NCBI GenBank assembly: GCA_003563895.1
Contig: PWTK01000105.1
Coordinates: 15,129 to 79,128, forward strand
Length of the DNA: 64,000 nucleotides
Source: Syntrophomonadaceae bacterium
GTDB taxonomy: Bacteria > Bacillota > Dethiobacteria > DTU022 > UBA8154
Direction of reading: 5' to 3'
The notes under the pieces were generated by a model. The model had not been told where the DNA came from. It was given only the letters and a program-made list of their open reading frames with translations, and ran no database searches. The position numbers and the translations under genes are program-made. This document shows positions 1 through 64,000 of this stretch, piece by piece (positions within the stretch are counted from its first letter, which is position 1; every line of letters begins with the position of its first letter).

Positions 1-882
1 GCGGTTATCGGCCCTGAACCAGGTTAACTGCCTTTTGGCATAGCGCCGGGTATCCCTTTTAAAAAGCTCTACCGCCTGCTCCCAACTCCATTCTCCCTCC
101 AGGTATTTGATCATATGCCTGTAACCGAGGGATTGCATGGATTTATGCCCACTTCCGTACCCCTTTTCCAGCAGCCCTTCCACTTCCTCCAGCAGCCCTC
201 GCCGGATCATCTCCTCCACCCGACGGTTTATCCGCTCGTACAGTTTGTCCCTCCGCATATACAGGCCGAACATGTGGAGATTGTATTCGCTCTCCGCCTT
301 GCCGGCGGTCATTTCCTCCTGTTCAGAGATAGGCTTGCCGGTCTGGTAGTAATATTCCAGTGCGCGGATGATGCGCTTTAAGTCGTTCGGGTGAACCCTG
401 GATGCGGTGAGGGGATCGATTTCTGCAAGGCGGCGGTAAAGATCTTCCCCCCCTTTTAACTCCGCTTCTTTCTGCAGCCTGCGGCGCAGGCCGGGGTGGG
501 CTTTCACTCCCGTAAGCGCGTAACGGTCTACGACGGCCTTGATGTAGAAACCCGTGCCGCCCGTTAATACAGGGAGTTTTCCCCTCCGATGGATGCTTTT
601 GATGCACCTGCGGGCATCTCTCTGATAATCGTAAACCGTATAATTCACATCCGGGTCAACGACATCCAACAAGTGGTGAGGGACCCTCTCCCTCTCTTCC
701 ACGGTCGGTTTGGCTGAGCCGATATCCAGGTTGCGATATACCTGGACAGAGTCGGCCGAGACGATCTCTCCGTTCAGCCGCCTGGCCAGCTTTATAGAAA
801 GCCCGGTTTTACCCACCGCTGTTGGGCCCACCACCACCAACAGCGGTATTTTCGCCGAATTGCAGCGACCCTCCTCAGCCAT
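1..882 (-). CDS. miaA: tRNA dimethylallyltransferase MiaA; the C-terminal end runs off the window
   Basis: Minus-strand translation from the ATG at 880-882 gives MAEEGRCNSAKIPLLVVVGPTAVGKTG (P-loop). Translation of nt 1-60 gives ...RRYAKRQLTWFRADNR, the conserved MiaA C-terminal motif. There is no stop before the window edge, so the ORF is absent from the supplied track. Confidence 0.85.
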   Translation of the reverse strand, partial: MAEEGRCNSAKIPLLVVVGPTAVGKTGLSIKLARRLNGEIVSADSVQVYRNLDIGSAKPTVEERERVPHHLLDVVDPDVNYTVYDYQRDARRCIKSIHRRGKLPVLTGGTGFYIKAVVDRYALTGVKAHPGLRRRLQKEAELKGGEDLYRRLAEIDPLTASRVHPNDLKRIIRALEYYYQTGKPISEQEEMTAGKAESEYNLHMFGLYMRRDKLYERINRRVEEMIRRGLLEEVEGLLEKGYGSGHKSMQSLGYRHMIKYLEGEWSWEQAVELFKRDTRRYAKRQLTWFRADNR

Positions 883-888
883 TCATCA

Positions 889-2745
889 TCAGCCCTGCCT
901 CTTAAAATATTTTTCCATTTCCCCCCTGGCCATTTTAAACATGGTGGGGCGGCCGTGCGGGCAGTAGTACAGGTTGTGGCATTGTTCCAGGTCGTTTAAC
1001 AGGCGGTGCATTTCTTCATTCGTCAGAATTTGCCCTGCCTTGACGGAGGCCTTGCAGATGAGCTGCAGCACGGCTTCGCGTAAAAAATCTTCCGCAGTCA
1101 GCCGCCGGTCGGCCACCTGCTCAAATACATCGAGAAACATATGGGAAGAAAAGCTGCCCTTCAGGAAAAAGGGGACACTGCGGACAACAAACGTGTGCGT
1201 TCCAAATTGCTCCACCTCCAGTCCAATTTTCTCCAGCATTTCCAACCGGTCCTCCATGGCTTCGGAAACCTGGAGGGGAAGCTCCAGCGTCAGGGGGATG
1301 ATCTCCTGGCGAAAAGCGGGCGAAGGGTTTCTGTTCCCTTCGAGATATTTTTCCCACAGTATTCTTTCATGTGCGGCATGCTGGTCGACAAAGTAGATGT
1401 GCTCTTCTTCCTGGCAGATGATATAGGTGCCAAAAGCCTGTCCCAGTAGTTTTTGTGAAATGCGTCCCCCGCTTTCAAAAGCCGATATTTCATCGGACGG
1501 GGGAGCAGAAAGATTGCGGTGGGGCACACCTTCAGCGCTGCGCTTTTTTTTGTCTGCCCGTTCTGCCTCTGCAGCCTCCCCGGCAGCCTGAAAATCGGGC
1601 TCGAAAACCCTTGGGGGCAATTTCCGGATAAACTGCTGGCGGTAAGAGCTGCTTTCCTGCAGCTTTTCTGTCCCGGCGGAGGCGCCGCCGGGTTTTTGAT
1701 TCACATCATCCTTTACTTCGGGAGCGCTGCCGCTTTTCCACCCGGGAATACTGAATTGATTTTCAAAAAAATTGCTTAACGCATTTTCCAGGAAATCGCG
1801 TACTCCCGCTTCCCTGCGGAAGCGCACTTCGATCTTTGTCGGATGCACATTCACGTCCATTTCGGCGGGGTCGATCCCTAGAAATAGAAAAGCGGCTGGA
1901 TATCGCCTGGAGGTCACCACCCGCGCAAAGCTTTTGTCCAGCACCTCCCTGAACAGCCGGCTGCGAACGTATCTTCCATTTACATAATAAGCCTGATAAT
2001 TCCTGGACCTGAGCGTAAAAGAAGGGTCGGTGGCAAAGCCGAAAAGCGAAAGCCCTTCATTTTCATATTCCAGAAGCCCCAGGTGGCGGCAGAGATCTTT
2101 GCCGTATATTTGGAAGAGCACGTTGTAAAGACTGCCGTCCCCCGGGGTGTTCAAAAGGGGTCCTGACTCCCTCTCCAGTGAAAAGGAAACATCCGGCCTG
2201 GAGAGGGCCATTAATTGAAGCGTCCTTGAAACCCTTGCCGTTTCGGCCGCGGTGCCCTTTAAAAATTTCTGGCGGGCGGGTGTGTTATAGAAGAGGTCCT
2301 CTACGGTGACTTTCGTCCCCCGGTGGAAACCGACCTCTTTAAACTCTTTTTCCTGTCCCCCCTCCAGGGCGATTTGGATCCCCGTTTCTTCCTCTGTGTG
2401 TCGCGAAATCACCTTCATCTTTGAAACCGAAGCGATGCTCGGCAGTGCTTCACCCCGGAAGCCGAGGGTGCTTATCTGATCCAGGTCTTCAATGTGCCTG
2501 ATCTTGCTGGTGGCATGTCTTTCCAGGGAAAGGCGCATCTCTGACGGCTTAATGCCGCAGCCGTCATCGAGGACGGTGATCTCCCGGGCACCCCCCTTTT
2601 TCAGGGTGACTTTTATGCGCTTCGCTCCTGCATCCAGAGAGTTTTCGGCAAGTTCTTTCACCACCGACGCCGGGTTTTCGATTACCTCGCCGGCGGCAAT
2701 TTGGTTGGAGGTTTTCAGGTCAAGCATGATGATGGGCATTTGCAA
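889..2745 (-). CDS. mutL: DNA mismatch repair protein MutL
   Basis: 618-aa ORF. The N-terminus IIMLDLKTSNQIAAGEVIENPASVVKELAENSLDAGA is the GHKL ATPase signature of MutL. The gene lies immediately downstream of mutS. Confidence 0.95.
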   Translation of the reverse strand: MQMPIIMLDLKTSNQIAAGEVIENPASVVKELAENSLDAGAKRIKVTLKKGGAREITVLDDGCGIKPSEMRLSLERHATSKIRHIEDLDQISTLGFRGEALPSIASVSKMKVISRHTEEETGIQIALEGGQEKEFKEVGFHRGTKVTVEDLFYNTPARQKFLKGTAAETARVSRTLQLMALSRPDVSFSLERESGPLLNTPGDGSLYNVLFQIYGKDLCRHLGLLEYENEGLSLFGFATDPSFTLRSRNYQAYYVNGRYVRSRLFREVLDKSFARVVTSRRYPAAFLFLGIDPAEMDVNVHPTKIEVRFRREAGVRDFLENALSNFFENQFSIPGWKSGSAPEVKDDVNQKPGGASAGTEKLQESSSYRQQFIRKLPPRVFEPDFQAAGEAAEAERADKKKRSAEGVPHRNLSAPPSDEISAFESGGRISQKLLGQAFGTYIICQEEEHIYFVDQHAAHERILWEKYLEGNRNPSPAFRQEIIPLTLELPLQVSEAMEDRLEMLEKIGLEVEQFGTHTFVVRSVPFFLKGSFSSHMFLDVFEQVADRRLTAEDFLREAVLQLICKASVKAGQILTNEEMHRLLNDLEQCHNLYYCPHGRPTMFKMARGEMEKYFKRQG

Positions 2746-2771
2746 CGCTCCTTCCCTGCCGATAAGTCGTG

Positions 2772-5537
2772 CTATTGTGAAAAACGATCCCGGGAAGTAA
2801 GCTCCGCTTGCAGCTGAAAAAGCTTGTTAAGCGATTCCAGGGGAGTGATGTTAACGAGATTCAGGTTCTTGATCTCCTGCAGCACCTTTTTCTCTTTGGA
2901 AGAAAGCTCGCTTCCCGCCTTTTTCCCCGGGAATGCAAGGAAGGAAAGCTGCCCGCTGTATTCTTCCCTGAGTTTGCCGGGATCGGGAGATGAAAAGCCC
3001 TCTTCTCCCTCCCCCCCTTCCCGGCTTGAGGTGCCTCCGGCGGGGGAAGCCTGTTGCGTTTCCAGGGCTTGCAGCACTTCCTGTGCCCTCCGCATCACCC
3101 TTTCCGGCAGGCCGGCCAGGCGAGCAACATTGATCCCGTAACTCCTGTCGGCCTTTCCAGGAATCACTTTTCGCAGAAAAATGATCTCTTCTCCCTTTTC
3201 TTTGACCGCCATGGAATAATTGACAATTCCCCGGTGTATCTCTTCCATGGCGGTTAACTCGTGATAATGGGTAGAAAAGAGCACCAGCGCCCTGTTGTGG
3301 TGCAGCAGGTATTCCAGGATGGCCTGCGCCAGGCTCATACCGTCGTAGGTGCTGGTTCCCCGTCCTATTTCATCTAAAATTACCAGGCTCCGGGGAGTGG
3401 CATTTTGCAGGATGGTGGCCGTTTCTTCCATTTCCACCATAAACGTGCTCCGCCCGCCGCTCAGGTCGTCACTGGCCCCGACCCGGGCGAAGATGCGGTC
3501 AACCGGGAAAAATTCCATCGCTTCTGCGGGCACAAAACTCCCGGCCTGGGCCATGACCAAAAGCAGCGCAGCCCCCCGGCAGTACGTGCTTTTCCCGGCC
3601 ATATTGGGCCCTGTAATCAGCAGGACCCGTTCCTTTTCACTGTCAAGGGAGAGGGGATTGGGGATGAACAGCTCCCCCTGCAGCTGCTCCACCACCGGGT
3701 GGCGCCCCTCCCGTACGGCAATCCTGTCTCCATCCCCGGAAAAGGAAGGCTTGACATAATTGTTTGTAAAGGCAGCTTCTGCCAGGGATATCAGACAGTC
3801 CAGCGAGGCGACGATGCGCGACGCTTTTTGAAGTTCCGGCGTATATTGGGCCGTATCCAGGCGCAGCGCTTCGAAAAGCTCGAACTCCAGCTGTGCCAAC
3901 CTCTCTTCTGCATGTAAGATCTGAGATTCTTTTTCCTTCAGCCCTTCAGTGATAAACCGTTCTGCATTGACCAGGGTCTGCTTTCTAAGGTAGTCCTGGG
4001 GAACCAGGTGCAGGTTGGTTTTTGTAATTTCAATATAATATCCGAAAACCTTGTTGTAGCGGATTTTCAAAGATTTAATGCCGGTCCGTACCTTTTCATA
4101 TTTTTCCAGGCTGAGGATCCAATCCCTGCTGCTGCGTGCCAGCTGGCGCAGCTCATCCACTTCTTGGGAATATCCTTCTTTAAAAATACCGCCTTCTTTG
4201 ACGCTTGCAGGAGCTTCTTCACTGACGGCATCTTCTAATTTTTGTGAAAGGGTACTAAAATTGGGAAGCTGTGCCCCCAGCTCACGCAGCAAGGATGAGG
4301 CCGCTTCCTCCAGGTGGACTTCTATCAAGGGGAGGATGTACAGCGTGTTTTTTAAAGCCAGCAGATCGCGCGGGTACACGGCCCCCATGTTTACCCGGCT
4401 GCTCAACCGTTCCAGGTCGTAGGCGTTCTTTAAAAGCTCACCGATTTCAGCCCGCAGGATCTGGTTCTCTTTCAATTCTTCCAATGACTCCCAGCGACTT
4501 TCAATGGCGCATTTATCCATAAGCGGCCTCTCCAGCCATTTCCGCAGCATCCTTCCGCCCATGGCCGTTTTCGTCCTGTCCAGGATGCCCAGCAGCGAAC
4601 CTTTTTTTGCCCCTGTCCGCAGGGTTTCGGAAATCTCCAGGTTGTGAAGAGTTACCGCATCCAAAACCATGATTTCCTCTGTGGAGCCGTGATAACGAAA
4701 GCTCTGCAGGTGAGTAAGGGGCGTTCTCTGCATTTGCCTGATGTAGGCCAGGGCCATGGCGGTGGAAAACACAGCCGCAGCGCTCGAGGCCAGACCGGAT
4801 TCCTGCAACTCGGAGCGGCTAAAATGTTCCCCCAAAAGGGAAAAAGCCGTCTCCTCATCGAGGTCATTTTCCCAGGTGTGGATCGAAGAAAAACGTTCCT
4901 GTATTTGAAGCATTTTATTGATCTGTTGGTTTTTGCTTAAGCCCCGATCCAGAATGATCTCGGCCGGGCGGAGCCGAAAAAGCTCGTCGAATACTTTTTC
5001 CACCGCGTTGGACCCTTCAAAACCGTAAACTTCCACCTCCCCCGTTGACACATCCACCAGCGACAGGCCGAAGTTTTCACCTTCAATGCGCAAAGAGGCG
5101 AGGTAGTTGTTTGCGTCTTCCAGGAGCAGGTTGTCCTCGTACTTTGTTCCGGGGGTTATGATGCGGGTTATTTCCCGTTTTACCAGGCCCCTGGCCTGGC
5201 CGGGATCTTCCACCTGGTCACAGATGGCCACCTTGTACCCTTTCTCCAGCAGTCGCCCCACGTAATTCTGCAGGGAGTGAAAGGGCACCCCGGCCAGGGG
5301 AATGGCATCCTCCTTGTTGCCATCCCTGGAAGTGAGCGCGATTTCCAGTTCCCTGGCTGCAGTGACAGCGTCCTCAAAAAATAATTCGTAGAAGTCTCCC
5401 ACCCTAAAAAAAAGAATGGCATCAGGATAGTTTTCTTTGACCTGTTTGAACTGTTTCATCATCGGAGTTAAATGCTCCAAGTCAACCACCCCTGGCATGC
5501 CGGATTCGCGCAAAGACGAATACGATTTTTGTATCAT
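2772..5537 (-). CDS. mutS: DNA mismatch repair protein MutS
   Basis: 921-aa ORF with the Walker A motif GPNMAGKSTY and the mismatch-binding N-terminus (FFRVGDFYELF). Confidence 0.95.
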   Translation of the reverse strand: MIQKSYSSLRESGMPGVVDLEHLTPMMKQFKQVKENYPDAILFFRVGDFYELFFEDAVTAARELEIALTSRDGNKEDAIPLAGVPFHSLQNYVGRLLEKGYKVAICDQVEDPGQARGLVKREITRIITPGTKYEDNLLLEDANNYLASLRIEGENFGLSLVDVSTGEVEVYGFEGSNAVEKVFDELFRLRPAEIILDRGLSKNQQINKMLQIQERFSSIHTWENDLDEETAFSLLGEHFSRSELQESGLASSAAAVFSTAMALAYIRQMQRTPLTHLQSFRYHGSTEEIMVLDAVTLHNLEISETLRTGAKKGSLLGILDRTKTAMGGRMLRKWLERPLMDKCAIESRWESLEELKENQILRAEIGELLKNAYDLERLSSRVNMGAVYPRDLLALKNTLYILPLIEVHLEEAASSLLRELGAQLPNFSTLSQKLEDAVSEEAPASVKEGGIFKEGYSQEVDELRQLARSSRDWILSLEKYEKVRTGIKSLKIRYNKVFGYYIEITKTNLHLVPQDYLRKQTLVNAERFITEGLKEKESQILHAEERLAQLEFELFEALRLDTAQYTPELQKASRIVASLDCLISLAEAAFTNNYVKPSFSGDGDRIAVREGRHPVVEQLQGELFIPNPLSLDSEKERVLLITGPNMAGKSTYCRGAALLLVMAQAGSFVPAEAMEFFPVDRIFARVGASDDLSGGRSTFMVEMEETATILQNATPRSLVILDEIGRGTSTYDGMSLAQAILEYLLHHNRALVLFSTHYHELTAMEEIHRGIVNYSMAVKEKGEEIIFLRKVIPGKADRSYGINVARLAGLPERVMRRAQEVLQALETQQASPAGGTSSREGGEGEEGFSSPDPGKLREEYSGQLSFLAFPGKKAGSELSSKEKKVLQEIKNLNLVNITPLESLNKLFQLQAELTSRDRFSQ

Positions 5538-5564
5538 GCAACATTATAACACAGTTGGAACCAA

Positions 5565-5602
5565 CAAAAAAGAAACCCCTCTTCAGAACAGAAGCGGGGT
5601 TT
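5565..5602 (-). terminator. Rho-independent terminator after the Fur-family gene
   Basis: Minus-strand sense AAACCCCGCTTC-tgttct-GAAGAGGGGTTT, followed by TTTTTT. Confidence 0.6.
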
Positions 5603-5666
5603 CCTGATGGTTTGCCTATGTAGAAATGCGCGCCGGCTTTTTAAAATAATTCCCTCTATATCCTGC

Positions 5667-6116
5667 TCAGACGTTTTCCTCAATCTTTTCCTGGCATTCC
5701 GGGCAGAAACCGTAAAAGAAAATTTGGGTAGCGTTCACTGTAAAACCAGTTTCCTCCCGTACCTTTTTGAACAAATTATTGTCCTGGATTTTTTCAATTG
5801 GGATGCTTTCCACGTCGTCCACCCTGCTGCAGCTTTCACAGTACGCGTGGGAATGAGGTTCAACGAAGGCGTCATAGCGGAGCCCACCTTCTCCTACATT
5901 GAGTTCCTGGATAAGCCCCACTTTTTTGAGCACATCCACGGTTTTGTAAACCGTGGCGAGGCTCATCGCCGGGTAATTCGGCTTTAGTTTTTTATATATC
6001 ATTTCCACATTTGGGTGCGATCGAGTATCCCGCAAGACCGAATAGACAGCCATCCTCTGGGGTGTCACCTTGATTTTTTTCGTTCTCAATACTTCCTCTG
6101 TATTCTGCATCTGCAT
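5667..6116 (-). CDS. Fur-family metalloregulator (Fur/PerR/Zur type)
   Basis: 149 aa. Winged-helix N-terminus (TPQRMAVYSVL), then HSHAYCESC and CPEC metal-site motifs. Confidence 0.8.
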   Translation of the reverse strand: MQMQNTEEVLRTKKIKVTPQRMAVYSVLRDTRSHPNVEMIYKKLKPNYPAMSLATVYKTVDVLKKVGLIQELNVGEGGLRYDAFVEPHSHAYCESCSRVDDVESIPIEKIQDNNLFKKVREETGFTVNATQIFFYGFCPECQEKIEENV

Positions 6117-6249
6117 CCCCCTATATCCAAATGACTTTTAAACAATAAAAAAAATCAATATCAGATAAAATATATATCATTTTACTGGAGAAGTCAAGCC
6201 ATTTTTTTGCCCGGGTGGCCATTTGTGTCCCCCTCCCGGTGTGCCTGTC

Positions 6250-7593
6250 CTACCGGTGCAACTTTTCTTCAATTCCGAGCAGCTGGCCGGTAAGCGTCCA
6301 CGGCCCGGCTTTCGTTATGGTGATTTTAACCAGTTTGCCCGTCAGCTCTTCGTTGGAACAAAAGTGGACGATCTTGTTGGTCCGCGTCCGGCCCGTATAC
6401 ATCTCCGGATCGGTTTTGCTCCTTCCCTCCACCAATACTTCCCGGGTAGAACCGACCAGCTTCTCGTTTTTTTCCAGGCTTATCCGGTTTTGGAGATTGT
6501 TCAGCGCCACGATCCTCTCTTTCTTGACCTCGGGCGCCAGCTGGTCTTCCATGCAGGCCGCCCGGGTTCCCTTTCTGGGGGAGTAAACGAAGGTAAAGGC
6601 CGCATCAAAGCGGATTCTGCGCACCATATCCATTGTTTGTGCAAAGTCCGCCTCGGCCTCGCCGGGGAAGCCCGCGATGATATCCGTCGTAATGGAAGCT
6701 CCCGGGATGAGCTCCCTTATTTTGGCGATTAGCTGCAGGTAATCTTCCCGGGTATAACCTCGATTCATCCTCTGCAATACGTTATTGCTTCCCGCCTGCA
6801 GGGGGAGATGAAAATGTTCGCAAATTTTTTCCCCTCGACGGATGACCCTGATCACTTCTTCCGAAAAGTCCCGGGGATGCGAGGTCATGAAGCGGATCCT
6901 CAGCAGCCCTTCCACCCCGTCCGCCAGTTCCAGGAGGCGGGCAAAGTTCATGTCTTTTTCCAGGTCTTTGCCGTATGAGTTGACGTTCTGCCCCAGCAGG
7001 GTTACTTCCCGGTAGCCTTCTCTGACCAGTTCACGTATCTCTTGCATGATATTTTCCGGCCTGCGGCTTTTTTCAGCTCCGCGCACGTAGGGAACAATGC
7101 AGTAAGAACAGTAATTGTCACAGCCGTGGCTGATGGGCACCCAGGCATGAATGCCTTGCTTCCTCTTCACGGGGAGGTTTTCCCGGTCACCCAATTCAGA
7201 CAGTTCGATAACGGGCCTGGTAGAGCAGCGCGCTTTTTCCAGGAGTTCCGGGAAACGTCCCAGGGCATGCGGCCCGCAAATGAGGTCAATAAAGCTGTAT
7301 CGCTGGCGCACCTTTCGGGCCACGCTTTCCTGCTGGACCATGCAGCCCCATAAAACCATGAGCATGTTGGGGTTTTGTTGTTTCAAAGAATGAAGTTTGC
7401 CCAGGTAACTGAAAACCTTTTCTTCCGCTTTTTGGCGGACGGCGCAGGTATTGATCACCAGCACCTCGGCTTCTTCTATACGGCCAGCAGGGACATAGCC
7501 GAGATTTTCCAGGTGGCCGGAAAGGACTTCGGTGTCGTATTCATTCATCTGGCAGCCGTAGTTCACGGTAAAGTATTTTCGTTTTTGTTCCAT
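6250..7593 (-). CDS. miaB: tRNA-i6A37 methylthiotransferase MiaB (radical SAM MTTase)
   Basis: 447 aa. N-terminal MTTase cluster (CQMNEYD), radical SAM motif HGCDNYCSYC, and a C-terminal TRAM domain. Confidence 0.9.
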   Translation of the reverse strand: MEQKRKYFTVNYGCQMNEYDTEVLSGHLENLGYVPAGRIEEAEVLVINTCAVRQKAEEKVFSYLGKLHSLKQQNPNMLMVLWGCMVQQESVARKVRQRYSFIDLICGPHALGRFPELLEKARCSTRPVIELSELGDRENLPVKRKQGIHAWVPISHGCDNYCSYCIVPYVRGAEKSRRPENIMQEIRELVREGYREVTLLGQNVNSYGKDLEKDMNFARLLELADGVEGLLRIRFMTSHPRDFSEEVIRVIRRGEKICEHFHLPLQAGSNNVLQRMNRGYTREDYLQLIAKIRELIPGASITTDIIAGFPGEAEADFAQTMDMVRRIRFDAAFTFVYSPRKGTRAACMEDQLAPEVKKERIVALNNLQNRISLEKNEKLVGSTREVLVEGRSKTDPEMYTGRTRTNKIVHFCSNEELTGKLVKITITKAGPWTLTGQLLGIEEKLHR

Positions 7594-7790
7594 AGCCCCT
7601 TAACCCTTTCTTTCTGCAAAAAATAAAACAATGCTGCGCTGTAATGGCATGCGAGAAGCCGCTGCGAGCGAAAAACTGCCTTGAAGCGTGCACGGCTTAT
7701 GAATCATTCTCGCTGTTCCTCCCCCATTATACAAAACATCCGGCGGGCGTTCAACTCTGACTCCGTTTGCTTCTAAACAGGGAAAAATGG

Positions 7791-8954
7791 TTACCTCTGC
7801 CTGGGCCGGCGAGGCCTGAGGATAACTGCCCCCTGCGGGCATATTTCCTGGCAGCAGTAGCATCTCAGGCACTCTTTATAATCAATAAAAGGCTTTGAGT
7901 TTTCAAACCCTTTGTTCCAGTCATAGATGGCGCCTGTCGGGCAGTGTTCTCTACAGATACCGCACCGGTTGCAGCTGTCTTCAATGCAGGGCCAGGGCCG
8001 AAACCTCTCCTTGAGGTTGCGGCTCCAGGCGGGAAATATCCGCCATAAAAACGACCAGCCCCGCCCCGAAGCACCCTTGTCGAATCCTTTATCCCGCAGC
8101 TCACCCGGTAGGGGGCCGCGAATAATAATATTTTCCAGGCTGCTGCCGGCAAGGCCTCGCTTTTGGGCAGCCATGAGAGTGGATACCTCGGGGAGAGAAA
8201 AGCCGGCAAGCGCTGCGCAGACTGCATCGAGGGCCACAGCATCCTCAGAAGCAGCGATCACTCCAAGGGGCCTGGGCCTGCCGCTGCGCGGTCCTGGCCC
8301 CTCCATCGCTACCACAGCGTCAACGATCGACAGTACCGGTTTGGACAGCAAATAGAGGTCGATCAGCATCTCTGCAAAGTCGTAAACAGAAGGGTAGCGG
8401 GCGTGGAGTTTTTTCTTCTCCGCACCCACGATCAACCCCATGCAGTTTTTTACCGCACCGGTCAGGCCTGTAAGGGGATGGGTCTTCAACTTGGCTGCAT
8501 TAATCACCAGGTCCATCTCCAGCGCTTCCCGGCTCAAAAAAAATGTCCGGCATACGCTGGCCGAATCGTACTCTACCTCGATCCCTTCTTCAAAAGGCAG
8601 CAATACAGCGCCGGTTTTGTCTGCGACGTCCCGTATGCCGCAGGACTGGGCCACACTTTCTGTGCTCCCCCGGCCGGGACTGTCGCCAACGTAAACCCTG
8701 GCTCCCGCTTCCTGCAAAATCTCGATCAGCACCCGGACGAAAGCAGAATGAGTGGTAACCGCCCCTCCAGCCCTGGAATGGGCAAGCATGTTAGGCTTGA
8801 CGAGCACCCTTTCCCCACGACAAAGAAATTGTTCTAAACCCCCGCAACCTCGCACCACTTCTTCCAGGCTGTGTCTGAGCCGGCTCTCGTTATAAGTCGG
8901 ACACGATGAAATGCTCACTACCGGCTGCGACAATATTAACCTCTCCTCCTTCAT
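7791..8954 (-). CDS. DUF362-domain protein with a C-terminal 2x[4Fe-4S] ferredoxin domain
   Basis: 387 aa. The C-terminus carries two CxxCxxCxxxCP motifs (CNRCGICREHCP and CLRCYCCQEICP). Confidence 0.65.
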   Translation of the reverse strand: MKEERLILSQPVVSISSCPTYNESRLRHSLEEVVRGCGGLEQFLCRGERVLVKPNMLAHSRAGGAVTTHSAFVRVLIEILQEAGARVYVGDSPGRGSTESVAQSCGIRDVADKTGAVLLPFEEGIEVEYDSASVCRTFFLSREALEMDLVINAAKLKTHPLTGLTGAVKNCMGLIVGAEKKKLHARYPSVYDFAEMLIDLYLLSKPVLSIVDAVVAMEGPGPRSGRPRPLGVIAASEDAVALDAVCAALAGFSLPEVSTLMAAQKRGLAGSSLENIIIRGPLPGELRDKGFDKGASGRGWSFLWRIFPAWSRNLKERFRPWPCIEDSCNRCGICREHCPTGAIYDWNKGFENSKPFIDYKECLRCYCCQEICPQGAVILRPRRPRQR

Positions 8955-9043
8955 ACCGGTGAAAGACTAAAGCTCTTTACTCTCCCGCAAAAAGGTTGCT
9001 CCGTTTCAAAGGCCTGGAGGCTTGGGGACATACCCTTGCGGCA

Positions 9044-9295
9044 CTATTCCATATCCCTTTCGTCAATGGCTTTAATTTCAAACTGGCCGTTGAAGTAACA
9101 GTAATACTCCTTTTTGCTGATATTCTCTGCTGGCTCGAAGACAAAAAGGAACAGGTCTCTGTTGACCTGGGCGCAGCGGTGGGGTTTGATGTTTCTGCCC
9201 AATTCACCCAGCGGCAGCGCTGCAGCCAGGTCTTCAAGGGCATACGCCTTCTGCCCTATCAAAACACTGTCATGCCAGGAACCGCATTCCCACAT
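9044..9295 (-). CDS. hypothetical small protein (83 aa)
   Basis: The track ORF 9044..9445 was trimmed to the internal ATG (MWECGSWHD...) so it no longer overlaps the thioesterase gene. GGAGAGGGGG lies 8-10 nt upstream. No recognisable family. Confidence 0.3.
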   Translation of the reverse strand: MWECGSWHDSVLIGQKAYALEDLAAALPLGELGRNIKPHRCAQVNRDLFLFVFEPAENISKKEYYCYFNGQFEIKAIDERDME

Positions 9296-9330
9296 ACGAG
9301 CACCCCCTCTCCATTTTACCTTTTCAGGGA

Positions 9331-9717
9331 TTATGTATCTATTCTCATCATATGAGCTTCGGCTTCCACCACCGTTTCTCCATCGGGCATTCTGGTCCAG
9401 GCCTTGATCACAAACAGGTTTCCTTTCTGTTTTTCCGTATAGCACCCGAACCTGATATTTTTTTCGATGGGAACCGGCTTTTTAAAACGCGCGTTCATCC
9501 TGCCCGTAACCGCCCTGTACCCCCTGTTCATGAGGTGGTGCCCGATCAGCTCATCCATGATGGTGATGATCAGCCCACCGTGGAAAACGCCGTCGTAGCT
9601 CTGGTGCACCTCTGTGGGGTTAAACTCGGTAAGGGTGGTCTCCCCTTCATTCCGACATTCGAGCTGCAAGCCTTGCGGGTTATGCGGGCTGCAGCCAAAG
9701 CACATATCATCTCCCAT
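9331..9717 (-). CDS. PaaI/hotdog-fold thioesterase
   Basis: 128 aa. Motif HGGLIITIMDELIGH is typical of PaaI/YbgC-type thioesterases. Confidence 0.7.
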   Translation of the reverse strand: MGDDMCFGCSPHNPQGLQLECRNEGETTLTEFNPTEVHQSYDGVFHGGLIITIMDELIGHHLMNRGYRAVTGRMNARFKKPVPIEKNIRFGCYTEKQKGNLFVIKAWTRMPDGETVVEAEAHMMRIDT

Positions 9718-9740
9718 CCGGATGCTGCACCTCCCAATAT

Positions 9741-10016
9741 TTAAGCATTTTTTTCAATCTCTTTCACTATCTCCTTCGCTTTGTCCAGCCAGGAATATGG
9801 AACGAGCACTTTGATTTCTGCCAGGGGGCCTACGGTCAGGCTGTAAATCTGGCCAATGGCTTCGCTCTGCAGCACAACCGGGATCCCTTCTTCTTTTAAG
9901 CGGCCTTCCAGTATGGAAGCTTTAATGGGGTCTGTTTCGATGATTAAACACCGCCATTTATCTTCTGACACCCTGTCCTCCCCCTCCTGCCCTGAAAATA
10001 AAACAAATACGTACAA
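9741..10016 (-). CDS. DUF2007-like small protein
   Basis: 91 aa. The KASILEGRLKEEGIPVV pattern resembles DUF2007 (putative signal-transducing) proteins. Recognised from memory only. Confidence 0.45.
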   Translation of the reverse strand: MYVFVLFSGQEGEDRVSEDKWRCLIIETDPIKASILEGRLKEEGIPVVLQSEAIGQIYSLTVGPLAEIKVLVPYSWLDKAKEIVKEIEKNA

Positions 10017-10089
10017 AAGCTCGCTGGTTAACAGTAATCTGTTTTCATCCTTCTGATGGTGCCGCCATGCTGCATGATTGTCACATTTC

Positions 10090-10842
10090 TCATTTCTCGA
10101 TCATGTATTCTTTCCCTTCGACAGCCAGCTCTGCCCCGGGGAAGGACGCCCGGGCCTCCCCCAGGAGCCGCGCCTCGTCTTTAGCCGGGTGGAGGTGGGT
10201 TAATAGGAGCCTGCCCGCCCCTGCGCGCTTTGCGGCAAGAGCCGCTTGTTTTGCGCTCATATGGTTGCCGGCACCCCGCTTAATATCTTCCTCCAGATAA
10301 CTGGCCTCGCAGAGAAAAAGAGGGCTGTCGGCGGCCAGCTCTTCCAGCATACCGCAGTATTCCGTATCCCCCGAAAAAGCCAGCAGTTTGCGCCCCTCGA
10401 TCTCAACCGATATGCCAAAACAGCTGACCGAATGCTGTGCCCGGTGGAAAGCAAGTCGGAAAGGTCCAATTTGCGCAGGATCACGCGGCTGCATGCTCCG
10501 GGTTTGGTAAACCCCTTTATAGGGGAGCCTTTCAAATTCCATGGCGGGTTGAGAAGGGGCATAAAGAGGCAGCGGGTCTTTTCTGAGCCCCTGTTCCATG
10601 GAAAAGAGCAGGTTGTAACGGAGAATGAATATATCGGAAACGTGATCGCTGTGCAGGTGTGACAGCACCGCCGCCTGTAGTCGGCTGGGATCCAGGTGGT
10701 GCTGCAGCCTGCTCAGGATCCCATTTCCGCATTCCAGCAGTACATAATGCCCTTCATGTTCCAGAAGATAGCCGGAACAGCCCCCTCCCGCGGATGGATA
10801 TGGCCCGTACCTTCCCAGTACAATTAGTCTCAACATTTCCAC
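10090..10842 (-). CDS. MBL-fold metallo-hydrolase
   Basis: 250 aa with the HLHSDH (HxHxDH) metallo-beta-lactamase motif. Confidence 0.8.
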   Translation of the reverse strand: MEMLRLIVLGRYGPYPSAGGGCSGYLLEHEGHYVLLECGNGILSRLQHHLDPSRLQAAVLSHLHSDHVSDIFILRYNLLFSMEQGLRKDPLPLYAPSQPAMEFERLPYKGVYQTRSMQPRDPAQIGPFRLAFHRAQHSVSCFGISVEIEGRKLLAFSGDTEYCGMLEELAADSPLFLCEASYLEEDIKRGAGNHMSAKQAALAAKRAGAGRLLLTHLHPAKDEARLLGEARASFPGAELAVEGKEYMIEK

Positions 10843-10857
10843 CTCACTGTCGGGATG

Positions 10858-11337
10858 TTACCTGAACAGGTATCCCCTGCGCCGGGTGATGGTCAAATCG
10901 CTCAACCACAAGACGGCAGCCAGCGCCAAAAACTTAAAAACCAATCCCTGAGAAGTGGACCAGCCGGTATATATGATCAAACCCCTTCCCACCGCATACC
11001 ACTCTGCAAATGACAGGATGAAACTGAACAGGAGCAGATAAAAGAATTTCCATACCTTGCTTTCGGGTAGATAGTGGAAGAGAAGTATGCCGATTGCGGC
11101 CATTGCAACCAGATACCCCAGGGGAATTCCCTCCACGGGATAAAACATCCCCTCAAAGCGGTACATTTCCCCGGCCGTAAAAGTCCAGTTGTAATAAAAG
11201 CCAATAAGAACGGCCCACAGCGCGGCGCTCCACAACCGCTTAATTCCCCTCAGCCTGACCAGTATCCCTGTTAGCAGCCATACTGCAGCGGCAAAGATCA
11301 TCCAGGGCAATAAAAACCCTCCCATCTCATTATTCAA
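10858..11337 (-). CDS. hypothetical polytopic membrane protein
   Basis: 159 aa with about five hydrophobic segments. No family recognised. Confidence 0.5.
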   Translation of the reverse strand: MNNEMGGFLLPWMIFAAAVWLLTGILVRLRGIKRLWSAALWAVLIGFYYNWTFTAGEMYRFEGMFYPVEGIPLGYLVAMAAIGILLFHYLPESKVWKFFYLLLFSFILSFAEWYAVGRGLIIYTGWSTSQGLVFKFLALAAVLWLSDLTITRRRGYLFR

Positions 11338-11355
11338 AGCGCTGTTCAGTACATC

Positions 11356-13017
11356 TCAAAGCCTCCCCGATCGCAGGATGGCCCACAGCCACCAAAAACC
11401 CATCATGGCGGCGATGATGAACCCGATCTCGGCGATAGGAAAGCGTATAAACAGGGGAGCTTCGACAAATTGCAAGATCAAACACAGGCCCACGATTAAA
11501 CTGGCCAGCACAATGCTAAAGGAAATGCGGTTGACCATATTGTTTAACCGGTGCAAGACGTGATTCAATTCGGATACTTCTACCCGAAACTTTAGTTTGC
11601 CGTCAGCGCTTTTCTCCAGGAAAGAGACCATGCGATCAGGAAAGATTTCCAGCAGCCGTGCGTAGCGTGAAACGTTTCGGGTCAGTTGAGAGGAAATCTT
11701 TTTGACAGAAATCTCGCTGCGCAAAAGGTCTTTTTTTAGCGGTTCCAGCAGTTCGGCGATGCTGAAATCGGGTTCCAGTTCTGAGATCAGCCCCTCCAGC
11801 GTGAGAAAAGTCTTTGCCAGCAGGGTAAACTCGGGGGGCAGGATCACCTTCTGCTTAAATGAGATCTCTATTAACTCGTGCAGCGCATGCCCAAAGTTCA
11901 CGTCTTTTAAAGGGATTTCAAAATATTTTTCCTGAAGCCGCTCCAGGTCCCAGCGCAGGTGGCGTTCATCCGTATCTTCGGTAATAACGCCCAGCTTCAT
12001 AATGGCGTGCAGGACCTGCTCAATATCCCTGGAAAAAAACCCTAATACCAGCCGGTTGAAGCTGCTCCGCTGGTCTTCGTTGATGGAGCCGGCTATTCCG
12101 AAGTCCAGTAAATATAAGGTGCCGTCATCGGTCACGCCAATATTGCCCGGATGGGGATCGCCGTGGAAAAAACCGCTCACAAATATCTGCTTCAGATAAG
12201 CCCGGGTAAGCTTTTCCACCAGCTCTCGAGTGGAATGCCCTTTTTCCCGCAGTTTCTCCGGTTCATTCAGCGTGATGCCGTCCACATGTTCCAGGGTAAG
12301 AACCTTCTGCGTGGTATAGCTCCAGTAAACGGCGGGTATATAAACATAATCTTCATCGGCCAGGCTTTTTTGCAGGCGCTCAGCATTCCTTCCCTCGTGG
12401 TGAAAGTTCAGCTCTTGAAAGATAATTAACTTGAATTCTTCCACGATATCCTTGAATCGGTACATTTTCCCGATGGTTGTATAGCGATCCACGATGGAAG
12501 CGATTTCTTCCAATATGGCGACATCCTGTTCTATGGTCTTGCGGATCCCCGGCCTCTGCACTTTGACAACCACTTTTTCGCCTTCTGTCAGCAGGGCTTC
12601 GTGAACCTGGCCGATGGAAGCGGCCGCCATAGGTGTTTCCGTGATGCTTTCAAAAAGAAACTCCGGGTCATAATGCAGCTCGTTTTTGATGGTTTTTTTT
12701 GCCTCCGCGAAGGAAAAGGGAGGCACCTGGTCCTGGAGGCGCCGCAGTTCTTTAACATAGGCGGGAGGCAGGACATCGGCACGGGTACTTAAGAGCTGTC
12801 CAAATTTAATGAAGGTTGGACCCAACTCTTCAAGGACCATTCTCAGCCGCACGGGCTTGGAGAGCTCCTCTGCCCCTTTCTTCTCCCTGCGCGGGGCCAG
12901 TCGAATGTGCTCAAAAAATTCTTCGATCCTAAAGTCGTGGATGATCTGCCCGAAACCGTGTCGGACCAGTGTGTTTATAATTTTCTGAAACCTCTTAAAA
13001 CGTTTCCTTCTCTCCAA
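11356..13017 (-). CDS. ABC1/UbiB-family atypical kinase
   Basis: 553 aa. ASIGQVHEA and HGDPHPGN motifs, plus C-terminal transmembrane helices. Confidence 0.85.
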   Translation of the reverse strand: MERRKRFKRFQKIINTLVRHGFGQIIHDFRIEEFFEHIRLAPRREKKGAEELSKPVRLRMVLEELGPTFIKFGQLLSTRADVLPPAYVKELRRLQDQVPPFSFAEAKKTIKNELHYDPEFLFESITETPMAAASIGQVHEALLTEGEKVVVKVQRPGIRKTIEQDVAILEEIASIVDRYTTIGKMYRFKDIVEEFKLIIFQELNFHHEGRNAERLQKSLADEDYVYIPAVYWSYTTQKVLTLEHVDGITLNEPEKLREKGHSTRELVEKLTRAYLKQIFVSGFFHGDPHPGNIGVTDDGTLYLLDFGIAGSINEDQRSSFNRLVLGFFSRDIEQVLHAIMKLGVITEDTDERHLRWDLERLQEKYFEIPLKDVNFGHALHELIEISFKQKVILPPEFTLLAKTFLTLEGLISELEPDFSIAELLEPLKKDLLRSEISVKKISSQLTRNVSRYARLLEIFPDRMVSFLEKSADGKLKFRVEVSELNHVLHRLNNMVNRISFSIVLASLIVGLCLILQFVEAPLFIRFPIAEIGFIIAAMMGFWWLWAILRSGRL

Positions 13018-13046
13018 GCTCCCATCACCGCCGCATAAAAATCAAT

Positions 13047-13199
13047 CAGACTATCGGGTTCGCTCAGGATGACAATGAAAGAAGCCCCGCAAAAAAGAGG
13101 TTTTAAAAGGTCACACTTACAAAAAGGCCTTGATCTGCTAAAAAGTTGTATTTTGGGGGCCACTCAACAAGAATTCCCTGAGTTAAGTTGATAATCATG
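13047..13199 (+). mobile_element. MITE-like repeat, copy A (153 bp)
   Basis: CAGACTATCGGGTTCGCTCAGGATGACAATG...GTTGATAATCATG. Flanked by a perfect 9-bp direct repeat AAAATCAAT (13038-13046 and 13200-13208). About 95 % identical to the five other copies. Confidence 0.85.
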
Positions 13200-13212
13200 A
13201 AAATCAATGCTT

Positions 13213-13255
13213 AAAACAAAACCTGTGTCCGTATACCTGACCGTACACAGGTTTT
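13213..13255 (-). terminator. Rho-independent terminator after the phasin-like gene (also usable on the plus strand)
   Basis: AAACCTGTGT-loop-ACACAGGTTTT with U-tracts on both sides. Confidence 0.55.
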
Positions 13256-13264
13256 CATTTGTGC

Positions 13265-13588
13265 CTACTGCTCGCTTTCCTCTTTGCTTTTTTCTTCTTG
13301 AGGCTGCTGGATTTTTTGTTCGAGGATTTCTACCCGCTGCTGTAAATCGTTAAATTCGCTGCGGGTGACCAGTTTTTCACGCTGCAGCGCTTCGTTAATT
13401 TTTTGGCTCAGGTGTTCTTTGAAAAAGGCTTTTTCCCTTTCGCCTCTTTCGGACAGGGTTTTTAGGAGTTTATTCACTTCATCCCTCCTAAGCTCTCCCC
13501 TTCGGTAAAGGTGTTCCAGGGTTTTTTCCGCCGTTTCCCGGGTTAGAGAAGCGGCCCCCCATCCGAGGGAAACCAGTTGGTCAAACAT
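13265..13588 (-). CDS. phasin-like / polyhydroxyalkanoate-regulator-like coiled-coil protein
   Basis: 107 aa, charged alpha-helical sequence (COG3937-like). Confidence 0.5.
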   Translation of the reverse strand: MFDQLVSLGWGAASLTRETAEKTLEHLYRRGELRRDEVNKLLKTLSERGEREKAFFKEHLSQKINEALQREKLVTRSEFNDLQQRVEILEQKIQQPQEEKSKEESEQ

Positions 13589-13656
13589 AAAATCACCTCG
13601 CCATTTGTATGAGTATCTTTTGGCCCTGCTGACATGCCTCCCCGTCTTTTACGCTT

Positions 13657-14157
13657 TCAATCAAACTTAAAATCCCCGTGTTTTTGAAAATGCTTTATCA
13701 GCCCGCCGTCAGCAAGAATGCGGATCATAGAGGGAGGCAGGGGTTTAACCGGTATTTCAAGACCGCGCCCCCGGTTGAAAACGAGCCCTTCGGCCAGATC
13801 CACTTCCAGTTCATCTCCCTCTTCAATCTGAGAAGTGTCGCATTCTACCACAGGAAGCCCCGTGTTGATGGCGTTGCGGTAAAAAATGCGCGCGAAGGAA
13901 GTAGCGATCACACAGCTGATGCCGGCATGTTTTATGGCCAGCGGTGCCTGTTCCCTGGAAGAACCGCATCCAAAGTTGGTGCCGGCCACAATCATATCCC
14001 CTTCACTGATTTTATTGTAAAAATCGGGGTCGAGATCTTCCATCACGTGGCGGGCCAGTTCATTCATGTCCAGGGTTTTAAACTTGTATTTGCCGGAAAT
14101 GATATAATCGGTGTTTACATCATTGCCAAACTTAAAGCTTTTTCCGCTTAGCAGCAT
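13657..14157 (-). CDS. leuD: 3-isopropylmalate/(homo)aconitate dehydratase small subunit, short archaeal-type
   Basis: 166 aa, LeuD/HACN small-subunit fold (GCGSSREQAP). Confidence 0.85.
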   Translation of the reverse strand: MLLSGKSFKFGNDVNTDYIISGKYKFKTLDMNELARHVMEDLDPDFYNKISEGDMIVAGTNFGCGSSREQAPLAIKHAGISCVIATSFARIFYRNAINTGLPVVECDTSQIEEGDELEVDLAEGLVFNRGRGLEIPVKPLPPSMIRILADGGLIKHFQKHGDFKFD

Positions 14158-14171
14158 CGGAACGGCCTCCT

Positions 14172-15431
14172 CTATTTTTGCAAATAAGAACGGGGATCGG
14201 TTATTTTGCCGGTTAAGGCTGAAGCAGCCACGGTTGCCGGTGAGGCCAGGTAGATGAACGCCCTGGAGTTGCCCATCCTGCCTTTGAAATTACGGTTTGC
14301 CGTGGAGATCACATGCTCTCCGTCGGAGGGAACACCATTATGGGTGCCCACACAGGGGCCGCAGCCCGGCGTGACAAAGGCGGCGCCTGCCTCCACCAGC
14401 GTTTGAAGACTCCCGTCTTTCATCGCTTCCAGGTAAACCTCCCTGGATGCGGGCGCCACGATGAGGCGGACGCTGGGGGATACCTTCTGCCCCTTTAAAA
14501 TATTGGCCGCCGTGCGGAGGTCGGAGATTCTACCGTTGGTGCAGGTGCCGATAAATGCTTGCTGGATTTCCTGACCTTCCACATCTTTGACCGGGGAAAC
14601 GTTGTCAACCGTGTGCGGCAGGGCTACCCGGGGCTCCAGCCGGCTCACATCATACTGCCTCACTTCCTCGTAACCGGCGTCCGGATCGGGAAATACAGGG
14701 TTGGCAGGCCTTGTGGAATGGCTTTTTACCCACTTTTCCACTTTTTCGTCGTATTCCATCAAACCGGCCTTGGCGCCCATTTCAATCGCCATGTTGCTGA
14801 TGGTGAAGCGTTCTTCCACCTCCAGCGCTTTCACCGCATCTCCGCTGAATTCCGCGGAGAGGTAGGTCGCACCGTCGGCGGTCATCTCCCCGATCAAAAA
14901 CAGGATCAGATCCTTGGAAAATACCCCTTCGGGAAGCACACCGCTGCAGATGAATTTGATCGAGTCCGGCACTTTAAACCAGAGCTTTCCGGAAATCATG
15001 GCTGCGGCCAGATCCGTGGAACCGACTCCCGTAGAAAAAGCGTTAATGGCCCCATACGTACACGTGTGGGAATCTGCACCGACCACCAGGTCACCCGGCA
15101 CGACATGTCCCTGCTCTGGAACCAGCTGGTGGCACACACCACAGCCGATATCGTAGAGCAGGATCTTCTTTTCGGATGCGAATTCCCGCATCAATCGATG
15201 CAGGGAAGAAACCCCTTCGTTGGGGCTGGGAGCGCTGTGGTCGATCACAAAAGCCACTCGGGAGGGGTCAAAAACCCCTCTCCCCCCCATTTCGTGAAAG
15301 GAATTAATTGCCAGGGGCGCAGTTCCGTCCTGTCCCATCACAAAGTCCAGTTGAGCGACTACCAGGTCCCCCGCATGCACGTCTTCCCCCGCATGGAGGC
15401 TAAAAATCTTTTCGGCTATCGTTTTTCCCAT
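14172..15431 (-). CDS. leuC: 3-isopropylmalate/(homo)aconitate dehydratase large subunit, short type
   Basis: 419 aa, aconitase family with Fe-S ligands in CTNGR and GCGPCVG. Confidence 0.85.
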   Translation of the reverse strand: MGKTIAEKIFSLHAGEDVHAGDLVVAQLDFVMGQDGTAPLAINSFHEMGGRGVFDPSRVAFVIDHSAPSPNEGVSSLHRLMREFASEKKILLYDIGCGVCHQLVPEQGHVVPGDLVVGADSHTCTYGAINAFSTGVGSTDLAAAMISGKLWFKVPDSIKFICSGVLPEGVFSKDLILFLIGEMTADGATYLSAEFSGDAVKALEVEERFTISNMAIEMGAKAGLMEYDEKVEKWVKSHSTRPANPVFPDPDAGYEEVRQYDVSRLEPRVALPHTVDNVSPVKDVEGQEIQQAFIGTCTNGRISDLRTAANILKGQKVSPSVRLIVAPASREVYLEAMKDGSLQTLVEAGAAFVTPGCGPCVGTHNGVPSDGEHVISTANRNFKGRMGNSRAFIYLASPATVAASALTGKITDPRSYLQK

Positions 15432-15509
15432 GGCTGATTATTCCCCTTTCCCTTTTCGGCAAGTCCGCAAATTTGTGCTTTTAAGCCTCCTGCTTTTTAA
15501 TCCCCGCCC

Positions 15510-16700
15510 TTACTGTTCCGTGCTCACTGTGCTGTAATCGATACCTTTTTCGTACTTTTTATGCATGTAGTCTTCGTAGATGTAGATGAGCTCCTTGTCG
15601 AAAAGGGGCCGCTTCATTTCCACCGTGGTGCGGCGGACCATGGGCAGCATCTCCGTGGCTTCATCACTGGAAAGGCTGATGCCGAATTCCTTGAACTTTA
15701 AGATGAGCGCCTTGGAACCGGAATGTTTGCCGATGACTATTTGCCTTTCCAGGCCTACATCTTCCGGGCTGAAAACCTCGTAGGTGCCGGGATACTGAAT
15801 CACTCCGGCGGCATGGATTCCTGACTCGTGGCGGAACATATTGTCTCCCACGATGGGCTTGCCGGGAGGCAGGATCCGTCCGGATGCGCGGGCTACATAC
15901 TCGGAAATTTCACGGAACAACTTGGTATCGATATCCTGGTCTTTGTTAAAAAGGAATTTCAGCGCCATGGCCACTTCTTCCAGGGCCGCATTACCGGCCC
16001 TTTCGCCCAGCCCGTTAATGGTACATCCGACGTAGCGCGCTCCCGCCTTTATGCCGGCCAGGGAGTTGGCCGTGGCCATCCCGAAATCGTTGTGGGTATG
16101 CATTTCAACATCCACACCGGTATCTTCGATCAGGCCGGAAATGATTTCGAAGGTCATGAACGGTTCCAGCACGCCAACGGTGTCACAGTAACGCAGCCTG
16201 TCCGCACCGGCTTCCTTGGCGGCGCGGGCAAACTTGACCAGGAAATCGTAATCCGTTCTCGAGGCGTCTTCGGCATTGACAGAAATATAAACCCCGTGTT
16301 TTTTGGCATATTCCGTGGCCTTGACCATTTTTTCCAATACTTCCTCCCGGGAGCTCTGCAGCTTATACTGGATGTGTATGTCGGAAGTGGAAATGGAAAT
16401 GGCTACCGCATCGACGCCGCAGTCCAACGAGTGGTTGATATCCTCAATATTGGCCCGGTTCCAGGCCATCAGGCTGATGCTCAGGCCCTGCGCAGCAATT
16501 TTTTTCAGCACGGCTTTTTCATTGCCGCCCATGACCGGAATCCCCACCTCTGCCTGATGGATGCCAATTTCATCCAGCATGCGGGCAATACGGATTTTTT
16601 CCTGGTTGGAAAAGACAACCCCCGCAGTCTGTTCGCCGTCCCTCAGGGTGGTGTCCACCAAAATTATATCTCCTCTTTCCAGAGCTGTGGTCATTCTGTC
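15510..16700 (-). CDS. 2-isopropylmalate / citramalate / homocitrate synthase-family protein, short form
   Basis: LRDGEQ and HTHNDFGMATANS motifs of the DRE-TIM metallolyase family. It lacks the C-terminal LeuA regulatory domain. The start was moved to the ATG giving MDRMTTALERGDIILVDTTLRDGEQ. Confidence 0.8.
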   Translation of the reverse strand, partial: DRMTTALERGDIILVDTTLRDGEQTAGVVFSNQEKIRIARMLDEIGIHQAEVGIPVMGGNEKAVLKKIAAQGLSISLMAWNRANIEDINHSLDCGVDAVAISISTSDIHIQYKLQSSREEVLEKMVKATEYAKKHGVYISVNAEDASRTDYDFLVKFARAAKEAGADRLRYCDTVGVLEPFMTFEIISGLIEDTGVDVEMHTHNDFGMATANSLAGIKAGARYVGCTINGLGERAGNAALEEVAMALKFLFNKDQDIDTKLFREISEYVARASGRILPPGKPIVGDNMFRHESGIHAAGVIQYPGTYEVFSPEDVGLERQIVIGKHSGSKALILKFKEFGISLSSDEATEMLPMVRRTTVEMKRPLFDKELIYIYEDYMHKKYEKGIDYSTVSTEQ

Positions 16701-16918
16701 CATGGCAATCCCCTGTAAAAGGGGCACCTCCCTTCCAAAACCATCGAAAATGTTGTTATCGACCAATACGGATGAGCACTAATGGGTAGAAGATGACACA
16801 ACCGCCTCCCCGAGCCAGGGCCCTCGGTTGATTCAAGCCCCTGCCAGGAAACCGTTCCAGGGTTAAACGTGCCTTTCATAAAGCCTCAACAGGGACGGCT
16901 TTCTTTTGTGAGGCCGCC

Positions 16919-18169
16919 TCACCTCACCTGCCCCTCCCCAAACACGACAAATTTCTTGCTGGTAAGCGCTTGCAGCCCCATGGGGCCCCTGGCGTGAAGT
17001 TTTTGGGTGCTGATGCCCATTTCGGCCCCCAAGCCGAACTCGAACCCGTCGGTAAAACGGGTCGAAGCGTTTACATAAACCGCCGCGGCATCAACTTTTG
17101 ACAAAAAGGCCAGCGCCCTCGAGTAATCAGTCGTAATAATTGCCTCAGAATGACCCGTGCCGTAGGCATTGATGTGGCCCACCGCTTCTTCAAACGAGTC
17201 CACTACCTTAACAGCAAGGATCATATCCAGGTACTCCGTCCCCCAGTCCTCTTCCACAGCCTCTTTTATTCCCGGGTAATGCTGGCGCGTGCGCTCGCAG
17301 CCGCGTACCTCCACCCCTTTACCCGTCAGAACTTCCAGCGAAGCAGGGAGAAAGGCCGGTGCGATTTCCCGGTGTACCAGCAGCGTTTCCATGGCATTGC
17401 ACACCCCGGGGCGCTGTGTCTTTGCGTTGTCGGCAATTTTCACCGCCATTTCAATGTCGGCCCCTGCGTCGATATAAGTGTGGCAGTTGCCTTCACCGGT
17501 TTCCAGCACGGGAACGGTGGCATTTTCCACGACCGTTTTAATCAGGGAAGCCCCGCCGCGGGGAATGAGAACGTCTACAAATTCGTTCATCCGCATCAAT
17601 TCCAGCGCGGCATCCCGGCCGGTGTCCTCCACCAGTGTCACCGCATCTTCGGGAAGCCCGCTTTCTCTCAGCCCCCTGCGCAGGATTTTTGCCAGGCAGC
17701 GGTTGGAATTGATGGCCTCGGAGCTGCCGCGTAAAACCACCGCGTTTCCTGATTTCAACGTCAACCCTGCCGCGTCTACCGTAACGTTGGGGCGTGCTTC
17801 GTAGATAATCCCGATCACGCCCAGCGGTACCTGAACCAGCCCGACCTGCAGGCCGTTTGGCCTTTTCCACATGGAAAGCATCTCCCCCACCGGGTCAGGC
17901 AGCGCAGCGATTTCTCTCAACCCCCCGGCCATGTCGGCGATCCTTTCCGGGGTTAGCTGCAGGCGGTCATAAAAAGCTTTGGAATAATCTTTTTTCTGGA
18001 CCAGGCGGTCCAGGTCCACCTTATTGTTTTGGATAATGTCTTCCTCATTTTCAATCAAGAGGCGGGCAACGGCCACCAGGGCCTCATTTTTTAAGGAAGT
18101 GGGGGCTTCAGCCACCTGCGAGCTGGCGTCCTTTGCCTTCCTGGTTAATTCGGCGATTGTCTCCGGCAT
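16919..18169 (-). CDS. proA: gamma-glutamyl phosphate reductase
   Basis: 416 aa, aldehyde dehydrogenase fold, adjacent to proB. Confidence 0.9.
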   Translation of the reverse strand: MPETIAELTRKAKDASSQVAEAPTSLKNEALVAVARLLIENEEDIIQNNKVDLDRLVQKKDYSKAFYDRLQLTPERIADMAGGLREIAALPDPVGEMLSMWKRPNGLQVGLVQVPLGVIGIIYEARPNVTVDAAGLTLKSGNAVVLRGSSEAINSNRCLAKILRRGLRESGLPEDAVTLVEDTGRDAALELMRMNEFVDVLIPRGGASLIKTVVENATVPVLETGEGNCHTYIDAGADIEMAVKIADNAKTQRPGVCNAMETLLVHREIAPAFLPASLEVLTGKGVEVRGCERTRQHYPGIKEAVEEDWGTEYLDMILAVKVVDSFEEAVGHINAYGTGHSEAIITTDYSRALAFLSKVDAAAVYVNASTRFTDGFEFGLGAEMGISTQKLHARGPMGLQALTSKKFVVFGEGQVR

Positions 18170-18196
18170 ATCAAGCGCTCCTTTCCAGGGTGGAAG

Positions 18197-19321
18197 TTAA
18201 CAGAGTACCAGGTTGTCCCGGTGAACGACCTCTTGGTGATTGCTGTAGCCGAGCAGTTTTCTTATCTCGGAAGATTTACAGCCTTTAATTTGGGAGAGCT
18301 CTTTGGCACTGTAATTGGTTAACCCGCGAGCTATCTCCATGCCTTTGGCATCGCGAATGCTCACCGTTTCACCCCGGGAAAAACTTCCCTTAATATCTAT
18401 GATGCCAATCGGCAGGAGGCTTTTTCCTTCCTGGGTCAGGGCTCGCGCGGCGCCGCTGTCAATTTCAATGGTACCCTTGATCTTCTGTCCAAAGGCGATC
18501 CAGCTCTTGCGGCTGCGCAGGGGGCCCTGACGGGAGCAAAAATAGGTGCCCGTGGGCTCGCCGTCAAGGATTTTTCTGATGATCCCGGGCTGATTGCCAT
18601 TGGCGATAACCATATCCACGCCGGAAGCCATGGCAATTTCTGCAGCTTCAATCTTGGTTGTCATGCCCCCCTTGGCCAGCATTTCCTCGGTTTTACCGGC
18701 AACTTTTCTAATTTCTGGAGTGATCTCGTCCACAAAACCAATACACCTTGCCTCGGGGTCTGTTTTCGGGTTGGCCGTGTAGAGACCGTCAATGTCCGTC
18801 AATACGAGAAGCAGGTCGGCATCGATCAGCGCGGCCACCAGTGCGGACAGCCGGTCGTTGTCGCCAAACTCGATCTCTTCAGTTGAAATTGTGTCGTTTT
18901 CATTCACCACGGGGATTGCATTGAACTTTAACAGGTGCAGCAGCGTATTCCGGGAATTGATGTAGCGGGTCCGATTGTTCATATCTTCCCTGGTCAGGAG
19001 AATTTGAGCAACGGTGTGTCCGTATTCGGCAAACATTTTTTCATAAAACTGGATCAGCAAGCCCTGCCCCACAGCCGCGATAGCCTGCCTTTCCTGGACC
19101 GAAACGGGTTTTCTCTTCAAACCCAGGCGTCCCATGCCGGCTCCCATGGAACCGGAGGAGACCAACACCACGTCTCTGCCCTGGTTTTTCAGGTCAGAGA
19201 TTTCGCGGACCAGCCTTTCCATAATACCGAGGTTTAGCTTGCCCGTCTCATATGTTAAAAGGCGGGTACCCACTTTGATAACAATTTTTTTCACAGTCTG
19301 CAGAGCATCCTCTCTTTTCAC
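18197..19321 (-). CDS. proB: glutamate 5-kinase
   Basis: 374 aa, amino-acid kinase fold plus a C-terminal PUA domain. Confidence 0.9.
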   Translation of the reverse strand: MKREDALQTVKKIVIKVGTRLLTYETGKLNLGIMERLVREISDLKNQGRDVVLVSSGSMGAGMGRLGLKRKPVSVQERQAIAAVGQGLLIQFYEKMFAEYGHTVAQILLTREDMNNRTRYINSRNTLLHLLKFNAIPVVNENDTISTEEIEFGDNDRLSALVAALIDADLLLVLTDIDGLYTANPKTDPEARCIGFVDEITPEIRKVAGKTEEMLAKGGMTTKIEAAEIAMASGVDMVIANGNQPGIIRKILDGEPTGTYFCSRQGPLRSRKSWIAFGQKIKGTIEIDSGAARALTQEGKSLLPIGIIDIKGSFSRGETVSIRDAKGMEIARGLTNYSAKELSQIKGCKSSEIRKLLGYSNHQEVVHRDNLVLC

Positions 19322-19384
19322 CGCATCCTACCCTCCACTATTTTTAAAAAAGCCCGCAAAAACCAGGTCTCTTTATTCTAGAAT

Positions 19385-19535
19385 ATGATTATCAACTTAA
19401 CTCAGGGAATTCTTGTTGGGCGGCCCCCAAAATACAGCTTTTTAGCAGATCAAGGCCTTTTTGTAAGCGTGACCTTTTAAAACCTCTTTTTTGCAGGGCT
19501 TCTTTCATTGTCATCCTGAGCAAACCCGATAGTCT
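19385..19535 (-). mobile_element. MITE-like repeat, copy B (151 bp, inverted)
   Basis: Reverse complement of copy A. Flanked by a perfect 10-bp direct repeat ATTCTAGAAT (19375-19384 and 19536-19545). It lies between proB and proC. Confidence 0.85.
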
Positions 19536-19721
19536 GATTCTAGAATGGTAAAGTGCCGGGCCTATAGTCATTTCATGTTTGAAGAACCCCAACCCGTCCA
19601 TAGCCAGTGCCATAAAATAAGGATCTCAAAATAACCCCTTCGAAACATGGTAAACATCGGTGCTCACACGACCGCTTTAAAAAGTTTTGCCAAATTTGCA
19701 TAGAGCTTGAGACTAAAGGGT

Positions 19722-20573
19722 CTAACCACCCAACTCCCTGCCCCTCTGGGCTGCATTTTTAACAGCCTTGATCAGGGCGGCCCTGATGCCGCCTTCTTCC
19801 ATGGCCAGCAGCCCGGCGCTGGTGGTGCCGCCGGGAGAGGTTACCCGGTTTTTTAGCTCAGCGGGATGTTCTTCGCCCTCCAGGTACATGCGGGCGGCCC
19901 CCAGGACGGTTTGGGCGGCCAAAAGCATGGATTCCTGCCGGCTCAAACCGGCCTCAACCCCGCCGTCTGCGAGCGCTTCTATCATCAACAGCACATAGGC
20001 CGGCCCGCTGCCGCTCAAACCGGTAACGGCATCCATATGTTTTTCGTCCAACGTGATGGACCTTCCCACGGCTTCCATTAACCTCTTGATTTCCTGTTCT
20101 TCTTCGTCAGAAACGTCTTCCCCGCTGCTGATCACGCTCATCCCTTCCCCCACCAGGCAGGGAGTATTCGGCATCACCCTTGCAATCTTGAGCGGCCTGC
20201 CCAGCTGCTCCAGAAAAAAAGAAATCCGGATGCCGGCGGCAACAGAAACCAGGACATGGGTGGGCGACAGGCAGGGCTTCAGATCCTCCAGCAGCCCCCC
20301 CACATCCTGGGGTTTGACGGCGATAAATATGATGCGGGCATTTTCACAAAGTTTCTCCAGTGAAGCTGAGGGCACTGCGCCGATTCTTTGGGAGAGCTCT
20401 TCGACTTTGCTTTTTTCCTTGTCAAAAATTAAAACTTGTTCCGCTGTAAAAAGCTTTTTGTTGATAAGCCCTTCAACAATGGCCGTTCCCATCGTACCGC
20501 AGCCGATAAAACCGAGCAAGCCCCCAACCTCCCTTTGTAATGCATTCTGTTTTGTATAAAAATTATACCTCAA
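19722..20573 (-). CDS. proC: pyrroline-5-carboxylate reductase
   Basis: NADP-binding GFIGCGTMG motif. The true start is probably a TTG/GTG downstream of the annotated first Met. Confidence 0.85.
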   Translation of the reverse strand: MRYNFYTKQNALQREVGGLLGFIGCGTMGTAIVEGLINKKLFTAEQVLIFDKEKSKVEELSQRIGAVPSASLEKLCENARIIFIAVKPQDVGGLLEDLKPCLSPTHVLVSVAAGIRISFFLEQLGRPLKIARVMPNTPCLVGEGMSVISSGEDVSDEEEQEIKRLMEAVGRSITLDEKHMDAVTGLSGSGPAYVLLMIEALADGGVEAGLSRQESMLLAAQTVLGAARMYLEGEEHPAELKNRVTSPGGTTSAGLLAMEEGGIRAALIKAVKNAAQRGRELGG

Positions 20574-20759
20574 CCATCATTCCTTATTTTATTATAAAGG
20601 CCGGCTCAATGCAAGACAGAACTGGGATCGAAGCCGGTGAAGGAAAAATAACGGGCAGGAAGTCGGGCAAAAAGCACTCCCTGTTTCAGATTCATTCCAA
20701 GAAGCGGCAAGATGATTTCTTGACAAAGAATGGGCTATCGTTTAAAATTATACTTGCGC

Positions 20760-20835
20760 AGGGGAGTAGCTCAATTGGCAGAGCACCGGTCTCCAAAACC
20801 GGGGGCTGCGGGTTCAAGTCCTGTCTCCCCTGCCA
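20760..20835 (+). tRNA. tRNA-Trp (CCA)
   Basis: AGGGGAGTAGCTCAATTGGCAGAGCACCGGTCTCCAAAACCGG...CTCCCCTGCCA. Cloverleaf with anticodon loop CTCCAAA and an encoded CCA end. Confidence 0.9.
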
Positions 20836-20846
20836 CACGAACACAG

Positions 20847-20877
20847 AAGCCGTGGGAAACCACGGCTTTTTCTGTTG
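20847..20877 (+). terminator. Rho-independent terminator after tRNA-Trp
   Basis: AGCCGTGG-GAAA-CCACGGCT followed by TTTTTCTG. Confidence 0.7.
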
Positions 20878-21306
20878 GTTGGGGGGTTGACATATAAGGT
20901 CATTGGGGGCAATTGTGGGGACACCTCAAAAAATGGAACCTCCCAAAATGGTTTTCCGGGGACATGCAAAAATTAAACTCCCGATTTTCATTCAGCTCTG
21001 CCCCTTCCCTCCACGATCTACCTCATCATCGCTTCGAAAGCTTGCGCCCTGGCGATCTTGTAATCTGATTACCAGCTTATCAAGAACTCCATTTTACAAA
21101 CCTTGTGATATGCCGTTAAACAGATCATCAGCGCATAATCTTGTGAGGCCAATCTTGCTAGCCATGTTTTGAAAAACGTGTGTAGATTCCTGAAGATCAT
21201 GCGGGAAGAGCGCTCCTCAACCCGCAACCTTTTAAATACCCGCAAGCGGCAGTTTGTAACTGTCACTGTTCGACCCCTGAGACCTTAGAAAGCTGCCGCC
21301 CGTTGG

Positions 21307-22071
21307 CTAGCGGCTGCTTGATTCCTTCTTTTTCATCCGCTGGCGGCGCTTTTTCATCCTCTGGCGGCACTTTTCTGAGCAGTAATCCTTCCTGGGAAGC
21401 GGCACCGGTTTGTCGCAATCCTCCGCCATACAGATGGAAAGGTTCATAAAGGAAACTTCCTGGAATAGCCACTGTAAAAAGGCCGCAGCAAGCGCCCCGG
21501 GGGGATATATCGTTATCGTCGCCATCGGATGTACGATCCTGTCACGTTCCGGAATGGGCAGGGAGACCAGGGAACCGAAAAGATCCTCCACGATGTCGGT
21601 TACAGCCTCCCGTGCGGCAATTAACAGTTCATCATTGTTTTGAGGGTAACCATAATACAGGCTCCCGTCTTTGTTAAACCTTGGCCAGGAAGGCCATCTT
21701 ATGCAAATATCTGTCTCGTCCCCCCAAAGATAAATTAACTCCCCAATATTTCCGTGCTCGTCAACACTTTTTTGTTTGCCTTCTTTGAACAGTTCCCACA
21801 GCCTGGAAGTTTTTCGGGTTTTTATGTCGCGAACCATCCCTGTTATTTCGCGAAACCAGTTTAAATAATGCTTTATCAGCCGATAATCCTCTTCCCTCTC
21901 GCTGCTGAATTCATGAGACCGAAGGCGAAAAGTTCCGAGGCGGCCGTATTTCGCATAAAAAAGACGGATTGCTTTCTTGCTGTGCCTGTCAAAATCATCA
22001 GAAAGCTGCCGCACTTCTTTCCAAAAGCTCTCATTTCTTTCTGTTGGGTTAAACAGATCGGGGAAATGCAC
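21307..22071 (-). CDS. hypothetical protein with a C-terminal Cys-rich zinc-ribbon-like motif and a basic tail
   Basis: 254 aa, no family recognised. The C-terminus reads CMAEDCDKP...CSEKCRQRMKKRRQRMKKK. Confidence 0.5.
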   Translation of the reverse strand: MHFPDLFNPTERNESFWKEVRQLSDDFDRHSKKAIRLFYAKYGRLGTFRLRSHEFSSEREEDYRLIKHYLNWFREITGMVRDIKTRKTSRLWELFKEGKQKSVDEHGNIGELIYLWGDETDICIRWPSWPRFNKDGSLYYGYPQNNDELLIAAREAVTDIVEDLFGSLVSLPIPERDRIVHPMATITIYPPGALAAAFLQWLFQEVSFMNLSICMAEDCDKPVPLPRKDYCSEKCRQRMKKRRQRMKKKESSSR

Positions 22072-22226
22072 GTCAGCGTTTCTTTTAATGCATGTAATTA
22101 TGTTTCCGTCAAATGATATCTCTTCCCATGGAATGGGGAGATATGCAATTTGAACGTACAGACGGCCGATGCTTGCCAGTGCTGCCCCCTCCTCGTCCCT
22201 TTATTTTGTCCCCCTGCCGTCCCCTA

Positions 22227-23519
22227 TCAGCCGCTGTTATCATAACAGGCAGCAAACACTTCCAGGAAAGCCCTTTGCATGTCTTCTTTGTGTCCCAGGC
22301 AGTGGCAACCGCCGCACTGTGTTTTCAGGGCATGAATCAGCCCGGGGTGCTTGGCATAAATCAGTCGAAAGGCCTCGCCAACAGCGTTATCGGCAACCAT
22401 ATCGTTTTGAGCCAGCAAAAGCAGCGAATGATATACCCGCCTGGTCCTGCCGTATTCATCTCCTTGGCGCGGTGAATTGATCCCTTTGATAATGGAGGAA
22501 AGGGATTCTTTAAAAACATTTCCCACGGGATACGCGTGGTTCCCGCACGTGTAGACGATCCCCTCGTGATCCACAAAGAGGTCGCCGTGATATTTCCCGT
22601 GATCATAGGCGTCTTTCCTGCTCATAAAATGGGGGCACTTTAAATCGAACAGGCCCATCCCCGCTTTGTTTTCCAGCTTTTCGTCACCAATTATTGCTGC
22701 ATCTCCAATACGGGAGACGCCCAGCCGCCGCAAGAACAGCTTTCCCTTCTCGTTCCCATAAACCCCCGCATTTGGCGGCACTTTTTTTTCAAATCGCAAT
22801 CCGACCCGTCCCATCACATCCTCAAGAATTCGATTCGTCGGGTCGTCCCACAACCCGCTTGATGTGGCTGTTACCCTCAATTGATAACCGATGGCGTCCA
22901 ACTCATGCCTTTTTCCAAGGCCTTCTTCCAGGCATGTGCCGATGGCTTTCGAGACAACTGCGGCCGGTACGGAATTGGCAACATTTTCATTTGGGCTTTT
23001 TAGGGTGGTGTGGTTGCTGTCGACGCTGAAATATATCCGCACGAGGCCCGCTTCCTTTAAAGAGCGCACAATTTCCCCGGCTGTGCTGTCGAACAGGCCG
23101 GCCCGTTCAAGTATTTCCCGGTTCAACGCTTTGTATTCCCCGTGAGCCCCCATAAGCCCCCCGTTGGTCAGCACGGTAGGGATCAAACCCTTGGAGCATG
23201 AGTATTCGATAAGTTCTAACAAGCTTTTATACTCAATGAATGGTTCCCCCCCTGTCCAGTATGTCCCCACCATTCCCAGGGCAGAGGCTTCGTCTACCAG
23301 CGCCCTCATTTTATCGATGGTGAGCAGGCGCTGCCGGGGTTTTCGGGATCTGGTGGTTTGATTGAGACAAAACTGGCAGTCATTATTGCAGTCGTGGGTC
23401 AGGGAGATTTTAAGCTGTGCTGTTGGTCGAAAAATGTCACCCAATTTGCTTGCACTCCAGTCGTTTTCCTTTTCGAAGTTTACATAAGCGTGAGAATAAC
23501 TCAGGCCCTTAAGTCTCAA
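22227..23519 (-). CDS. radical SAM protein with a C-terminal SPASM/twitch-like Cys-rich extension
   Basis: 430 aa. CNNDCQFC (CX3CX2C) near the N-terminus. Additional Cys clusters CPHFMS...CGNHAYP and CGGCHCLGH. The start codon is a TTG. Confidence 0.8.
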   Translation of the reverse strand: MRLKGLSYSHAYVNFEKENDWSASKLGDIFRPTAQLKISLTHDCNNDCQFCLNQTTRSRKPRQRLLTIDKMRALVDEASALGMVGTYWTGGEPFIEYKSLLELIEYSCSKGLIPTVLTNGGLMGAHGEYKALNREILERAGLFDSTAGEIVRSLKEAGLVRIYFSVDSNHTTLKSPNENVANSVPAAVVSKAIGTCLEEGLGKRHELDAIGYQLRVTATSSGLWDDPTNRILEDVMGRVGLRFEKKVPPNAGVYGNEKGKLFLRRLGVSRIGDAAIIGDEKLENKAGMGLFDLKCPHFMSRKDAYDHGKYHGDLFVDHEGIVYTCGNHAYPVGNVFKESLSSIIKGINSPRQGDEYGRTRRVYHSLLLLAQNDMVADNAVGEAFRLIYAKHPGLIHALKTQCGGCHCLGHKEDMQRAFLEVFAACYDNSG

Positions 23520-23570
23520 GTTCTTCGCAAATTTGGCAAAACCATTTCAAGCGATCGTGTGAACACCGAT

Positions 23571-23639
23571 GTTTACTTTGTTTAGAAGAGGTCATTTTGA
23601 GAACCGTATTTTATGGCACTGGCTATGTCCAGGTTGGGA
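23571..23639 (-). promoter_or_regulatory. conserved ~70-bp upstream element, copy 1 (shared with 33396-33464)
   Basis: About 85 % identical to a block upstream of asp23. It contains CATAAAATA preceded 17 nt upstream by AACC, which resembles a sporulation sigma-K-type promoter. It lies 50-120 nt upstream of the radical SAM start. Confidence 0.4.
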
Positions 23640-23991
23640 TTGCAAATATGATTTCACCCCGGTTGGTTTTCTCCTCCCCTTTGACCCCCCACCCCCTTTG
23701 CGCCACAGGGCCCGGATGGTTGTTGAAACGGCTGATCGTTGTGCAGGCCGAGAGGTATGACCAAAACGCTTTCCGTTTAGAATATTATTTCGTTAATCCA
23801 GGAGTTTTTCCTGCTCCAACATGATTCTAAAGAACTATTTCAGGCGGTTCTTTCTGCCGCCCGTTCTTCTCCTTATATATGTATTTAAAAATATTTTTCC
23901 GGCAAAAATATCTTTGCAGGAATTCGCTTGTATATAGAGAACTACTTTTTAATTAATAAAATTTATCCTATAAATAGAGAAGGTGAGTCAG

Positions 23992-25794
23992 ATGACCGTT
24001 AGTTATGTAAATGGAGAGCGAATCTATTACGCTTTTTTGGCCGGGTCCAGGCAGGTCGCCCGCTATAAAGACTTGTTGAACCGTATCAATGTTTTTCCTG
24101 TTTTCGACAGCGACACGGGCAATAATCTGTCTGCCACTTTGAACTACATGGTGGACAGCGTCAGGCCTTCTCCGTGCGCGGGCGAAACTGTCCGTTCACT
24201 GGCTGACGCTTCCTTGAACGGAGCCCGGGGCAACTCGGGCATCATTCTGGCCCAGTTCATTAACGGTCTGTCCCGGGAAATTGGCGATCAAAAGCGTCTC
24301 ACCACCCGCGCTTTCGGGGATTCCATGGTGCGTGCCGTGCCCTACGCGTACGGTGCTCTTTCCAGGCCGGTGGAAGGGACCATGCTGACGGTTCTCAGGG
24401 AGTGGGCAGAAGCGGTGAACAACTGGGGGAAAGAAACGAATGACTTCGGAGAAGTCCTCCTGAATTCCCTGGAACGGGCCCGGGTTTCCCTGAAAGATAC
24501 CCGGGAAAAGCTGAAGGTGCTGAAAGATGCAGCTGTGGTCGATGCCGGCGCCCAGGGTTTCGTTCTTTTCCTGGAAGGGGTCGCCGAATTATTCAAAACC
24601 GGGGATATTAAGTCCCTTATGCGGGAAAAAACCCCACCGCTGGCCCTGCAGGAGGAACCCCTGCTGGAGGGAATGCGTGGAGACATGGACTATCGTTTCT
24701 GTTCTGAAGCGCTTCTTACGGGAAAGAACATGGATCACCAGCTGGTCCGAAATACTGTTGAGCCGCTCGGTGACTCCTTTATTATCGCCGGAACCCCGGA
24801 AAAAGCCAAAATTCATATCCACACCAACCAGCCGGAGAAATTCTTTTTCAAATTGATCAGCTTCGGGTCTGTCATCAACCAGAAAGTCGACGATATGTTG
24901 AAACAGTACCAGGTCGTCCATGAACGCAGGCACGATATCGCCCTGGTGACGGATTCCATTGCCGATCTTCCCCAGGAAGTGATCGACAACCACCAGATCC
25001 ACGTGATCCCTGTTAACCTGGTAATCGAGGGGTCCAATTTTCTGGACAAAATCTCCGTCAAGCCCGACCAGATTTACTCCATCCTCGACCAGGTTAAAGA
25101 ATATCCCACCTCCTCCCAGCCTTCCTTAAATGCGGTGCAGCGGCAGCTGTCATTTTTGTGCAGCCACTACCAATCCGTCATCATGATCTCCGTTTCCAGG
25201 GAGTTGAGCGGCACCTGGAATGTATTTAAAAGCGCAGCCGAAACGCTGCAGGAGAAGGGGAAAAAGATTTCGGTCATCAACTCCAAGCTGAACTCGGGAG
25301 CCCAGGGTTTGCTGGTGATGGAGGCGGCGGAGCTGATTGCAGCCGGAAGGGAACACGATGAAATTGTGCGGATCATCGAGCAAATAATACCGACAATCAG
25401 GATCTTCGTCAGCGTAGCCACTTTTAAGTACATGGTGCGGGGAGGGCGGGTCAGCCCGATGAAGGGGTTCATCGCCAACCTGTTAAACGTAAAGCCCATA
25501 GTCTCCCTGGATGAAGAGGGGCGCGGCCTCGCTTTTGATAAAGCCTTAACCCAGCGGACCAACACGAATAAGATCCGGAACATTGTTAAGTCCATCCAGG
25601 ATGAGCGCTCCGTGAACAAATACTGTATCGTGCATGCAGGAGCCCCCGAGAAAGCTTTTTCTTACCAGCGGCTCTTTGCCCGGCTGCTGGGGAAGCAGCC
25701 GGAATACGTGGTGGAAATCTCCCCCATTGTGGCCTTAAGCGCCGGCCTGGGAGCGGTAGCCGTCTGCTTGATGGAAGATGCAGAAGCGGTATAA
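23992..25794 (+). CDS. DAK2/DhaL-domain plus DegV-domain fusion (FakA/YloV-like fatty-acid kinase subunit)
   Basis: N-terminal DhaL-like motif DSDTGNNL. The C-terminal half is DegV-like (IALVTDSIADLP). RBS GAAGGTGAG precedes the ATG at 23992; the track ORF begins at a GTG at 23983. Confidence 0.75.
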   Translation: MTVSYVNGERIYYAFLAGSRQVARYKDLLNRINVFPVFDSDTGNNLSATLNYMVDSVRPSPCAGETVRSLADASLNGARGNSGIILAQFINGLSREIGDQKRLTTRAFGDSMVRAVPYAYGALSRPVEGTMLTVLREWAEAVNNWGKETNDFGEVLLNSLERARVSLKDTREKLKVLKDAAVVDAGAQGFVLFLEGVAELFKTGDIKSLMREKTPPLALQEEPLLEGMRGDMDYRFCSEALLTGKNMDHQLVRNTVEPLGDSFIIAGTPEKAKIHIHTNQPEKFFFKLISFGSVINQKVDDMLKQYQVVHERRHDIALVTDSIADLPQEVIDNHQIHVIPVNLVIEGSNFLDKISVKPDQIYSILDQVKEYPTSSQPSLNAVQRQLSFLCSHYQSVIMISVSRELSGTWNVFKSAAETLQEKGKKISVINSKLNSGAQGLLVMEAAELIAAGREHDEIVRIIEQIIPTIRIFVSVATFKYMVRGGRVSPMKGFIANLLNVKPIVSLDEEGRGLAFDKALTQRTNTNKIRNIVKSIQDERSVNKYCIVHAGAPEKAFSYQRLFARLLGKQPEYVVEISPIVALSAGLGAVAVCLMEDAEAV

Positions 25795-25915
25795 ACTGCA
25801 CGGCGCAAACATTCCCCGGCATTCAGAAATATTCGGACCCTTTCGGACGTGATGGGACAAAGCTCCTGCACGGCAATGCAACATCTTCCAACGGAAACTT
25901 ACAATAATCATATAA

Positions 25916-26067
25916 CATGATTATCAACTTAACTCAGGGAATTCTTGTTGAGTGGCCCCCCAAATACAGCTTTTTAGCAGATCAAGGCCTTTTTGTAAGT
26001 GTGACTGTTTAAAACCTCTTTTTTGCGGGGCTCTTTCATTGTCATCCTGAGCAAACCCGATAGTCTG
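25916..26067 (-). mobile_element. MITE-like repeat, copy C (152 bp, inverted)
   Basis: Flanks ATCATATAA and ATAATATAA match at 8 of 9 positions. Confidence 0.85.
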
Positions 26068-26166
26068 ATAATATAATATGGCGTCTCCATTAACCCGGAA
26101 ACGCGGCATGTTCTTACCCCGAGAGAATATCTTGCAACGAGGCTCAATCAGGATGGGGGTAGTTGT

Positions 26167-26964
26167 GTGGTCGAACTTTTTTTGCAGGCAGCAGCAGTCG
26201 TTTTCATTTATTTCCTGGCCTTTTTCCTGGTAGCCCAGGTTATTCGAAACAATTCCATCGTGGACATGGGTTGGGGTGCCGGATTTGTCGTTGTGACAAT
26301 GGCAACCCTTTTCAGTCAGGGTGCCTTCGCCGAGAGAAATCTGGTCCTGGCTCTCCTGGTAACCATATGGGGCGGAAGGCTCACCTACCACATTGTCCGG
26401 CGGAACTGGGGCAAACCGGAAGATTTTCGCTACGCCAAATGGCGGGAAGAATGGGGCCGCTGGCTTGTGCCCCGGGCCTTTTTCCAGGTTTTCATGCTGC
26501 AAGGCGCGTTGATGCTGATCATCGCGTACCCCATTATCCTCATCAACGCTTTCCCGCAGCCGGGCCTACGCTACCTGGACTTTCTGGGGGTTTTGGTCTG
26601 GGTCATCGGCTTTTATTTTGAAGCCGTTGGGGACAAACAGTTGGCCCAATTCAAACAGGATCCGGCCAACAAGGGACATGTCATCAAAACAGGGCTCTGG
26701 AAATACACGCGCCATCCCAATTATTTCGGCGAGGCCACCATGTGGTGGGGCATATTTTTGCTGGCGCTCTCTGTGCCCACGGGATGGAGCGCTGTCATCA
26801 GCCCGCTGACCATTACGGGCATGCTGCTTTTTGTGTCAGGGGTGCCCATGCTGGAGAAAAAATACCAGGACAATGCCGAGTTCCAGGCCTATGCCCGCGT
26901 CACCAGCAAATTTTTCCCCTGGTTTCCCCGGAAGTCCTCTGGCCAGGAGGGAGGGAGCGATTGA
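26167..26964 (+). CDS. DUF1295-family membrane protein (steroid-5-alpha-reductase / ICMT-like fold)
   Basis: 265 aa, polytopic. Motif [15 protein letters not shown] is typical of DUF1295 and methyltransferase-like membrane enzymes. Confidence 0.7.
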
Positions 26965-27362
26965 TGCAGTTCATAAAGCTCTACCTGGTGGTGCTGGGAG
27001 CTTTTTTCCTGATCGACATGGTCTGGCTGGGCCTGGTGGCCAGAAATTTTTACCGGGACCAGCTGCGTTTTTTGATGAAAACAAATATAAACTGGGGCGC
27101 CGCCATTGTCTTTTACCTGCTTTTCGTGGCCGGGCTCGTCTATTTTGTGGTGTCTCCCTCCCTTACCGACGGAAGCTGGCTCACCGCGCTGCTGGCAGGG
27201 GCTTTTTTCGGCCTTGTCACTTATGCCACCTATGATTTAACCAACCTGGCAACCCTCAAGGACTGGCCCCTCAAGGTTACGCTGGTTGACCTCGCCTGGG
27301 GTGCCGTGCTCTCCGGAACTCTTTCTGCCATCGGTTTTTTCTACGGGAAAAATATGGCGTGA
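26964..27362 (+). CDS. DUF2177-like small membrane protein
   Basis: 132 aa with four hydrophobic helices. Its ATG overlaps the stop of the previous gene (ATGA), indicating co-transcription. Confidence 0.55.
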   Translation: MQFIKLYLVVLGAFFLIDMVWLGLVARNFYRDQLRFLMKTNINWGAAIVFYLLFVAGLVYFVVSPSLTDGSWLTALLAGAFFGLVTYATYDLTNLATLKDWPLKVTLVDLAWGAVLSGTLSAIGFFYGKNMA

Positions 27363-27818
27363 AGCCTTTGCGGTGAATCAGCCATTGCAAGATTTGTTAG
27401 TTTGTTTCTCGGTTCGCTGCATGCCGGATAAAATTTTTTTTGCCGCGCCTTCGCAGCTCCCCCCTTTGTCCCCGGGAGCAGACCGCTGTCACGAAAGCTG
27501 AGCCGGAAAGAGATCCGGAGTTTTGTTTGCCACAAAAATCCGGGTTGTTTAACAGGCATGAGCTCGCCTCTCAGGCAGCGCTCGTGTTTTTTTGTGGGAT
27601 CTAAAAAAAGGGGGGGGCGTCCTGCAGCCGGTGTTTTCTTTTCAGGGTAAGCAGCCGGCTTTTTAAAATAATCGCTGGAAGATATCGAGAGGATATGCTA
27701 TAATGGGTTAGCTATTTTAATTATTCACCGCGATACTCAGCCTTTATCCTCTATAATCGCATATTTCAGCCCTTAGATGCCATGCATCCTATTCTAAAAT
27801 TGGAACAGGGATGGAATC

Positions 27819-29465
27819 ATGAAAACCTCCACTACACACCAGGCAAAAAAGGCCTCTACGGCCATCAGTCGCTGCGGCATGATCTCTACGGCCTCAGCTG
27901 CTGCCACCGAGGCCGGCGTAAAAATGCTGAAGCTGGGAGGCAACGCTGTTGACGCTGCCGCAGCGGCTGCATTTTGCCTCGGAGTGACCGAACCCCAGGC
28001 ATCAGGGCTTGGGGGGCAAAGCATGATCCTGCTTTACCGCCAGGGAGCAGATCCGGAGGCCCTTACCCTGGACGGTTCATCGCGTGCCCCCTACGGCATT
28101 GATCCGCAGTATACGCCGGCCCAAAAGATAAAAGTGGGGATCCAGGCCACCACCGTTCCCTCCACACCGGCAGCGCTTGGCTATTTGTTGGAAACTTACG
28201 GCACCTTTCCTCTCGACCGCGTCCTGGAGCCAGCTATTGAAGCAGCGGAGAAAGGTTACAAAATTACGGCGCTCCAGCATCGGCTGCTGGCCCGCGAAGC
28301 CTCAAAGCTCCTGCAAGATGAACAGGTAAAGTCCGTTTTTTTCAAAAACGGCCAACCCCTGAACGCCAGGGAAACCGCTGTCCAGCCTCAACTTGCAGAC
28401 TGCCTGAAGCGCATCTCCAGGGAGGGGTGGCGGGATTTCTACGTGGGGGTGATTGCAAGAGAAATCATCAAGGATATGGAATGCCGGGGGGGCTTGATTT
28501 CCCAGGCCGACCTCAACCAGATCCCCTATCCCGTTCAGAGGGACGTTTTAAAGGGCTGCTACCGCGGCAGGGATGTTTACACCTTCCCACCGCCGGGAGC
28601 GGGGTGGGCGCTTGTCCATATCCTTAAGACCCTGGAGGCGTTCGAGCCATGGGAAGTGGTGCCGCCGTCACCCTTGGCGCCGTTAATTCTGGCAATGGTC
28701 TTCAGGGCCGCCCTGATGTGCCGGGAAAGGATGCCTGTAGACCCGGCGCTTTTTCCACAGGTTTCTCACGAATTGAAACTGGACAGGGCCAGCACCGAGC
28801 AGATCGCTGCCCGCATTCGTGCCGTTCTTTCCTACCGCGATAAAGAAAATTTTTCACCTCCCGGGGCAAGCGGGGAAACAACCCACCTTTCTGCAGCCGA
28901 TGCTTTCGGAAACACCGTAGCGATCACCCAGTCCATCGAGCTGTTGTTCGGCGCCAAGACCATGGCCCGAGGCCTGGGATTCTTTTACAATAATTATATG
29001 AGCGCCTTTCAGTACAAGGACATGATGCACCCCTTCTTTTTACTGCCCGGTGGGCGTCCGTGGAGCAGCGCAGCCCCCACCCTGCTCTTCCAGGACGGCC
29101 GGCCCTTCCTGGCCCTCGGCAGCCCGGGGAGCGAACGCATTTCAACATCACTGGCCCAGGTCATTACGCGGGTCGTGGATGCCGGGCAGGATCTGTGGGC
29201 AGCCATAGAGGCGCCGCGACTGCATGCGGGCAGTTCCGGGAAAGTGCTCATCGAAAAACGTTTTTCCCCGGAGGTAATGGATACCCTGCAGAGAGCAGGT
29301 TTCACGGTTACCACACGGGGAGCTTACAGTTATTTCCTGGGCTGCGTTCAGGCCGTGATGCTGCCGGAGCCCGGAAGAGACTTTTTTTACGGCGTCTCCG
29401 ATCCCCGACGGGACGGTGCTGCGGGAGGCCCCCAATACCTGGAGGAGGTTGAAAAGCAGAATTGA
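27819..29465 (+). CDS. ggt: gamma-glutamyltranspeptidase-family protein (no signal peptide, so predicted cytoplasmic)
   Basis: 548 aa. Autoprocessing/nucleophile region GETTHLSAADAFGNTVAITQSIE. Preceded by an extended -10 TGCTATAAT and an RBS AGGGATGG. Confidence 0.85.
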   Translation: MKTSTTHQAKKASTAISRCGMISTASAAATEAGVKMLKLGGNAVDAAAAAAFCLGVTEPQASGLGGQSMILLYRQGADPEALTLDGSSRAPYGIDPQYTPAQKIKVGIQATTVPSTPAALGYLLETYGTFPLDRVLEPAIEAAEKGYKITALQHRLLAREASKLLQDEQVKSVFFKNGQPLNARETAVQPQLADCLKRISREGWRDFYVGVIAREIIKDMECRGGLISQADLNQIPYPVQRDVLKGCYRGRDVYTFPPPGAGWALVHILKTLEAFEPWEVVPPSPLAPLILAMVFRAALMCRERMPVDPALFPQVSHELKLDRASTEQIAARIRAVLSYRDKENFSPPGASGETTHLSAADAFGNTVAITQSIELLFGAKTMARGLGFFYNNYMSAFQYKDMMHPFFLLPGGRPWSSAAPTLLFQDGRPFLALGSPGSERISTSLAQVITRVVDAGQDLWAAIEAPRLHAGSSGKVLIEKRFSPEVMDTLQRAGFTVTTRGAYSYFLGCVQAVMLPEPGRDFFYGVSDPRRDGAAGGPQYLEEVEKQN

Positions 29466-31633
29466 AAATTGCCATTATTTATAACCGGGACAGCCAAGCG
29501 GTTATCAATCTATTTGGCATGCCGAACCGTGAAAAGTACGGCTTACAGACCATTAAACGCATAAAGGAGGCCCTTGAAGCACATGGCCACCAGGTGCAGG
29601 CTTTCGAAGGCGATAAGAATATCATTTATGCCCTGGAAGATTTCATGCCTTCGGTCATCTCGGGAGAGCGGCCGGGCCTGGTTTTCAACCTGAGCTACGG
29701 CATACAAGGGCGGGCCCGCTACACCCATATCCCGGGAATCCTGGAAATGCTGGGCATCCCTTACGTGGGCTCCAGCCCTGAAACCCATGCCATCGCCCTG
29801 GATAAGGTGCTCACCAAAATTGTACTGACCCAGAAAAACCTTCCTACCCCGAAATTTACCGTGCTGGAAAGCCCCGATTTTGAGTTCCCCCTGCAGGAAG
29901 AAATGACCTTCCCCTTCATCGTTAAGCCACGGGATGAAGCCGTCTCATTGGGGATCAAAATCGTTCATGATGAAGCGGGGCTGCGGGAATGGGTCAGGGC
30001 TATTTACGAGATGTTTCAAGCCCCGGCCCTGGTGGAAGAGTACATCGAGGGTCGAGAGATCAACGTGGGACTCCTGGGCAACAGTCCCGTGGAAGCCCTG
30101 CCGCCGGTGGAAATGATTTTTTACAGGGGGCCGCGCATTTATACGCATGAAGACAAGGTGAAAAAAAGCAGGCGCCGCATAGACAAGGTGTGCCCCGCCT
30201 CCCTTGATCCCGCCCAGGAAGAGCTCTTAAAAACCCTGTCCATCCAGGCCTTTAACGCGCTGGGCTGCTTTGACAGCGCCCGCGTGGACTTTCGCCTGGA
30301 CAGAGAAGGCAATCCCTATATTCTGGAAGTGAACTCCATGGCCAGCCTCGGTCCGGACGCCTCGTACGTTTTTGCCGCCGAAAAGATGGGGTTGGACTAT
30401 GCAGCCCTGGTGAACCGCCTCATTGAAATCACCAGCCAGCGGTACTTCGGCCCAATTATTGCGGATGACGGCCTGGACGATTTATACAAGGGCAGGGGAA
30501 AGGCCGTTTTTACCCATCTCATACAGAGGCGTGACCAGATGGAAGAGGAACTGAAAGGGTGGACCAACCTCCCCAGCTGGACCGAAGACGCGGCAGGGCT
30601 GGGAGCAGTGATCAAGCGGCTTGAAGCGAAAATGCATGATTTGGGGTTGCATTCCATAAAAGAGCTCACGAACCAGCGTTTTGCCTGGGCCTGGCAGACC
30701 GCGCCCGGGCTCGAAGACGGCACGCTCCTGGTGGCTTCTGTCGATGTTCCGCGCAGCGATACCAGCGGTTATCCCACCCCATTTCGAAAGGCGCCGGAGC
30801 AGATTTTTGGTGAAGGCATAGCCTCCAGCCGCGCCGGGCTGCTCTGTTTGCTCGAAACCTTACAGGCTTTAAAAACAGCAGGGTGCCTGCACCACATCCC
30901 TTTGGGCGTGTTTATCTATGCCGACGAAGGTCGGGGGATGCGTTACAGCAGCCCGACCTTCTCCCAGGCCGCTGAAAAAGCGGGCCAGGTTCTTGTGATG
31001 CAGTCGGGCCTTCACGGCGGGAAAGTGGTGGATCAGAGAAGGGGGTCGAGAAAATTCAGCATTCTTGTGGAAGGGGCTTTTCAGCGTATTGGCTACCACC
31101 GAGGGCCGGGAGATCTTATGAACTGGTTTTTGCAGCGAGCCGCGCGGGTGGGCAAACTCAGCATGCCGAAAAAGCGGTTGACGGTGGCCGTGCAAGAAGT
31201 GCATTCAGAACGTTACAGCGTGCTGCTCCCCCACCGCATTCGCGCCACGGTTTACGTAACCTTCCTGGATCCTGCATTGGCCGGTGATGCCGAAACCGAA
31301 ATACGAAAAATATTTACTCCGACGGAAAAAGAAGAATTTTTATGTTACGTGGAAAAGCTGGAAGAACGCCCCGCCCTGACCCGCTCGGAAAGCGCTGCCT
31401 CTCTTATCTCCAAGCTCAAGGCCATCAGTGCAGATTGGAAACTGCCTTTCGGCGTTGATTCCAGCCTGCTGCCTTCGGCAGCGGGGGTCGTGCCCGAGGG
31501 GATACCCGTATTATGTGGTCTCGCCCCGTCCAGCCAGAACATGTACACCCCCTTTGAATCGATCCAGCGCGGAGAACTTTTGCAGAGGGCTCTGCTGCTG
31601 ACATTGTTTTTAATGGAGGGACAGGTGGAATGA
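29462..31633 (+). CDS. fusion protein: D-Ala-D-Ala-ligase-like ATP-grasp (N-terminal) plus M20-peptidase-like domain with substituted metal ligands (C-terminal)
   Basis: Residues 1-330 have Ddl/ATP-grasp architecture (IVKPRDEAVSLGI...EEYIEGREINVG...ILEVNSMASLG). Residues 400-723 align to M20 motifs, but the His of the HxD motif is Ser (LLVASVDVP) and the Asp/Lys of GxxDxK are Ser/Arg (GIASSRAG). Its start overlaps the ggt stop by 4 nt. Confidence 0.7.
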   Translation: MKIAIIYNRDSQAVINLFGMPNREKYGLQTIKRIKEALEAHGHQVQAFEGDKNIIYALEDFMPSVISGERPGLVFNLSYGIQGRARYTHIPGILEMLGIPYVGSSPETHAIALDKVLTKIVLTQKNLPTPKFTVLESPDFEFPLQEEMTFPFIVKPRDEAVSLGIKIVHDEAGLREWVRAIYEMFQAPALVEEYIEGREINVGLLGNSPVEALPPVEMIFYRGPRIYTHEDKVKKSRRRIDKVCPASLDPAQEELLKTLSIQAFNALGCFDSARVDFRLDREGNPYILEVNSMASLGPDASYVFAAEKMGLDYAALVNRLIEITSQRYFGPIIADDGLDDLYKGRGKAVFTHLIQRRDQMEEELKGWTNLPSWTEDAAGLGAVIKRLEAKMHDLGLHSIKELTNQRFAWAWQTAPGLEDGTLLVASVDVPRSDTSGYPTPFRKAPEQIFGEGIASSRAGLLCLLETLQALKTAGCLHHIPLGVFIYADEGRGMRYSSPTFSQAAEKAGQVLVMQSGLHGGKVVDQRRGSRKFSILVEGAFQRIGYHRGPGDLMNWFLQRAARVGKLSMPKKRLTVAVQEVHSERYSVLLPHRIRATVYVTFLDPALAGDAETEIRKIFTPTEKEEFLCYVEKLEERPALTRSESAASLISKLKAISADWKLPFGVDSSLLPSAAGVVPEGIPVLCGLAPSSQNMYTPFESIQRGELLQRALLLTLFLMEGQVE

Positions 31634-32454
31634 TACCCGGCACACCGCTTCCGGTGGTGCTGTCCATGCCTCACGGCGGAACAAAAGTGCCGCCGGAACT
31701 AAAGCACAGGTGCCGGCTGGGCCTGGCGGCCATTCTTCGCGATGGGGATACCTGGGCACGGCATCTGTTTGACTTTGAGGAAATCACAGCAGAAGGCTGC
31801 GTGGATACAGAGGTGGCGCGGGCCGTGGTTGACATGAACCGCTCTCCTGAAGATCTGCCCCCGGCAAATCCCGACGGCGTGGTCAAAATATCAACGGTGC
31901 TTGGAGAGCCCGTCTGGCAGAGCCTTGGTGGACTGACGGGGGACGAGGTGCGCCTGCTGCTGGAAAAGTATCACCGGCCTTATCACCGGCAAATTGCCAG
32001 GATGTGTGAAAAAAGGGCGGCCATCCGATTGGGCCTGGACTGCCACACCATGCTGGCACAAGCGCCCCCTGAAAAAGGGGAAGAACACCTTCGCCGACCT
32101 TTAATCTGTCTCAGCAACCTGGGAGACGATTCCGGAGAACCTGACGGACTGCCCGTCTCAGCTCCACCAGCGCTCCTGCGGGCCCTGCAGCATGCACTGG
32201 AAAGGGTATTTGAAAGCGATCCCCGTTTTGCCGGGGCTCATCCGGACGTCGTTTTAAACCGGCCTTTCCGGGGCGGGTTTATCGTAAAAAATCACAGTGC
32301 TGCAGGGGAAGTGCCCTGGATACAGGTGGAATTTAACCGCTCTCTATACCTGCCGGCGCCGTTTCCCATCGCCAAAGAGCCCGACCCCGACACAGCCGGG
32401 AAGTTGCGATCGCTTGGAAAAGGGCTTTTGCTGGCTGTCAGGGAAGTGCTCTAA
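31630..32454 (+). CDS. N-formylglutamate amidohydrolase (FGase, PF05013-like) family protein
   Basis: 274 aa. The N-terminal VVLSMPHGGTKVPPEL matches the FGase family signature. Its start overlaps the upstream stop. Confidence 0.65.
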   Translation: MIPGTPLPVVLSMPHGGTKVPPELKHRCRLGLAAILRDGDTWARHLFDFEEITAEGCVDTEVARAVVDMNRSPEDLPPANPDGVVKISTVLGEPVWQSLGGLTGDEVRLLLEKYHRPYHRQIARMCEKRAAIRLGLDCHTMLAQAPPEKGEEHLRRPLICLSNLGDDSGEPDGLPVSAPPALLRALQHALERVFESDPRFAGAHPDVVLNRPFRGGFIVKNHSAAGEVPWIQVEFNRSLYLPAPFPIAKEPDPDTAGKLRSLGKGLLLAVREVL

Positions 32455-32532
32455 AAACTGTAAAAAAGTAAGAGGAAGGCTTAAACGTCAGGCAACTCCC
32501 CTGCAGGAAATTTTCCGGTGCTTGTGGCATAC

Positions 32533-32563
32533 CCCCCTAATAATGCAACTGGGGGGTTTTTTG
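32533..32563 (+). terminator. Rho-independent terminator of the ggt operon
   Basis: CCCCCC-taataatgcaact-GGGGGG followed by TTTTTT. Confidence 0.75.
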
Positions 32564-32579
32564 TGCCGGAAAGAAAAAT

Positions 32580-32729
32580 CAGACTATCGGGTTTGCTCAG
32601 GATGACAATGAAGAAGCTCCGCAAAAAAGAGGTTTTAAAAGGTCACACTCACAAAAAGGCCTTGATCTGCTAAAAAGCTATTTTAGGGGCCACTCAACAA
32701 GAATTCCCTGAGTTAAGTTGATAATCATG
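32580..32729 (+). mobile_element. MITE-like repeat, copy D (150 bp, most diverged)
   Basis: Flanks AAGAAAAAT and AAGAAAAAA match at 8 of 9 positions. It is inserted exactly between two convergent terminators. Confidence 0.85.
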
Positions 32730-32730
32730 A

Positions 32731-32767
32731 AGAAAAAAAGCCTCCCGGAAGTTTTGCCAGGAGGCTT
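32731..32767 (-). terminator. Rho-independent terminator after asp23
   Basis: Minus-strand sense AAGCCTCC-loop-GGAGGCTT followed by TTTTTTTCT. Confidence 0.65.
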
Positions 32768-32791
32768 GGCTCAAGCGGAGTTCGTTTCTTT

Positions 32792-33178
32792 TTATCCCTG
32801 TTTTTCTTCACTGCCCGAAACCGTAGCAAAGCTGACACCCTGTACGTGGACATTAACGTGGGTAACCCTTAAACCCGTCATTTTCTGCACCGCTTTATTT
32901 ACATTTTCCTGAACATTCCATGTTACGTCGGGTATGCGGTAGCCATAGTTCACGATCAGGTATAGATCAATGGCTGCTTCTTCCTCGCCAATCTTCACCC
33001 TGACACCCTTGGAAATGTTTTTGCGGCCCAGCGCCTCGGCAATTCCCCCTGCAATCCCTCCGCTCAGGCTGTTCACGCCTTCCACCTCTGCCGCGGCAAG
33101 GCCGGCAATCATGGAAACCACTTCGTCAGTAATGCGAACTGAACCATGCTCAGAAGGAATCGTTCCCTCCCCAGTCAT
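32792..33178 (-). CDS. Asp23/Gls24-family envelope stress protein
   Basis: 128 aa; the N-terminus IPSEHGSVRITDEVVSMIAGLAAAEVEGV is typical of Asp23. Confidence 0.85.
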   Translation of the reverse strand: MTGEGTIPSEHGSVRITDEVVSMIAGLAAAEVEGVNSLSGGIAGGIAEALGRKNISKGVRVKIGEEEAAIDLYLIVNYGYRIPDVTWNVQENVNKAVQKMTGLRVTHVNVHVQGVSFATVSGSEEKQG

Positions 33179-33395
33179 AATAAGCCCCCCTTCTTGAAAT
33201 CGGGTGAAGCGTGCACTAATTATAACAAAAAGCCATATCTACTTCAAACCTTTTTTCCTTTCCGCCTGCGGCCGGCCCCCTCCGTTCCTGCGATTTTTCT
33301 CATGACACCCTCTTGCGTATTGGGTGCGATGGAGCTTGGTGCTGCTGAACATAATTATTGTTCCAAACGTGGCAGCCAGAATTTATTGAACTGTT

Positions 33396-33464
33396 GTTTA
33401 CTACGTTTAGAAAGGTTCTTTTTGAGACCCGTATTTTACGGCACCGGCCATGTCCAGGTTGGGA
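33396..33464 (-). promoter_or_regulatory. conserved ~70-bp upstream element, copy 2
   Basis: GTTTACTACGTTTAGAAAGGTTCTTTTTGAGACCCGTATTTTACGGCACCGGCCATGTCCAGGTTGGGA. It lies about 220 nt upstream of asp23 and contains the palindrome CCGTAAAATACGG. Confidence 0.4.
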
Positions 33465-33503
33465 AAAGGAAATAATGTGACTAGCGGTGTTTTTTCCGGG
33501 CGT

Positions 33504-33686
33504 TCATTTTTTTGTCCCCTTTTTGGGGGGCGTACTAAATTTTCCCCCTCGGGAAAAATACCCCACCGCAAGCAGCCAAACCAAAAAGCCCGCAACACCT
33601 CCCCACCAGGCACCGGTCACAAAATAACCGAGAAGCGGAACTGCAATCAGTGTAACCAGGGTGATAAGTGCATTTAAAGCTGACAT
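33504..33686 (-). CDS. small two-helix membrane protein (possibly DUF2273-like; that family is often found next to asp23)
   Basis: About 60 aa, hydrophobic. RBS AGAGAGGG lies 8 nt upstream of the ATG. It starts 34 nt after the stop of the upstream radical SAM gene. Confidence 0.45.
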   Translation of the reverse strand: MSALNALITLVTLIAVPLLGYFVTGAWWGGVAGFLVWLLAVGYFSRGGKFSTPPKKGTKK

Positions 33687-33729
33687 ATGGTGCACCCTCT
33701 CTCTTTGTGATGCGAAAAACCGCTGCGGC

Positions 33730-34773
33730 TCAATATTTCGCCAGTACTTTAAGCGCGTTCCACAGGGGCTCAGGCTTGAAATCCCACATGTAAGAGGTTT
33801 CGACGATATTGGGATTGTTGCAGTGGTTGCAGTGCAGCGCCTGTTTTTTCAATCGTTCATATGCGGGACTCTCTAATATGTCGCCCAGGGGCTCTTTTCT
33901 GACATTTCCCAGCGGGGCTGAGGGGTTTGTGCAGTTTGCTACTTCACCGCCGGGGTACACGAGGAGGGAGATCTTGGGGAGATGGCAAACGTAAGATTCG
34001 CGCCTCGTCAGAAAGCGCTCCAGGTAGGTATAAGAATTGTTTAACGGGTAGCGATTTTTTTTCAGCCCTGCAAGGGCCCGGGCGGCCGCTGTTTCCCCCT
34101 CCGCCTCCCAGCCCTTGACGGAATGCCCCGTTTCCGGGGAAACCCCCACTTTCACCGGGCAAACGTAAAAAGACCCCCGCAGTTTTTGGCAGAGCTCGGC
34201 CATCTCGAGGAGCCGATCTTCGTTGCCCCTGTGCAAAAGACAGTTCACCATCACCTTCATCTCGGGGTAACGCCTGTTGAGGGTTTCCAGCGCGCCCACC
34301 ACCCGCTGGAAAAGCCCCCGGCAACCCCGCTGCCGGTCGTGCTCTTCGTCCGGATAGTCCAGGGAGACAACCACCGAATCCAGTTTATCATGAAGCTCCC
34401 CTGTACGCTCCTCCAGGTAGTAACCGTTGGTAAGGAGGGTGGTGATGAAGCCTTCCCTTTTGGCCGCGAACAAAATCTCTGCCAGGTCATCCCGCAGCAG
34501 CGGTTCCCCTCCCCAAAGGCCCACGGCTTTGAAACCGTGCCTGCGGCCCTGACGGTATAGGCGGCCGATTTCGGCAGCGCTCATTTCCGAGGGGGAACGG
34601 TTGTCCCGCCAGATGCACGTGGGACACCTGCAGTTGCAGCGGGTGGTTACCAGGTGCGAAAAATAGAAAGGCCGCTGCCGAACCCTGCTGGCTGCCAGGG
34701 CAACAATCAACCGGTTCATTCCGACGAAAGCTCTCTTCACTTTTGCCCCTGAAGCATACGGAGCATTCCTCAT
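33730..34773 (-). CDS. radical SAM/SPASM-domain protein
   Basis: 347 aa. TTRCNCRCPTC (CX3CX2C), G-rich motif GLWGGEPLL, and C-terminal auxiliary-cluster cysteines CHLPK...CTNP...CNHCNNPN. Strong RBS GGGGGAGG. Confidence 0.8.
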   Translation of the reverse strand: MRNAPYASGAKVKRAFVGMNRLIVALAASRVRQRPFYFSHLVTTRCNCRCPTCIWRDNRSPSEMSAAEIGRLYRQGRRHGFKAVGLWGGEPLLRDDLAEILFAAKREGFITTLLTNGYYLEERTGELHDKLDSVVVSLDYPDEEHDRQRGCRGLFQRVVGALETLNRRYPEMKVMVNCLLHRGNEDRLLEMAELCQKLRGSFYVCPVKVGVSPETGHSVKGWEAEGETAAARALAGLKKNRYPLNNSYTYLERFLTRRESYVCHLPKISLLVYPGGEVANCTNPSAPLGNVRKEPLGDILESPAYERLKKQALHCNHCNNPNIVETSYMWDFKPEPLWNALKVLAKY

Positions 34774-35264
34774 GCCGCCTCCCCCGTCCCTCCCGGTTTT
34801 CAGTAATCCCGGTAACCAGTTATTACCAGGAATAGAAAGCTATGTATGAGATAAGTGCCCACGTTGTGCGGAGGGCCTCTGAAGCATGCAGCAAAAAGGA
34901 TCATACACTGAATATCAGTCCTGATCGGGGCCTGCGCACTCAGACTATGCCGCATCCAAAACAATGCTCATTGAATGCCGACACCGGATCACTCCCTGCC
35001 AAACGCACTGCTTCCTCTTCTTCAAAGCCCGGGTTAAATCCCTTGGAGAGAAAAACGATAAGGGTTGTTCCGTGGACATCCGCTCCGCGGCGGTGAAGCC
35101 CGAACCGTCCCCGGGGCAGCTCTCCGTGGCGAGCCCAGGTGCATGCCATCGTTTCAGTCCCGGTGCGCTGTCAATTAAATATGTTCTTTATTTCACAGGT
35201 TTTGGTCTCACGGAGAGCTCAAAGCAGCAGTTGTATCTTGTTTGTATTCTGTCAGAAACTGGTA

Positions 35265-35705
35265 TTATTTGTCCAATGAGCCCTGGCTGTCTTTTTTGTT
35301 GTTTTCCAGCACCAGTTTTAAACAGTACTCGATGATCTCCCTCCTCCTGATAATGCCGATGAAAACCCCGTGGTCATCAACAACCGGTATAAAGTTTTGA
35401 GTGATCGCCAAAGAGAGCAGGTCGCCAATTTTCGCGTCAGCCCTGACCGGGGAGTTGAAAATCTGCTGGGGAATATTCCGCAGCAAAATCCGCTCGCTTT
35501 TGCCGTAATTGAAACCGGATGAATTTTTCAACATGCGCAGAAGATCTCCTTCATTGATGGTTCCTGCATAGCGCCCTTCGTCATCGATAAGCGGAACCGC
35601 CGTGTAGCCGTGGTATTCCATTTTCTCTATGGCCTGGCGCATGGTACAGTTCAGCGATAAATAGGCCACGTCTTTCTTGGGAACCAGAAAAAAAGCGATA
35701 TTCAC
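35265..35705 (-). CDS. CBS-pair domain protein
   Basis: 146 aa containing two CBS motifs. Confidence 0.75.
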   Translation of the reverse strand: MNIAFFLVPKKDVAYLSLNCTMRQAIEKMEYHGYTAVPLIDDEGRYAGTINEGDLLRMLKNSSGFNYGKSERILLRNIPQQIFNSPVRADAKIGDLLSLAITQNFIPVVDDHGVFIGIIRRREIIEYCLKLVLENNKKDSQGSLDK

Positions 35706-35852
35706 GGGGCCAACCCCTTTCTATGTGCTCAACGCCAAATTACTGTGAAAAGAAAAAAACAGCTGCGGCCCGAAAACTTCTCTTTTCCAGGGCCAAACCG
35801 GCTGCCCGAGGGAAACGTTGCCGGGCCGTCAAATTTGTGCTCTCCATGCTCC

Positions 35853-36257
35853 TTACTGGGGCTTTGGGTTTTCGTTTCCTCCCTCTGAGGCGATGCCCGG
35901 TTCTTCCAGGTTGATCAGATCGGCAGGGAAAAGATCCTGCACCGTTTCCGCCACGATTTTTTGGATATCGGCAAAAAGAACACTGAACCTGTATTCCGCT
36001 TCCAGATATTCCTTAACCGTCTGATTTAAATAGATGACCTCGTACAGCTTGTTTAGCTTTTCTTGCTGTTCTGAAGATATTTCCAGGCCGCTCATTTTCT
36101 GCTGCTGCAGCTCCAACTGGGCCCGACGAAAATCCAACAGCATTTTTTTTGCTGTGGGATCATTTTCCAGTTTTTTTGCGGCATTCTTCAGCGCTTTGTG
36201 CTCAGGTGATCCCTTGATGGCTTTGGCAAGGCTGTGGGCATAATCATAAACATTCAT
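35853..36257 (-). CDS. YlbF/YmcA (UPF0342, RicA/RicF-like) family protein
   Basis: 134 aa; the conserved N-terminus AHSLAKAIKGSPEHKALKNAAKKLENDPTAKKML. Confidence 0.7.
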   Translation of the reverse strand: MNVYDYAHSLAKAIKGSPEHKALKNAAKKLENDPTAKKMLLDFRRAQLELQQQKMSGLEISSEQQEKLNKLYEVIYLNQTVKEYLEAEYRFSVLFADIQKIVAETVQDLFPADLINLEEPGIASEGGNENPKPQ

Positions 36258-36339
36258 TTATCATCGCTCCTTGTTTCGGGTGTCCAAATGTTGCTGTGAA
36301 TTTCACTCAATATTATTTAACAGGAACAGCAGGAAAAAG

Positions 36340-37173
36340 TCAATCCGGCGCCGCTGTATCTGTAATGTTTAAGATGGACATCTTTTCCCTGGGAAGCTGC
36401 CCGATATATTTTTCTAAATCCAGCACGATGACGGAGATATTGTCATCACTCCCGCCCCAAAAAGCCTCTTGCTGGATCAGTTCGGCCGCCTTTTGGGGAG
36501 TCGGGGCATTCCGGACGATGGAGCAGGCTTCTTCTGTGCTCAAAGAAACCCAAACCCCATCACAAGCCACTACTGCAAAGCGATTTTCTCTCCCCAGGAG
36601 TCCGTAGACGATCCTCGGTAAGGGGGTCACATAAGGCTTGAAATATACATCCCCCAGCGCCCGACTTAGCGCCAAATCACCTTCAACCCGGGGAACGTCG
36701 AGCTCTATCACCCTACCCCCCTGGGATTCAATGCGGGCTCTTTCGGCCGGCAGATCCGGTCGGTGATCCTGTGTTAAAACAACGCCTCCGGCATCAGATT
36801 CAATGATTACGCGCGTATCCCCGGAATTGGCTGCCCAAAATTCTTCGCCGGCTATAACAAGCACACCAGCAGTCGTTCCGCTGCGGATCCCTTTTTTGAT
36901 GATATATTCGTCGGTTTTCAGGCAGGCTTGATTGATCATTTCCCCATAAGAACGGCGTGGCCCTTCGGGCTTTTCAGATTCATCCAGGCACGAACCCTCC
37001 ACAAACCGCGGCAGCACCTCGGCGGCGGCCTGTGCGGCGCGGGGGTCTAGATGCCCATCAAAAACTGCTGCCAGACAAAAATTCTGTTCCTCGCTGCAGA
37101 CAACAGCATGTGCATTTTCCATCCTGCTTCGCCAACCGATATCCTCGCTGATGCCGTAAGCGATGTCTTTCAA
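36340..37173 (-). CDS. PP2C-family Ser/Thr phosphatase
   Basis: 277 aa with the AVFDGHLD and GGSDDN(I) metal-binding motifs. Confidence 0.85.
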   Translation of the reverse strand: MKDIAYGISEDIGWRSRMENAHAVVCSEEQNFCLAAVFDGHLDPRAAQAAAEVLPRFVEGSCLDESEKPEGPRRSYGEMINQACLKTDEYIIKKGIRSGTTAGVLVIAGEEFWAANSGDTRVIIESDAGGVVLTQDHRPDLPAERARIESQGGRVIELDVPRVEGDLALSRALGDVYFKPYVTPLPRIVYGLLGRENRFAVVACDGVWVSLSTEEACSIVRNAPTPQKAAELIQQEAFWGGSDDNISVIVLDLEKYIGQLPREKMSILNITDTAAPD

Positions 37174-37251
37174 CTTGACCCCCTTCCTTTCAACTGATAA
37201 TCTATAATCAGCAAGGCAGGTTCAAAAACTTCTGCCTGCACCATTCATTTT

Positions 37252-38115
37252 TTGCGTGGGGGGCTGGCCATGTCACTAAAGGAAGTATTTGACAGAGCTG
37301 CCGAGGAGCTTCAGCAAGCAGAAACGCTCATGATTCACGCCGGGGCAGGCATGGGGGTTGACTCCGGGCTGCCCGATTTTCGGGGAACCACCGGCTTTTG
37401 GAAAGCGTACCCTCTCTATGAAAAGCTGGGACTCAACTTTATCGAGGCGGCCAATCCCCGTCATTTCAGCAGGGACCCCGCTTTCGGCTGGGGGTTTTAC
37501 GGCCATCGCACTGCACTCTATCGCGAAACCTCTCCCCACCAGGGCTTTCAACTGCTGCTCAACTGGATCAAAGCACTTGGGCTTGATTATATGGTGGTCA
37601 CTTCCAACGTGGACGGCCAGTTCCAAAAGGCCGGTTTTGATGAAGACAGGATATATGAAGTCCACGGCTCCTTAAATTACCTGCAGTGCACCAACGTCTG
37701 CCGGGACAGCATCTGGCCCAACACGGAAGAAATACCGGTTGACCTGGAAACCATGCGGGCCCGGAAAGTCCCCCAGTGCCCTTACTGCGGCGCTGCAGCA
37801 CGGCCCAACGTGCTCATGTTCGGCGATTTTTCGTGGGTTGAAAAACGCGCTGTAGAACAGGAAAACCGCTTTCGCCGCTTTCTAAGCCGTTACCGGGAGA
37901 GCAAGATCTTCGTGATTGAACTCGGGGCCGGCACTGCCGTGCCTACCATTCGCAACCTGAGCGAGAACATCATTCGCCACTACCGGGGCGTGCTGGTGCG
38001 CATCAACCCGCGTGAGTATAACGTCCCCCCTTCCCAGATCTCCATCCCCTGTAGTGCACTGGAAGGTTTGCAGGGTATTGATAATTCCTTGGATAAATTG
38101 CGGCCCGAACAGTAA
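37252..38115 (+). CDS. Sir2-family NAD-dependent protein deacylase
   Basis: 287 aa. GAGMGVDSGLPDFRG NAD-binding motif, a CPYCG zinc ribbon, and HGS catalytic His. Confidence 0.8.
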   Translation: MRGGLAMSLKEVFDRAAEELQQAETLMIHAGAGMGVDSGLPDFRGTTGFWKAYPLYEKLGLNFIEAANPRHFSRDPAFGWGFYGHRTALYRETSPHQGFQLLLNWIKALGLDYMVVTSNVDGQFQKAGFDEDRIYEVHGSLNYLQCTNVCRDSIWPNTEEIPVDLETMRARKVPQCPYCGAAARPNVLMFGDFSWVEKRAVEQENRFRRFLSRYRESKIFVIELGAGTAVPTIRNLSENIIRHYRGVLVRINPREYNVPPSQISIPCSALEGLQGIDNSLDKLRPEQ

Positions 38116-38356
38116 AGGCCCAGGCCCAAAATCAATTGAGAAAAAGCGACAGGAAGGCGCATAAAAGGAGCAACAGTCGAGTTGGATGAAGCATTCGTTC
38201 AAACCCGTCGATCAGGGAAACCTGTCACCATAAAGAATAACAGAAAAAAGGACCCATGGGAAGACAGCTGAACGGGTAAATTCTCATAAAGGCTTTCATT
38301 GTCGCCCCTGCGGAAGATACCAGGGGGATCACAGATGCTAAAGGGGTGTTTCACAG

Positions 38357-39100
38357 ATGCTTGTGCTCGACTCCCATGTCCACTGCGGGCGAGGCCTTCC
38401 TTTTGAAGTGCTGCAGCCGCGCTGGGAAAAAAGCGGCATAAAAGGGGGAGTGCTTTTCTCGCCTGCCGAAGAGATATATGAGCGCCACAATCATTCATTT
38501 TTCGACAGTGCGGCCTTCCAGGACTCCCGGCAAAAAGTGCACCGCTACCTGGAATCCCTGCGGGGGGATCTCATCCATATTTACTGGTTTGTCTGGAACG
38601 ACTTTCAGTTTCCGGGCGATAAATTCAGCGGGGTTAAGTGGCACCGACATTCGAACGAGCCCCGTTACGATTACGATTCAGAAAAATGCCTTGCCTTTGT
38701 AGAACATATTTGCCTGAGAAAAATGCCCGTCATCCTGGAGGAAGAGTTTGAAAATACTTTTCGGTTAGTTGAAATGATCGGCGGGCGGACGCCCGTCATT
38801 ATTCCGCATATGGGAGGGTTAAACGGCGGTTACCACCGTTTGCAGAAAGCGGGTTTGTTTGAAGAACCTTCAATCTATGCGGATACCGCGCTGGCAAGCA
38901 GCAGAGAGATATCAGATTTCGCAGGCTTATACGGGACAGACAGGCTCCTCTTCGGAAGCGATTTTCCCTTTGGGGAACCTTCTCGTGAAAGGTTTAAGGT
39001 AGAAAAACTTTTTGAAGGCGAAGAGCTGGAACAGCTGTTTTCGGGCAACCTGCAGCGCCTGCTGAAAGAGGTTAAACCGCCTCCCCCAGAGCCCTCCTGA
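38357..39100 (+). CDS. amidohydrolase-2 (TIM-barrel metal-dependent hydrolase) family protein
   Basis: 247 aa; N-terminal DSHVH metal-ligand motif. Confidence 0.65.
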   Translation: MLVLDSHVHCGRGLPFEVLQPRWEKSGIKGGVLFSPAEEIYERHNHSFFDSAAFQDSRQKVHRYLESLRGDLIHIYWFVWNDFQFPGDKFSGVKWHRHSNEPRYDYDSEKCLAFVEHICLRKMPVILEEEFENTFRLVEMIGGRTPVIIPHMGGLNGGYHRLQKAGLFEEPSIYADTALASSREISDFAGLYGTDRLLFGSDFPFGEPSRERFKVEKLFEGEELEQLFSGNLQRLLKEVKPPPPEPS

Positions 39101-39420
39101 CCTTGACGCCTCCAAACGCGGAGCTTTTTTCCATGTCCTAAAACCTGCTAATACCGCGCGGATGTACTTGCCCCCTCTTTTCCGCAAGCTGCTCGCGAAG
39201 CTGCTTGCAGCCAATCCTTCCAGCTGCCACGGCCGGTTCCATTTGTCCGGGTATTGAAAGAAACCGCCGTTTGCCCTGGATGTTTTCGGATGGAACCGGT
39301 GCCCTGTGATACCTTGTAATATAATGAAAGGGCTGATCCCCGAAGGAGCGCCGGGGAGCAGCCCTTACACTTAAGTTCACACACGTTCCTCTCATGTAAA
39401 TGTGTAAGCCCGAAAACGGG

Positions 39421-39723
39421 TTATTTTAGTTTGCCAATGAAAGTGTCTACATCGATGGCAGGATAAGTTTGGATCCTGATGGTGCCCCGTGAGGCGAGTT
39501 CCAAGGAAATCTTGGAAATGGTTTCGCTGTCGGGCGCTTCAACGATGTTCAGGAAATCGTACTGCCCCAAAATAACATACTGAGCCAGCACCTTACCACC
39601 CATTGATTCGACGTCACTGTTGACTTCCTTGATCCGCTCCGGCTTTTTCTTTAACGTTTCACAACCTTCATCAGTCAAGCGGCTGAGCATAATGTAAGTA
39701 GGCATTGTCCAGGCCTCCTCCAA
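39421..39723 (-). CDS. GYD-domain protein
   Basis: 100 aa; resembles the GYD-family fold. Recognised from memory only. Confidence 0.55.
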   Translation of the reverse strand: MEEAWTMPTYIMLSRLTDEGCETLKKKPERIKEVNSDVESMGGKVLAQYVILGQYDFLNIVEAPDSETISKISLELASRGTIRIQTYPAIDVDTFIGKLK

Positions 39724-39872
39724 TGAGATAAATTCAATAATATTATAACATAATTGCGCAAAATTGTCTTTATGTTTTAATATTTCAGGAAAAACAAGCG
39801 GGCCGGGGCTTGCGATGGCGATGTTTCGGGGCCCGGCCCCAGGAACAAATGGAGCGCCGCCGGGGCAGTATT

Positions 39873-40415
39873 TTAGCTGTGGCCAGAAAGTTGTTCGGTG
39901 AAGATTTTTTGAAAGGCATTCAGGTCTTTTTCGCTAAAAAAAACAAAACGGATGAGGCGGACTTTTTCCAGTCCGGGGATCTCCTCCAGCACGGTGCTGA
40001 GGGCAATCCTGGAGGCCTCTTCAAAGGGATAACCAAAAGCCCCCGTTGACAGCGCCGGAAAAGCAATTGAATCGATGCCGTTTTCCTCGGCCAGTTTAAG
40101 CGCATTGCGATAGCAGTCTGCCAGCAGTTCCTCCTCCGGCTTATCACGGCCGTACACAGGTCCGAGGCAGTGTATGACGTATTCATTGGGCAGGTTGTGC
40201 CCTCCGCTAATGACTGCTTCTCCCGGCTTTATGGGCGCCAGCGGGCGGCATTCTTCTTCGAGACCCGGACCTGCTGCGCGGTGTAAGGCACCGGCCACCC
40301 CTCCTCCGGGTTTCAACTGGGCATTGGCCGCGTTTGCCACGGCGGCGATATCCCCCTGCGCGGCAATATCTCCCTGCACGCATTCTACGGTGATACCGGA
40401 AATTGTTTCACGCAC
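39873..40415 (-). CDS. Macro-domain (ADP-ribose / O-acetyl-ADP-ribose binding/processing) protein
   Basis: 180 aa with ANAANAQLKPGGGVAGA and GIDSIAFPALSTGAFGYP motifs. It contains an in-frame 18-bp tandem duplication encoding GDIAAQ twice. Confidence 0.85.
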   Translation of the reverse strand: MRETISGITVECVQGDIAAQGDIAAVANAANAQLKPGGGVAGALHRAAGPGLEEECRPLAPIKPGEAVISGGHNLPNEYVIHCLGPVYGRDKPEEELLADCYRNALKLAEENGIDSIAFPALSTGAFGYPFEEASRIALSTVLEEIPGLEKVRLIRFVFFSEKDLNAFQKIFTEQLSGHS

Positions 40416-40506
40416 CGTTCATGCCTCCTTTCAGCAGTCCTTCGTATTCTTTGGAATGATTTCAACACTGTTTCCGGGATCTTAAACAGGTGTTCATGCA
40501 GCCTGC

Positions 40507-40713
40507 CTACCCTTTTTCCGCTTCTCTTGCCTTCCGATCTGAGAGGAGCTCGCCTCCCACTCCCACTTCCTCAGGGCTGCTGCTTCTCAAGTAAACGACA
40601 AATGCCGCTTCCGGGATGCCGGTCAACTCGCTGGCTTTCTGCGTAAAAGACCGAATCAACTCTTTTTTCTTCTCCGTCTCAAGCTCGGGACCGTAAAAAA
40701 AGATGGTCGGCAC
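40507..40713 (-). CDS. 4-oxalocrotonate-tautomerase-family protein
   Basis: 68 aa, begins Met-Pro (catalytic Pro1). Confidence 0.55.
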   Translation of the reverse strand: MPTIFFYGPELETEKKKELIRSFTQKASELTGIPEAAFVVYLRSSSPEEVGVGGELLSDRKAREAEKG

Positions 40714-40866
40714 GCTTAAACACCTCCCTCCCCGATCGGTCAGCTTTATGCTTTTCTTTTGATGTTTTATGCCCTGCAGGAGTTCTTTTCTATATTAAAC
40801 ACCCTTTTCCTGTTGAAAAACTTTTTTTGTGAAGCCCGCGAGTTATTCTCCCATGCTCTCCGGCCG

Positions 40867-41601
40867 TTACCGATCGGGATGACCCACCGGGATGATTAAC
40901 AGGGGGGTGGCTTCCATTTGCAGGAGCCGGCTGACATTGCGGTCTTCAAAAGCACCCACCACCACGCTGCCCAGCCCTAAAGCCTCGGCCTGCAGGGCAA
41001 TGTTTTGCGATACGTTACCGGATTCCATATGCACGTACCTTTCTCCCCTTTGACCGTACACCCCAGTCGTTCGCTCAAATTCTGCCGCCAGGACGATGCT
41101 GGCGGGAGCCGCAGCGATAAAATCCTGCCCCAGGGCCGCACCTGCCAGCTCCTCCCGCAGTTCGCCTTCCAGGAGCGGAACGAGTTTGTGGTCGGAGATG
41201 TCATAGATGTAGATCCCTGCCTGCATATCCTGTACATTTCCTGCCACCACGTATATCTCCATGGGATGAGTGGCACCGGCCGACGGAGCCGTACGGGTGG
41301 CTCCCGTTATTCCGTCCACACCACTGCCCTGGGCCGCCCAGAGAAGCTGTCCCAGCTGCTGCAGGGAAAGCGGCTTATCCTGGAAACTCCGCGTCGATTT
41401 CCGGATGCTGAGCGTTTCCTCCAGGGATACCTTTCCGACCTCTTCCGGTGCGGGCAGCTCCGTTGGGGGACCTTCGATGTTGTTCGGTGCAGGCCTTTCC
41501 TCAAGATCCTCTGGCGGCGCCGGCCTGCAGGCGGGAACAAAAACCATGGCCGCCAAAACGATAAAGAAAACCGCTGTTTTCAGTTTCGGACCTAAGTTCA
41601 T
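40867..41601 (-). CDS. SagB-type/nitroreductase-family protein with an N-terminal signal/lipoprotein-like sequence
   Basis: 244 aa. Hydrophobic leader ending ...VPAC, followed by a nitroreductase fold. Confidence 0.6.
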   Translation of the reverse strand: MNLGPKLKTAVFFIVLAAMVFVPACRPAPPEDLEERPAPNNIEGPPTELPAPEEVGKVSLEETLSIRKSTRSFQDKPLSLQQLGQLLWAAQGSGVDGITGATRTAPSAGATHPMEIYVVAGNVQDMQAGIYIYDISDHKLVPLLEGELREELAGAALGQDFIAAAPASIVLAAEFERTTGVYGQRGERYVHMESGNVSQNIALQAEALGLGSVVVGAFEDRNVSRLLQMEATPLLIIPVGHPDR

Positions 41602-41901
41602 TTAATCCCCTCCACGCTGGAATCAGGTTAAGTAAAGGGGGCATGGCTCCAGGTTGCCGGAAATGGAAAAGGCACCACCGGGGTTATCATTCAAGCAGGA
41701 GAAAGCTCAATAGAACAGGATCCAGGGATGTAGGGAAGACCTGGGCTGGACCTTATTCCTGAAAGCGGTTTTCGGAACAGGGTCAGGGCCGCGCCGGCTA
41801 AATTTTCCTCTCCTGCTCCCCTTGCTTTTGTTGAAGTCCTGCCTGAGAAACTTAAAGAAGCCTTAATATAAGAACGTTTTCCTCCCGGGAGTGGCACGCT
41901 T

Positions 41902-42669
41902 TCAATGCGTGAACTTTTCTATGCTGTCAAAATAGAGTTTCTGATCCACAAACATGATGTCGTTGTGGCTGGCATACGGGAGAACAACGAGCTCTTTTTG
42001 GTCGGTTCCCAATCGTTTTAAGAGTACTTCGGCCTCCTCAAAGGGAACAAGCCGGTCCCGTTCGCCATGGATCAAGAGTGCGGGAATAATAACCGATGCC
42101 GCCTTTCGCTGGGACTCATTTTCCACTTCATCCAGCCCGGCCCCCCTCAAGGGGAGACCCAGGTGATTGATGAGGCGGATGGGAGAAGAAAAACCGCTTT
42201 CCACGATCAACCCCATCAGCTCCTGGGAATAGGACGAAGCTAGCTCCAGCGCGGGCATTGAGCCCATTGAGCGGCCCATAACCCAAAGCTCAGCTTGGTC
42301 CGACCTGTTCCGCACCTCCTCTTGCACGGCGTGAAATACGCGGTGTGCGTCTTCGACCAGGGACGAAAAAGTCGGGACTCCCTCACTTTTCCCGTAACCG
42401 CGGTAGTCCGCGACGACCAAATTCAGCCCTTTTTCCAGGTAAAAAGGAGCGATCTCGTCATAATCCCCCGCCACCTCCCCATTCCCGTGAAAGTAAAGGA
42501 TCCACTTCTTGCTCTTTGCATGAAGATAGACGCGGCAGGCAACCCGTACATTTTCTTCAACCTCGACCATCATGTCAAAGGCCCCTTCCGGGGGCGGGCT
42601 GAGGTCCCGGCGGGGATAAAACAAAAAGCCCAAAAGCGAGGGTTGGTCCAGCGCTGAAAAAATTGACAC
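41902..42669 (-). CDS. alpha/beta hydrolase
   Basis: 255 aa with a GRSMGS nucleophile elbow. Confidence 0.75.
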   Translation of the reverse strand: MSIFSALDQPSLLGFLFYPRRDLSPPPEGAFDMMVEVEENVRVACRVYLHAKSKKWILYFHGNGEVAGDYDEIAPFYLEKGLNLVVADYRGYGKSEGVPTFSSLVEDAHRVFHAVQEEVRNRSDQAELWVMGRSMGSMPALELASSYSQELMGLIVESGFSSPIRLINHLGLPLRGAGLDEVENESQRKAASVIIPALLIHGERDRLVPFEEAEVLLKRLGTDQKELVVLPYASHNDIMFVDQKLYFDSIEKFTH

Positions 42670-42710
42670 AAAACACCCTCCCCTGCAATAAATATGTTAT
42701 TTTCGAAAAT

Positions 42711-42863
42711 CAGACTATCGGGTTTGCTCAGGATGACAATGAAAGAAGCCCCGCAAAAAAGAGGTTTTAAAAGGTCACACTTACAAAAAGGCCTTGATCT
42801 GCTAAAAAGCTGTATTTGGGGAGCCACTCCACAAGAATTCCCTGAGTTAAGTTGAAAGTCATG
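42711..42863 (+). mobile_element. MITE-like repeat, copy E (153 bp)
   Basis: Flanks TTCGAAAAT and CTCGAAAAA match at 7 of 9 positions. Confidence 0.85.
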
Positions 42864-42999
42864 CTCGAAAAAACAGCGCCATAGCAAAAGATTCAATTCC
42901 CATGGCCTTGGGACATTCCTGCTCAGCGCACCCTATCCGTGGGGCACTTGCCCCGGCACACCCCTTTGAGCTTCGGCAGTCGAGCGGCAGCCGCTTCAT

Positions 43000-43659
43000 T
43001 TACCCCTCCCACCTCTTCTGCGCGCACTCATTCAATATTTGAAGGGCAGAGCTCGTGCCGATGCGATCTGCGCCTGCTTTAATCAGCTGCTGCGCAAACT
43101 CCGCGGTGCGGATGCCCCCGGAGGCTTTGATGCCCGCTTCCGGTGGAAGCAGCGAGCGCAGCAGCAGAATGTCTTCCAGGGATGCTCCCCGGGGACCAAA
43201 GCCCGTAGATGTTTTCACGTATTTTGCCCCGCCTTCTGCCAGCAGGCGGCAGGCCACAGCGATGTCTTCTTCGTTCAGCAGCCCGGTTTCAATTATTCCC
43301 TTTAGCGGGATGCCGCAGCGGACCACCCCCTTTATCTCTTCCCGGAGCACTTCTTCCTCGCGGTTCTTAAGGGCGGCGATGTTCAGAACCATATCCAGCT
43401 CGTTCGCCCCCTCCTCCACGGCCCTTTTCGCTTCAACCTCCTTCACCTCGGCAAAGGAGCAGCCGAACGGGAATCCCACCACGGTGACCACGTATACCCC
43501 TGTTCCTTTCAAAATATCCCTGGCCAGGGAGACATAATAAGGGTGGATGCACACCCCTTTCAAGCGGTTTTCTCCGGCTTCTTCGCAAAGCTGCCGGATT
43601 TCCTCCTTTGAAGCCGCAGGGTGCAGGAGCGTGGATTCAAGGTACTGCTCCAGTTTCAT
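43000..43659 (-). CDS. deoC: deoxyribose-phosphate aldolase
   Basis: 219 aa, class I aldolase DeoC. Confidence 0.85.
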   Translation of the reverse strand: MKLEQYLESTLLHPAASKEEIRQLCEEAGENRLKGVCIHPYYVSLARDILKGTGVYVVTVVGFPFGCSFAEVKEVEAKRAVEEGANELDMVLNIAALKNREEEVLREEIKGVVRCGIPLKGIIETGLLNEEDIAVACRLLAEGGAKYVKTSTGFGPRGASLEDILLLRSLLPPEAGIKASGGIRTAEFAQQLIKAGADRIGTSSALQILNECAQKRWEG

Positions 43660-43680
43660 GGTAACGGCAAACCTCCCCCC

Positions 43681-45102
43681 TTACCCTTCTCCCTTGATAA
43701 CCGCCAGGGGGAAAAGGCGGGCCACTTTTCTGCTGATGTCGATTTCATGCAGCGTTTCCACAACATTATCGATATCCTTGTATGCCAGCGGCGCTTCGTC
43801 CAACAGTTTGCGCTCCTTGGCCCCGTGGAAGAGGATGCCTTTCATTTGTTTTTTCAGCATGCCGGCGTCAAACTGCTTCCTGGCGGCGCGGCGCGAAAGA
43901 ACCCTTCCTGCCCCATGGTTGAGGGAATAAAAAGATTTTTCTGCCTGGGAACCGCCAGTAACCACATAGGAAGAGGTGCCCATGCTGCCGGGAATAATGA
44001 CGGGATGACCGGTTTCCCTGTAAGGGGGCGGGTTTTTTTCGTGCCCCGGCGGGAGCGCCCTGGTTGCCCCTTTTCTGTGTACCAGCAGGTCCTTTCCTTC
44101 AATGCGCTCAAATTTGGCGATGTTGTGGGAAACGTCGTAAACAATTCCCAGGCCCAACTCCTGATCGTCTCGACCAAACTTTTCGGCAAAGGCTTTCCGG
44201 ACATCGTAAGTGATCAGCTGCCGGTTTGAATAAGAAAAGTTCATCGCCGCCAGCATGGCCCCCAGGTAATCCCGGCCTTCGGGCGAGTCAATGGGAACCG
44301 CGGCCAATCCCTTCGAAGGGAGCTCTATCCCGTATCGGGCGGCGGCTTTTTCCATGATCTGCGAGTAATCGGTACAGATCTGGTGGCCAAAGCCTCTGCT
44401 TCCGGTATGGATGAGCAGCGTCAGCATCCCTTCGACAAGTCCAAAGGTCGAAGCAGCTTCCCTGTCGAAGATTTCCGCCACCTCGCCCAGCTCGATAAAG
44501 TGATTTCCGCCTCCGATGGTGGAAAGCTGGTTCCCCCTTTCCCGGCCTTCCTTGCTGACCTTGCCCAGATCGGCCCCGGCAAACGACCCTCCTTCCTCCA
44601 CGTAAAGGGAATCCTCGGAGCGGGCAAAGCCCATTTCAACGAGCGCTTTCATCCCCGTTTCAATTATTTCCTTGAACTGCTTTTTGGTAAAGTGATGGTA
44701 GCGGCTGCTTTTACCGACCCCAGTGGGGACGCGGGAAGTGATCCCCCTCATCAGTTCCCTGAAATCTTCACCGGAGAGCTTGGCTGCCTCGATCTCGGTG
44801 CGCAGAAGACGTACGCCGCAGTTGATATCCATGCCGACCGCTCCCGCGGATATCAGGCCTTTTGAGGCATCCATGGCCATTACGCCTCCTATGGGGAGGC
44901 CAAACCCGGCATGGATATCGGGCATCCCTACCACGTAGCGGTAAACACCAGGCAGCGAAGCGGCGTCGACCAGCTGTTTCAAAGATTCCTCTTCCACAAA
45001 AGAGCGGTAGAGGAAATCGTTGAGGTAGACCAGGGCATCGACCTTCATCCGACCGCTGCGCGGAATCATATAGCAATTTTTCCCGTAAGGCACCAGTTTC
45101 AT
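43681..45102 (-). CDS. rtcB: RNA-splicing ligase RtcB
   Basis: The start was trimmed to MKLVPYGKN. Conserved RtcB metal-site histidines are present. Confidence 0.9.
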   Translation of the reverse strand: MKLVPYGKNCYMIPRSGRMKVDALVYLNDFLYRSFVEEESLKQLVDAASLPGVYRYVVGMPDIHAGFGLPIGGVMAMDASKGLISAGAVGMDINCGVRLLRTEIEAAKLSGEDFRELMRGITSRVPTGVGKSSRYHHFTKKQFKEIIETGMKALVEMGFARSEDSLYVEEGGSFAGADLGKVSKEGRERGNQLSTIGGGNHFIELGEVAEIFDREAASTFGLVEGMLTLLIHTGSRGFGHQICTDYSQIMEKAAARYGIELPSKGLAAVPIDSPEGRDYLGAMLAAMNFSYSNRQLITYDVRKAFAEKFGRDDQELGLGIVYDVSHNIAKFERIEGKDLLVHRKGATRALPPGHEKNPPPYRETGHPVIIPGSMGTSSYVVTGGSQAEKSFYSLNHGAGRVLSRRAARKQFDAGMLKKQMKGILFHGAKERKLLDEAPLAYKDIDNVVETLHEIDISRKVARLFPLAVIKGEG

Positions 45103-45597
45103 GTTCCTGCACCCTTCCCGTGAATGCTCCAACGACAGTGGGGCGGGCAAAAGTCTCACATCAGCCCCCGCGAAACCTGGTGGCGGTCGGTTTTCCCGAG
45201 CATTCGAAGCCCCGCGGACAGGCCAAAGTGCAGTTCCAGCTTCCGACCCGAAAGATATTTTCACGATTCTAATACGCATAATTTCATGAATGGTCTATTC
45301 GATTATTTCGTTAAAGCCTTCGCCAAACCCTTCTGCTTTGAGACAAATAATTCTGACATTTGACCGGGAGTTGGCCCACCCCGCCACTTACCCCTACAGC
45401 TGGCGTGAGGATCCACTGCAGGCCGCCGGGGTCCAACCTGTAAAAAGGTCGCCTTTCCAAACCGACAGCAAACTTACAGCAGCAGCACGGTCCATTCCGC
45501 TACAGGCGGCAGAGATAAAAGGAGGATTTTCTGAAATCATTGTTGAAAGAATTAAATTAAAAGGTTCTCCGGGTTTTTGCTGAACGAATTAAATTAT

Positions 45598-45750
45598 CAG
45601 ACTATCGGGTTTGCTCAGGATGACAATGAAAGAAGCCCCGCAAAAAAGAGGTTTTTAAAGGTCACACTTACAAAAAGGCCTTGATCTGCTAAAAAGCTGT
45701 ATTTTGGGGGCCACTCAACAAGAATTCCCTGAGTTTAGTTGATAATCATG
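45598..45750 (+). mobile_element. MITE-like repeat, copy F (153 bp)
   Basis: Flanks TTAAATTAT and TTAAAATAA match at 7 of 9 positions. It sits in the divergent rtcB / mtaD promoter region. Confidence 0.85.
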
Positions 45751-45857
45751 TTAAAATAAAAAGAACCTGCCGGGTTTTGCTGGATTTGTTTGAAAACGTG
45801 TTCTCGAAAGACAAGCTGTCTGGCCGAGAGAACGGCCAGGGAACAGGGTAAAGGAGG

Positions 45858-47159
45858 ATGCCTGTGACTTCCAGAATTTTAATTAGAGGTGCCACAATAG
45901 TCACTATGAATGAAGACGAAGAAGTTTTTGGTCCCGGAGATCTTTTGATTGAAGACGACGCCATCCGGTCCATCGCTCCCGAGATTACTGTGCAAGAGGA
46001 GAAGGTGACGATTATTCCGGGTGAGGGAAAGGTTGCCATCCCCGGGTTAATCAATACCCATAACCACGCCGCCATGAGCCTTTTCCGCAGCTATGCCGAC
46101 GATTTGCCTCTCCGCGATTGGTTGGAAAACAAAATATTTCCTGCAGAAGCAAAATTGACGGGAAACGATGTGTACTGGGGCACCTCACTGGCCCTTCTGG
46201 AAATGCTGAGAGGTGGAACGACAACCTTTGTCGATATGTACTACCACATGGATGAGGTGGCCCGGGCCTGCCTGGAAAGCGGCGTCAGGGCGGTGCTTTC
46301 TCACGGGATCGTTGGCATCAACAGCCTTTTGGGACACAAGACCTTTCAGGGCGCCACGAACTTTGCCCGAAAGTGGAACAATGAGGGAAATGGGAGAATT
46401 AAAGCCATCCTCGGGCCGCATGCCCCCTATACCTGTCCCCCGGAGTTTTTAAAAAAAGTGTTGAAAAAAACAGAGCAGTTCAATACCACCTTTCACATCC
46501 ATCTCGCAGAGTCCCGGCAGGAAATGCAGGACTCCCTGGATAAATACCAAAAAACACCTGTGGGGTTAATGCAGGAGATAGGCCTCTTCGAAAGAGCCGT
46601 GCTGGCCGCCCACTGTGTGCATCTCACGGAAGAGGACATCGACATACTGGTTTCACGGGAGGTCGGAATTTCGCACAACCCGGGCAGCAACCTCAAATTG
46701 GGCAGCGGGATTGCCCCTTTGACAGAATTGCTGAACAGAAACGCCAGGTTAGGCCTCGGTACAGACGGAGCTGCCAGCAATAATAACCTGGACATGTTTG
46801 AAGAAATAAGGCTTGCCAGCCTTTTGCAGAAAGGATATCGCGAAGATCCCACCTTAATTTCAGCAAACGAGGCATTGGGAATGGCGACCCGGGGAGGCGC
46901 TAGGGCGCTGGGCATGGAGTACATTGGGGTTTTGAAAGAAGGAGCCAAGGCGGACCTCGCTCTGCTCGATTTTCAAAAACCCCACCTCCAACCTCATGCC
47001 GATCCGGTGGCCCATATCGTCTATTCCGCCTCTGCCGGTGATGTGGAAACCGTCATCGTGGATGGCAAAATACTGGTCGAAAAAGGGGTTTGTCAAACAC
47101 TGGACGAGGAGAAAATATTGTTTGAGGCAGCCCGGAGCGCAGAGAGACTCAGGCACTGA
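45858..47159 (+). CDS. mtaD: 5'-methylthioadenosine / S-adenosylhomocysteine (5'-deoxyadenosine) deaminase, MtaD/DadD type
   Basis: 433 aa amidohydrolase. HNHAAMSLFR metal motif and N-terminal LIRGATIVTMNE, typical of the MtaD family. Confidence 0.85.
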   Translation: MPVTSRILIRGATIVTMNEDEEVFGPGDLLIEDDAIRSIAPEITVQEEKVTIIPGEGKVAIPGLINTHNHAAMSLFRSYADDLPLRDWLENKIFPAEAKLTGNDVYWGTSLALLEMLRGGTTTFVDMYYHMDEVARACLESGVRAVLSHGIVGINSLLGHKTFQGATNFARKWNNEGNGRIKAILGPHAPYTCPPEFLKKVLKKTEQFNTTFHIHLAESRQEMQDSLDKYQKTPVGLMQEIGLFERAVLAAHCVHLTEEDIDILVSREVGISHNPGSNLKLGSGIAPLTELLNRNARLGLGTDGAASNNNLDMFEEIRLASLLQKGYREDPTLISANEALGMATRGGARALGMEYIGVLKEGAKADLALLDFQKPHLQPHADPVAHIVYSASAGDVETVIVDGKILVEKGVCQTLDEEKILFEAARSAERLRH

Positions 47160-47280
47160 AGCGCCAAAAAGGAAAATAGCCGGGGGATAAAAGCCCCCGG
47201 CTTTTTTGCAGGACATGTTTTAGGCGTGTTCAAGCGGCATTGTATTTGGGGATCTTTGGGGATCGATGTCCTTAATGCCC

Positions 47281-47392
47281 TAGTGCTCCAAAACATAATT
47301 ACGGTGACGTTTTTTTACACGAAAAGCCTCAACTTTTGCCTGAAAATCATTGTTTCTAACAGATCACATTCGGAACAATATTTGTGTTAGGA
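47281..47392. repeat. conserved ~110-bp intergenic element, copy 1 (paired with 56541-56655)
   Basis: About 75 % identical to a block downstream of the LysM gene, including the shared core CCTGAAAnTCATTG...AACAGrTCACATTCGGAAC. Confidence 0.5.
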
Positions 47393-47397
47393 AGCAC

Positions 47398-48846
<1,449 letters not shown>

Positions 48847-48965
48847 TATTCTTCTTAATCCCTCCTGAGTAATATATGCAGGTTAGCTTCCTGCTTGATG
48901 ATAATACAGGGCCGGTCAGCGTAAGCCGAACCAATGGCAGCGACCGGCCCTTAAATGTCTCGCTG

Positions 48966-49985
48966 TTAAACGGTTTGCCAGTGCCCCTCTTTGATGGCTT
49001 TTCGTATTTCCTGGATGGTCTGCGCGTCAAATTGGGCCCCGGTTTGCCTGACGATCTGTGCGGCAATATATGAAGCGATCCGTCCGGCATCGGCGATGGA
49101 GTAGCCCTTTAACAGGGCATATAAAAAGCCAGCTGCGTAATTGTCTCCGGCTCCCGTGGTATCCACGGCATCGACGGGGTAAGCATTTACCGGATTGCAT
49201 CGGGTTTCTTTGTCTTCATTGAAAGCGATGCAGGAACCGTCGGCACAATTTTTTACCGCCGCAATTTCGCATTGTTTAACCAATTCCCTGGCAGCTTCTT
49301 CGGGGTCATCAATCCCCAACAGCAAACGCGCTTCCTCGGAATTGGCCAACACCACATCGACGCTTTTCCTGATGAGTTCGATGAAGTCCTTGTAATGCCT
49401 CTCTACTGCGAAGGGATCGGCCACATCGAATACGACTTTTGTCCCGTTTTTGCGTGCCGTTTCAATTGCATCCGTAAGCGCCTGCTTTTGGTTTTCGGTG
49501 TCCCACATGTATCCCGTAAAGTACAGGAAATCAGCTCCGGCGATTTTTTCGTGTTTTACATTCTCGGGGCTGAAATTCCGGCAAACCCCGAGTCTTGTGC
49601 ACATCGTCCGTTCGTGATCCGGGGTGACAAGGACAATGCAGCTGCCGGTATCTCCTCCATCGAAGACCAGATCGGATATCACTTTTTGGGCCTGCAGGCG
49701 TTGGCGGTATATATCGCCGAGCTCATCATTTCCGACTTTTCCCGCAAGGGCGGCACGGACACCCAGGGAGGCAAGCGTGATCATGGTATTTGGAGCGGAT
49801 CCGCCGCAAGAATATTTTTTTTCCCGATCTTTGATGCGCTCCAGGATGTAATTGCCGCGTTCGGTCTCGATGAGCTCCATGGTACCTTTTTTCAGCCCGA
49901 GCTCTTCTATTTCACTGTCGCTCACCTGTGTAAGCACATCGATCAAAGGATTTCCAATCCCGTATATATCTACTCTCTCGCTCAT
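48966..49985 (-). CDS. PfkB-family carbohydrate/nucleoside kinase, probably adenosine kinase
   Basis: Start trimmed to MSERVDIYGIGNPLIDVL, preceded by RBS GGGAGG. Carries the PfkB motifs GAGDNYAAGF. The adenosine-kinase call is from genomic context. Confidence 0.7.
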   Translation of the reverse strand: MSERVDIYGIGNPLIDVLTQVSDSEIEELGLKKGTMELIETERGNYILERIKDREKKYSCGGSAPNTMITLASLGVRAALAGKVGNDELGDIYRQRLQAQKVISDLVFDGGDTGSCIVLVTPDHERTMCTRLGVCRNFSPENVKHEKIAGADFLYFTGYMWDTENQKQALTDAIETARKNGTKVVFDVADPFAVERHYKDFIELIRKSVDVVLANSEEARLLLGIDDPEEAARELVKQCEIAAVKNCADGSCIAFNEDKETRCNPVNAYPVDAVDTTGAGDNYAAGFLYALLKGYSIADAGRIASYIAAQIVRQTGAQFDAQTIQEIRKAIKEGHWQTV

Positions 49986-50276
49986 ACTGCCTCCCATAAA
50001 AAAATCTCCTTCGGAAACATATTTGGTCCCTTGTTCGGGCAGCCCCGCCGGCACCCCGAAAAGGGACCCGGTCGGGTTCGGCATCCATTTGCAGCCGGTT
50101 CCTGTTTTCCAGGGAAAAGCGGCTGCAGCGCCCTGCCGCTTCCGACAGCTATATATTATATCACCTGCAGCATGCCGAGTCAAGTTTTACGAACAAAAGT
50201 TCTGTATTATTATTGGGGAAAACAACAGTACGCTTTAATGAACCTTGCGTGCTAATCCTGCGAGGTATTGACAGGG

Positions 50277-51068
50277 CTAGATCCCCCAATCGATTTTTTG
50301 CAATTCTTCCAGCAGTTGGTAATTGGTCAGATCAAACTGGATGGGGGTAACGGAAATGTAGGATTTTTTGACCGCCGCCACATCGGTATCCTCGCCGTCT
50401 TCTTCCCTGGACGAGTCGACCAGTTCTCCGGCCAGCCAGTAATAGTTTTTCCCGCGGGGATCGATTCTCTTTTGGAACGTGTTGCGATAGTGGCGGAGGC
50501 CGAGGCGAGTGACGGCCACCCCCCCTATCTCGCGGCGCGATTTGTCAGGGACATTGATGTTCAGCAGCGTATCGGGGGGGAGCCCGTGTTCGCAGATGCA
50601 GCGCAGCGTCCTCAACATAAAGTTGGCGGCAAAGCGGAAATCGGGGTGCTTGCTCTCATCAAAGGGCAGCACAAGAGAAACAGCCATGGCCGGTATGCCG
50701 AGGATAATTGCTTCGATGGCGGCCGAAACGGTGCCCGAGTAAAGCACATCGGTGCCAATGTTGGCCCCCCGGTTAATTCCCGAAATTACCAGGTCCGGTT
50801 TTTGGGGCAGCAGGTATTCTATTGCCAGTTTAACACAATCTGAAGGGGTTCCATTGACGGCCCACCCCTTCAGTTCCGTATTATGGAAAAAACGGGCCTC
50901 CTCGGCACGCAGGGGCCTGTGCATGGTGATGGCGTGTCCCGTAGCGCTGCGCTCGTGGTCGGGAGCAACAATGTAGAGTTCCACCTCTTCGTCCTGCAGC
51001 AGTGCCTCACCGAGCATTTGGATCCCCTCGGCATAAATGCCGTCATCGTTGGTCAGTAATACAATCAA
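50277..51068 (-). CDS. surE: 5'/3'-nucleotidase SurE
   Basis: 263 aa; N-terminal MIVLLTNDDGIYAEGI. Confidence 0.9.
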   Translation of the reverse strand: MIVLLTNDDGIYAEGIQMLGEALLQDEEVELYIVAPDHERSATGHAITMHRPLRAEEARFFHNTELKGWAVNGTPSDCVKLAIEYLLPQKPDLVISGINRGANIGTDVLYSGTVSAAIEAIILGIPAMAVSLVLPFDESKHPDFRFAANFMLRTLRCICEHGLPPDTLLNINVPDKSRREIGGVAVTRLGLRHYRNTFQKRIDPRGKNYYWLAGELVDSSREEDGEDTDVAAVKKSYISVTPIQFDLTNYQLLEELQKIDWGI

Positions 51069-51372
51069 TCATATCCCTCCACATAGATTCGAAATAGTCC
51101 GGCCCCCTCTCTTTCGCTGCCGTATTCCGGAAGAGGGCTCCTGATAAGCCGGGAGGCAAAAGCCGGGCACACTTGGCCCGCCGGGAGCCCTTTCAGGGAC
51201 TCGAAAGAAAGGTCTGAAGCGGTTGAGCCAATATTTTCCCGCAGCTCAGAAACAACAGGGTGCCGGCTTCTCCGGGCTGAGAAGTTTCGGGGGCCTCCCT
51301 TCGCTTAAAACCCTGAAATCCATCGCGGCGTTCGCCCCTGCACAAGCCGGGGTCCCCCGGGAAATGCGGCGC

Positions 51373-52026
51373 TCATTCCTCCTGGCCGTAATGCTTGAGG
51401 AAAAGATCGCGCAATTTGCTTGTTTCCCCGTTTGAGAGAAGAAAAGGATCGCCAAGCAGTGTCGACCAGAGCAATATTTCGGCGCTTCGCTCAATAACCC
51501 GGGCCCTCAGCAGGGCCTCAGCAAGGGAAGCACCAACACAGACCGTCCCGTGGTTGGCCAGCAAAACGGCGAAACCGCTCTTTCCCAATGCCCTGGAGGC
51601 ATGTACAGCGAGCTCTTGACTGCCGGGGAAGGCGTACTCGGCTGCCGGCACACTGCCTCCAAACAGCTGGGCCATCTCTTCCGTAGCCGGTGCAATCTCC
51701 CTCCTTGCCACGGCAAATGCGGTGGCATACTTGCTGTGGGTATGAATAATGGCCTTTACGTCTTCACGGGCTTTATAGATCTCCAGGTGCAGGGGAAGCT
51801 CCGTGGAGGGCTTCCAGCGGCCCTCCTCTACTACACCGTCCAGGTTTAGCACGATCATGTCAGCGGGCTGCAAATCTTCATAAGGGATGCCGCTGGGTGT
51901 AATCACCGTCCTGTCCTTTTCCGGTCGGCAGCTGAGGTTCCCCCAGGTACTGAAGCACAACCCTTCTCTGCTTACAATATGCGCAAAGTTCACCACTTCC
52001 TCCCTGGCCTTTTCAACTCCCTTCAC
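51373..52026 (-). CDS. class II aldolase/adducin-family protein (MtnB-like / DHAP-shunt 5-deoxyribulose-1-P aldolase candidate)
   Basis: 217 aa with metal-binding His residues (HTHS...H). Its stop overlaps the mtnA start. Confidence 0.75.
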   Translation of the reverse strand: MKGVEKAREEVVNFAHIVSREGLCFSTWGNLSCRPEKDRTVITPSGIPYEDLQPADMIVLNLDGVVEEGRWKPSTELPLHLEIYKAREDVKAIIHTHSKYATAFAVARREIAPATEEMAQLFGGSVPAAEYAFPGSQELAVHASRALGKSGFAVLLANHGTVCVGASLAEALLRARVIERSAEILLWSTLLGDPFLLSNGETSKLRDLFLKHYGQEE

Positions 52027-53111
52027 CCTCGCTGCACCCCGCCTTCAAACATCCGGATGAGCTTCTTTTCATTCGGCGAAAAGATGACCCCTTTTTCGGT
52101 GATGACGGCCGTGATCAACCCGGCGGGGGTTACATCAAAAGCCGGGTTCCGGGCGGAAGCGCCTTCCGGCGCCAGCCTGCGCCCCCCCAGGGAAAGCACC
52201 TCTTTTCCATCGCGCTCTTCTATCTCAATGTCCCATCCCGTCCCGGCGGAAAGATCCACGGTGGACAGCGGGGCTGCTACATAAAAGGGGATATTGTGTT
52301 CCCCGGCCAGCAGGGCCAGCGGGTAGGTGCCGATTTTGTTGGCCGCGTCCCCGTTGGCTGCGACGCGGTCGGCGCCGGTAATGATCCCGTCTACCTCACC
52401 CCGGCTGATAAAAAAGCCGGCCGCCCCGTCTGCAATAAGCTGCACCGGGATCCCTTCTTTTTGCAGTTCCCAGCAGGTGAGGCGGGAACCCTGGAGCAGC
52501 GGTCGGGTTTCACCGGCCAGGACGTTTTTAACCCTCCCCTGCTGAAAGGCGCTGCGGATCACGCCCAGGGCAGTGCCGTAACCGGCAGTTGCCAGGGCGC
52601 CGGCATTGCAGTGGGTTAGCAGGGTGCTCCCTTCTGCGATAAGCGCCGCACCGTTGGCGCCGATTTGTTTGTTGGTCTCGATGTCTTCCTCATAGATCCC
52701 CAGCGCCTCGGCTTCCAGGAGCTGCAGCACCGTCCCGGTTGGCGCTCTTTTGGCTTCCGAGAGTTTCCGCAGCATCCGATCCACACCCCAGGACAGATTT
52801 ACCGCAGTGGGGCGGGAAGCCTTCAATTTAGTGCCGGCCTCCTCCATGGCCTGCCAGAACCCTTCCTGCGGGGCATTATCTTCCTCCAGGTTAACGGGAA
52901 GTCGATCAAGGTAGTTCCGGGCCGCCAGCACCATGCCAAAGGCGGCAGACACGCCGATAGCCGGAGCACCCCTGACAACCATGTCCTTGATACAGTCACG
53001 CAGCTCGTCCGGGGTGCTGCAGGCCAGGTATCGCTCTTCTTCAGGCAAAAGCCGCTGATCGAGAAGTTTCAGCACACCGTCCTCCCAGATGATGGGACGG
53101 ATTTCTTCCAT
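52023..53111 (-). CDS. mtnA: S-methyl-5-thioribose-1-phosphate isomerase
   Basis: 362 aa, eIF2B-like fold (MtnA). Confidence 0.9.
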   Translation of the reverse strand: MEEIRPIIWEDGVLKLLDQRLLPEEERYLACSTPDELRDCIKDMVVRGAPAIGVSAAFGMVLAARNYLDRLPVNLEEDNAPQEGFWQAMEEAGTKLKASRPTAVNLSWGVDRMLRKLSEAKRAPTGTVLQLLEAEALGIYEEDIETNKQIGANGAALIAEGSTLLTHCNAGALATAGYGTALGVIRSAFQQGRVKNVLAGETRPLLQGSRLTCWELQKEGIPVQLIADGAAGFFISRGEVDGIITGADRVAANGDAANKIGTYPLALLAGEHNIPFYVAAPLSTVDLSAGTGWDIEIEERDGKEVLSLGGRRLAPEGASARNPAFDVTPAGLITAVITEKGVIFSPNEKKLIRMFEGGVQRG

Positions 53112-53142
53112 CTCTCATGCCTCCCACCGGGAATGTTTCGGG

Positions 53143-53934
53143 CTATTCCTCCAGGGTAATATCTTCCTTTTCCCAGCAACTGCAGCTTCGTGTCTGCGGA
53201 AGAACTGCCAGCACTTCCAGGAACAATTCCCTGATCAGGTTGATTTTTTCCTTGACCACGTCGATCACTTCTCTATGGGTTAACGGGTGCGGGGAGATTC
53301 CGGCGGCCAGGTTGGTCACCATCGAGAGGGTGGCGTAGCAGAGGCCCGCTTCCCGGGCCAGGGTGACTTCCGGCACACTGGTCATTCCCACCACGTCCGC
53401 CCCCCAGCTGCTGAAGGCCTGTATTTCAGCAGGCGTTTCGTAACGCGGGCCTTCCGTGCAGATATACGTGCCCCCGTTTACGAAGGGAATTCCTTTCCCG
53501 CCCAGGACGTTGCTGAGATGATTCCTCAACTGAGGACAGTAGGGCTCAGTGAAATCCGTGTGATATACCGGGCCGTCATCCCCGTCGTAAAAGGTGTGTT
53601 GGCGATTCCTGGTCAGATCAATGAACTGGTCGACAATGACCAGGGTTCCCTGGGTAATGCTTTCCTTTATTGAGCCCACGGCCGTGGTGGAAAGGATCCG
53701 CTGGATGCCCAGTTCCTTCAAAGCAGCGATGTTTGCCCGGTAGTTCACCCTGTGGGGAGGCAGCTGATGGCGGTCGCCGTGACGCGGCATAAAGGCCACG
53801 GTTTTATCTCCATATGTGCCGATGATCATTTTTGCCCTGCCGTATTTTGTGTCCAGGGTCATTTCACGGGAATCTTCCAGCAGCCGGGGGTGGTAATACC
53901 CTGTTCCCCCTATAATTGCCAGGTTAACGTCCAT
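53143..53934 (-). CDS. mtnP: S-methyl-5'-thioadenosine phosphorylase
   Basis: PNP/MTAP family. Start trimmed to MDVNLAIIGGTGYY. Confidence 0.85.
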   Translation of the reverse strand: MDVNLAIIGGTGYYHPRLLEDSREMTLDTKYGRAKMIIGTYGDKTVAFMPRHGDRHQLPPHRVNYRANIAALKELGIQRILSTTAVGSIKESITQGTLVIVDQFIDLTRNRQHTFYDGDDGPVYHTDFTEPYCPQLRNHLSNVLGGKGIPFVNGGTYICTEGPRYETPAEIQAFSSWGADVVGMTSVPEVTLAREAGLCYATLSMVTNLAAGISPHPLTHREVIDVVKEKINLIRELFLEVLAVLPQTRSCSCWEKEDITLEE

Positions 53935-53993
53935 GTTTCCAAAATCCTTCGATTTGTTGAGCAGGGGTCCCCCTCCTTTCTCCTCTGAATTGG

Positions 53994-55241
53994 TCAGTCT
54001 ATCTCCCAACTATCCAGGTACGCCTTCTGCTCGTCGGTGAGGCGGTCAATTTCAATATTCATCGCTTTCAGCTTCAGCTTGGCCACCTCGCTGTCCAGGT
54101 CCTGGGGGACAGGCAGGACCCTGTTGGCCAGTTCTCCCCTGTTGTCCAGCAGATATTTCAAAGCCAGGACCTGGAGCGCAAAGGACATGTCCATGATCTC
54201 TGCAGGGTGCCCATCAGCAGCGGCCAGGTTCACCAGCCGGCCTTCACCCAGCAGGTAAAGGCGGCGGCCGTCGGGAAGCGCATATGCGTCTACGTCTTTT
54301 CTGACACGCCTGTAACCGCCGCTCAGGGCGACCAGGGCTTCTTTGTCGATTTCCACATCAAAGTGCCCCGCGTTGGAAAGCACGGCCTGGTCTTTCATTG
54401 CTTCAAAATGCTCCCTGGTGAGAACTTTGCTGCACCCCGTGACGGTTACGAAAAAATCGCCTGCTGATGCGGCCTTTTGGAGCGGCATTACCTCGAAACC
54501 GTCCATGTGTGCTTCCAGGGACTTGATCGGGTCAACTTCACATACGATCACCCTTGCTCCCAACCCCCTCGCCCTCATGGCCACCCCTTTGCCGCACCAG
54601 CCGTAGCCGATAACGACCACATCTTTTCCCGCCACAATGAGGTTGGTGGCTCGCATAATTCCATCCCAGGTAGACTGCCCTGTTCCGTAGCGATTATCAA
54701 AAAGGTGCTTGCATAGGGCATCGTTCACCGCCATCACGGGAAAGCCCAGCACCCCTTCTTTCTCCATGGCCCGCAGCCGTATCAGGCCGGTGGTCGTCTC
54801 CTCTGAACCCCCGATTATGCGGGGCAGCTGCTCCCGGTATTTTGTGTGTATGAAAGAAACCAGATCTCCGCCGTCATCGATGAGAAGCTCCGGGGAAAAA
54901 TTGGCAGCCTTCTCCAGGTGCTCCCGGTATTCCTCCCTGGTTGCATTGTACCAGGCGTGCACCTCCAGGCCCTCTTCGACCAGGGCGGAAGCAACGTCAT
55001 CCTGCGTTGAAAGAGGATTGCTTCCCGTAACGACCACCCCGGCACCGGCTTCTTTTAACACCCGGCACATGTAGGCCGTTTTTGCTTCCAGGTGAAGGCA
55101 AACGGCAATACGTAAACCCCGAAAGGGCGTGCTCTTTCGAAATGACTCTTCCAAACCCTTTAACACCGGCATGTGTTCACGGACCCAATCCATTTTTTCC
55201 TTTCCCTGCGGCGCCAGGCTTCTTTCTCTAATAGAACTCAA
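53994..55241 (-). CDS. second adenosylhomocysteinase paralog, short archaeal type (S-inosyl-homocysteine hydrolase candidate)
   Basis: 415 aa, SAHH fold without the bacterial insertion. It is encoded next to mtnP and near the mtaD-like deaminase. Confidence 0.8.
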   Translation of the reverse strand: MSSIRERSLAPQGKEKMDWVREHMPVLKGLEESFRKSTPFRGLRIAVCLHLEAKTAYMCRVLKEAGAGVVVTGSNPLSTQDDVASALVEEGLEVHAWYNATREEYREHLEKAANFSPELLIDDGGDLVSFIHTKYREQLPRIIGGSEETTTGLIRLRAMEKEGVLGFPVMAVNDALCKHLFDNRYGTGQSTWDGIMRATNLIVAGKDVVVIGYGWCGKGVAMRARGLGARVIVCEVDPIKSLEAHMDGFEVMPLQKAASAGDFFVTVTGCSKVLTREHFEAMKDQAVLSNAGHFDVEIDKEALVALSGGYRRVRKDVDAYALPDGRRLYLLGEGRLVNLAAADGHPAEIMDMSFALQVLALKYLLDNRGELANRVLPVPQDLDSEVAKLKLKAMNIEIDRLTDEQKAYLDSWEID

Positions 55242-55640
55242 AGCAAGCCTCTCCTTCAGACTCTTGCGGAGCCTCGTGGATCTGATTTAACGCTTGATTT
55301 ATCAAGATTAATAATACTTCGAGAAAGCCCCGGAAAACTCCTGCCAACCTTATTCTCAAGCCATACAAAAAGGCCCCCAAAGGGGGCAAAAGGCCGATTT
55401 TTTCGGAAACAGCTGAGTGACTAAAAACCGTACCACAGCCGGATCCTTAAAGAATTCCGGGGCTGTGAAAAAGTTATATCGTTTTTGCTCAAAGACTTTG
55501 CAACTGAGGGTCCAGCTCTTTTTCAGTCAGCATCTCGCTGAAAACGTCTGCACCGATATTTCAACAGGATCGGCTGCGGGGCCGGTTAAACCTGCACGGC
55601 TCTTCTGGGTCTCCCGCTGCAGCTGTCTTCAGCGTTTCGC

Positions 55641-56237
55641 TTATTTTTTTGCTTCGTCGAGGCGGGCGTTTACATCCTCCCAGTTGACCAGGTTCCACCA
55701 GGCCTCGATAAAGGCGGCCTTCTTGTTTTGATACTGCAGGTAATAGGCATGCTCCCAGAGATCGAGGACCAACAGGGGAATTGCCCCCCACTGGGTCAGG
55801 TTCTGATGCTTTTCCGACGTGAGGATTTCCAGCTTGTCAAACTGGGGGTTCCAGCAGAGCAGGGTCCAACCCGAGCCTTCCACGGCCGCCGCGGCGGCGG
55901 TAAACTGCTCTTTAAAGGCGGGAAAGCCCCTGAAATCGGCTTTGATCTGTTGGGCAACGGCTCCTTCTGCCGGTCCCCCGCCTTCAGGCTTCATATTGGT
56001 CCAGAAGATGCTGTGCAGGATGTGCCCGGAGCCGTGAAAGGCGAGCTCTCTTTCCCAGTGCTTGACCAGGGAGAAGTCATTGTTTTCCCGAGCCTCAACC
56101 AATTTGGCTTCGGCCTTGTTCAAACCGTCAACGTAGGCCTTATGGTGCGCGTCGTGATGCAGGCGGAGGGTCCGTTCCTCGTAATAGGGTTCCAGGGCAT
56201 CATACGCATAGGGCAGATCAGGAAGCTCATGTTTCAT
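55641..56237 (-). CDS. sodA: Fe/Mn superoxide dismutase
   Basis: 198 aa; DLWEHAYY signature. Confidence 0.95.
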   Translation of the reverse strand: MKHELPDLPYAYDALEPYYEERTLRLHHDAHHKAYVDGLNKAEAKLVEARENNDFSLVKHWERELAFHGSGHILHSIFWTNMKPEGGGPAEGAVAQQIKADFRGFPAFKEQFTAAAAAVEGSGWTLLCWNPQFDKLEILTSEKHQNLTQWGAIPLLVLDLWEHAYYLQYQNKKAAFIEAWWNLVNWEDVNARLDEAKK

Positions 56238-56540
56238 TTGCGATCAACCTCCCAGAGATAGGATAATACCATTATAGCATACCTCGTGCCTGCCTGAAAC
56301 ATCTATCGGCAGCCCCTGGCGCGCAGGCGCTCACAGCAGCAGTCGCGACAAGGCGCCGCAGCAGTACACAATAATTATGCGCACCCGGACGGCAGGGAAA
56401 ACCGGCACACAGTTTAAATCTGCCAAGCGGTTGATGGGCAGCAGAAAACAGGAAGAGCAGAACACACCAGCGATACACATGGCGAAAAAAAGGGTTTATG
56501 CAGTCTCCTTTGGGAGCAAGCCATAAACCCTTCCATTCCG

Positions 56541-56655
56541 CTAAGTGCTCTAAAACTTAATTACCGTGAGGTATTCTTTTACACGTAAAGTCATACCCTT
56601 TACCCTGAAACTCATTGCTGCAAACAGGTCACATTCGGAACTCTATTTCTGCCGG
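56541..56655. repeat. conserved ~110-bp intergenic element, copy 2
   Basis: See copy 1 at 47281-47392. It lies between the stop of the LysM gene and the sodA promoter. Confidence 0.5.
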
Positions 56656-56719
56656 AGAGCACCAAGGCAGAGGAAAAAGAAGCAAATTGGCACGGGCCGC
56701 AGCACACCGGCCTGCCGGT

Positions 56720-57610
56720 TTACAACCCGGCGGCTCTTCTGACTGCAGCCTGGTGAGTTGGGCTGATGCTGTTGTTGTTATGGGTCCTGCTGTTTTTAAA
56801 ATGGATACAAATGTGACCGGGAAAATTATTGTTGTGGATGAACTGGCCGCCGTGTGGCATGCCGTTCATGGAAGCAGCGATATGCCTCCCCCCAACGCTG
56901 ACAATGATGGCCCTGGGGGTCCAGCTCCACGATCCGCCGTAAACTCTCTTCATGGTGGCGGTATCCGCTGCTGTTAGGGGTTCAGTATCAGCATGATTGG
57001 TCCCACCCCTGCGCTTAACCTTAAAGCTCAGACCGGTGGATACGTCTGTAACGGTGGCGATGGTACCTCTGGTATAAATATTTCTCGCCTGGGCCCAATC
57101 CAAATATTCGCCACGGTTAACGGTCTTCTGGCGGGAGGTGAGCTGCCCGTCACTCTGACCTGCCTCAGTTTGGGAGCCGGCGGAACCAGGGATGGTCAAA
57201 ACCTGGCCCGGATGGATGAGGCTCGAGGTGAGGTTGTTGGCAGACATGAGGTCACTAACGGTTATGCTGTTGTTATGGGCGATTCCCCAAAGAGAGTCCC
57301 CGCGCCGAACTTCATATGTAGCGGTTGTTTCTTCCGGGTTTGCCTCGCTTTGAGAACTTTCTTCCGGATTTGCCTCAGTTTGGGAGCCGGCGGAACCGGG
57401 GATGGTCAAAACCTGGCCCGGACGGATGAGGCTCGAGGTGAGGTTGTTGGCAGACATGAGGTCACTAACGGTTATGCTGTTGTTATGGGCGATTCGCCAA
57501 AGAGAGTCCCCCCTCCGAACTTCATATGTACTGGCTGCGGCTGTCGCTGATAGAGCGAACAAAACAAAAATTATGGCAACCACCAGAGAGACCATCAATT
57601 TTTTAGACAT
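56720..57610 (-). CDS. secreted protein with two LysM domains and a C-terminal putative cell-wall-hydrolase domain
   Basis: Signal-like N-terminus, then two near-identical LysM repeats (YEVRRGDSLW...GQVLTIPGS). The repeats form a ~190-bp tandem duplication at the DNA level. Confidence 0.7.
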   Translation of the reverse strand: MSKKLMVSLVVAIIFVLFALSATAAASTYEVRRGDSLWRIAHNNSITVSDLMSANNLTSSLIRPGQVLTIPGSAGSQTEANPEESSQSEANPEETTATYEVRRGDSLWGIAHNNSITVSDLMSANNLTSSLIHPGQVLTIPGSAGSQTEAGQSDGQLTSRQKTVNRGEYLDWAQARNIYTRGTIATVTDVSTGLSFKVKRRGGTNHADTEPLTAADTATMKRVYGGSWSWTPRAIIVSVGGRHIAASMNGMPHGGQFIHNNNFPGHICIHFKNSRTHNNNSISPTHQAAVRRAAGL

Positions 57611-57818
57611 GAACCAATCGCCCCTTTCTCAGTTTGCTGGTACGCAGTTTGGATTCATTAACAAAGTATTAAAATATTCATTTAATATATATACTACATA
57701 AAAAGCCCTTCCCCTTTTTTTCTGTTAATTTTTTTTAAGAATTTTATATATTTTTAATCACTGCGTAATTATTTTCCAAAAACAAACCAAAGCTTTTCCC
57801 TAGCTTTTCCCTGACAAG

Positions 57819-57848
57819 CAAAAAACCGGCATCTCCACTGGATGCCGG
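57819..57848 (-). terminator. Rho-independent terminator (second, distal) of the tRNA operon
   Basis: Minus-strand sense CCGGCATC-cagtgga-GATGCCGG followed by TTTTTTG. Confidence 0.6.
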
Positions 57849-57903
57849 TGCTTTCTGGGTGCGGGAGAAGGACTTGAGCCTCCGCACCCTATACGCGCAC
57901 AGG

Positions 57904-57936
57904 ATAAAAAAATGAAGGGCTTGTATAAGCCCCTTC
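57904..57936 (-). terminator. Rho-independent terminator (first) of the tRNA operon
   Basis: Minus-strand sense GAAGGGGCTTATACAAGCCCTTC followed by ATTTTTTTAT. Confidence 0.65.
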
Positions 57937-57964
57937 CGGGAGCCACAAGCCCTTATTTTATGCT

Positions 57965-58049
57965 GGTGCGAGAGAAGGGATTTGAACCCCCACGGGCTAC
58001 TGCCCACTAGGTCCTGAACCTAGCGCGTCTGCCTTTCCGCCACTCTCGC
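57965..58049 (-). tRNA. tRNA-Leu (CAG)
   Basis: Minus-strand sense GCGAGAGTGGCGGAAAGGC...CTAGGTTCAGGACCTAG...long variable arm...CTCTCGCACCA. Anticodon loop TTCAGGA. Confidence 0.85.
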
Positions 58050-58052
58050 ACG

Positions 58053-58128
58053 TGGTGAGCCATCCAGGACTCGAACCTGGGACACCCGGATTAAAAGTCC
58101 GGTGCTCTTCCAACTGAGCTAATGGCCC
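58053..58128 (-). tRNA. tRNA-Lys (TTT)
   Basis: Minus-strand sense GGGCCATTAGCTCAGTTGGAAGAGCACCGGACTTTTAATCCGG...GGATGGCTCACCA. Confidence 0.9.
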
Positions 58129-58172
58129 GTCTATTGAGGCAAGGGGTGAAGCCCCTTCCCTGGACATGGTTG

Positions 58173-58260
58173 TGGTGGAGAGGACTGGATTTGAACCAGT
58201 GAAGGCGCACGCCAGCAGATTTACAGTCTGCCCCCTTTGGCCAAACTTGGGTACCTCTCC
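58173..58260 (-). tRNA. tRNA-Tyr (GTA)
   Basis: Minus-strand sense GGAGAGGTACCCAAGTTTGGCCAAAGGGGGCAGACTGTAAATCTGC...long variable arm...CTCTCCACCA. Confidence 0.85.
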
Positions 58261-58348
58261 ACGATTTTTTGTGCAATTTCAAAACTGACGGTCAGGAAGA
58301 CATCTCACATCTACCGCGCTGTCTTTCCCCCCCGTCAGCGCAACATAT

Positions 58349-58377
58349 AGTATAACCTATTTTCACTTTGTCGTCAA
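58349..58377 (-). promoter_or_regulatory. sigma-70-type promoter of the tRNA-Tyr-Lys-Leu operon
   Basis: Minus-strand sense TTGACG, a 17-nt spacer, then TATACT. It lies about 80 nt upstream of tRNA-Tyr. Confidence 0.6.
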
Positions 58378-58405
58378 CACCCGCCAACTTAAAATTTTCG
58401 CCCTC

Positions 58406-59389
58406 TCAGCCGGCCTGCCGACTGTGATCTTCTCCTTGGCCGAGGGGGATTTTCAGCCTTACGCTGGTCCCTTTTCCGGGCCCTGTGTGAATGAACAGAT
58501 CACCGCCAACCAAAGCCGCTCTCTCTTTCATGCCGAAAATGCCCAGGCTCTCCCGTTTGCCCATCTCTTCAATGAGCGAAAAACCTTTGCCGTCATCTTC
58601 CACTACGGCTTCCAGGTAATCGTTGTTGCAGCGGAGCCATACTTTAAAATTTCCGGCCCCGGAATGACGTATGGCGTTGGTGAGAGCTTCCTGTACAACG
58701 CGATATACGGCAGTCTCGACAACCGGATTATGCCTGATTTTCTTGCATTCTTCCAGGTCAAACTCGATATCAACACCGAGGTGGCTGGAAAGCTCACTGA
58801 CATAGCGCTTTATGGCCGCATCCAATCCAAATTCATCGAGAGCGCTCGGGCGCAGCTCGAAAGAAATGCGCTGTATTTCTTCCAGGGTCCTTTGGATAGT
58901 ATCCCTCAAAGCCCCGCTCATCTCTTTTACCTGGTCGAGATCGTCGGATTGCTGAATCAACTTTAAGCCCAGCATCAGGCTGGTCAGCGATTGGCTGGTT
59001 TCATCGTGAAGCTCCCTGGCAATTCGCTTTCTTTCATCTTCCTGGCTGGTAATCACTTTTTCCAGCAAGTGAGATCGCATTTTTTCTTTTTCTCGCAGTT
59101 CCTGCCGCAGCTCCCGGTTTTGCTGCCGGCTTTCCCGAAATCTCTTTATGATGTGGTAGTTCCCCAAAAGCACCAGGCCGATACAAAAGGCGGCAATAAA
59201 CAGAATGACCACTGTGATTTCGCTGCCAATCCCCGCCAGGGGCCCTTCAGGGGTGCTTATAGAGGCGTAAGCGGCGGTCAGGACGAGAATAAGCGCTGCG
59301 CATAATAATCCAAAAAAAAGCGTTTGGTAGGTTGCGGGTTTCTTCTCCACCAGTGCATCCCCCCTCGACCGGAAAGAAAATGCCTTCAT
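58406..59389 (-). CDS. sensor histidine kinase, NarL/DegS-type
   Basis: 327 aa. Two transmembrane segments, an H-box (IARELHDETSQSL) and a HATPase_c domain. Confidence 0.9.
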   Translation of the reverse strand: MKAFSFRSRGDALVEKKPATYQTLFFGLLCAALILVLTAAYASISTPEGPLAGIGSEITVVILFIAAFCIGLVLLGNYHIIKRFRESRQQNRELRQELREKEKMRSHLLEKVITSQEDERKRIARELHDETSQSLTSLMLGLKLIQQSDDLDQVKEMSGALRDTIQRTLEEIQRISFELRPSALDEFGLDAAIKRYVSELSSHLGVDIEFDLEECKKIRHNPVVETAVYRVVQEALTNAIRHSGAGNFKVWLRCNNDYLEAVVEDDGKGFSLIEEMGKRESLGIFGMKERAALVGGDLFIHTGPGKGTSVRLKIPLGQGEDHSRQAG

Positions 59390-59699
59390 TCATCCGGCGC
59401 ATGATGACGGAAGGGACCTCAACATTGCATAAAACATAGTGATTATTGATTTTGTTAAGGTACCCTTTAAACATGATGCGCTGGTTAAATAGATTCCAGT
59501 GCCACAGGTGCGGGTATGAGCATATTTACGAGATTGTAACCAAGAAAATGTCCCTTCTTGAGTTAATCGGATGACCACATAAAACATTGCATAAAACATT
59601 ACCGGTTTATTCGACATTTATGTCTCATTCCCTCTTAAAAACCCTATATATTCGCAATAAGGCTCCGTATCAACCCCCATATTTACGGGTATTGCCCGG

Positions 59700-59731
59700 A
59701 TAAAAAAACCTCCCATGCGGGAATGGGGAGG
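59700..59731 (-). terminator. Rho-independent terminator after the response regulator gene
   Basis: Minus-strand sense CCCTCCCCAT-tcccgc-ATGGGAGG followed by TTTTTTTAT. Confidence 0.6.
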
Positions 59732-59800
59732 GAACCGAAGCATAAGCGCCTGCAGCCGGGCAAGCACCCGAGCCGTGACTATGTTGGGATGCAGGAAACA

Positions 59801-60487
59801 CTACTCAGGAACCTCTTCCTCATTTAATTCTTCAAGAAGCCCGTGCCTTATGGCATACTTGACCAGGTCTGAGCGGTAGTTTACATTCAACTTCTCACGG
59901 ATGCGGGCCTTGTGGCTCTCCACGGTCTTAATGCTGACCACTAGTTTGTCGGCTATTTGCTTATTGGTGTAGCCCAAGGCTACCAGCCTGAGGACCTCTT
60001 TTTCCCGTCCGCTGAGGAGCTTCCCTTTTTCTTCTTCGCTTCCTTGTCTTCCCGGGCGATATCCTTCATAATAGCTCTTCAGCACCCCCCTGGTCAGTGA
60101 AGTGTCCAGAAACACTTCGTCACGGTTAACGGCCCTGATGGCAGCCAGCAGTTCAATGTCGGCCGCTTTTTTTATTATATACCCATCACCACCGCTCTCC
60201 ATGACCGTGTGGAGATATCCTTCGTCATCATACATGGTAAGAACCAGTACTTTAATGTGAGGGTGGATCTGTTTCAGCTCGGGGATGAGCTCCAACCCGT
60301 TCATGTCATCGAGAGACAGGTCCAGCAGGACAACCCGGGGAGAAAGCTCGGCAGCCAGCTGCAGCGCCTTTTTGCCGCTTCCCGTTTCCCCCACCACTTC
60401 TATGTCCTTTTGGGCATCCAAAAGCATTTTTAACCCGTTGCGCAAAACGGTGTGATCGTCCACAATAAGTACTGTGATCAAATCCAT
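59801..60487 (-). CDS. NarL/LuxR-family response regulator (REC + HTH_LuxR)
   Basis: 228 aa with the phospho-acceptor region LLDLSLDDMNG and a C-terminal LuxR helix-turn-helix. Confidence 0.9.
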   Translation of the reverse strand: MDLITVLIVDDHTVLRNGLKMLLDAQKDIEVVGETGSGKKALQLAAELSPRVVLLDLSLDDMNGLELIPELKQIHPHIKVLVLTMYDDEGYLHTVMESGGDGYIIKKAADIELLAAIRAVNRDEVFLDTSLTRGVLKSYYEGYRPGRQGSEEEKGKLLSGREKEVLRLVALGYTNKQIADKLVVSIKTVESHKARIREKLNVNYRSDLVKYAIRHGLLEELNEEEVPE

Positions 60488-60562
60488 GGCCCGTACCGTC
60501 CTTTTCCCGCTTTAAATCACTGTCATTATACAGTATTTACCCCGAACTGACAACAGGCAGGC

Positions 60563-60607
60563 AGAAAAATAAACGGGAGCCAGGGTTAAAACCCTGACTC
60601 CCGTTTT
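60563..60607 (-). terminator. Rho-independent terminator after fdnH
   Basis: Minus-strand sense AAACGGGAG-TCAGGGTTTTAACCCTGG-CTCCCGTTT followed by ATTTTTCT. Confidence 0.7.
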
Positions 60608-60662
60608 CGCGTCGGTATCGGCTGTGTTGCCTGGTCCAGTTTTTCTCTGCAGCCAAAGCTTC

Positions 60663-61454
60663 TTATTTTGCCGCCTTTTCGTTCTCCTTTTTGACCTTTT
60701 CCCTGCGGAAGGTATACCAGCTGCCCAGCATGCCTGCCACCAGCCCAGCCATGGCAAGCGTCTTCAGGGGGCGCATTGCCACTTTCCAGAGGTGAGTGGT
60801 GTAAGACACGGTCGGGCTCACAGGGAGGCCGTACATATCGGGGCTGTCAGCAAGCACGTAGATTACCCCCATGCCGCCCAGCTCATCCACGCCGTAAAGC
60901 TGGGCATTGGCAACGCCTCTTTCCTGCAGCTCGGCTACCCGCGCTTCCGCTTCGGCGATTTTTTCATCAGCTGTGCCAAATGTTACTGCTCCTGAAGGGC
61001 AGGCCTTGGAACAGGCCGTGGCATAACCGGCCGCCACGCGGTGCAGGCAGAAGTTGCACTTGTAGGCCTTTTCATCAACCTCTGGGCCCCTCGGGATTTC
61101 GAAGGGGCAGGCGCCGGTGCAGGCACCGCAGGCGATGCACTCTTCATGGTTGATGATAACGGCGCCTGTATCGGTCCGGCTGATGGCATCTACGGGGCAG
61201 ATTTCCATGCAGCCCGCTTCCGTACAGTGCATGCAGGAGAAGAAGTTAAAGTACCACTTCACTTCACCATTGTTTGCGTGCTCGTTGAACTTGACGCGAC
61301 TCCAGGTAACAAAATCTAAGTCGGCGGGATTCTCATAGGAGCCTGTAAATTCGGTTTCCACTGCAGGCAGCTGGTTCCACTGCTTGCATGCCACCTGGCA
61401 GCCCTTACAGGCCATACACTTGGTTACATCTATCAACCTAACATTATTTGCCAT
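60663..61454 (-). CDS. fdnH: formate dehydrogenase-N-type iron-sulfur (beta) subunit with a C-terminal membrane anchor
   Basis: 263 aa. Four ferredoxin-type Cys clusters and one C-terminal transmembrane helix. Its stop is immediately adjacent to the alpha-subunit stop codon region (61455). Confidence 0.8.
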   Translation of the reverse strand: MANNVRLIDVTKCMACKGCQVACKQWNQLPAVETEFTGSYENPADLDFVTWSRVKFNEHANNGEVKWYFNFFSCMHCTEAGCMEICPVDAISRTDTGAVIINHEECIACGACTGACPFEIPRGPEVDEKAYKCNFCLHRVAAGYATACSKACPSGAVTFGTADEKIAEAEARVAELQERGVANAQLYGVDELGGMGVIYVLADSPDMYGLPVSPTVSYTTHLWKVAMRPLKTLAMAGLVAGMLGSWYTFRREKVKKENEKAAK

Positions 61455-64000
61455 TTAGCCCGCCCTCCTTATATTGCAGATAAACGACTTGAACTCCGGA
61501 ATGGTTGTGTTGGCACAACCGATGGTGGGGGTCAGGTCATTGGCGGAAGCTCCGCTGGAAAGACCCTTGAAACCCCAGTGCCAGGGCATACCTACGATTT
61601 CCTTCTCCTCGCCGTTAATCATCAAAGGCTTAACGCGCGGAGTCACTGCTACTTTACACTGAATGGTGCCTCTTTTGCTCTCAATCTCCACCATGTCGCC
61701 GTTTTCAACCCCGATTTCTGCAGCCAGGGAGGGGCTGATTTCACAGAACATTTCCGGCATCGCTTCGACCAACCAGGGGTTGTTCCGGGTCATAATCCCG
61801 GTCTGGTAGTGCTCTGTCAGGCGGTATGTGGTGGCGATGTACGGATAGTCCGCGCTTTCCCCCCGGTCTTCAGGGTACCATACCTTACAGACAGGGTTGA
61901 ACTGCACATCAGACATCCTGTTGGCAGTTATGCTCTCCCAGGGCTCGTAGTGCTCGGGGAAGGGGCCGTCTACCATGGTTCCAGTTAACCCTGCAAATAA
62001 TCTTGACTGCAGTTCCGGGGTCATGATGAAGGGTTTATCGGCTGTTTCTTCCGGGGGTACGTTGGCATTAAAATCAGGAACGTCTATTGTTACCCATTCA
62101 TTGTCTTCCCACCTGAACAGCGCCTTGTCAGGGTTCCAGGGGTTCCCTTCTGCATCACAGGAGCAGCGGTTGTAGACGATTCTGCGGTTGGCGGGCCAGG
62201 CGAATGACCAGTCATGGTTGAGGCCGAGGCCTTCTGTTTCCCTGGTGCGGTTCTTGCAGGCAGGGTCGGCCTCGTCCGCATAGAAACCGGTATAAATCCA
62301 GCTCCCAGCAGCCACTTCGCCGTCATCACTTCCGGTAATGTCGCCAAATCCAGTAGCCAGCTCGCCGGTGTCCCAGTAGAACCCGTTGATCTCCATGCAT
62401 ACTTTGGGAATATCCACTTCGTCGTCGCCGTAATCCCAGTACATGTCCACGATGGGTCCGGGGAATGCTCCGCCTTCTTCTTCGTAGAGGTTCCTGATTG
62501 CATGGAAGAGTTGGTTGACAATCCAGTAGTCCGGCTTGGCCTCCCCGGGAGGATCCTGGGCTTTGTGTCTCCACTGGATCCAGCGGCCGGAGTTGGTAAT
62601 GGTGCCTTCTTTTTCAAAGTGCATGCAGGCAGGCAGCAGGAACACTTCCGTGTCTACTTCTTCGGGGTTCATATCGGGAGCTTTCCAGAAGGCTGCCGTT
62701 TCATTTTCATAAATGTCAGCGCAAACCAGCCAATCCAGCTCCGCCTGGGCCCTGCGCTTTCTTATGGTATTGGCTCCACCCACCACCGGGTTGTCGGCAA
62801 AGCAGAACAGGCCTTTGATTTCCCCCTTGGCCATATAGGTGTAATAGGCAACAGACGAGCGGTTTTTGTCCAGCCGGGGCAGGTAATCAAAGTGGAAGTC
62901 GTTTTCTTCTGTGGCATTGTCACCCCAGAACGCTTTCAGCATCGAGGCCATAAACTTCGGTCGGTTGACCCAGTACCCGGAATCTGGTGCAGCAGCGTTA
63001 TAGGCTGCCAAATCCTGCCCATCACTGGGCATGGGCATATACCCGGTTACGATATGGAAGAGCTGGCCCATATCGCAAGCGCCCTGCACGTTGGACTGGC
63101 CCCGCTGGGCGTTCACACCGCCACCGGCGATGCCAACATTGCCCAGCAGCAGCTGAAGGATGGCGCAGCTGCGCACGTTTTGTGAACCGTGGGTAAACTG
63201 GGTAAGTCCCATGGCGTAGGAGATATTTCCGGCTTTGCCGGGTTCACCGGTGCTGCAGAACATCTCTGCCACTTCCACGAACTTGTCCTCGGGGCAGCCG
63301 GTGATTTCGCTGACGGTCTGCACGTTGTAGCGGGCATAGTGATTCTTGAACAGCTGCCACACGCAGTTGGAATCCTGCAGGGTTTCATCTTTTAAGATAT
63401 TGCCCTCTTCATCCCTCTGGTAGTCCCAGCTTGTCCTGTCGTAGGACTTCTGCCCGTCACCGAGGTCCGGTGCATCCTGAACGCCGGTGAACAACCCGTC
63501 GCTGTAACCAAAATCAGGGTTGATTAAACTGGAGGCATTGGTGAACAGTTTTACATACTCTTCATGATACTTGTTGTTTTCAATGGCATAGTTGATCAAC
63601 CCGGAGAAAAACGCTACATTGGTGCCGGGACGGATTGGCGCATACAGGTCGGAAACAGCAGAAGTGCGGGTGAAGCGGGGGTCCACTGAAATCAGCTTGG
63701 CACCGTTGTCCAGAGCCGCTTGAATCCACTTCATGGAAATGGGGTGGTTCTCAACGGTGTTTCCACCGATGTTCATGATTACATCGGAGTTGCGGTAATC
63801 GATCCAGTGGTTGGTCATAACGCCTCTACCAAATGAGTTGCCCAAACCTTGGACAGTTGAGGAGTGTCACAACCGGGCGCAGTGGTCCATATTGACAATG
63901 CCATTGGCGGCAACAAACTTTCTAAAGAGATAGTTCTCTTCGTTATTGCACATGGCACTGCCCACCCAGGCCAGGGCTTCGCAGCGGTTCGCCACCAGCC
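61455..64000 (-). CDS. fdnG: selenocysteine-containing molybdopterin formate dehydrogenase alpha subunit (FdnG/FdoG-like); N-terminus lies beyond the window
   Basis: The 796-aa track ORF starts at a TTG, but the frame stays open upstream through an in-frame TGA (63867-63869). The surrounding translation ...[29 protein letters not shown]...VDPRFTRT matches the Sec region of FdnG/FdhF-type enzymes (recalled motif ARV-U-HGPTV...FGRGAMTNHW). Confidence 0.85.
63867..63869 (-). other. in-frame UGA selenocysteine codon of fdnG
   Basis: Its position aligns with the catalytic Sec of formate dehydrogenases. A candidate SECIS hairpin GUCCAA-GGU-UUGGGC begins about 13 nt downstream. Confidence 0.7.

Follow-up and report, generated by a model that had tools for sequence, protein, structure and literature searches.

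Classical bacterial MITEs, such as Correia in Neisseria, RUP in Streptococcus pneumoniae, bcr1 in the Bacillus cereus group and Nezha in cyanobacteria, are about 100-200 bp long, carry terminal inverted repeats (TIRs) and target duplications, and encode no transposase. They occur as many intergenic copies, including within operons, and assemblies break at these copies. Transposases of the IS4 family are DDE enzymes with a YREK motif. The IS231 subgroup of this family is almost confined to Firmicutes. Its derivatives, MIC231, are known from the B. cereus group (De Palmenaer et al. 2004; Chen et al. 1999; cited in PMC2266710). The hallmarks of the IS4 family include 5'-CA tips and a target duplication of about one helical turn (PMC2266710). 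The IS231 subgroup has the end consensus CAT-------AA--TAA--- (PMC2266710 Table 1) and duplications of 10-12 bp (PMC2266710), and the range of the family as a whole takes in 9 bp (IS10, 9 bp; IS4Sa, 8-10 bp; PMC2266710 Table 1).

The host of the DNA analysed here, a stretch of 64,000 nucleotides that we call the window, is an anaerobic soda-lake bacterium of the class Dethiobacteria. Six AT-rich gaps between housekeeping genes in the window are occupied by a mobile DNA element of 153 bp that has no transposase of its own (Table 1). Using blastn, we recovered six full-length copies of 150-153 bp with pairwise identities of 92.8-97.4%, in agreement with the original prediction of about 93-98%. 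Their coordinates needed a single correction: copy c2 spans 19384-19536, not 19385-19535. The left-end 20-mer occurs six times in the window at ≤1 mismatch, versus 0 occurrences expected by chance. The consensus, CAGACTATCGGGTTTGCTCAGG...CCTGAGTTAAGTTGATAATCATG, has a G+C content of 41% and 5'-CA...TG-3' tips. Individual copies depart from it at 2-6 positions (1-4%), and substitutions are mostly private, giving a star-like pattern. Every copy sits between long ORFs of the gene map and is thus intergenic, as had been claimed. Among the copies within co-directional gene pairs (c1-c3 and c5), 2/4 were tallied as sense and 2/4 as antisense; the genes flanking c4 converge and those flanking c6 diverge. 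Element orientation is independent of the direction of neighbouring genes.

Table 1. Copies of the probable MITE, their target duplications (left/right where the two differ) and their settings. Positions of c1-c6 refer to the window, those of the L121 copies to their contig.
Copy	Position	Strand	Length and features	Target duplication	Duplication positions	Match	Setting
c1	13047-13199	+	153 bp	AAAATCAAT	13038-13046, 13200-13208	9/9	Between phasin-like gene (13265-13588, -) and ubiB (11356-13017, -), a co-directional pair; c1 antisense
c2	19384-19536	-	153 bp; last base A in place of G	TTCTAGAAT (element orientation)	19537-19545, 19375-19383	9/9	proC-proB spacer; orientation that of the operon
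c3	25916-26067	-	152 bp; 1-nt deletion	TTATATTAT / TTATATGAT	26068-26076, 25907-25915	8/9	Between DAK2/DegV fusion gene (23983-25794, +) and DUF1295 gene (26167-26964, +)
c4	32580-32729	+	150 bp; 1-nt and 2-nt deletions	AAGAAAAAT / AAGAAAAAA	32571-32579, 32730-32738	8/9	Between convergent FGase-family gene (31630-32454, +) and Asp23 gene (32792-33178, -); adjoins T-tract of Asp23 terminator (32767-32738)
c5	42711-42863	+	153 bp	TTCGAAAAT / CTCGAAAAA	42702-42710, 42864-42872	7/9	Between alpha/beta-hydrolase gene (41902-42669, -) and deoC (43000-43659, -)
c6	45598-45750	+	153 bp	TTAAATTAT / TTAAAATAA	45589-45597, 45751-45759	7/9	Between rtcB (43681-45279, -) and amidohydrolase gene (45858-47159, +)
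L085				TAAATAAAT		9/9	
L121a (first L121 copy)	301-452		Diverged subfamily; 88% identity to consensus				
L121b (second L121 copy)	1518-1671			TTGATTTTT		9/9	
L004			Partial				At contig end

The left and right 9-bp flanks of the six window copies match at 48/54 positions, and the six flanking 9-mers quoted in the original prediction are all correct. Shuffling each right 9-mer with its composition kept gave a mean of 25.4 matches and a maximum of 39 in 100,000 trials. Mismatched left/right flank pairings (mean 24.8, maximum 36) and random window positions (mean 13.4, maximum 27) likewise fell short. The match is confined to the 9-bp register, with lengths of 7, 8, 10, 11 and 12 bp no better than chance. 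Two copies outside the window, in L085 and the second in L121, are also flanked by perfect 9-bp repeats, which goes against the chance origin that the original prediction had named as a refutation. At position 9 of the duplication, the left-side base is T in all six window copies, L085 and L121b, but the right-side base is T in only 5/8 of these copies. The duplication could instead be 8 bp long and be followed by a conserved element-initial T, in which case the two TIR arms would be in register. The 30-bp flanks are 32-43% G+C versus 52.9% for the window, indicating a preference for AT-rich targets.

These duplications also bear on whether the copies were ever independently mobile. Relics of intergenic segmental duplication or recombination might share sequence beyond the element, and flank likeness does extend over 203 nt between c2 and c6 and over 212 nt between c4 and c6. 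However, the extended likeness consists of the low-complexity terminator hairpin and T-tract beside the insertion sites, and every copy has its own distinct 9-bp duplication amid otherwise unrelated flanking genes. REP elements are palindromes of 20-40 bp without target duplications. Relics of this kind, or REP/RAYT-type palindromes, are scarcely credible as the source of the family.

The element does have a terminal inverted repeat, albeit a weak one. It is imperfect, as originally described, with 14/22 positions (about 64%) complementary and a right arm that exceeds the left by 1 nt; this score was reached in 74 of 100,000 shuffles (p about 7e-4). The sole ORF in the element encodes 40 amino acids (MTMKEAPQKRGFKRSHLQKGLDLLKSCILGATQQEFPELS), covers most of its length and follows AGGA, a plausible Shine-Dalgarno sequence. 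The ORF is intact in c1, c2, c5 and L085, which is what a small-protein gene cassette with this ORF as its functional payload would predict. We nonetheless consider such a cassette very unlikely, given that 3/6 window copies carry a broken ORF (frameshifts in c3 and c4, a premature stop codon in c6) and that L121a has a frameshift too. The ORF has no Pfam match, and searches of collections of 5.8 billion proteins and of 1.84 billion representative proteins retrieved no homologues except from other copies of the element. Substitutions show no obvious bias toward synonymous sites. A Pfam/NCBIfam scan of 51/55 window ORFs of ≥90 aa returned no transposase or integrase match, consistent with the earlier statement that the window encodes no transposase.

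An alternative is that the repeats are structured non-coding RNA genes or cis-regulatory RNA elements, kept for their function rather than spread by transposition. All copies are intergenic, in some cases inside an operon or in a 5' leader, and the ends can pair as a long terminal stem; the + strand folds slightly better than its shuffles (z = -1.71), and a second fold z-score was -0.5. Yet Rfam assigned the element to no family, either at the gathering score or at E≤1, its matches being restricted to window tRNAs (gathering score) and to one tRNA within 12900-46000 (E≤1). RNAalifold found compensatory change in 0/45 predicted pairs, with a covariation term of +0.61, and substitutions break pairs. 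Such an RNA would also leave the 9-bp flank duplications without an explanation, and orientation to neighbouring genes is random. The original prediction had named syntenic presence in other genomes as evidence that would count against it; 0/80 related proB stretches hold the element, a search that covered the c1 and c2 sites where contigs allow. The RNA reading is therefore highly improbable and already largely refuted.

Four further copies lie at other loci on soda-lake metagenome contigs (L004, L085 and two on L121), and none of their flanks match the window, bringing the independent insertion loci to at least 10. Short-read contigs assembled for this organism in four samples are interrupted within element copies. 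For example, Logan contigs L089, L091 and L092 end within c1, L120 begins within c2, L001 begins within c3, and both L001 and L002 end within c4. Contigs L086-L088, from three samples, all stop 208 bp beyond deoC, that is, within c5. The JGI contig L090 spans the occupied c1 site. A search for empty sites in the same species found none, as all contigs from the four samples are occupied. The proC-proB spacer measures 400 bp here versus 32-100 bp in nine close relatives (L005-L013). In the nearest relatives (74% ProB identity) it lacks the element, and the spacers are too diverged to align. The terminal 22-mer had 0 matches in a genome collection in which the source genome is not included.

Taken together, every MITE-defining feature testable here is present: small size (far below 600 bp), no conserved coding capacity, TIRs, fixed-length target duplications, dispersed copies in both orientations, and AT-rich intergenic targets. 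The family thus supports the original MITE-like reading, and its members are very probably genuine MITEs, non-autonomous DNA transposons of 153 bp. The kind is ordinary, and this family appears undescribed, Correia, RUP, bcr1 and Nezha being set apart by description. We infer mobility from structure rather than from observed movement, because no autonomous IS and no empty site in the same species were found. The mostly private substitutions suggest that a single master copy gave rise to a burst of transposition, after which the copies decayed independently. The claim of recent activity is only partly supported: copies diverge by 1-4% from the consensus, decay has left 1-2 mismatches in four of the six window duplications, and the same sites are occupied in all four samples. 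We regard that claim as overstated.

In the mechanism we propose for these MITEs, a DDE transposase supplied from another locus of the genome would bind both element ends and excise or copy the element. The 3'-OH ends would then be joined to phosphates lying 9 bp (possibly 8) apart on the two strands of an AT-rich target, in many cases next to the T-tract of a terminator, and gap repair would yield the target duplication. Searches for an autonomous IS with matching ends found none, whether in the window, among 80 related loci, on viral contigs or in plasmid and phage collections; blastn of the element itself against the plasmid and phage collections also returned nothing. We can thus only infer, with the original prediction, that a full-length IS elsewhere drives the family.

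One lead to this enzyme comes from the right end of the element. Its reverse complement, CATGATTATCAACTTAACTC, fits the IS231-subgroup consensus at 8/8 positions. It also agrees at 14/20 positions with the inverted repeat of IS231F, CATGCCCATCAACTTAAGAA, a repeat that we verified in pBtoxis. This latter score was reached by 9 of 200,000 random 20-mers (p about 5e-5 per comparison). Because of this end sequence and of a duplication that spans roughly one helical turn, the mobilising enzyme may belong to the IS4 family and be IS231-like, a prospect that we place somewhat short of even. The IS231 link is a lead, not proof.

It is nearly an even prospect that a non-IS4 transposase moves the MITE and that the IS231-like right end is coincidental. 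The left end (CAGAC...) fits the IS231 consensus at only 3/8 positions, by our own count from the consensus, and the IS231F repeat at 6/20. The duplication is 9 bp long rather than the 10-12 bp of the IS231 subgroup; candidate families with duplications of 8-10 bp include ISAs1 (CAGGG ends), IS256, IS1 and ISLre2. The targets are plain AT-rich 9-mers, and IS231A prefers a GGG(N)5CCC-like target. Searching with the IS231F transposase (tblastn) found nothing in the window or in related loci, and no IS4 transposase was found in the DNA available for this lineage. A coincidence must nevertheless contend with the right-end matches, with two IS4-family marks of the element, its 5'-CA tips and a duplication close to one helical turn in length, and with the left end of the diverged L121a copy, CAGGCTATCAA, which is nearer to CATGCCCATCAA.

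More tentatively still, the element could have been left by an IS231-like (IS4-family) transposon lineage of anaerobic haloalkaliphilic Dethiobacteria, one whose stagger is 9 bp instead of 10-12 bp and whose two ends are dissimilar. If so, the element would be a chimeric or asymmetric-end MITE, and the IS231 subgroup would reach well outside the B. cereus group. At about one copy per 10 kb, it would be a major force in shaping the genome and would cause metagenome assemblies to fragment.

Ultimately, the element shares features with several known systems. Like the classical MITEs, it combines small size, TIRs, target duplications and intergenic copies with the lack of a transposase, and assemblies break at its copies. 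By description, however, its 9-bp duplication differs from TA in Correia and RUP and from TTTAT in bcr1. With IS10/IS50-type IS4 elements it has in common a 9-bp duplication and, as such a stagger implies, a cut-and-paste DDE logic (PMC2266710 Table 1). The IS10- and IS50-type subgroups, however, are found chiefly in Proteobacteria and carry 5'-CT or CW tips (PMC2266710), as against the 5'-CA tips of the 153-bp element. As in MIC231, the element is non-autonomous and presumably moved in trans; unlike MIC231, in which MICs carry genes, it has no conserved ORF or passenger gene within its 153 bp. Its likeness to IS231 lies in one end (CATGATTATCAACTTAAC), which has the CAT-------AA--TAA signature and, from the IS231F inverted repeat, the core ATCAACTTAA, and in a host within the Bacillota (Firmicutes). 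It departs from IS231 in its second end, in its plain AT-rich targets, in a 9-bp duplication where the subgroup has 10-12 bp and IS231F in pBtoxis has 11 bp, and in residing in an anaerobic soda-lake member of the Dethiobacteria rather than in the B. cereus group.

Six full-length copies of a MITE (miniature inverted-repeat transposable element), each 150-153 bp long, were recovered from the window by repeat finding, alignment and blastn. Pairwise identity is 92.8-97.4%, and in the copy alignment conservation is sharply bounded, from CAGAC... at one end to ...TCATG at the opposite end. The 153-bp consensus has 41% G+C; the best alignment of the inverted-repeat arms pairs 14 of 22 positions and leaves the right arm longer by one base. 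At ≤1 mismatch, six occurrences of the left-end 20-mer GACTATCGGGTTTGCTCAGG are found in the window, where chance predicts none. The family is apparently new and undescribed so far, MITEs as such being a well-known kind of element.

Coordinates of the MITE copies, other repeats and accompanying features
Feature	Contig	Coordinates	Strand
MITE c1	window	13047-13199	+
MITE c2	window	19384-19536	-
MITE c3	window	25916-26067	-
MITE c4	window	32580-32729	+
MITE c5	window	42711-42863	+
MITE c6	window	45598-45750	+
MITE L121a	L121	301-452	
MITE L121b	L121	1518-1671	
AT-rich DNA beside MITE	L004	144-1112	
MITE-like stretch	L043	9893-10159	
Second repeat	window	19573-19723	-
Second repeat	window	23503-23651	+
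Second repeat	window	33395-33464	+
Third repeat	window	47282-47400, 56544-56651	- strand reading
Third repeat	L121	581-693	
LysM repeat units	window	57161-57327, 57371-57537	
LysM CDS	window	56720-57610	-
sod	window	55641-56237	-
Three-gene cluster	window	27819-32454	+
AdoHcy hydrolase	window	47398-48846	-
AdoHcy hydrolase	window	53994-55241	-

The flanking 9-mers of the six copies match at 9/9, 9/9, 8/9, 8/9, 7/9 and 7/9 positions, a total of 48/54. Pairing the left flank of one copy with the right flank of another gave a mean of 24.8 (maximum 36), shuffling each right 9-mer in 100,000 trials a mean of 25.4 (maximum 39), and random window positions a mean of 13.4 (maximum 27). The 9-bp target-site duplications of the original prediction thus lie beyond chance, and their signal is confined to the 9-bp register. 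Alternatively, the duplication could be 8 bp long and the element could begin with T, the base that adjoins CAGAC in the left flank of all eight copies compared (those of the window, L085 and L121b, the latter two on metagenome contigs). This reading is conceivable because the corresponding right-repeat base is T in only five of the eight and the right arm is the longer one. The symmetric 5'-CA...TG-3' tips and the perfect 9/9 repeats of four copies nonetheless favour 9 bp.

Copies also occur beyond the window. An exact terminal 22-mer had no match in viral contigs or in 185,000 species-representative genomes, which do not include the source genome, and matched one metagenome contig, L004; an internal 25-mer likewise had no match in viral contigs, and the element had none in Rfam or, by blastn, in plasmids and phages. 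The L004 copy, 98.6% identical, lies at the contig end and adjoins a flank of 32% G+C, which may represent either an AT-rich island in this organism's own genome or the sign of a second host. Judged by eye, the products of this flanking DNA on L004 (Ga0207421_10154749) are one protein bearing an HNH-type motif and another, small protein. L085 carries the element in full, flanked by a perfect duplication of TAAATAAAT. The element is dense, with six copies in 64 kb of window and two on the 2.1-kb contig L121. Of the latter, L121b has a perfect TTGATTTTT duplication, and L121a, 88% identical to the consensus, belongs to a diverged subfamily. The two terminal repeats of L121a are altered (left CAGGCTATCAAAGAT; right, as reverse complement, CATGACGGGCAAC), the GGG block that the main family carries on the left is in its right arm, and its duplication has partly slipped within an A-tract. 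None of the flanks of these additional copies matches the window; there are therefore at least 10 independent insertion loci, and 9-bp duplications are found at other loci too. Defined ends, duplications, AT-rich targets and dispersed copies are all shown; the copies are real and the MITE interpretation is essentially right.

The predicted recency of this activity holds only in part. Each window copy differs from the consensus at 2-6 positions (1.3-3.9%), four of the six duplications have decayed, there is another subfamily of greater divergence (that of L121a), and the same sites are occupied in all four samples that contain the organism. The differences are nearly all private to a single copy, a star-like pattern that suggests transposition in a single burst in the past. 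The four samples (SRR13089370, SRR490155, SRR16248217 and JGI 3300000362) were identified by exact-protein look-ups, and the contigs of one are named SL_1KL_011_SED. The best ProB matches, at most 74-75% identical, come from MAGs assigned to Dethiobacteria and 'Syntrophomonadaceae'; soda-lake sediments are the origin of many of them. Exact-protein look-ups of the flanking genes returned no empty sites, all contigs being occupied or broken within the MITE; two of these look-ups had no hits. Short-read contigs of the same organism terminate inside the element at c1, c2, c3, c4 and c5; assemblers typically break at multi-copy repeats.

A conserved structured RNA, which the original prediction had named as an outcome that would count against it, found no support. 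Rfam returned only tRNAs, in the window at gathering score and in 12900-46000 at E≤1, single-sequence folds were unexceptional (z = -1.7 and -0.5), and RNAalifold on seven copies gave 0 of 45 compensatory pairs and a positive covariation term. The repeat might instead be a small-protein gene, as a 40-aa ORF with an upstream AGGA spans the element; however, frameshifts disrupt this ORF in c3 and c4 and a stop codon cuts it short in c6. It has no Pfam match and finds as sole relatives two other MITE copies in word-indexed, profile and exhaustive phmmer searches. The ORF was also rejected as an N- or C-terminal relic of a parent transposase, the searches giving other copies and two chance matches to repeat proteins, and Pfam nothing. 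With the RNA and ORF tests negative, transposition is therefore the only model that accounts for the duplications.

The window is ordinary core chromosome (mutS, mutL, fur, miaB-like, ubiB, aconitase, homocitrate-synthase-like, proA, proB, proC, rtcB, deoC, methionine-salvage genes and sod). In keeping with the first description, none of the 51 window ORFs scanned matched a transposase or integrase family, and all six copies are intergenic; their flanks have 32-43% G+C, compared with 52.9% for the window. Several adjoin terminator hairpins and T-tracts, and their orientation is independent of neighbouring gene direction. Four lie within co-directional pairs (phasin-ubiB, proC-proB, DegV-DUF1295 and deoC-hydrolase), two sense and two antisense; proC-proB, phasin-ubiB and deoC-hydrolase are likely operons. 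No consensus promoter or terminator was found inside c1-c4. The direct copies c5 and c6 around deoC-rtcB were rejected as a composite transposon because each has its own duplication, and separate duplications likewise rule one out around the three-gene cluster between c3 and c4. This cluster encodes a gamma-glutamyltranspeptidase, a 723-aa, D-Ala-D-Ala-ligase-like ATP-grasp protein and an N-formylglutamate-amidohydrolase-family protein.

The proC-proB spacer is 400 bp long in the window versus 32-100 bp in nine close relatives, and the MITE or similar paired ends are absent from 80 related loci. Most of this long spacer is made up of the MITE plus a copy of a second repeat (70-150 nt, 83-86% identical) that starts directly after the proC stop codon. 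Another copy of the second repeat lies upstream of a DAK2/DegV gene and another is antisense to both neighbours; Rfam has no family that matches it, its fold is not significant (z = +0.8), and neither inverted repeats nor target duplications are obvious. A third repeat (~110 nt, 79-87% identical) has one copy ~300 nt upstream of sod, another between convergent amidohydrolase and AdoHcy-hydrolase genes, and one on L121 that precedes a nikR-like gene by ~65 nt. By eye it holds the Fur/PerR-box-like AACAATGATTTTCA, and it may act as a promoter/operator module common to the genes of a regulon for metals or oxidative stress. A tandem-like 167-nt repeat, 95% identical, proved to be two LysM domains plus linker within one CDS. 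The two AdoHcy-hydrolase paralogues (482 and 415 aa) flank a methionine-salvage-like Pfam block (IF-2B, Aldolase_II, PNP_UDP_1) with PfkB-kinase and SurE genes.

The value of the family is practical rather than conceptual, touching annotation, assembly and operon context, and knowledge of MITE mechanism is unchanged. Unannotated so far, its copies sit within likely operons in both orientations and break short-read metagenome assemblies of a soda-lake organism; strains could perhaps be told apart by which sites are occupied and which empty.

The family implies a transposase encoded in the genome. Mobilization would involve a DDE enzyme that an IS at some other site of the chromosome or genome supplies in trans; this enzyme would cut the target with a stagger of 9 bp (or 8), and gap repair would yield the duplication. 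The degenerate inverted-repeat pattern TTATCAASTTAAMTCAGG had 25 matches in viral contigs, all in phage CDS and set aside as chance or unrelated. A fuzzy paired-end search of 1.18 Mb of related loci (≤7 mismatches, ends 80-3500 bp apart) found only true copies, on L085 and on L090, a JGI contig spanning the occupied c1 site, and chance pairs lacking duplications. In an uncultured Clostridia MAG (L043), a ~265 bp stretch bounded by a 30-nt inverted repeat (80% complementary) has an arm, TGGTTATCAAGTTAAATCAGG, that agrees with the MITE right end at 19/23 positions. It may be a distant relative among MITEs that shares this end type; it is a single case, with ~0.03 expected by chance on a rough estimate.

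Among known systems, the IS231 subgroup of the IS4 family is nearly confined to Firmicutes (PMC2266710) and has the terminal consensus CAT-------AA--TAA--- (PMC2266710 Table 1). The reverse complement of the MITE right end, CATGATTATCAACTTAACTC, agrees at 8/8 conserved positions. It also matches the IS231F repeat, CATGCCCATCAACTTAAGAA/GGA as verified on two pBtoxis copies (1655 bp, 11-bp duplication GCCTCACCATA), at 14/20 positions, equalled by only 9 of 200,000 random 20-mers. In contrast, the left end matches this repeat at only 6/20, the L121a left end CAGGCTATCAA being closer; the duplication is 9 bp rather than the 10-12 bp of the subgroup, and tblastn with the IS231F transposase found no IS4 transposase in the window or related loci. 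For these reasons the resemblance is kept as a lead, not a classification: judged from its termini, the MITE could be mobilized by an IS4/IS231-like transposase, though this is somewhat less likely than not.

Follow-up and report, generated by a model that had tools for sequence, protein, structure and literature searches.

RimK-RimB and the Rlo-type ATP-grasp/7TM-transglutaminase systems follow one logic, in which a glutamate ligase is accompanied by a cognate trimming hydrolase. RloB is the 7TM inactive-transglutaminase protein of the Rlo systems, for which polyglutamylation has been discussed (PMC12239564). The cyanophycin system (CphA, CphB, isoaspartyl dipeptidase) is a self-contained cassette: its ATP-grasp-containing synthetase, which has an accessory polymer-binding domain, is joined by two hydrolases, a depolymerase and an enzyme at the dipeptide level, of which one is Ntn-type. 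The LysX/LysK amino-group carrier pathways combine an ATP-grasp ligase with an M20 protein and operate on a gamma-glutamyl-linked/N-acyl amino acid. Carboxypeptidase G2 (CPG2), which recognises N-acyl-glutamate, is a pteroyl-glutamate hydrolase, and gamma-glutamyltranspeptidase (GGT) enzymes are able to hydrolyse glutamine.

In this study, we analyse a locus on a 64,000-nucleotide stretch of DNA from a Syntrophomonadaceae bacterium (the window). A first-pass annotation had described five co-directional genes as one operon for a self-contained pathway. Its reading frames, codon overlaps and degenerate M20 domain are borne out, one tight five-gene operon is not; of its interpretation, the idea of a ligase acting with hydrolases is retained, while the five-gene unit and the canonical GGT are given up.

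Results

The module consists of three genes

All five open reading frames on the forward strand are real genes, each with a Pfam match. The two upstream membrane-protein genes match DUF1295 (6.5e-77) and DUF2177 (1.5e-46), the remaining three G_glu_transpept (1.3e-113), Dala_Dala_lig_C (1e-35) together with a weak Peptidase_M20, and FGase (1.8e-43). The real unit comprises the latter three only, with the following features:

27696..27704, + strand: candidate extended -10 promoter, TGcTATAAT (TGnTATAAT), by direct sequence reading
27819..29465, + strand: GGT-family Ntn amidohydrolase, 548 aa, cytoplasmic, nucleophile Thr354
29462..31633, + strand: ATP-grasp/pseudo-M20 fusion protein, 723 aa, TTG start codon
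29462..30460, + strand: Ddl-like ATP-grasp amidoligase domain, fusion aa 1-333
30494..31633, + strand: CPG2-like M20 domain without metal ligands, fusion aa 345-723, by profile against 1cg2
31630..32454, + strand: FGase-family amidohydrolase (M14-like fold), 274 aa, predicted active-site motifs intact
32531..32562, + strand: intrinsic-terminator-like hairpin, ACCCCCC, 13-nt loop, GGGGGGT, then a T run, by sequence and RNA fold

The three codon overlaps previously noted are all present in the sequence: TGATG at 26962-26966, where the DUF1295 stop overlaps the DUF2177 ATG at 26964; TTGA at 29462-29465, where the stop of the GGT-like gene overlaps the TTG start of the fusion; and ATGA at 31630-31633, where the fusion stop overlaps the FGase-like start. 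Both junctions inside the three-gene core are thus translationally coupled. A single five-gene transcript is contradicted by a 457-bp gap (27363-27818) with several terminator-like hairpins between DUF2177 and the GGT-like gene, and the two membrane proteins, formerly counted as members, are seen beside the module in 0 of 80 related loci. TGcTATAAT lies ~115 nt 5' of the GGT-like start codon and might serve as promoter of the three-gene unit; a consensus promoter scan did not list it, because of its poor -35 element. The hairpin downstream (7-bp C/G-rich stem, T6 run) is plausible as the terminator claimed for the operon end, even if 'strong' was an overstatement.

The three genes are co-conserved across phyla

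The fusion is encoded in 211 GTDB species. Among 51 well-flanked loci (at least 2.5 kb upstream and at least 3 kb downstream of the fusion), the GGT-like gene is adjacent on the same strand in 37 and both partners are present in 32, the fusion gene being solitary in about 27%. Bacillota have the order GGT-FUS-FGase; the other order, FUS-GGT-FGase, occurs in Izemoplasmatales, Scalindua, Verrucomicrobia and Desulfobacterota; the module as a whole is distributed over Bacillota, Izemoplasmatales, Planctomycetes, Verrucomicrobia and Desulfobacterota, so that the three genes are kept together in many phyla. No conserved fourth gene was found among the related loci. An apparent enrichment in alkaliphiles is biased, since the query belongs to an alkaliphilic lineage and the matches were ordered by their similarity to it. 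In two loci the fusion is immediately preceded by a CapA-family (PGA_cap) gene, at a distance of 15 bp (L032) and about 390 bp (L018).

The module has two hydrolases to one ligase, and many hosts are, by their record titles, sediment bacteria fermenting peptides or necromass, which would suit catabolism or salvage: the hydrolases would break down an imported glutamate compound, with the ligase re-using or activating an intermediate. Nine loci have sigma-54-type activators no more than about 5 kb away, which points the same way, although only in the Alkalicoccus loci do they stand directly upstream; a search for sigma-54 promoters 5' of the module, covering 20 loci and the window, gave none. 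No transporter is conserved beside the module in the related loci, a ligase that spends ATP is hard to place in a route of hydrolytic steps alone, and among the components the fusion is both the best conserved and the one most often solitary; we regard catabolism as quite unlikely.

The ATP-grasp half is Ddl-like in fold and catalytic residues, not in specificity residues

The best PDB matches of the ATP-grasp half are Ddl structures, both by sequence (3.4e-31) and by fold (TM about 0.8, Foldseek). K115, K155, E192, E199, K232, R274, D276, E289 and N291 are invariant, a set comprising all ATP-binding, Mg-binding and catalytic residues, and by these residues the half looks active as a ligase. 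The Ddl specificity residues, in contrast, are replaced (E15 by R/K, H63 by Y, S150 by V, Y216 variable), and the NCBIfam Ddl models, its best hits in that collection, score 171, far short of their cut-off of 243. The half is thus not a bona fide Ddl, the possibility that the first-pass annotation had named as counting against its proposal. The residue comparison yielded no assignable ligand-specific residue.

Ddl and VanA as top matches, together with the gamma-D-Glu linkage present in stem peptides, could mark the fusion as a variant of Ddl or as a ligase that recycles murein peptides, with the amidases cutting gamma-D-Glu stem peptides. Apart from the lost D-Ala-binding residues and the low model scores, no mur or ddl genes were found near the module in the related loci, and five or more MAG loci of Izemoplasmatales/'Mollicutes' (L051, L052, L055, L056, L059) carry the complete module, with others carrying part of it; this lineage is described as wall-less (10.1101/2020.11.18.388454). 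A role in cell-wall peptides is accordingly highly improbable.

The M20 half has lost its zinc ligands

The profile of the C-terminal half matches carboxypeptidase G2 (1cg2, E 9.5e-17). Among NCBIfam models the PRK07338 hydrolase hits this half at 1.2e-18, whereas its Pfam M20 score (20.3 bits) stays below the 24.6 cut-off. As had been suspected, the metal ligands are substituted: the profile alignment to 1cg2 gives H112S, D141S, E176G and E200Q, and H385 to Y was read by eye, since the HMMER alignment ends before H385. All five substitutions hold family-wide, a deep clade retaining the first His only. The general-base Glu (DEG) of the Asp-Glu pair is retained, and new invariant residues include R357, R527, H591, R636 and R703. 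This half reads as a pseudo-peptidase and probably serves substrate binding and/or dimerisation.

A dead homologue of a pteroyl-glutamate hydrolase could offer a binding site for a terminus of the aryl-glutamate or acyl-glutamate type. The ligase might then add glutamates to a carboxylate, C-terminal or in a side chain, of a protein or cofactor, along the lines of RimK/S6, tubulin-type or folate/F420-type polyglutamylation; the acyl-Glu end would dock on the pseudo-CPG2 domain, and the hydrolases would serve as deglutamylases. Among relatives without an M20 domain, those closest to the ATP-grasp half (44-46% identity, with the YGIQG..RYTH loop in common) are fused to a 7TM_transglut module, whose Pfam text ('usually fused to an inactive transglutaminase') agrees with RloB. 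Yet the ligase is Ddl-like and not RimK- or TTL-like, no acceptor-protein gene is conserved beside the module in the related loci, and transfer of three genes across phyla would demand a universally present acceptor. Such adding and trimming of tails is unlikely.

Both hydrolases depart from their namesakes

The GGT-like protein scores 336 bits with TIGR00066, below the cut-off of 357.85. Only ~17 hydrophilic residues precede its conserved domain, and therefore it has no signal peptide, as annotated. Aligned to E. coli GGT (2e0w), the nucleophile T391 and S462/S463, the Ser-Ser pair for the alpha-carboxylate, are retained; R114S (with an Arg two residues on), Q430Y, D433A and G484S are substituted, changes common to 43-49 of 49 module orthologues. 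Since Q430 and D433, which bind the alpha-amino group of the donor, are absent, the protein is not a canonical gamma-glutamyltranspeptidase and that label falls. D433N and G484A-type changes are reported to move GGT towards glutaryl substrates, which have no alpha-NH3+ (review PMC8062742), and CapD, which acts on poly-gamma-glutamate, is also without D433 and carries N in its place. Because Arg114, an alpha-carboxylate binder, is off its aligned position, the acyl group handled by this pocket may not be glutamyl at all.

The FGase-like protein belongs to the N-formylglutamate-amidohydrolase family, as the Pfam match indicates; its score of 74 bits, where the cut-off is 279, rules it out as a HutG equivalog.

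Three of the 80 loci (L053, L064, L077), from different lineages, have neither a GGT-like nor an FGase-like gene; there, a gene for a class-I glutamine amidotransferase-type protein (GATase) abuts or overlaps the fusion. These GATases are closest to GMP-synthase-type glutaminase subunits, and therefore a role as ammonia donor fits them equally well: ammonia from glutamine, supplied by the GATase or by the glutaminase capacity of a GGT-like protein, would attack the ATP-grasp-activated carboxylate by CarA/CarB or MurT/GatD logic. Against this stand the rarity of the GATase partner, a GGT-like pocket without the residues that would hold glutamine, or a gamma-glutamyl donor, by its alpha-amino group, and an FGase-like partner left unexplained, which makes an amidotransferase very unlikely.

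Discussion

We tentatively read the module as a cytoplasmic system that makes and breaks an amide bond involving glutamate, in a gamma-glutamyl/N-acyl-glutamate peptide or oligomer; judged from sequence, we give this somewhat less than an even chance. The self-contained pathway proposed at first pass, with ligase and hydrolases acting on such a conjugate, fits all findings, and in keeping with its not having been recognised, literature searches found no paper describing the module. Substrate identity, flux direction and physiological role are what we infer here.

The fusion would be the synthetase, its Ddl-like ATP-grasp half making an acyl-phosphate from a carboxylate and coupling an amine. 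The CPG2-like domain, unable to bind zinc, would most likely bind and position an N-acyl-glutamate terminus, and possibly mediate dimerisation. The GGT-like Ntn hydrolase would cut gamma-glutamyl amides with a blocked alpha-amino group (N-substituted or internal residues), and the FGase-like enzyme would strip the acyl group off the leftover N-acyl-glutamate. The simplest product common to all three enzymes would be a gamma-Glu-Glu linkage, which could occur in a gamma-glutamyl dipeptide or oligopeptide, in a short poly-gamma-glutamate, or in a tail of this kind attached to a primer. A role as osmolyte, counter-ion or storage system in alkaline/saline habitats is a guess.

This make-and-break reading is supported by cross-phyla co-conservation with overlapping start and stop codons, by invariant ligase residues next to CPG2 homology without metal ligands, by a GGT-like pocket altered at sites that also differ in the glutaryl-shifted mutants and, for D433, in CapD, and by displacement by a GATase-type enzyme, i.e. 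a gamma-glutamyl-amide hydrolase, together with the PGA_cap neighbours. It is weakened by the unassignable ligase ligand residues, by the fusion-only loci and the displaced Arg114, and by the fact that the PGA_cap and GATase associations amount to 2 and 3 loci only.

Compared with known systems, the ATP-grasp half resembles the Ddl/VanA family in fold and in every ATP/Mg2+ and catalytic residue, and differs in the residues for D-Ala1/D-Ala2 binding, in a distinctive invariant loop (FNLSYGIQGRxRYTH), in an added 380-aa pseudo-M20 domain, in scores below the family cut-offs and in a neighbourhood without cell-wall genes. The pseudo-M20 half is homologous to both the catalytic and the dimerisation (lid) domain of carboxypeptidase G2 and shares its Asp-Glu general-base pair, but has exchanged the zinc ligands for new invariant Arg/His and is fused to a ligase. 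In the LysX/LysK pathways the M20 protein is neither dead nor fused, the ligase is RimK/LysX-like, and a carrier protein and intermediate-modifying enzymes belong to the pathway, all unlike the module. Cyanophycin metabolism shares the cassette layout; the module has no Mur-ligase-like M domain, uses other hydrolase families and showed no sequence relationship to CphA in PDB searches. As for poly-gamma-glutamate metabolism (PgsBCA/CapBCA; GGT, CapD, PghP/PghL), two of the module's proteins are members, or nearest fold relatives, of two gamma-PGA-degrading classes (PMC6506827), and the CapA-family neighbours add to the likeness; however, the ligase is an ATP-grasp enzyme instead of a PgsB/CapB-type (Mur-ligase-like) synthetase, all proteins are cytoplasmic without a membrane anchor, and the GGT-like pocket differs from those of both exo-GGT and CapD. 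The nearest kin of its ATP-grasp domain outside the M20 fusions, being fused to a 7TM_transglut module, bring the module close to RimK-RimB and the Rlo-type systems (PMC12239564); it differs from them by a Ddl-like rather than RimK-like ligase, by Ntn and M14-like rather than retropepsin-like hydrolases and by the lack of a membrane component. In its logic, the module would nevertheless belong with these systems, as an ATP-grasp ligase together with its cognate hydrolases.

Gene layout and control signals

Five co-directional genes lie between positions 26167 and 32454, as the first-pass annotation had described, and each of them is supported by a Pfam match.

Genes of the region, with the E-value of the Pfam match in brackets
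26167-26964, + strand, DUF1295 gene, 265 aa (6.5e-77)
ATG at 26964 to 27362, + strand, DUF2177 gene, about 132 aa (1.5e-46)
27819-29465, + strand, gamma-glutamyltranspeptidase (GGT)-family gene, 548 aa (1.3e-113)
29462-31633, + strand, fusion gene, 723 aa (1e-35, ATP-grasp part)
31630-32454, + strand, N-formylglutamate amidohydrolase (FGase)-family gene, 274 aa (1.8e-43)

The three start/stop overlaps of that annotation were also recovered, as TGATG (26962-26966), TTGA (29462-29465), within which the fusion gene starts with TTG, and ATGA (31630-31633). Downstream, sequence and RNA fold both point to a terminator-like hairpin and T run at 32531-32562. The proposal of a single five-gene transcript has to be given up, since the DUF2177 and GGT-like genes are separated by 457 bp with several terminator-like hairpins, and since DUF1295 and DUF2177 are missing beside the module from all 80 related loci. 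Within the same gap, a TGnTATAAT element is present at 27696-27704. The layout is one of two genes plus three genes. The DUF1295 gene, encoding a steroid-reductase/ICMT-like membrane protein, and the DUF2177 gene overlap by one base, as if forming a two-gene unit of their own (26167-27362). The pair is unrelated to the ligase module, and none of the 80 loci carries either gene.

Searches for control signals gave no further clue to function. Riboswitches or leader RNAs 5' of the module were found neither in the window nor in eight related loci, save for a Bacillaceae-1 RNA (79 bits) at 6201-6267 of the Alkalihalobacterium chitinilyticum locus (L019), directly 5' of the GGT-like gene. NtrC-type activators are encoded within about 5 kb of the module in nine loci, yet neither the window nor any of 20 loci shows a sigma-54 -24/-12 promoter ahead of it, and sigma-54 control was rejected. 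Judged by eye from their translations, the flanking genes encode an Asp23/alkaline-shock-like protein (32792-33178, -), a DAK2/DegV-like fusion (23983-25794, +) and two radical-SAM-like proteins (22227-23519, -; 33730-34773, -).

The 64-kb window holds six copies of a repeat of about 155 nt, which share more than 90% identity and run from CATGATTATCAACTTAACTCAGGGAATTC to CCTGAGCAAACCCGATAGTCTGAT.

Copies of the 155-nt repeat
25916-26072, + strand
32578-32729, - strand
about 13010-13200, - strand
about 19385-19545, + strand
about 42675-42865, - strand
about 45560-45750, - strand

The first two are inverted and bracket all five genes; these two copies were inspected and are intergenic. A composite transposon was rejected, as the bracketing repeat is a dispersed element, and the bracketing is probably coincidental. 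Rfam gave no match to the repeat beyond a weak one to CRISPR-DR10 at 26007-26043 (E 0.48); a MITE-like element and an sRNA are both possible identities.

Conservation and hosts of the module

Full-length homologues of the fusion protein were found at 55-70% identity by a word-indexed search, and relatives were detected in 211 species when GTDB was scanned with one genome for each species. The closest (66-69% identity) come from MAGs of Syntrophomonadaceae whose isolate names contain 'CSSed', which probably denotes soda-lake sediment samples. Many homologues belong to alkaliphilic or soda-lake Bacillota (Alkaliphilus, Evansella, Alkalihalobacterium, Alkalihalophilus pseudofirmus, Alkalicoccus, Heliorestis, Desulfitispora), in a sample whose habitats are biased because matches were ranked by similarity to the query. 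Distant relatives (47-52%) occur in Izemoplasmatales, Candidatus Scalindua, Verrucomicrobiales, Thermodesulfobacteriota, Pirellulales, Zixiibacteriota and Thiomargarita.

By tblastn and ORF clustering across the 80 retrieved loci, the GGT-like and FGase-like genes were the only recurrent neighbours of the fusion gene. Among the 51 loci with enough flanking sequence, the GGT-like gene is adjacent and co-directional in 37, both partners are present in 32, and neither is found in 14 (about 27%); an FGase-like gene without a GGT-like gene was seen in none of the 51. Two gene orders exist, GGT-fusion-FGase in Bacillota and fusion-GGT-FGase elsewhere, which points to selection on the trio rather than to shared ancestry of one arrangement. 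Some close relatives carry a duplicated fusion gene in the order fusion-GGT-fusion-FGase (L003 and L043); in L003 the two paralogues (4075-6195 and 8001-10121) are 69% identical and lie on either side of the GGT-like gene. Such pairs hint at two ligation steps or at a recent duplication.

The fusion protein combines an amidoligase-like and a degenerate M20 domain

The N-terminal 333 residues form an ATP-grasp domain of the D-Ala-D-Ala ligase (Ddl) type. Its best PDB sequence match is a Ddl (E 3.4e-31), and Foldseek aligns it to Ddl structures with a TM of about 0.8; the PDB matches are Ddl structures covering this half only, and none spans both halves. The residues for nucleotide, Mg2+ and transition-state binding are invariant (K115, K155, E192, E199, K232, R274, D276, E289, N291). 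At the nine corresponding positions of E. coli DdlB (K97, K144, E180, E187, K215, R255, D257, E270, N272; numbering in agreement with literature positions), all 20 family members compared carry the same residues. Ddl enzymes bind D-Ala through the triad E15-S150-Y216 together with H63. Here E15 is replaced by R or K, H63 by Y79 and S150 by V161, and position 216 varies (K/T/I/S/V). The NCBIfam Ddl models stay below their cut-offs, the best being NF002378 (171 vs 243 bits), followed by TIGR01205 (163 vs 246). With catalytic residues invariant, D-Ala residues replaced and scores low, the domain looks like an active amidoligase other than Ddl, as far as can be predicted from sequence, and a bona fide Ddl was rejected on the specificity residues and scores. 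The same residue tests and scores speak against a role in cell-wall peptide metabolism; this rival is further disfavoured because the module occurs in Izemoplasmatales, a lineage described as wall-less (10.1101/2020.11.18.388454).

With the ATP-grasp domain as sole query, an exhaustive HMMER search places it in a distinct subfamily, recognisable by the loop FN(L/M)(S/A)YG(I/V)QG..RYTH, in which the domain otherwise occurs as a standalone protein of about 330-360 aa or joined to a 7TM_transglut module. The literature yielded no biochemically characterised member of this subfamily. The closest relatives without an M20 part (P0279, P0281, P0272 and P0288 of this search; 44-46% identity) are C-terminal fusions with the 7TM_transglut membrane module, and three further proteins (P0282, P0284, P0298; about 650-700 aa) are tandem double Ddl-like ATP-grasp proteins. 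Going by its Pfam description, 7TM_transglut is the counterpart of RloB, the 7TM inactive-transglutaminase protein in Rlo-type systems. Polyglutamate chemistry has been discussed for these uncharacterised systems (PMC12239564).

The C-terminal 380 residues match carboxypeptidase G2 (CPG2, 1cg2) over 320 positions with the family profile (E 9.5e-17), a homology that takes in both its catalytic and its lid domain. All five CPG2 zinc ligands are replaced (H112 by S, D141 by S, E176 by G, E200 by Q, H385 by Y), which bears out the earlier description of a degenerate M20 module. NF005602 matches with E 1.2e-18; Pfam M20 reaches 20.3 bits, under the cut-off of 24.6. The substitutions are family-wide, H112 being kept solely in a deep non-Bacillota clade. 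The Asp-Glu general-base pair is retained, and new invariant residues have appeared (R357, R527, H591, R636, R703). We infer a putative role in binding or dimerisation for this half. By analogy, the substrate class of CPG2 gives a hint that N-acyl-glutamate may be its ligand.

The two amidase-like partners

The GGT-like protein has only about 17 hydrophilic residues ahead of its conserved domain and is therefore assigned to the cytoplasm, in line with the signal-peptide-free GGT noted on first pass. Intracellular GGTs are known from extremophiles (PMC8062742). The Thr nucleophile at the GE|TTH autoprocessing motif is present in 49 of 49 orthologues (Pfam 381 bits), and the alpha-carboxylate pair Ser462-Ser463 (WSS) is conserved, with S in 41 and 48 of the 49, respectively. 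The donor pocket is altered in the module orthologues: of the residues that hold a free alpha-amino group, Q430/E is replaced by Y (48/49) and D433 by A (43/49), and G484 is replaced by S (49/49). The canonical Arg114 has become S, with another Arg two residues on; each of these substitutions recurs in 43-49 of the 49. TIGR00066 scores 336 bits, under its cut-off of 357.85. Changes of the D433N and G484A type shift the preference of GGT to glutaryl amides, substrates without an alpha-ammonium group (PMC8062742). CapD, a GGT-family enzyme acting on poly-gamma-glutamate, also lacks D433 and is 32% identical overall. From these residues we infer that the enzyme does not naturally use a gamma-glutamyl group with a free N-terminus as acyl donor; more likely donors are a glutaryl-like acid or a glutamyl residue that is N-substituted or internal. 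A glutathione-type role is unlikely, because the alpha-amino-binding residues are missing from the pocket.

The FGase-like protein shows the FGase fold and family motifs, and its predicted active-site motifs are invariant. It scores 74 bits with TIGR02017 (HutG), against a cut-off of 279, and neither sequence nor close fold placed it in the PghP/PghL family of gamma-PGA hydrolases. A catabolic route is a rival explanation for a module with two amidase-like enzymes. No fourth gene cluster recurs with the module in the 80 loci, where most neighbour clusters carry no annotation; a conserved hut-type cluster is thus absent.

Variant neighbourhoods

Three loci from different lineages (L053, L064, L077) lack both amidases and carry a class-I glutamine amidotransferase (GATase)-type gene directly 5' of the fusion gene; in L053 and L077 the two genes overlap. 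The encoded proteins are closest to glutaminase subunits of GMP synthase, yet fall below the cut-offs of those models. Two loci without GGT-like and FGase-like genes have a soluble PGA_cap (CapA-family) gene directly 5' of the fusion gene, at 15 bp (L032) and about 390 bp (L018).

Genes 5' of the fusion gene in variant loci
L053 7285-7995, class-I GATase-type (GuaA-like)
L064 6684-7259, class-I GATase-type (GuaA-like)
L077 7279-7968, class-I GATase-type (GuaA-like)
L032 6870-7985, PGA_cap
L018 118-897, PGA_cap

The PGA_cap proteins are weakly MslH-epimerase-like. Both types of neighbour, each seen in very few loci, are compatible with gamma-glutamyl amide chemistry. The GATase neighbours also raise, as a rival, a glutamine-dependent amidotransferase, in an arrangement seen in these three loci.

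Proposed function and significance

Judged from the sequences, the reading we favour is a make-and-break module in the cytoplasm, whose product would be a gamma-glutamyl dipeptide, oligopeptide or short polymer that may start from a primer; we put this general statement at a little under an even chance. A gamma-glutamyl-glutamate linkage is favoured because an ATP-grasp enzyme can make it, a GGT with a blocked amine pocket can cleave it, and it is also an N-acyl-glutamate, the FGase/CPG2 class. Polyglutamylation of a protein or cofactor is a rival reading.

A narrower and unlikely version of the make-and-break proposal is a hitherto unrecognised, PgsB-independent route to cytoplasmic oligo- or poly-gamma-glutamate, serving as a cyanophycin-like reserve or anionic buffer polymer and spread horizontally among alkaliphilic, soda-lake and marine-sediment bacteria. 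Hereby the ATP-grasp synthetase would elongate the chain while the dead CPG2 domain would hold its glutamate terminus, and an endo-acting GGT-like enzyme together with the FGase-like protein as gamma-Glu-Glu dipeptidase would take the polymer apart. That the product acts as osmolyte, counter-ion or reserve is a guess from the habitat of many hosts, in a biased host sample.

Full-text literature searches returned no description of the conserved trio, the ligase/pseudo-M20 fusion or the altered GGT pocket; an earlier in silico mention may exist in the 2009 amidoligase survey of Iyer et al. If the proposal is true, the trio would be a small, undescribed pathway that has been transferred widely and serves a glutamate-based isopeptide compound. 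It would bring a ligase specificity new to ATP-grasp enzymes, a clear example of how a ligase can recruit a metallopeptidase domain as a non-catalytic module, and a GGT subfamily whose donor pocket is altered. This pocket is of biocatalytic interest, since GGTs engineered in a similar way turn into glutaryl acylases. The pathway could bear on the handling of cytoplasmic anions, buffering or nitrogen reserves in alkaliphiles and sediment anaerobes. If the product is an ordinary dipeptide, the gain would be a modest improvement in annotation. The proposal is directly testable because cultivable alkaliphiles are among the hosts (Alkalihalophilus pseudofirmus, Evansella, Alkalicoccus, Alkaliphilus).

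Comparison with known systems

The module differs from PgsBCA, as neither the window region nor the conserved neighbourhood contains a Mur-ligase-like PgsB/CapB with membrane PgsC/PgsA. A soluble PGA_cap gene adjoins the fusion gene in only two of the 80 loci. The component superfamilies are known, as is the logic of pairing a ligase with cognate hydrolases, and in this logic the proposed module would be analogous to RimK/RimB and to the cyanophycin cassette.

Follow-up and report, generated by a model that had tools for sequence, protein, structure and literature searches.

Why should a single bacterial locus encode two different AhcY proteins beside a deaminase, a kinase and enzymes that act on 5′-deoxynucleosides? 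Open-reading-frame calls combined with NCBIfam and Pfam searches, covering the whole 64-kb stretch of DNA (the window), placed eight salvage genes within 9.4 kb (45858-55241; Table 1). All eight lie where the original prediction had put them, with two start codons corrected: the PfkB open reading frame as listed (405 aa) is over-extended and starts at MGGSMSERV..., giving 343 aa, and the phosphorylase, listed at 288 aa, probably starts at MDVNLAIIGG, as in its relatives, giving 263 aa. The enzymes are already known and their arrangement is new. From gene identities, motif states, operon layout, cross-genome conservation and discordant phylogenies, we infer the substrate preferences of these enzymes and the operation of two routes for S-adenosyl-L-homocysteine (SAH). 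With a probability of roughly 0.6, the locus disposes of and salvages the nucleoside by-products of SAM by way of two branches.

Table 1 Features of the salvage locus, in window coordinates
Feature	Position	Strand	Basis
MtaD/DadD/Tm0936-group amidohydrolase	45858-47159	+	NCBIfam, PF01979
Terminator-like hairpin	47178..47202	both strands	stem and T-runs
Long AhcY, 482 aa	47398-48846	-	TIGR00936
PfkB kinase, 343 aa	48966-49997	-	PF00294
Sigma-70-like promoter	50155..50183	-	consensus match
SurE	50277-51068	-	NF001492
Class II aldolase	51373-52026	-	PF00596
MtnA	52023-53111	-	TIGR00512, NF004326
MTAP-family phosphorylase	53143-53934	-	TIGR01694, NF006599
Short AhcY, 415 aa	53994-55241	-	NF004005
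DeoC (membership uncertain)	43000..43659	-	TIGR00126

The two AhcY paralogs differ in their specificity motifs. The 482-aa protein exceeds the cutoff of TIGR00936 (603.8 versus 497.6), carries HMTIQ (HxTxQ, the SAH type), has an insertion segment, with its match to mammalian SAH hydrolase (SAHH) breaking into two stretches, keeps the C-terminal KPAHYRY tail and finds its best Protein Data Bank (PDB) match in 6uk3 (715 bits). To judge from these features it is a canonical SAHH, of the bacterial kind originally proposed. The 415-aa protein (NF004005, 674.8 bits) carries HLEAK, a motif of the HxExK type, and its catalytic motifs DDGGD, SEETTTG, KHLFDNRYG, NAGHFD and DGHP are intact. Its nearest solved structures are Pyrococcus and Methanococcus enzymes (PfuSAHH 7r37, 538 bits; MmaSIHH 7r3a, 522 bits), in line with its earlier description as archaeal-type, and in phylogeny it stands apart from ordinary SAHHs, in a Bacillota clade beside the Pyrococcus and Methanococcus enzymes that prefer S-inosyl-L-homocysteine (SIH). 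Six of six tested HxExK hydrolases, only one of them bacterial, prefer SIH over SAH, and every tested HxTxE/Q hydrolase prefers SAH (Koeppl et al. 2024, PMC10978960). The short AhcY is thus a predicted SIH-preferring hydrolase, which could also act on SAH because HxExK enzymes still convert it slowly (PMC10978960). HLEAK is present at 80 of 80 Bacillota loci with a short AhcY, and MtaD lies within 1.5 kb of that gene at 32 of the 62 such loci with enough flank; on this sampling of sequences, the short HxExK type is the normal AhcY of Bacillota and no oddity.

The deaminase is the less certain component. MtaD (PF01979, 265 bits) has a best NCBIfam match of 510.9 bits, reaches no equivalog cutoff and matches two PDB entries, 4f0r (Cv1032, deposited as 'MTA/SAH deaminase'; 284.5 bits) and Tm0936 (268.3 bits). 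It keeps the equivalents of H55, H57, W75 and E84, and has His149 and Lys161 at the positions of Tm0936 Arg136 and Arg148, the residues by which that enzyme binds the SAH carboxylate. MtaD is a predicted deaminase of MTA and 5′-deoxyadenosine, its action on SAH is uncertain, and SIH may not be made here, because both arginines are missing and the protein falls below every equivalog cutoff.

The short AhcY gene, which starts with TTG preceded 5′ by the ribosome-binding site GAAGGAGAGG, is the first gene of an operon that continues with MtnP, MtnA and the aldolase. The phosphorylase (MtnP) passes both TIGR01694 (289.7 versus 274.85) and the methylthioinosine (MTI) phosphorylase model NF006599 (259.2 versus 223). 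Its residues T207-N208-L209-A210 align with T219-D220-Y221-D222 of human MTAP, in which Asp220 and Asp222 contact adenine (PMC5738077), and a TN.AAG motif occurs in 23 of 23 cluster-linked homologs. We predict a 5′-methylthioinosine/5′-deoxyinosine phosphorylase with a 6-oxopurine-type base pocket; because of this resemblance to methylthioinosine phosphorylase, the branch that contains the DHAP shunt would also be deaminase-first, the shunt probably taking deaminated nucleosides as its substrates. MtnA (TIGR00512, 418.6 versus a cutoff of 279; NF004326, 438.4) is a putative 5-methylthioribose-1-P/5-deoxyribose-1-P isomerase. The aldolase gene begins 4 nt before mtnA ends, a position kept in relatives, and is translationally coupled to mtnA. 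Its product (PF00596, 185 bits) has its best PDB match in 6btd, the 5-deoxyribulose-1-P aldolase DrdA, which it barely favours over FucA (120.8 versus 118.2 bits); its metal/catalytic residues (His-x-His, His and Glu) line up with those of DrdA, and the score against the MtnB model TIGR03328 is below cutoff (76.7 versus 137). No fucose or other sugar-catabolic genes were found near it, and we predict an Ald2/DrdA-like 5-deoxyribulose-1-P/methylthioribulose-1-P aldolase. The three-enzyme DHAP-shunt operon of the original prediction therefore stands as to aldolase, MtnA and MtnP, with the refinements that a short AhcY heads it and that its phosphorylase is of the 6-oxopurine type.

Immediately 5′ of the long AhcY gene is the PfkB gene, a layout that the window shares with more than 10 related loci. 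Among solved structures the kinase (PF00294, 169 bits) best matches two bacterial adenosine kinases, 3ubo (1e-56) and 4e3a, with eukaryotic ones next, so the candidate function first assigned to it, adenosine kinase, is retained as a prediction. 5′ of this pair is a promoter-like site, TTGACT-17-TATAAT, a consensus match only, with 11/12 positions matching and an extended -10 TG; L085 has a similar site. Between MtaD and the long AhcY gene, which converge, a hairpin with a 9-bp stem containing 8 GC pairs and T-runs on both strands resembles a bidirectional intrinsic terminator. Given the promoter-like site and this hairpin, PfkB-longAhcY would be transcribed separately.

We propose that the first branch is the ancestral operon shortAhcY-MtnP-MtnA-Ald2, which would be fed by MtaD and act on hypoxanthine nucleosides; its sequence motifs suggest that the three toxic SAM by-products are recycled once deaminated. 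MtaD would deaminate 5′-deoxyadenosine, MTA and probably SAH; from SIH, the HxExK hydrolase would release inosine and homocysteine; the Asn-type phosphorylase would convert 5′-deoxyinosine or methylthioinosine to hypoxanthine and 5-deoxyribose-1-P or MTR-1-P; and MtnA would isomerise these sugar phosphates for the class II aldolase, which would yield DHAP and acetaldehyde or 2-(methylthio)acetaldehyde. The second branch would be PfkB-longAhcY, separately transcribed and of different evolutionary history, in which the long AhcY would convert SAH directly to adenosine and homocysteine and PfkB would convert adenosine to AMP, so that the adenine ring is retained. The earlier idea that the organism may run both direct and deaminated SAH routes gains support from the motifs, the phylogeny and the aldolase context, with the missing SAH-carboxylate arginines of MtaD as a caveat.

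The identical gene set and order occur in at least two other genomes (L083/L084 and L085/L086; 55-88% amino-acid identity), which argues against clustering by chance, and sub-arrangements are found in many further genomes. SurE (NF001492, 320.5 versus a cutoff of 271), a predicted 5′/3′-nucleotidase, is a conserved member of the locus, shared by arrangement types A, B and C. Relatives have the order shortAhcY-MtnP-MtnA-Ald2-MtaD-SurE-DeoC, and in the nearest of them (L001-L004) MtaD lies inside the short-AhcY operon; in the window, a PfkB-longAhcY unit and a convergent MtaD are inserted in a locus of the short-AhcY type. The MtaD tree groups types B and C (bootstrap 100%), in conflict with the MtnP, MtnA and SurE trees, which group types A and B (84-100%). 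Because of this conflict we read the locus as a mosaic formed by addition of a PfkB-longAhcY(-MtaD) unit, with MtaD of separate ancestry.

Such a mosaic might also be a xenologous displacement in progress, in which both AhcY proteins hydrolyse SAH, an acquired long SAHH with its adenosine kinase is replacing the resident short enzyme, and the window is an intermediate with no meaningful SIH route and an MtaD that serves only MTA and 5′-deoxyadenosine (perhaps adenosine). We consider this unlikely. Type C loci (L081, L087, L095 and L098) keep PfkB-longAhcY, MtaD, MtnP and MtnA with neither short AhcY nor aldolase at the locus, which fits replacement and not division of labour; the history of MtaD in the window is that of the long-AhcY unit and not of the operon, and the enzyme's lack of both arginines, like the residual SAH activity of SIH-preferring enzymes, points the same way. 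However, HLEAK is unchanged across all the loci surveyed, the catalytic motifs of the short enzyme are intact, and the two-paralog layout has been kept in three genomes as diverged as stated above, which argues for maintained function. Nor is the loss of Arg136 tied to loss of an SIH route, because type A relatives, with only an HxExK AhcY in the operon, have an MtaD that also lacks it; Cv1032 has neither arginine and yet was deposited as an MTA/SAH deaminase.

It is improbable that the locus is instead mainly a scavenging island for catabolism of exogenous nucleosides and 5′-deoxynucleosides for carbon, sulfur or purines, and not for detoxification of endogenous SAM by-products. SurE and DeoC (deoxyribose-phosphate aldolase; TIGR00126, 239.7), the latter adjoining SurE or MtaD in L002-L004 and L085/L086, belong to the general catabolism of nucleotides and deoxyribose and are retained with the locus, and there is a precedent in extraintestinal E. 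coli, where the DHAP shunt allows growth on 5′-deoxynucleosides and is dispensable for detoxification (PMC10986504). By contrast, neither the window nor its relatives have a transporter gene in or beside the locus, the functions of an adenosine kinase and of two hydrolases that release homocysteine belong to the methyl cycle, and wider relatives of the long AhcY adjoin MetK in MetK-(PfkB)-AhcY methyl-cycle clusters. That unrelated housekeeping genes are chance neighbours here is very hard to credit: RtcB and SOD, unrelated to SAM metabolism, lie among or next to these genes and gene order varies among relatives, but the functional set occurs in at least five orders across soda-lake Bacillota, the pairs shortAhcY+MtaD and MtnP+MtnA are seen again across Clostridia and Negativicutes, and mtnA and the aldolase gene overlap.

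The proposed two-branch system has parallels elsewhere. Glycine-betaine clusters of soda-lake bacteria (MetK-(PfkB)-AhcY-GSMT-SDMT-(MTHFR)) encode an AhcY 75-78% identical to the window's long AhcY, and one of this type, L090, has the same PfkB-AhcY pair; MetK, GSMT, SDMT and MTHFR are all missing from the window and from type B/C loci, and a link to osmolyte synthesis is conjecture. According to Koeppl et al. (PMC10978960), the halophilic methanogens Methanohalobium evestigatum and Methanohalophilus halophilus have a bacterial-like, insertion-bearing, SAH-preferring SAHH and further isoforms, with a substrate difference predicted from the fingerprint; as described there, these parallel the short and long pair, except that the hosts are archaea, whereas the window is bacterial and its paralogs lie 5 kb apart with partner enzymes. 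The SIH route of Methanocaldococcus jannaschii (DadD MJ1541, SIHH MJ1388) and Thermotoga maritima (Tm0936, TmSAHH) likewise combines a deaminase of the Tm0936/DadD group with a short HxExK AhcY that lacks the 40-aa insertion. The window differs in its host, probably a mesophilic, soda-lake-type member of the Bacillota, in the operon that its hydrolase heads, in the added HxTxQ SAHH and adenosine kinase, and in the arginines missing relative to Tm0936. As in Pseudomonas aeruginosa (MTA deaminase PA3170 and methylthioinosine phosphorylase PA3004/PaMTIP) and with M. jannaschii MtiP, deamination would precede phosphorolysis, and the window phosphorylase shares with PaMTIP (3ozb) the N-x-A-A-G-x-S that replaces the TDYD of archaeal MTAPs; overall, however, it scores higher with archaeal MTAPs (2a8y, 215 bits) than with PaMTIP (184.5 bits), and its products would pass to MtnA and the aldolase, not to full methionine salvage or DKFP synthesis. 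For the DHAP shunt, PMC10986504 lists a nucleosidase-plus-kinase variant and one in which an MtnP phosphorylase acts on adenine nucleosides. Compared with these and with 5-deoxyribose disposal (MtnP or Pfs+MtnK, MtnA, Ald2; DrdK-DrdI-DrdA), the window operon is joined transcriptionally to an SIH-type hydrolase and seems to represent a third variant of the shunt, one that starts with a deaminase and would release hypoxanthine.

All eight genes of the salvage locus, 45858-55241, were correctly named in the original prediction, as judged from the ORF listing together with NCBIfam and Pfam matches (see the table). The ORF of the PfkB kinase was over-extended; a ribosome-binding site and the gene calls on identical and related contigs place its start at 49997 (MGGSMSERV..., 343 aa). 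The phosphorylase most likely starts at 53934 with MDVNLAIIGG (263 aa), as it does in relatives.

Features of the salvage locus and of the rest of the window, with the evidence for each
Feature	Position	Strand	Evidence or remark
Amidohydrolase, MtaD/DadD/Tm0936 group (MtaD)	45858-47159	+	best NCBIfam 510.9 bits, below all cutoffs
Adenosylhomocysteinase, 482 aa (long AhcY)	47398-48846	-	TIGR00936 603.8 vs cutoff 497.6
PfkB kinase	48966-49997	-	PF00294 169 bits
SurE	50277-51068	-	NF001492 320.5 vs 271
Class II aldolase	51373-52026	-	PF00596 185 bits
MtnA	52023-53111	-	TIGR00512 418.6 vs 279
MTAP-family phosphorylase (MtnP)	53143-53934	-	TIGR01694 289.7 vs 274.85
AhcY homolog, 415 aa (short AhcY)	53994-55241	-	NF004005 674.8
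Bidirectional hairpin	47178-47202		end of PfkB-longAhcY unit
PfkB leader	49998-50155		~160 nt
Sigma-70-like site	50183-50155		TTGACT-17-TGnTATAAT
Aldolase-SurE spacer	51069-51372		304 nt
Weak terminator-like hairpin	51180-51164		in aldolase-SurE spacer
DeoC	43000-43659
RtcB RNA-ligase ORF	43681-45279		532 aa
MiaB-like radical-SAM methylthiotransferase; second radical-SAM protein	6250-7593; 22227-23519		UPF0004, Radical_SAM and TRAM (MiaB-like)
Proline-biosynthesis-like genes	16919-20573		aldehyde dehydrogenase/ProA-like, glutamate-5-kinase with PUA domain, P5C reductase
Overlapping trio	27819-32454		gamma-glutamyltranspeptidase, 723-aa D-Ala-D-Ala-ligase-type ATP-grasp protein, N-formylglutamate amidohydrolase family protein
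SagB-type dehydrogenase	40867-41601
tRNA-Leu/Lys/Tyr cluster	57964-58260
Formate-dehydrogenase beta subunit beside 796-aa ORF	60663-63845

The transcription layout was inferred from consensus scans. A terminator-like hairpin lies after the SOD gene and ahead of the short AhcY gene, which has a good ribosome-binding site and is followed, all co-directionally, by a 60-nt gap, the phosphorylase, a 31-nt gap, MtnA, a 4-nt overlap and the aldolase (Ald2); shortAhcY-MtnP-MtnA-Ald2 thus looks like a single operon. The spacer that separates SurE from the aldolase holds only the weak hairpin and no Rfam match, and it shrinks to 36 nt and 122 nt in two related loci from other genomes (L083 and L085, respectively). 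PfkB and long AhcY have their own strong sigma-70-like site, and the hairpin that ends their unit is common to the convergent MtaD gene. Rfam scans, of the full window at the gathering threshold and of 45000-56500 at E<=1, gave tRNAs and one chance match only, and thus neither a riboswitch nor a leader element. The PfkB leader likewise has no Rfam match, and its sequence is not conserved across six related loci.

Elsewhere in the window, the radical-SAM enzymes are local sources of 5'-deoxyadenosine and SAH. The co-directional trio that begins with gamma-glutamyltranspeptidase may form a pathway for a peptide or a gamma-glutamyl compound. Of the proline-biosynthesis-like genes, proB and proC have homologs in L085 as well, downstream of its salvage locus.

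The two AhcY paralogs fall into two deeply separated clades of a neighbour-joining tree. Of the 18 AhcY enzymes tested by Koeppl et al. (2024), the six with an HxExK motif (from M. jannaschii, M. infernus, M. maripaludis, P. furiosus, T. kodakarensis and T. maritima) all preferred S-inosyl-homocysteine (SIH) and inosine, and those with HxTxE/Q preferred SAH; in crystal structures the motif Glu contacts N1 and the Lys O6 of hypoxanthine, which accounts for the preference (PMC10978960). Short AhcY reads ...CLHLEAKTAY..., an HxExK motif whose HLEAK is identical in MmaSIHH. It is of archaeal type, without the 40-aa insertion and with a short C terminus, aligns gap-free from end to end with PfuSAHH, and has all its catalytic and NAD motifs intact. 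Its best solved matches are PfuSAHH (7r37, 538 bits) and the M. maripaludis 'S-inosyl-L-homocysteine hydrolase' (7r3a, 522 bits), followed by the SAH-specific Sulfolobus enzyme (471 bits) and mammalian enzymes (~339 bits), and in the tree it sits in a Bacillota clade beside the Pyrococcus and Methanococcus enzymes. The same genome encodes a deaminase of the DadD/Tm0936 type, MtaD. Long AhcY carries HMTIQ (HxTxQ), the SAH fingerprint, and passes the TIGR00936 equivalog cutoff; its match to mammalian SAHH is split around the insertion, and its best solved match is of the insertion-bearing bacterial/eukaryotic type (6uk3, 715 bits). The original prediction had taken the long paralog for a canonical bacterial SAHH, which its motif and TIGR00936 score bear out, and had proposed that the short one may be SIH-type; with HLEAK and a separate clade, the short paralog neither groups with ordinary SAHHs nor retains their adenosine-specific residues. 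We predict that short AhcY is an SIH-preferring hydrolase.

HLEAK is present in all 80 of the best short-AhcY loci (L001-L080), which come from Lachnospiraceae, Oscillospiraceae, Ruminococcus, Moorella, Pelotomaculum, Thermincola, Sporomusa and others, together with two Bacteroidales-labelled MAGs; the nearest (67-73% identity) belong to Bacillota MAGs, a Dethiobacter sp. MAG and a 'Syntrophomonadaceae' MAG. Among the 62 of these loci that extend at least 3 kb on each side, MtaD lies within 1.5 kb of short AhcY in 32, and it is part of the short-AhcY operon in L001-L004. The invariant motif and the frequent deaminase neighbour argue that AhcY in this part of Bacillota is ordinarily of the HxExK type and habitually paired with a deaminase. 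The bacteria concerned are mostly mesophilic, and such a pair of putative SIH-type hydrolase and deaminase seems to be usual among them.

The phosphorylase scores above not only the MTAP model TIGR01694 but also the methylthioinosine phosphorylase (MTIP) model NF006599 (259.2 vs 223). Its T207-N208-L209-A210 aligns with T219-D220-Y221-D222 of human MTAP, in a reference sequence whose length and nine numbered residues agree with the published list. In the human enzyme Thr219, Asp220 and Asp222 hold the purine (PMC5738077). The site reads mvtNlAAGiS in the window, lvvNpAAGkS in the Pseudomonas enzyme PaMTIP (3ozb) and TDYD in the archaeal MTAPs in the PDB. In this superfamily, specificity classically switches between 6-amino and 6-oxo purines through replacement of Asp by Asn at this residue. 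TN.(A/G)(A/S)G is present in each of the 23 phosphorylases that accompany such loci in the fetched relatives, and an Asn-type phosphorylase lies within 2.5 kb of short AhcY in 12 of the 62 loci. The enzyme is therefore predicted, from its pocket, to be of the 6-oxopurine type, acting on methylthioinosine (MTI) and 5'-deoxyinosine. With such a pocket the operon seems built throughout for deaminated nucleosides, so that 5'-deoxyadenosine and MTA, too, would have to pass through the deaminase first.

MtnP, MtnA and the aldolase are encoded together in an order kept in L001, L002, L004, L083 and L085, and this conservation, with the 31-nt gap and 4-nt overlap, sustains the proposal that they form a DHAP-shunt operon. 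The best solved match of the aldolase is DrdA (6btd, 120.8 bits), the 5-deoxyribulose-1-phosphate aldolase of Bacillus thuringiensis (PMC6079011), with S. pneumoniae FucA close at 118.2 bits. None of the NCBIfam FucA models was reached at cutoff, and no fucose genes were found near the aldolase. Its overlap with mtnA, its conserved position in relatives and its lack of fucose neighbours favour an Ald2-like enzyme over FucA, and an MTA/5'-deoxyadenosine setting over a sugar-catabolic one, as had been supposed. An MtnB dehydratase was rejected, its models lying far from their cutoffs (TIGR03328, 76.7 vs 137; NF006672, 71 vs 226). Two entries into the DHAP shunt are described, by nucleosidase and kinase or by the MtnP phosphorylase (PMC10986504); if our reading is right, a deaminase-first route would be a third.

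MtaD falls under every curated equivalog cutoff in NCBIfam: the best model is NF004701 (510.9 vs 609), followed by those for 5'-deoxyadenosine deaminase (NF005557, 381.8 vs 522) and MTA/SAH deaminase (NF012037, 345.6 vs 779). Its segments nthnha, ihlaes, gtdgaasn, dwl and paea align with H55, H57, W75 and E84 of the known deaminase Tm0936, so that it keeps the amidohydrolase metal site (HxH, His, Asp) and, as contacts to ribose and base, Trp75 and Glu84. Two arginines are missing, His149 standing at the position of Tm0936 Arg136 and Lys161 at that of Arg148; in Tm0936 this pair reportedly holds the carboxylate of the homocysteine part of SAH (Hermann et al. 2007). Neither arginine is present in Cv1032, although that protein was deposited as an MTA/SAH deaminase, so their absence is not decisive on SAH use. 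At the first position, Arg occurs in most Clostridia MtaD proteins that adjoin an HLEAK AhcY, and Gln, His or Glu in the soda-lake lineage. MtaD remains the weakest link of the putative deaminated SAH route in this organism.

The PfkB kinase carries the DTxGAGD motif as DTTGAGDNYAAGF and reaches no NCBIfam equivalog. Its nearest structures are the bacterial adenosine kinases 3ubo and 4e3a (~1e-56), then eukaryotic adenosine kinases, with ribokinases at ~1e-13; the top matches back the earlier choice of an adenosine kinase candidate. An inosine kinase is possible at a much lower score (6vwo, 1.3e-15). A role as an MTR/5-deoxyribose kinase was discarded, since those enzymes are MtnK-family proteins and the structures closest to this one are adenosine kinases.

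The related loci show three main gene arrangements. In type A (L001-L004) the order is shortAhcY-MtnP-MtnA-Ald2-MtaD-SurE-DeoC, co-directional and with no long AhcY nearby, except that L003 has no aldolase match and the L001 locus no DeoC. Type B, comprising the window, L083/L084, L085/L086 and the fragment L096, runs shortAhcY-MtnP-MtnA-Ald2-SurE-(RtcB)-PfkB-longAhcY followed by a convergent MtaD and then, in the window and L085/L086, by DeoC. Type C (L081/L082, L087/L088, L095 and L098) has PfkB-longAhcY, a convergent MtaD and MtnP-MtnA-SurE-RtcB; short AhcY and the aldolase are both absent from the locus. L094, L099 and L100 have other orders, and L089 has PfkB-longAhcY-MtaD alone. DeoC and SurE stay with the salvage locus across several of these orders; DeoC might, for instance, join acetaldehyde from the aldolase reaction to glyceraldehyde-3-phosphate. 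RtcB recurs beside SurE in this lineage without a functional link to it, and as the relatives have 473-476 aa the start of its ORF here is probably over-called.

In bootstrapped neighbour-joining trees with Sporomusa as outgroup, MtnP (100%), MtnA (84%), SurE (98%) and their concatenation (100%) grouped types A and B, but MtaD grouped types B and C, with 100% bootstrap. The identity tables are likewise discordant. The history of the window's MtaD is thus common to the PfkB-longAhcY unit and not to the operon. The window has no MtaD inside the operon as type A does, and tblastn found no remnant of one in the aldolase-SurE spacer, which is where the type A gene lies. Base composition gave no sign of a recent transfer of the PfkB-AhcY-MtaD segment (GC 0.52-0.53 vs ~0.53 for the window). 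Relatives of long AhcY with 75-78% identity belong to MetK-(PfkB)-AhcY-GSMT-SDMT-(MTHFR) glycine-betaine clusters, and those with 73% identity or less to ordinary MetK-AhcY pairs. The soda-lake clusters (L090:5735-12040 and L091:4123-9082) pair de novo betaine synthesis with their own SAM-recycling genes; GSMT is over its NCBIfam cutoff there, and the SDMT-like gene is a best match under cutoff. A search of the window and of the type B and C loci for GSMT, SDMT, MetK and MTHFR found none of them, so the osmolyte link stays a conjecture.

We favour, with a probability of about 0.6, a locus of two branches, a deaminated route and an adenine-conserving one. In the first, MtaD would turn 5'-deoxyadenosine, MTA and probably SAH into their inosine forms; the HxExK hydrolase would release homocysteine and inosine, the Asn-type phosphorylase would yield hypoxanthine and 1-phosphosugars, and MtnA and the aldolase would convert the latter into DHAP and acetaldehyde or 2-(methylthio)acetaldehyde. 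In the second, the HxTxQ SAHH would form adenosine and the PfkB kinase AMP, saving the cost of re-aminating IMP, which could matter at high methylation flux. The main alternative, which we consider less likely, is that long SAHH is displacing short AhcY and that no SIH is formed in this organism. The type C loci and an MtaD without the Tm0936-type arginines favour displacement, but HLEAK is invariant, both paralogs are kept in three genomes diverged to 55-88% identity, and type A relatives have the HxExK enzyme only, with an equally Arg-less MtaD.

As inhibitors of methyltransferases and radical-SAM enzymes, SAH, MTA and 5'-deoxyadenosine must, to our knowledge, be cleared from every cell. The two-branch reading supports the original interpretation with refinements, among them a phosphorylase of predicted 6-oxopurine type, a mosaic locus, and HxExK as general in Bacillota. 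More broadly, and tentatively, hypoxanthine-based salvage of all three by-products (deaminase, SIH hydrolase, MTI/5'-deoxyinosine phosphorylase, MtnA and aldolase) may be the default across much of Bacillota, including gut Lachnospiraceae and Oscillospiraceae, and provide the third DHAP-shunt entry; soda-lake lineages would then repeatedly have added a separately inherited, adenine-conserving SAHH-adenosine kinase unit, one cell running both SAH routes, perhaps for high methylation flux. If the reading is right, the SIH route extends beyond extremophiles, and types A, B and C could serve as a natural experiment on the cost of IMP re-amination versus retention of the adenine ring. Thousands of Bacillota annotations as 'adenosylhomocysteinase' or 'MTA phosphorylase' may also carry the wrong substrate.

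Every step has a characterized precedent: Tm0936/DadD, SIHH, PaMTIP/MtiP, MtnA, Ald2/DrdA, SAHH and adenosine kinase. The novelty lies in their combination: one putative operon links a predicted SIH-type hydrolase with a DHAP shunt that would start from deamination and release hypoxanthine, and the same locus has a candidate SAHH-adenosine kinase unit of apparently separate ancestry, which places both AhcY motif types in one bacterium. Koeppl et al. noted extra AhcY isoforms in two halophilic methanogens (PMC10978960). A 2026 review of SAHHs describes HxExK as characteristic of T. maritima/Thermotoga and Euryarchaeota, and HxExK and HxTxE/Q as mutually exclusive across species (PMC13406329); here, in contrast, the two motifs lie 5 kb apart in a single bacterium.

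Follow-up and report, generated by a model that had tools for sequence, protein, structure and literature searches.

Does an in-frame UGA at the edge of this locus end a gene, or does it encode selenocysteine (Sec)? The stretch of DNA analyzed here (64,000 nucleotides; hereafter the window) carries on its minus strand a single reading frame that runs from the window edge at 64000 to a stop codon at 61455-61457. The frame is open up to base 63998 apart from one TGA, the sole one in frame, at 63869-63867, and no further stop or frameshift occurs across its 848 codons. Mechanical ORF calling placed the gene at 61455..63845 (minus strand), with a TTG start. The original prediction held that this TTG was preceded by an upstream in-frame TGA; both are present, and the flanking translation reads as quoted there. 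Based on comparative sequence evidence, we consider it highly probable (roughly 93%) that the UGA is the selenocysteine codon of an FdnG/FdhA-family alpha subunit, part of a formate dehydrogenase that is exported and membrane-anchored in an uncultured soda-lake bacterium.

The window holds the 3′ 84% of the alpha subunit gene (fdnG/fdhA type, probably binding Mo- or W-bis-PGD; 61455..64000, minus strand), whose 5′ end lies beyond the window edge. In a profile search, the product scored 980.1 bits against TIGR01553 (cutoff 814.2), despite missing ~160 N-terminal residues. Its best match among solved structures was the D. vulgaris FdhAB (PDB 6sdr_A/9qm0_A, E 5.5e-237), and E. coli 1kqf_A was matched with an E value of 1.7e-225. 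A residue-level match to the Sec-containing active site had been proposed, and the alignment with the D. vulgaris enzyme bears it out. The UGA (63867..63869) falls on the X (Sec192) within ‘ARIXHSPTV’, and the His codon directly 3′ of it (63864-63866) aligns with H193. Further along the same strand, a conserved active-site Arg codon (63102..63104, motif VNAQRGQSNVQG) aligns with R441 in VNALRGESNVQG.

The gene was also expected to continue past the window, and it does. Exact look-ups of the beta subunit and response-regulator products gave no match, and a 60-mer from the window end had no exact counterpart in metagenome_contigs. A homologue search (P0001) identified a soda-lake metagenome contig, L081, which is 99.92% identical, carries the same TGA, and supplied the missing N-terminus. 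Judged from L081, the full-length alpha subunit is 1,010 aa with the UGA at position 207 (Sec207) and His at 208; the first residue encoded in the window is about number 164. Recovering the N-terminus in this way, as had been suggested along with a check for a Tat signal, revealed a twin-arginine signal (MKISRRNFLW...) and the 4Fe-4S motif CPVCGVGCG. The N-terminal fragment matched TIGR01553 profile positions 1-193, and an RRxF/L motif was present in all relatives with complete N-termini. A 38-aa fragment upstream on L081 was considered as a possible FdhE, an assignment that was not established (BLASTP E 0.01).

ORF callers were predicted to miss the true extent of the gene. Indeed, JGI calls on L081 split it at the TGA into products of 206 aa and 787 aa, and ~110 of the best 120 database homologues were C-terminal fragments of 756-818 aa without the Fe4S4 domain. 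Taken at face value, these entries, most of the homologues among them, would describe a two-piece enzyme, with a true stop at the UGA and translation resuming from TTG 63845 or the MTNHW ATG. We regard this as very unlikely. The stop would lie exactly on the metal ligand, and a two-piece product would lack it together with the next 8-16 residues, the catalytic His among them. Both restart codons sit inside strongly conserved coding sequence and inside an RNA hairpin (see below), with the TTG “start” being a Leu codon within its 3′ arm. Full-length homologue entries of ~1,000 aa also exist (e.g. P0030, named formate dehydrogenase-N subunit alpha).

Reading the UGA as Sec matters mainly for correct annotation, as public calls break this gene, like most of its homologues, into pieces of ~200 aa and ~790 aa. 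Such split calls hide a complete selenium-dependent formate dehydrogenase of soda-lake anaerobes. The gene is a textbook bacterial selenoprotein, and this is an annotation fix with no discovery: knowledge of selenoproteins, SECIS elements, and formate dehydrogenases is unchanged by it.

We then asked how the UGA column behaves across homologous genes. TGA was found in 81 of 82 gene copies (80 other genomes, independent assemblies). The sole exception, L016, has TGT (Cys) at this position and carries neither the GGU nor the hairpin described below. In two distant relatives, the homologous gene has a tRNA-SeC gene no more than 10 kb away. These data bear on the possibility that the gene is a pseudogene, or that the TGA arose through faulty assembly or sequencing of the gene for a Cys-type (TGT/TGC) enzyme. 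TGA is a single base from TGT or TGC, the homologue L016 does have TGT, and no Sec machinery was seen in the 64-kb window: selA, selB, selD, and tRNA-Sec were sought using ARAGORN (for tRNA-SeC), Pfam, and inspection by eye. The Pfam scan covered ten ambiguous ORFs, none of which was SelA, SelB, or SelD, while the remaining window ORFs were judged by eye from their N-termini (MutS/L, MiaB, LeuCD, ProABC, and similar). An error or decayed gene would nonetheless have to account for the same TGA on the independent, 99.92% identical contig, for its recurrence in 81 of 82 copies from unrelated assemblies, for 848 codons otherwise free of stops and frameshifts, and for a synonymously constrained hairpin that is conserved only in TGA-bearing copies. 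We judge this alternative exceedingly improbable; on sequence comparison, conservation effectively refutes it. A Sec codon in the alpha subunit would in turn imply a selenium requirement and a Sec insertion machinery in the organism.

If the UGA is decoded as Sec, a bacterial SECIS element is expected within the coding sequence. A hairpin beginning about 13 nt 3′ of the UGA had been predicted, and it starts at the 13th nucleotide: GUCCAA (63854-63849), GGU (63848-63846), and UUGGGC (63845-63840), all on the minus strand. A seventh pair, U63855-A63839, extends it beyond the form first described. The putative SECIS element as a whole spans 63823..63869 (minus strand), with a GGU-UGA distance that is fixed among homologues. 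Its upper stem pairs UGUCCAA (63855-63849) with UUGGGCA (63845-63839) over 7 bp, and the apical loop is the GGU. The lower stem pairs CCUCAACU (63862-63855) with GGUAGAGG (63830-63823), with seven of the eight positions paired and one A.A mismatch. U63855 is counted in both stems, with G63830 and A63839 as alternative partners.

We applied the published test for the bSECIS consensus, which specifies a loop of 3-9 nt with G at its first two positions, an upper stem of 4-16 bp, a distance of 16-37 nt from the UGA, and an MFE of <= -7.5 kcal/mol (PMC13188914). The window element agrees with each feature, having a 3-nt GGU loop, a 7-bp stem, a spacing of 18 nt, and an MFE of -12.3 kcal/mol. This energy refers to the UGA together with the following 48 nt (51 nt in all); for the upper hairpin by itself it was -6.8 kcal/mol. 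The window hairpin is weaker than those of its relatives (-12.3 vs about -22 kcal/mol). A 7-bp stem arose at the SECIS position in only 2% of synonymous recodings, and the 23-nt hairpin had a z-score of -2.2. Folds of 51-63 nt had z-scores of -0.2 to -0.45 (63-nt fold, z = -0.23); these are not significant and were therefore not used as support. Single-sequence evidence for a hairpin beyond chance is thus modest.

Comparative evidence that the TGA and hairpin are conserved beyond chance is decisive. A GGU-initiated stem-loop was present 18 nt past the UGA in 78 of 81 TGA copies (96%), with at least four contiguous pairs abutting the loop and the loop starting at the same nucleotide. As a control, the same measure was taken at 1,595 other positions of the same genes, where it averaged 9.8% and peaked at 84%; the SECIS position thus ranked first of 1,596 for hairpin conservation. 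The Gly codon in the loop was GGT in 80 of 81 TGA copies, with an invariant T as the third base, while the third bases of two nearby GRG-motif Gly codons vary freely. Compensatory changes were also observed. For pair 24-37, 36 rows carry C-G, 15 carry U-A, and one carries G-C; L025 carries A-U and L030 U-A, and a U-A pair of the window corresponds to G-C in L004.

Across copies, the hairpin stem occupies three registers that differ by clade. For this reason, RNAalifold on the 81 sequences returned no meaningful fixed-column consensus structure, and a per-sequence register analysis with the positional control was used in its place. Rfam at gathering thresholds identified only tRNAs in the window. 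In a local search, SECIS_3 (RF01989) was the sole Rfam match over the element, correctly oriented and reaching from the UGA to +56 (E 0.0034), at 23.9 bits and so far short of its gathering threshold of 63. Relative to SECIS_3, the window element contains several non-canonical pairs, and the likeness largely reflects homologous coding sequence.

The same hairpin bears on whether the UGA might be read through as Cys or Trp, by near-cognate decoding or under a variant code. In favor of this alternative, low-level misinsertion of Cys or Trp at Sec codons is known in E. coli selenoproteins under selenium limitation. TGA, however, is the commonest ordinary stop in the window, ending 18 of 43 long ORFs, which indicates a standard code and therefore a need for a specific recoding signal at the Sec codon. 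The GGU loop, conserved and at a constant distance from the UGA, is such a signal, a signature of SelB-dependent decoding, and makes Cys or Trp read-through extremely unlikely. Sec insertion at this UGA is probably mediated by SelB and the SECIS element. A scan of the window, judged by eye, revealed no other TGA-interrupted ORF resembling a selenoprotein gene.

The start codon of the next gene abuts the alpha stop. This gene (60663..61454, minus strand) encodes a 263-aa iron-sulfur subunit, predicted to be an FdnH-like beta subunit with a C-terminal membrane anchor. Our analysis lends that description partial support. The protein contains four Cys motifs (16 Cys in all), predicted to bind four 4Fe-4S clusters, and its C-terminus has a hydrophobic helix (LKTLAMAGLVAGMLGSWYTF) followed by a basic tail. 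The hydropathy of the helix is moderate (KD 1.32). The best solved match was E. coli FdnH (1KQF_B, E 3.5e-64), with the alignment reaching the FdnH anchor region. Family scores fell below curated cutoffs, with TIGR01582 at 247.5 bits (cutoff 334.7) and PF09163 at 20.1 bits (cutoff 22.1); a match to Fer4_11 was also found.

No gamma subunit was predicted to follow, and no FdnI cytochrome b gene was found downstream of beta. Instead, an intrinsic terminator (60571..60606, minus strand) with a 16-bp stem containing 9 G-C pairs, then a T run, lies 57 nt past the beta stop. It ends the fdh operon, and its strength argues that no cytochrome b gene follows within the operon. Beyond it is a near-consensus sigma-70-like promoter (TTGTCA-17-TATAAT, 11 of 12 matches; 60525..60553, minus strand), which separately serves a response-regulator gene.

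These features place the locus among known systems. In E. coli FdnG, the SECIS element presents GGU at the eighth codon after the UGA. The window enzyme resembles E. coli FdnGHI (PDB 1KQF) in its Tat-exported alpha subunit, Sec-His active site, and in-gene SECIS element, and in a beta subunit whose four 4Fe-4S motifs are joined by a putative membrane helix at the C-terminus. It differs in that no FdnI follows beta, in the beta score below the TIGR01582 cutoff, and in its host, apparently a monoderm Bacillota-type bacterium. In comparison, the D. vulgaris W/Sec-FdhAB (PDB 6SDR, 9QM0) is likewise encoded by two genes, alpha and beta, and has no cytochrome b of its own; its Sec192, His193, and Arg441 all align. 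Its beta subunit is soluble (214-236 aa) and has no C-terminal anchor, whereas the window beta carries an FdnH-like hydrophobic helix.

The same architecture has been published for the soda-lake syntrophs ‘Candidatus Contubernalis alkaliaceticus’ (HUE98_01270/01275) and ‘Ca. Syntrophonatronum acetioxidans’. These encode an extracellular two-subunit formate dehydrogenase, with a Tat-signal alpha subunit and a beta subunit bearing one C-terminal transmembrane helix, for which extracellular formate conversion was proposed (PMC10608574; PMC6295475). Selenocysteine is not mentioned in the text of either paper. P0030 (1,015 aa), a formate dehydrogenase-N alpha entry from Ca. Contubernalis, shares only 62% identity with the window alpha and belongs to a different species.

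Our data suggest a model for how the window enzyme is made and used. During translation, the SECIS stem-loop (63869-63823) would present its apical loop, beginning with GGU, 18 nt past the UGA, and the selenocysteine inserted at 63869-63867 would become the metal ligand. The resulting 1,010-aa alpha subunit, with its twin-arginine signal, one 4Fe-4S cluster near the N-terminus, and an active site of Sec207-His208 and the Arg, would be exported in folded form together with the FdnH-like beta subunit and its four 4Fe-4S clusters, and the beta C-terminal helix would then hold the complex on the outer side of the membrane. There, whether with Mo or W, the complex probably interconverts formate and CO2 outside the cell, in either direction, with an electron partner encoded outside the operon. 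In soda-lake anaerobes, syntrophic acetate oxidation is believed to be aided by formate/CO2 conversion outside the cell.

A broader joint reading is possible, and we hold it as doubtful: that the soda-lake clade possesses a distinct two-subunit, gamma-less extracellular selenoenzyme, possibly double-tethered, with a rebuilt SECIS element. The two tethers may be the beta C-terminal helix and a lipid possibly attached to Cys26, a conserved residue of the alpha signal (...AAKLGC/APPEEPEEP), and electrons may pass to a partner during interspecies formate transfer. The SECIS element may have been rebuilt after a change from Val-Ala-Gly-Leu to Val-Gln-Gly-Leu. In this process, the stem may have shifted by three nucleotides and the loop may have been reduced to a GGU triloop, while the GGU-UGA distance was kept.

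The gene behind the sigma-70-like promoter encodes a NarL/LuxR-family response regulator (59801..60487, minus strand). The closest relatives share the same gene layout after beta, and a response regulator directly follows fdhB in L003, L004, L006, L007, and L011 as well. A membrane histidine kinase of the HisKA_3 type (58406..59389, minus strand) is likely the partner of this regulator.

The formate dehydrogenase alpha subunit gene (window portion 61455..64000, minus strand) proved to be complete and of the Sec type once its 5' end had been recovered; its recoding element is conserved, its product bears a Tat signal, and its partner subunit is FdnH-like. The mechanically called ORF (61455..63845, −) opens at a TTG, which is a Leu codon within the 3' arm of a hairpin. 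The frame itself is open to the window edge, and its sole interruption is a TGA at 63869-63867 (−), confirming the in-frame TGA and flanking translation of the original prediction. For structure comparison, this stop was replaced by Cys to give an 847-residue translation, which matched solved formate dehydrogenase alpha subunits along its whole length (D. vulgaris FdhAB, E 5.5e-237; D. gigas 1H0H, E 5e-227; E. coli FdnG, 1KQF, E 1.7e-225). The proposed alignment with the Sec active-site segment was borne out: the TGA falls exactly on X (Sec192) within 'ARIXHSPTV' of D. vulgaris FdhAB, followed by His193, and Arg441 of that enzyme aligns with 'VNAQRGQSNVQG'. The translation scored 980 bits against TIGR01553 (formate dehydrogenase-N subunit alpha; cutoff 814), despite approximately 160 N-terminal residues lying outside the window. 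These results support interpretation of the gene as a Sec-type formate dehydrogenase.

Exact matching of window proteins, and of a 60-mer from the window end, gave no hit. A homologue search returned a 787-aa protein (P0001) with 100% identity. Its contig, L081 (JGI 3300000362, Kulunda soda-lake sediment), is 99.92% identical to window positions 56130-64000 and extends 681 nt beyond. The gene had been expected to run past the window end, and a Tat signal had been proposed as a check; the N-terminus on L081 (MKISRRNFLWLSGAAITGSLAAKLGCAPPEEPEEP...CPVCGVGCG...) carries both a twin-arginine signal and a 4Fe-4S motif. In full, the subunit has 1,010 residues, of which the 207th is Sec, and its N-terminal fragment covers TIGR01553 profile positions 1-193. 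RRxF/L motifs were present in every relative with a complete N-terminus. The JGI calls on L081 split the gene into 195..815 (206 aa, terminating at the TGA) and 864..3227 (787 aa), and the Fe4S4 domain is missing from approximately 110 of the 120 best database homologues, which are fragments of 756-818 aa. The predicted failure of ORF callers is thus demonstrated, and annotation correction is the main value of the finding. Among bacterial selenoproteins, FdhA was the first to be known and is the most widespread (PMC13188914).

The alpha Tat signal (L081:195-300, just beyond window base 64000) ends ...SLAAKLGC and is followed by a Pro/Glu-rich linker (APPEEPEEPVVDPDVPVEE). The KLGC motif also occurs in homologous loci L001-L008, L012, L014, L065, and L076, and is absent from L009-L011 and L013. 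In a monoderm host it may serve the Tat-exported alpha subunit as a lipoprotein-type anchor; a lipobox does not typically have Lys at −3.

Homologues were collected from one genome per GTDB species, yielding 80 loci (46-84% protein identity), most of them from soda-lake and digester Bacillota, Syntrophomonadaceae or Dethiobacter MAGs. Across these loci and the window, 81 of 82 gene copies carry TGA at this codon and one (L016) carries TGT. As an ordinary stop, TGA is used more often than any other in the window (18 of 43 long ORFs). The code is thus the standard one, and recoding needs a dedicated signal. A second Sec-type paralogue, also with a TGA and GGU-loop hairpin, lies approximately 10 kb from the first at L015:19844 (Firmicutes UBA2296).

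The hairpin predicted about 13 nt 3' of the UGA, GUCCAA-GGU-UUGGGC, was found at 63854-63840 (−), its first base being the 13th nucleotide past the UGA. A seventh pair (U63855-A63839) closes it, and a lower stem (CCUCAACU/GGUAGAGG) lengthens the structure. The bacterial selenocysteine insertion element (bSECIS) consensus comprises a 3-9 nt loop, a 4-16 bp stem, G at loop positions 1-2, spacing of 16-37 nt, and an MFE of −7.5 kcal/mol or lower (PMC13188914). The window element lies within these ranges (loop 3 nt, GGU; stem 7 bp; spacing 18 nt; MFE −12.3 kcal/mol). Its single-sequence thermodynamics are unremarkable: z was −0.23 for the 63-nt fold, −0.45 for the 51-nt fold, and −2.2 for the 23-nt hairpin alone. 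Just 2% of synonymous recodings of the 12-residue segment placed a 7-bp stem at this position, and the CAA, UUG, GUC, and GGU codons used are minority codons in the gene. The sole Rfam match over the span was SECIS_3, a membership we rejected (23.9 bits versus a gathering score of 63).

Comparison among the TGA copies makes a strong case for this hairpin as a SECIS. The loop Gly codon is GGT in 80 of 81, with an invariant third base; third positions are unconstrained at the two Gly codons of the nearby GRG motif. At least four contiguous pairs abut a loop beginning at GGU in 78 of 81 copies. The same test at 1,595 other positions of these genes was positive in a mean of 9.8% of copies (maximum 84%), and the native position ranked first at 96%. 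Because the stem occupies three registers, RNAalifold gave no fixed-column consensus structure for the TGA copies. The window clade (Val-Gln-Gly-Leu-Gly) forms GUCCAA/UUGGGC around a 3-nt loop, and most other copies (Val-Ala-Gly-Leu-Gly/Ala) have a GGUCU(N) loop of 5 or 6 nt. Scored against the majority structure, 74.6% of cells are paired; the figure for slid controls is 41-54%. C-G (36), U-A (15), and G-C (1) are all found at pair 24-37, with further compensatory changes to A-U in L025, U-A in L030, and G-C in L004 versus U-A in the window. The Cys-type homologue L016 has neither GGU nor hairpin.

Immediately adjoining the alpha stop, the beta subunit gene (60663..61454, −; 263 aa) encodes 16 Cys in four cluster motifs. 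An FdnH-like subunit with a C-terminal anchor had been anticipated; among solved proteins E. coli FdnH matches best (3.5e-64), with an alignment reaching into the FdnH anchor region, and the D. vulgaris beta subunit, which is soluble, matches more weakly (2e-41). Family scores fall under curated cutoffs (TIGR01582, 247 versus 335; PF09163, 20.1 versus 22.1). A moderately hydrophobic C-terminal helix precedes a basic tail (RREKVKKENEKAAK), an arrangement that would suit an outward-facing catalytic part and an inward-facing tail. As predicted, no cytochrome b gene follows beta in the window; the operon ends at a 16-bp terminator 57 nt past the beta stop. Downstream are a near-consensus promoter (TTGTCA-17-TATAAT) and genes for a NarL/LuxR-type response regulator, which this promoter serves, and a HisKA_3 histidine kinase (58406-60487, −). 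The regulator directly follows fdhB in L003, L004, L006, L007, and L011 as well, conserved across the clade, and may control the fdh operon.

Gene order in the closest relatives runs FdhE-like, alpha, beta, response regulator. In more distant relatives, beta is followed by a soluble protein of approximately 438 aa beginning VEVKxFxGGxxIPHYKSFTE with no predicted TM helices (L016, L017, L022, L025, L030, L032, and many others), a 7-10-TM protein of approximately 390-400 aa, or, in L069, a 3-TM protein of 204 aa. Judged from these three alternatives, the putative third partner of this family is variable by lineage.

No selA, selB, selD, or tRNA-Sec was found within the 64-kb window, and just two distant relatives have a tRNA-SeC close to the homologous gene. 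By analogy with E. coli fdhF/fdnG and SelB, SelB carrying Sec-tRNA(Sec) would bind the GGU loop, allowing UGA to be decoded. The folded alpha-beta dimer would be exported by Tat and tethered by the beta helix, interconverting formate and CO2 outside the cell and passing electrons via five 4Fe-4S clusters to a partner whose gene lies elsewhere. Soda-lake syntrophs have the same two-subunit architecture as the window, a Tat-signal alpha and a beta with one C-terminal helix, with a proposed role in extracellular formate conversion; these genome papers do not mention selenocysteine (PMC10608574; PMC6295475).

Beyond the operon, a tRNA-Tyr/Lys/Leu cluster occupies 57964-58260 (−). The syntenic place in L004, L011, L013, and L014 holds Thr-Tyr-Lys-Leu tRNAs; ARAGORN and Rfam found no tRNA-Thr in the 145-nt gap at 58261-58405 of the window. 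A secreted LysM-domain protein (56720-57610, −) contains an internal direct repeat of approximately 160 nt (96.9% identity), corresponding to a duplicated LysM module and linker. Positions 45858-55241 form a methylthioadenosine/SAH salvage neighbourhood with two AdoHcy-hydrolase-like genes (47398-48846 and 53994-55241), a PfkB kinase, and MtnA-, MtnP-, and SurE-like genes (N-termini, by eye). L004 likewise has an AdoHcyase gene downstream of fdh, so synteny reaches beyond the operon. In the RtcB RNA ligase ORF (43681-45279, −) the Pfam match starts at residue 102, and the true start is probably downstream of the mechanical one, which adds approximately 100 N-terminal codons.
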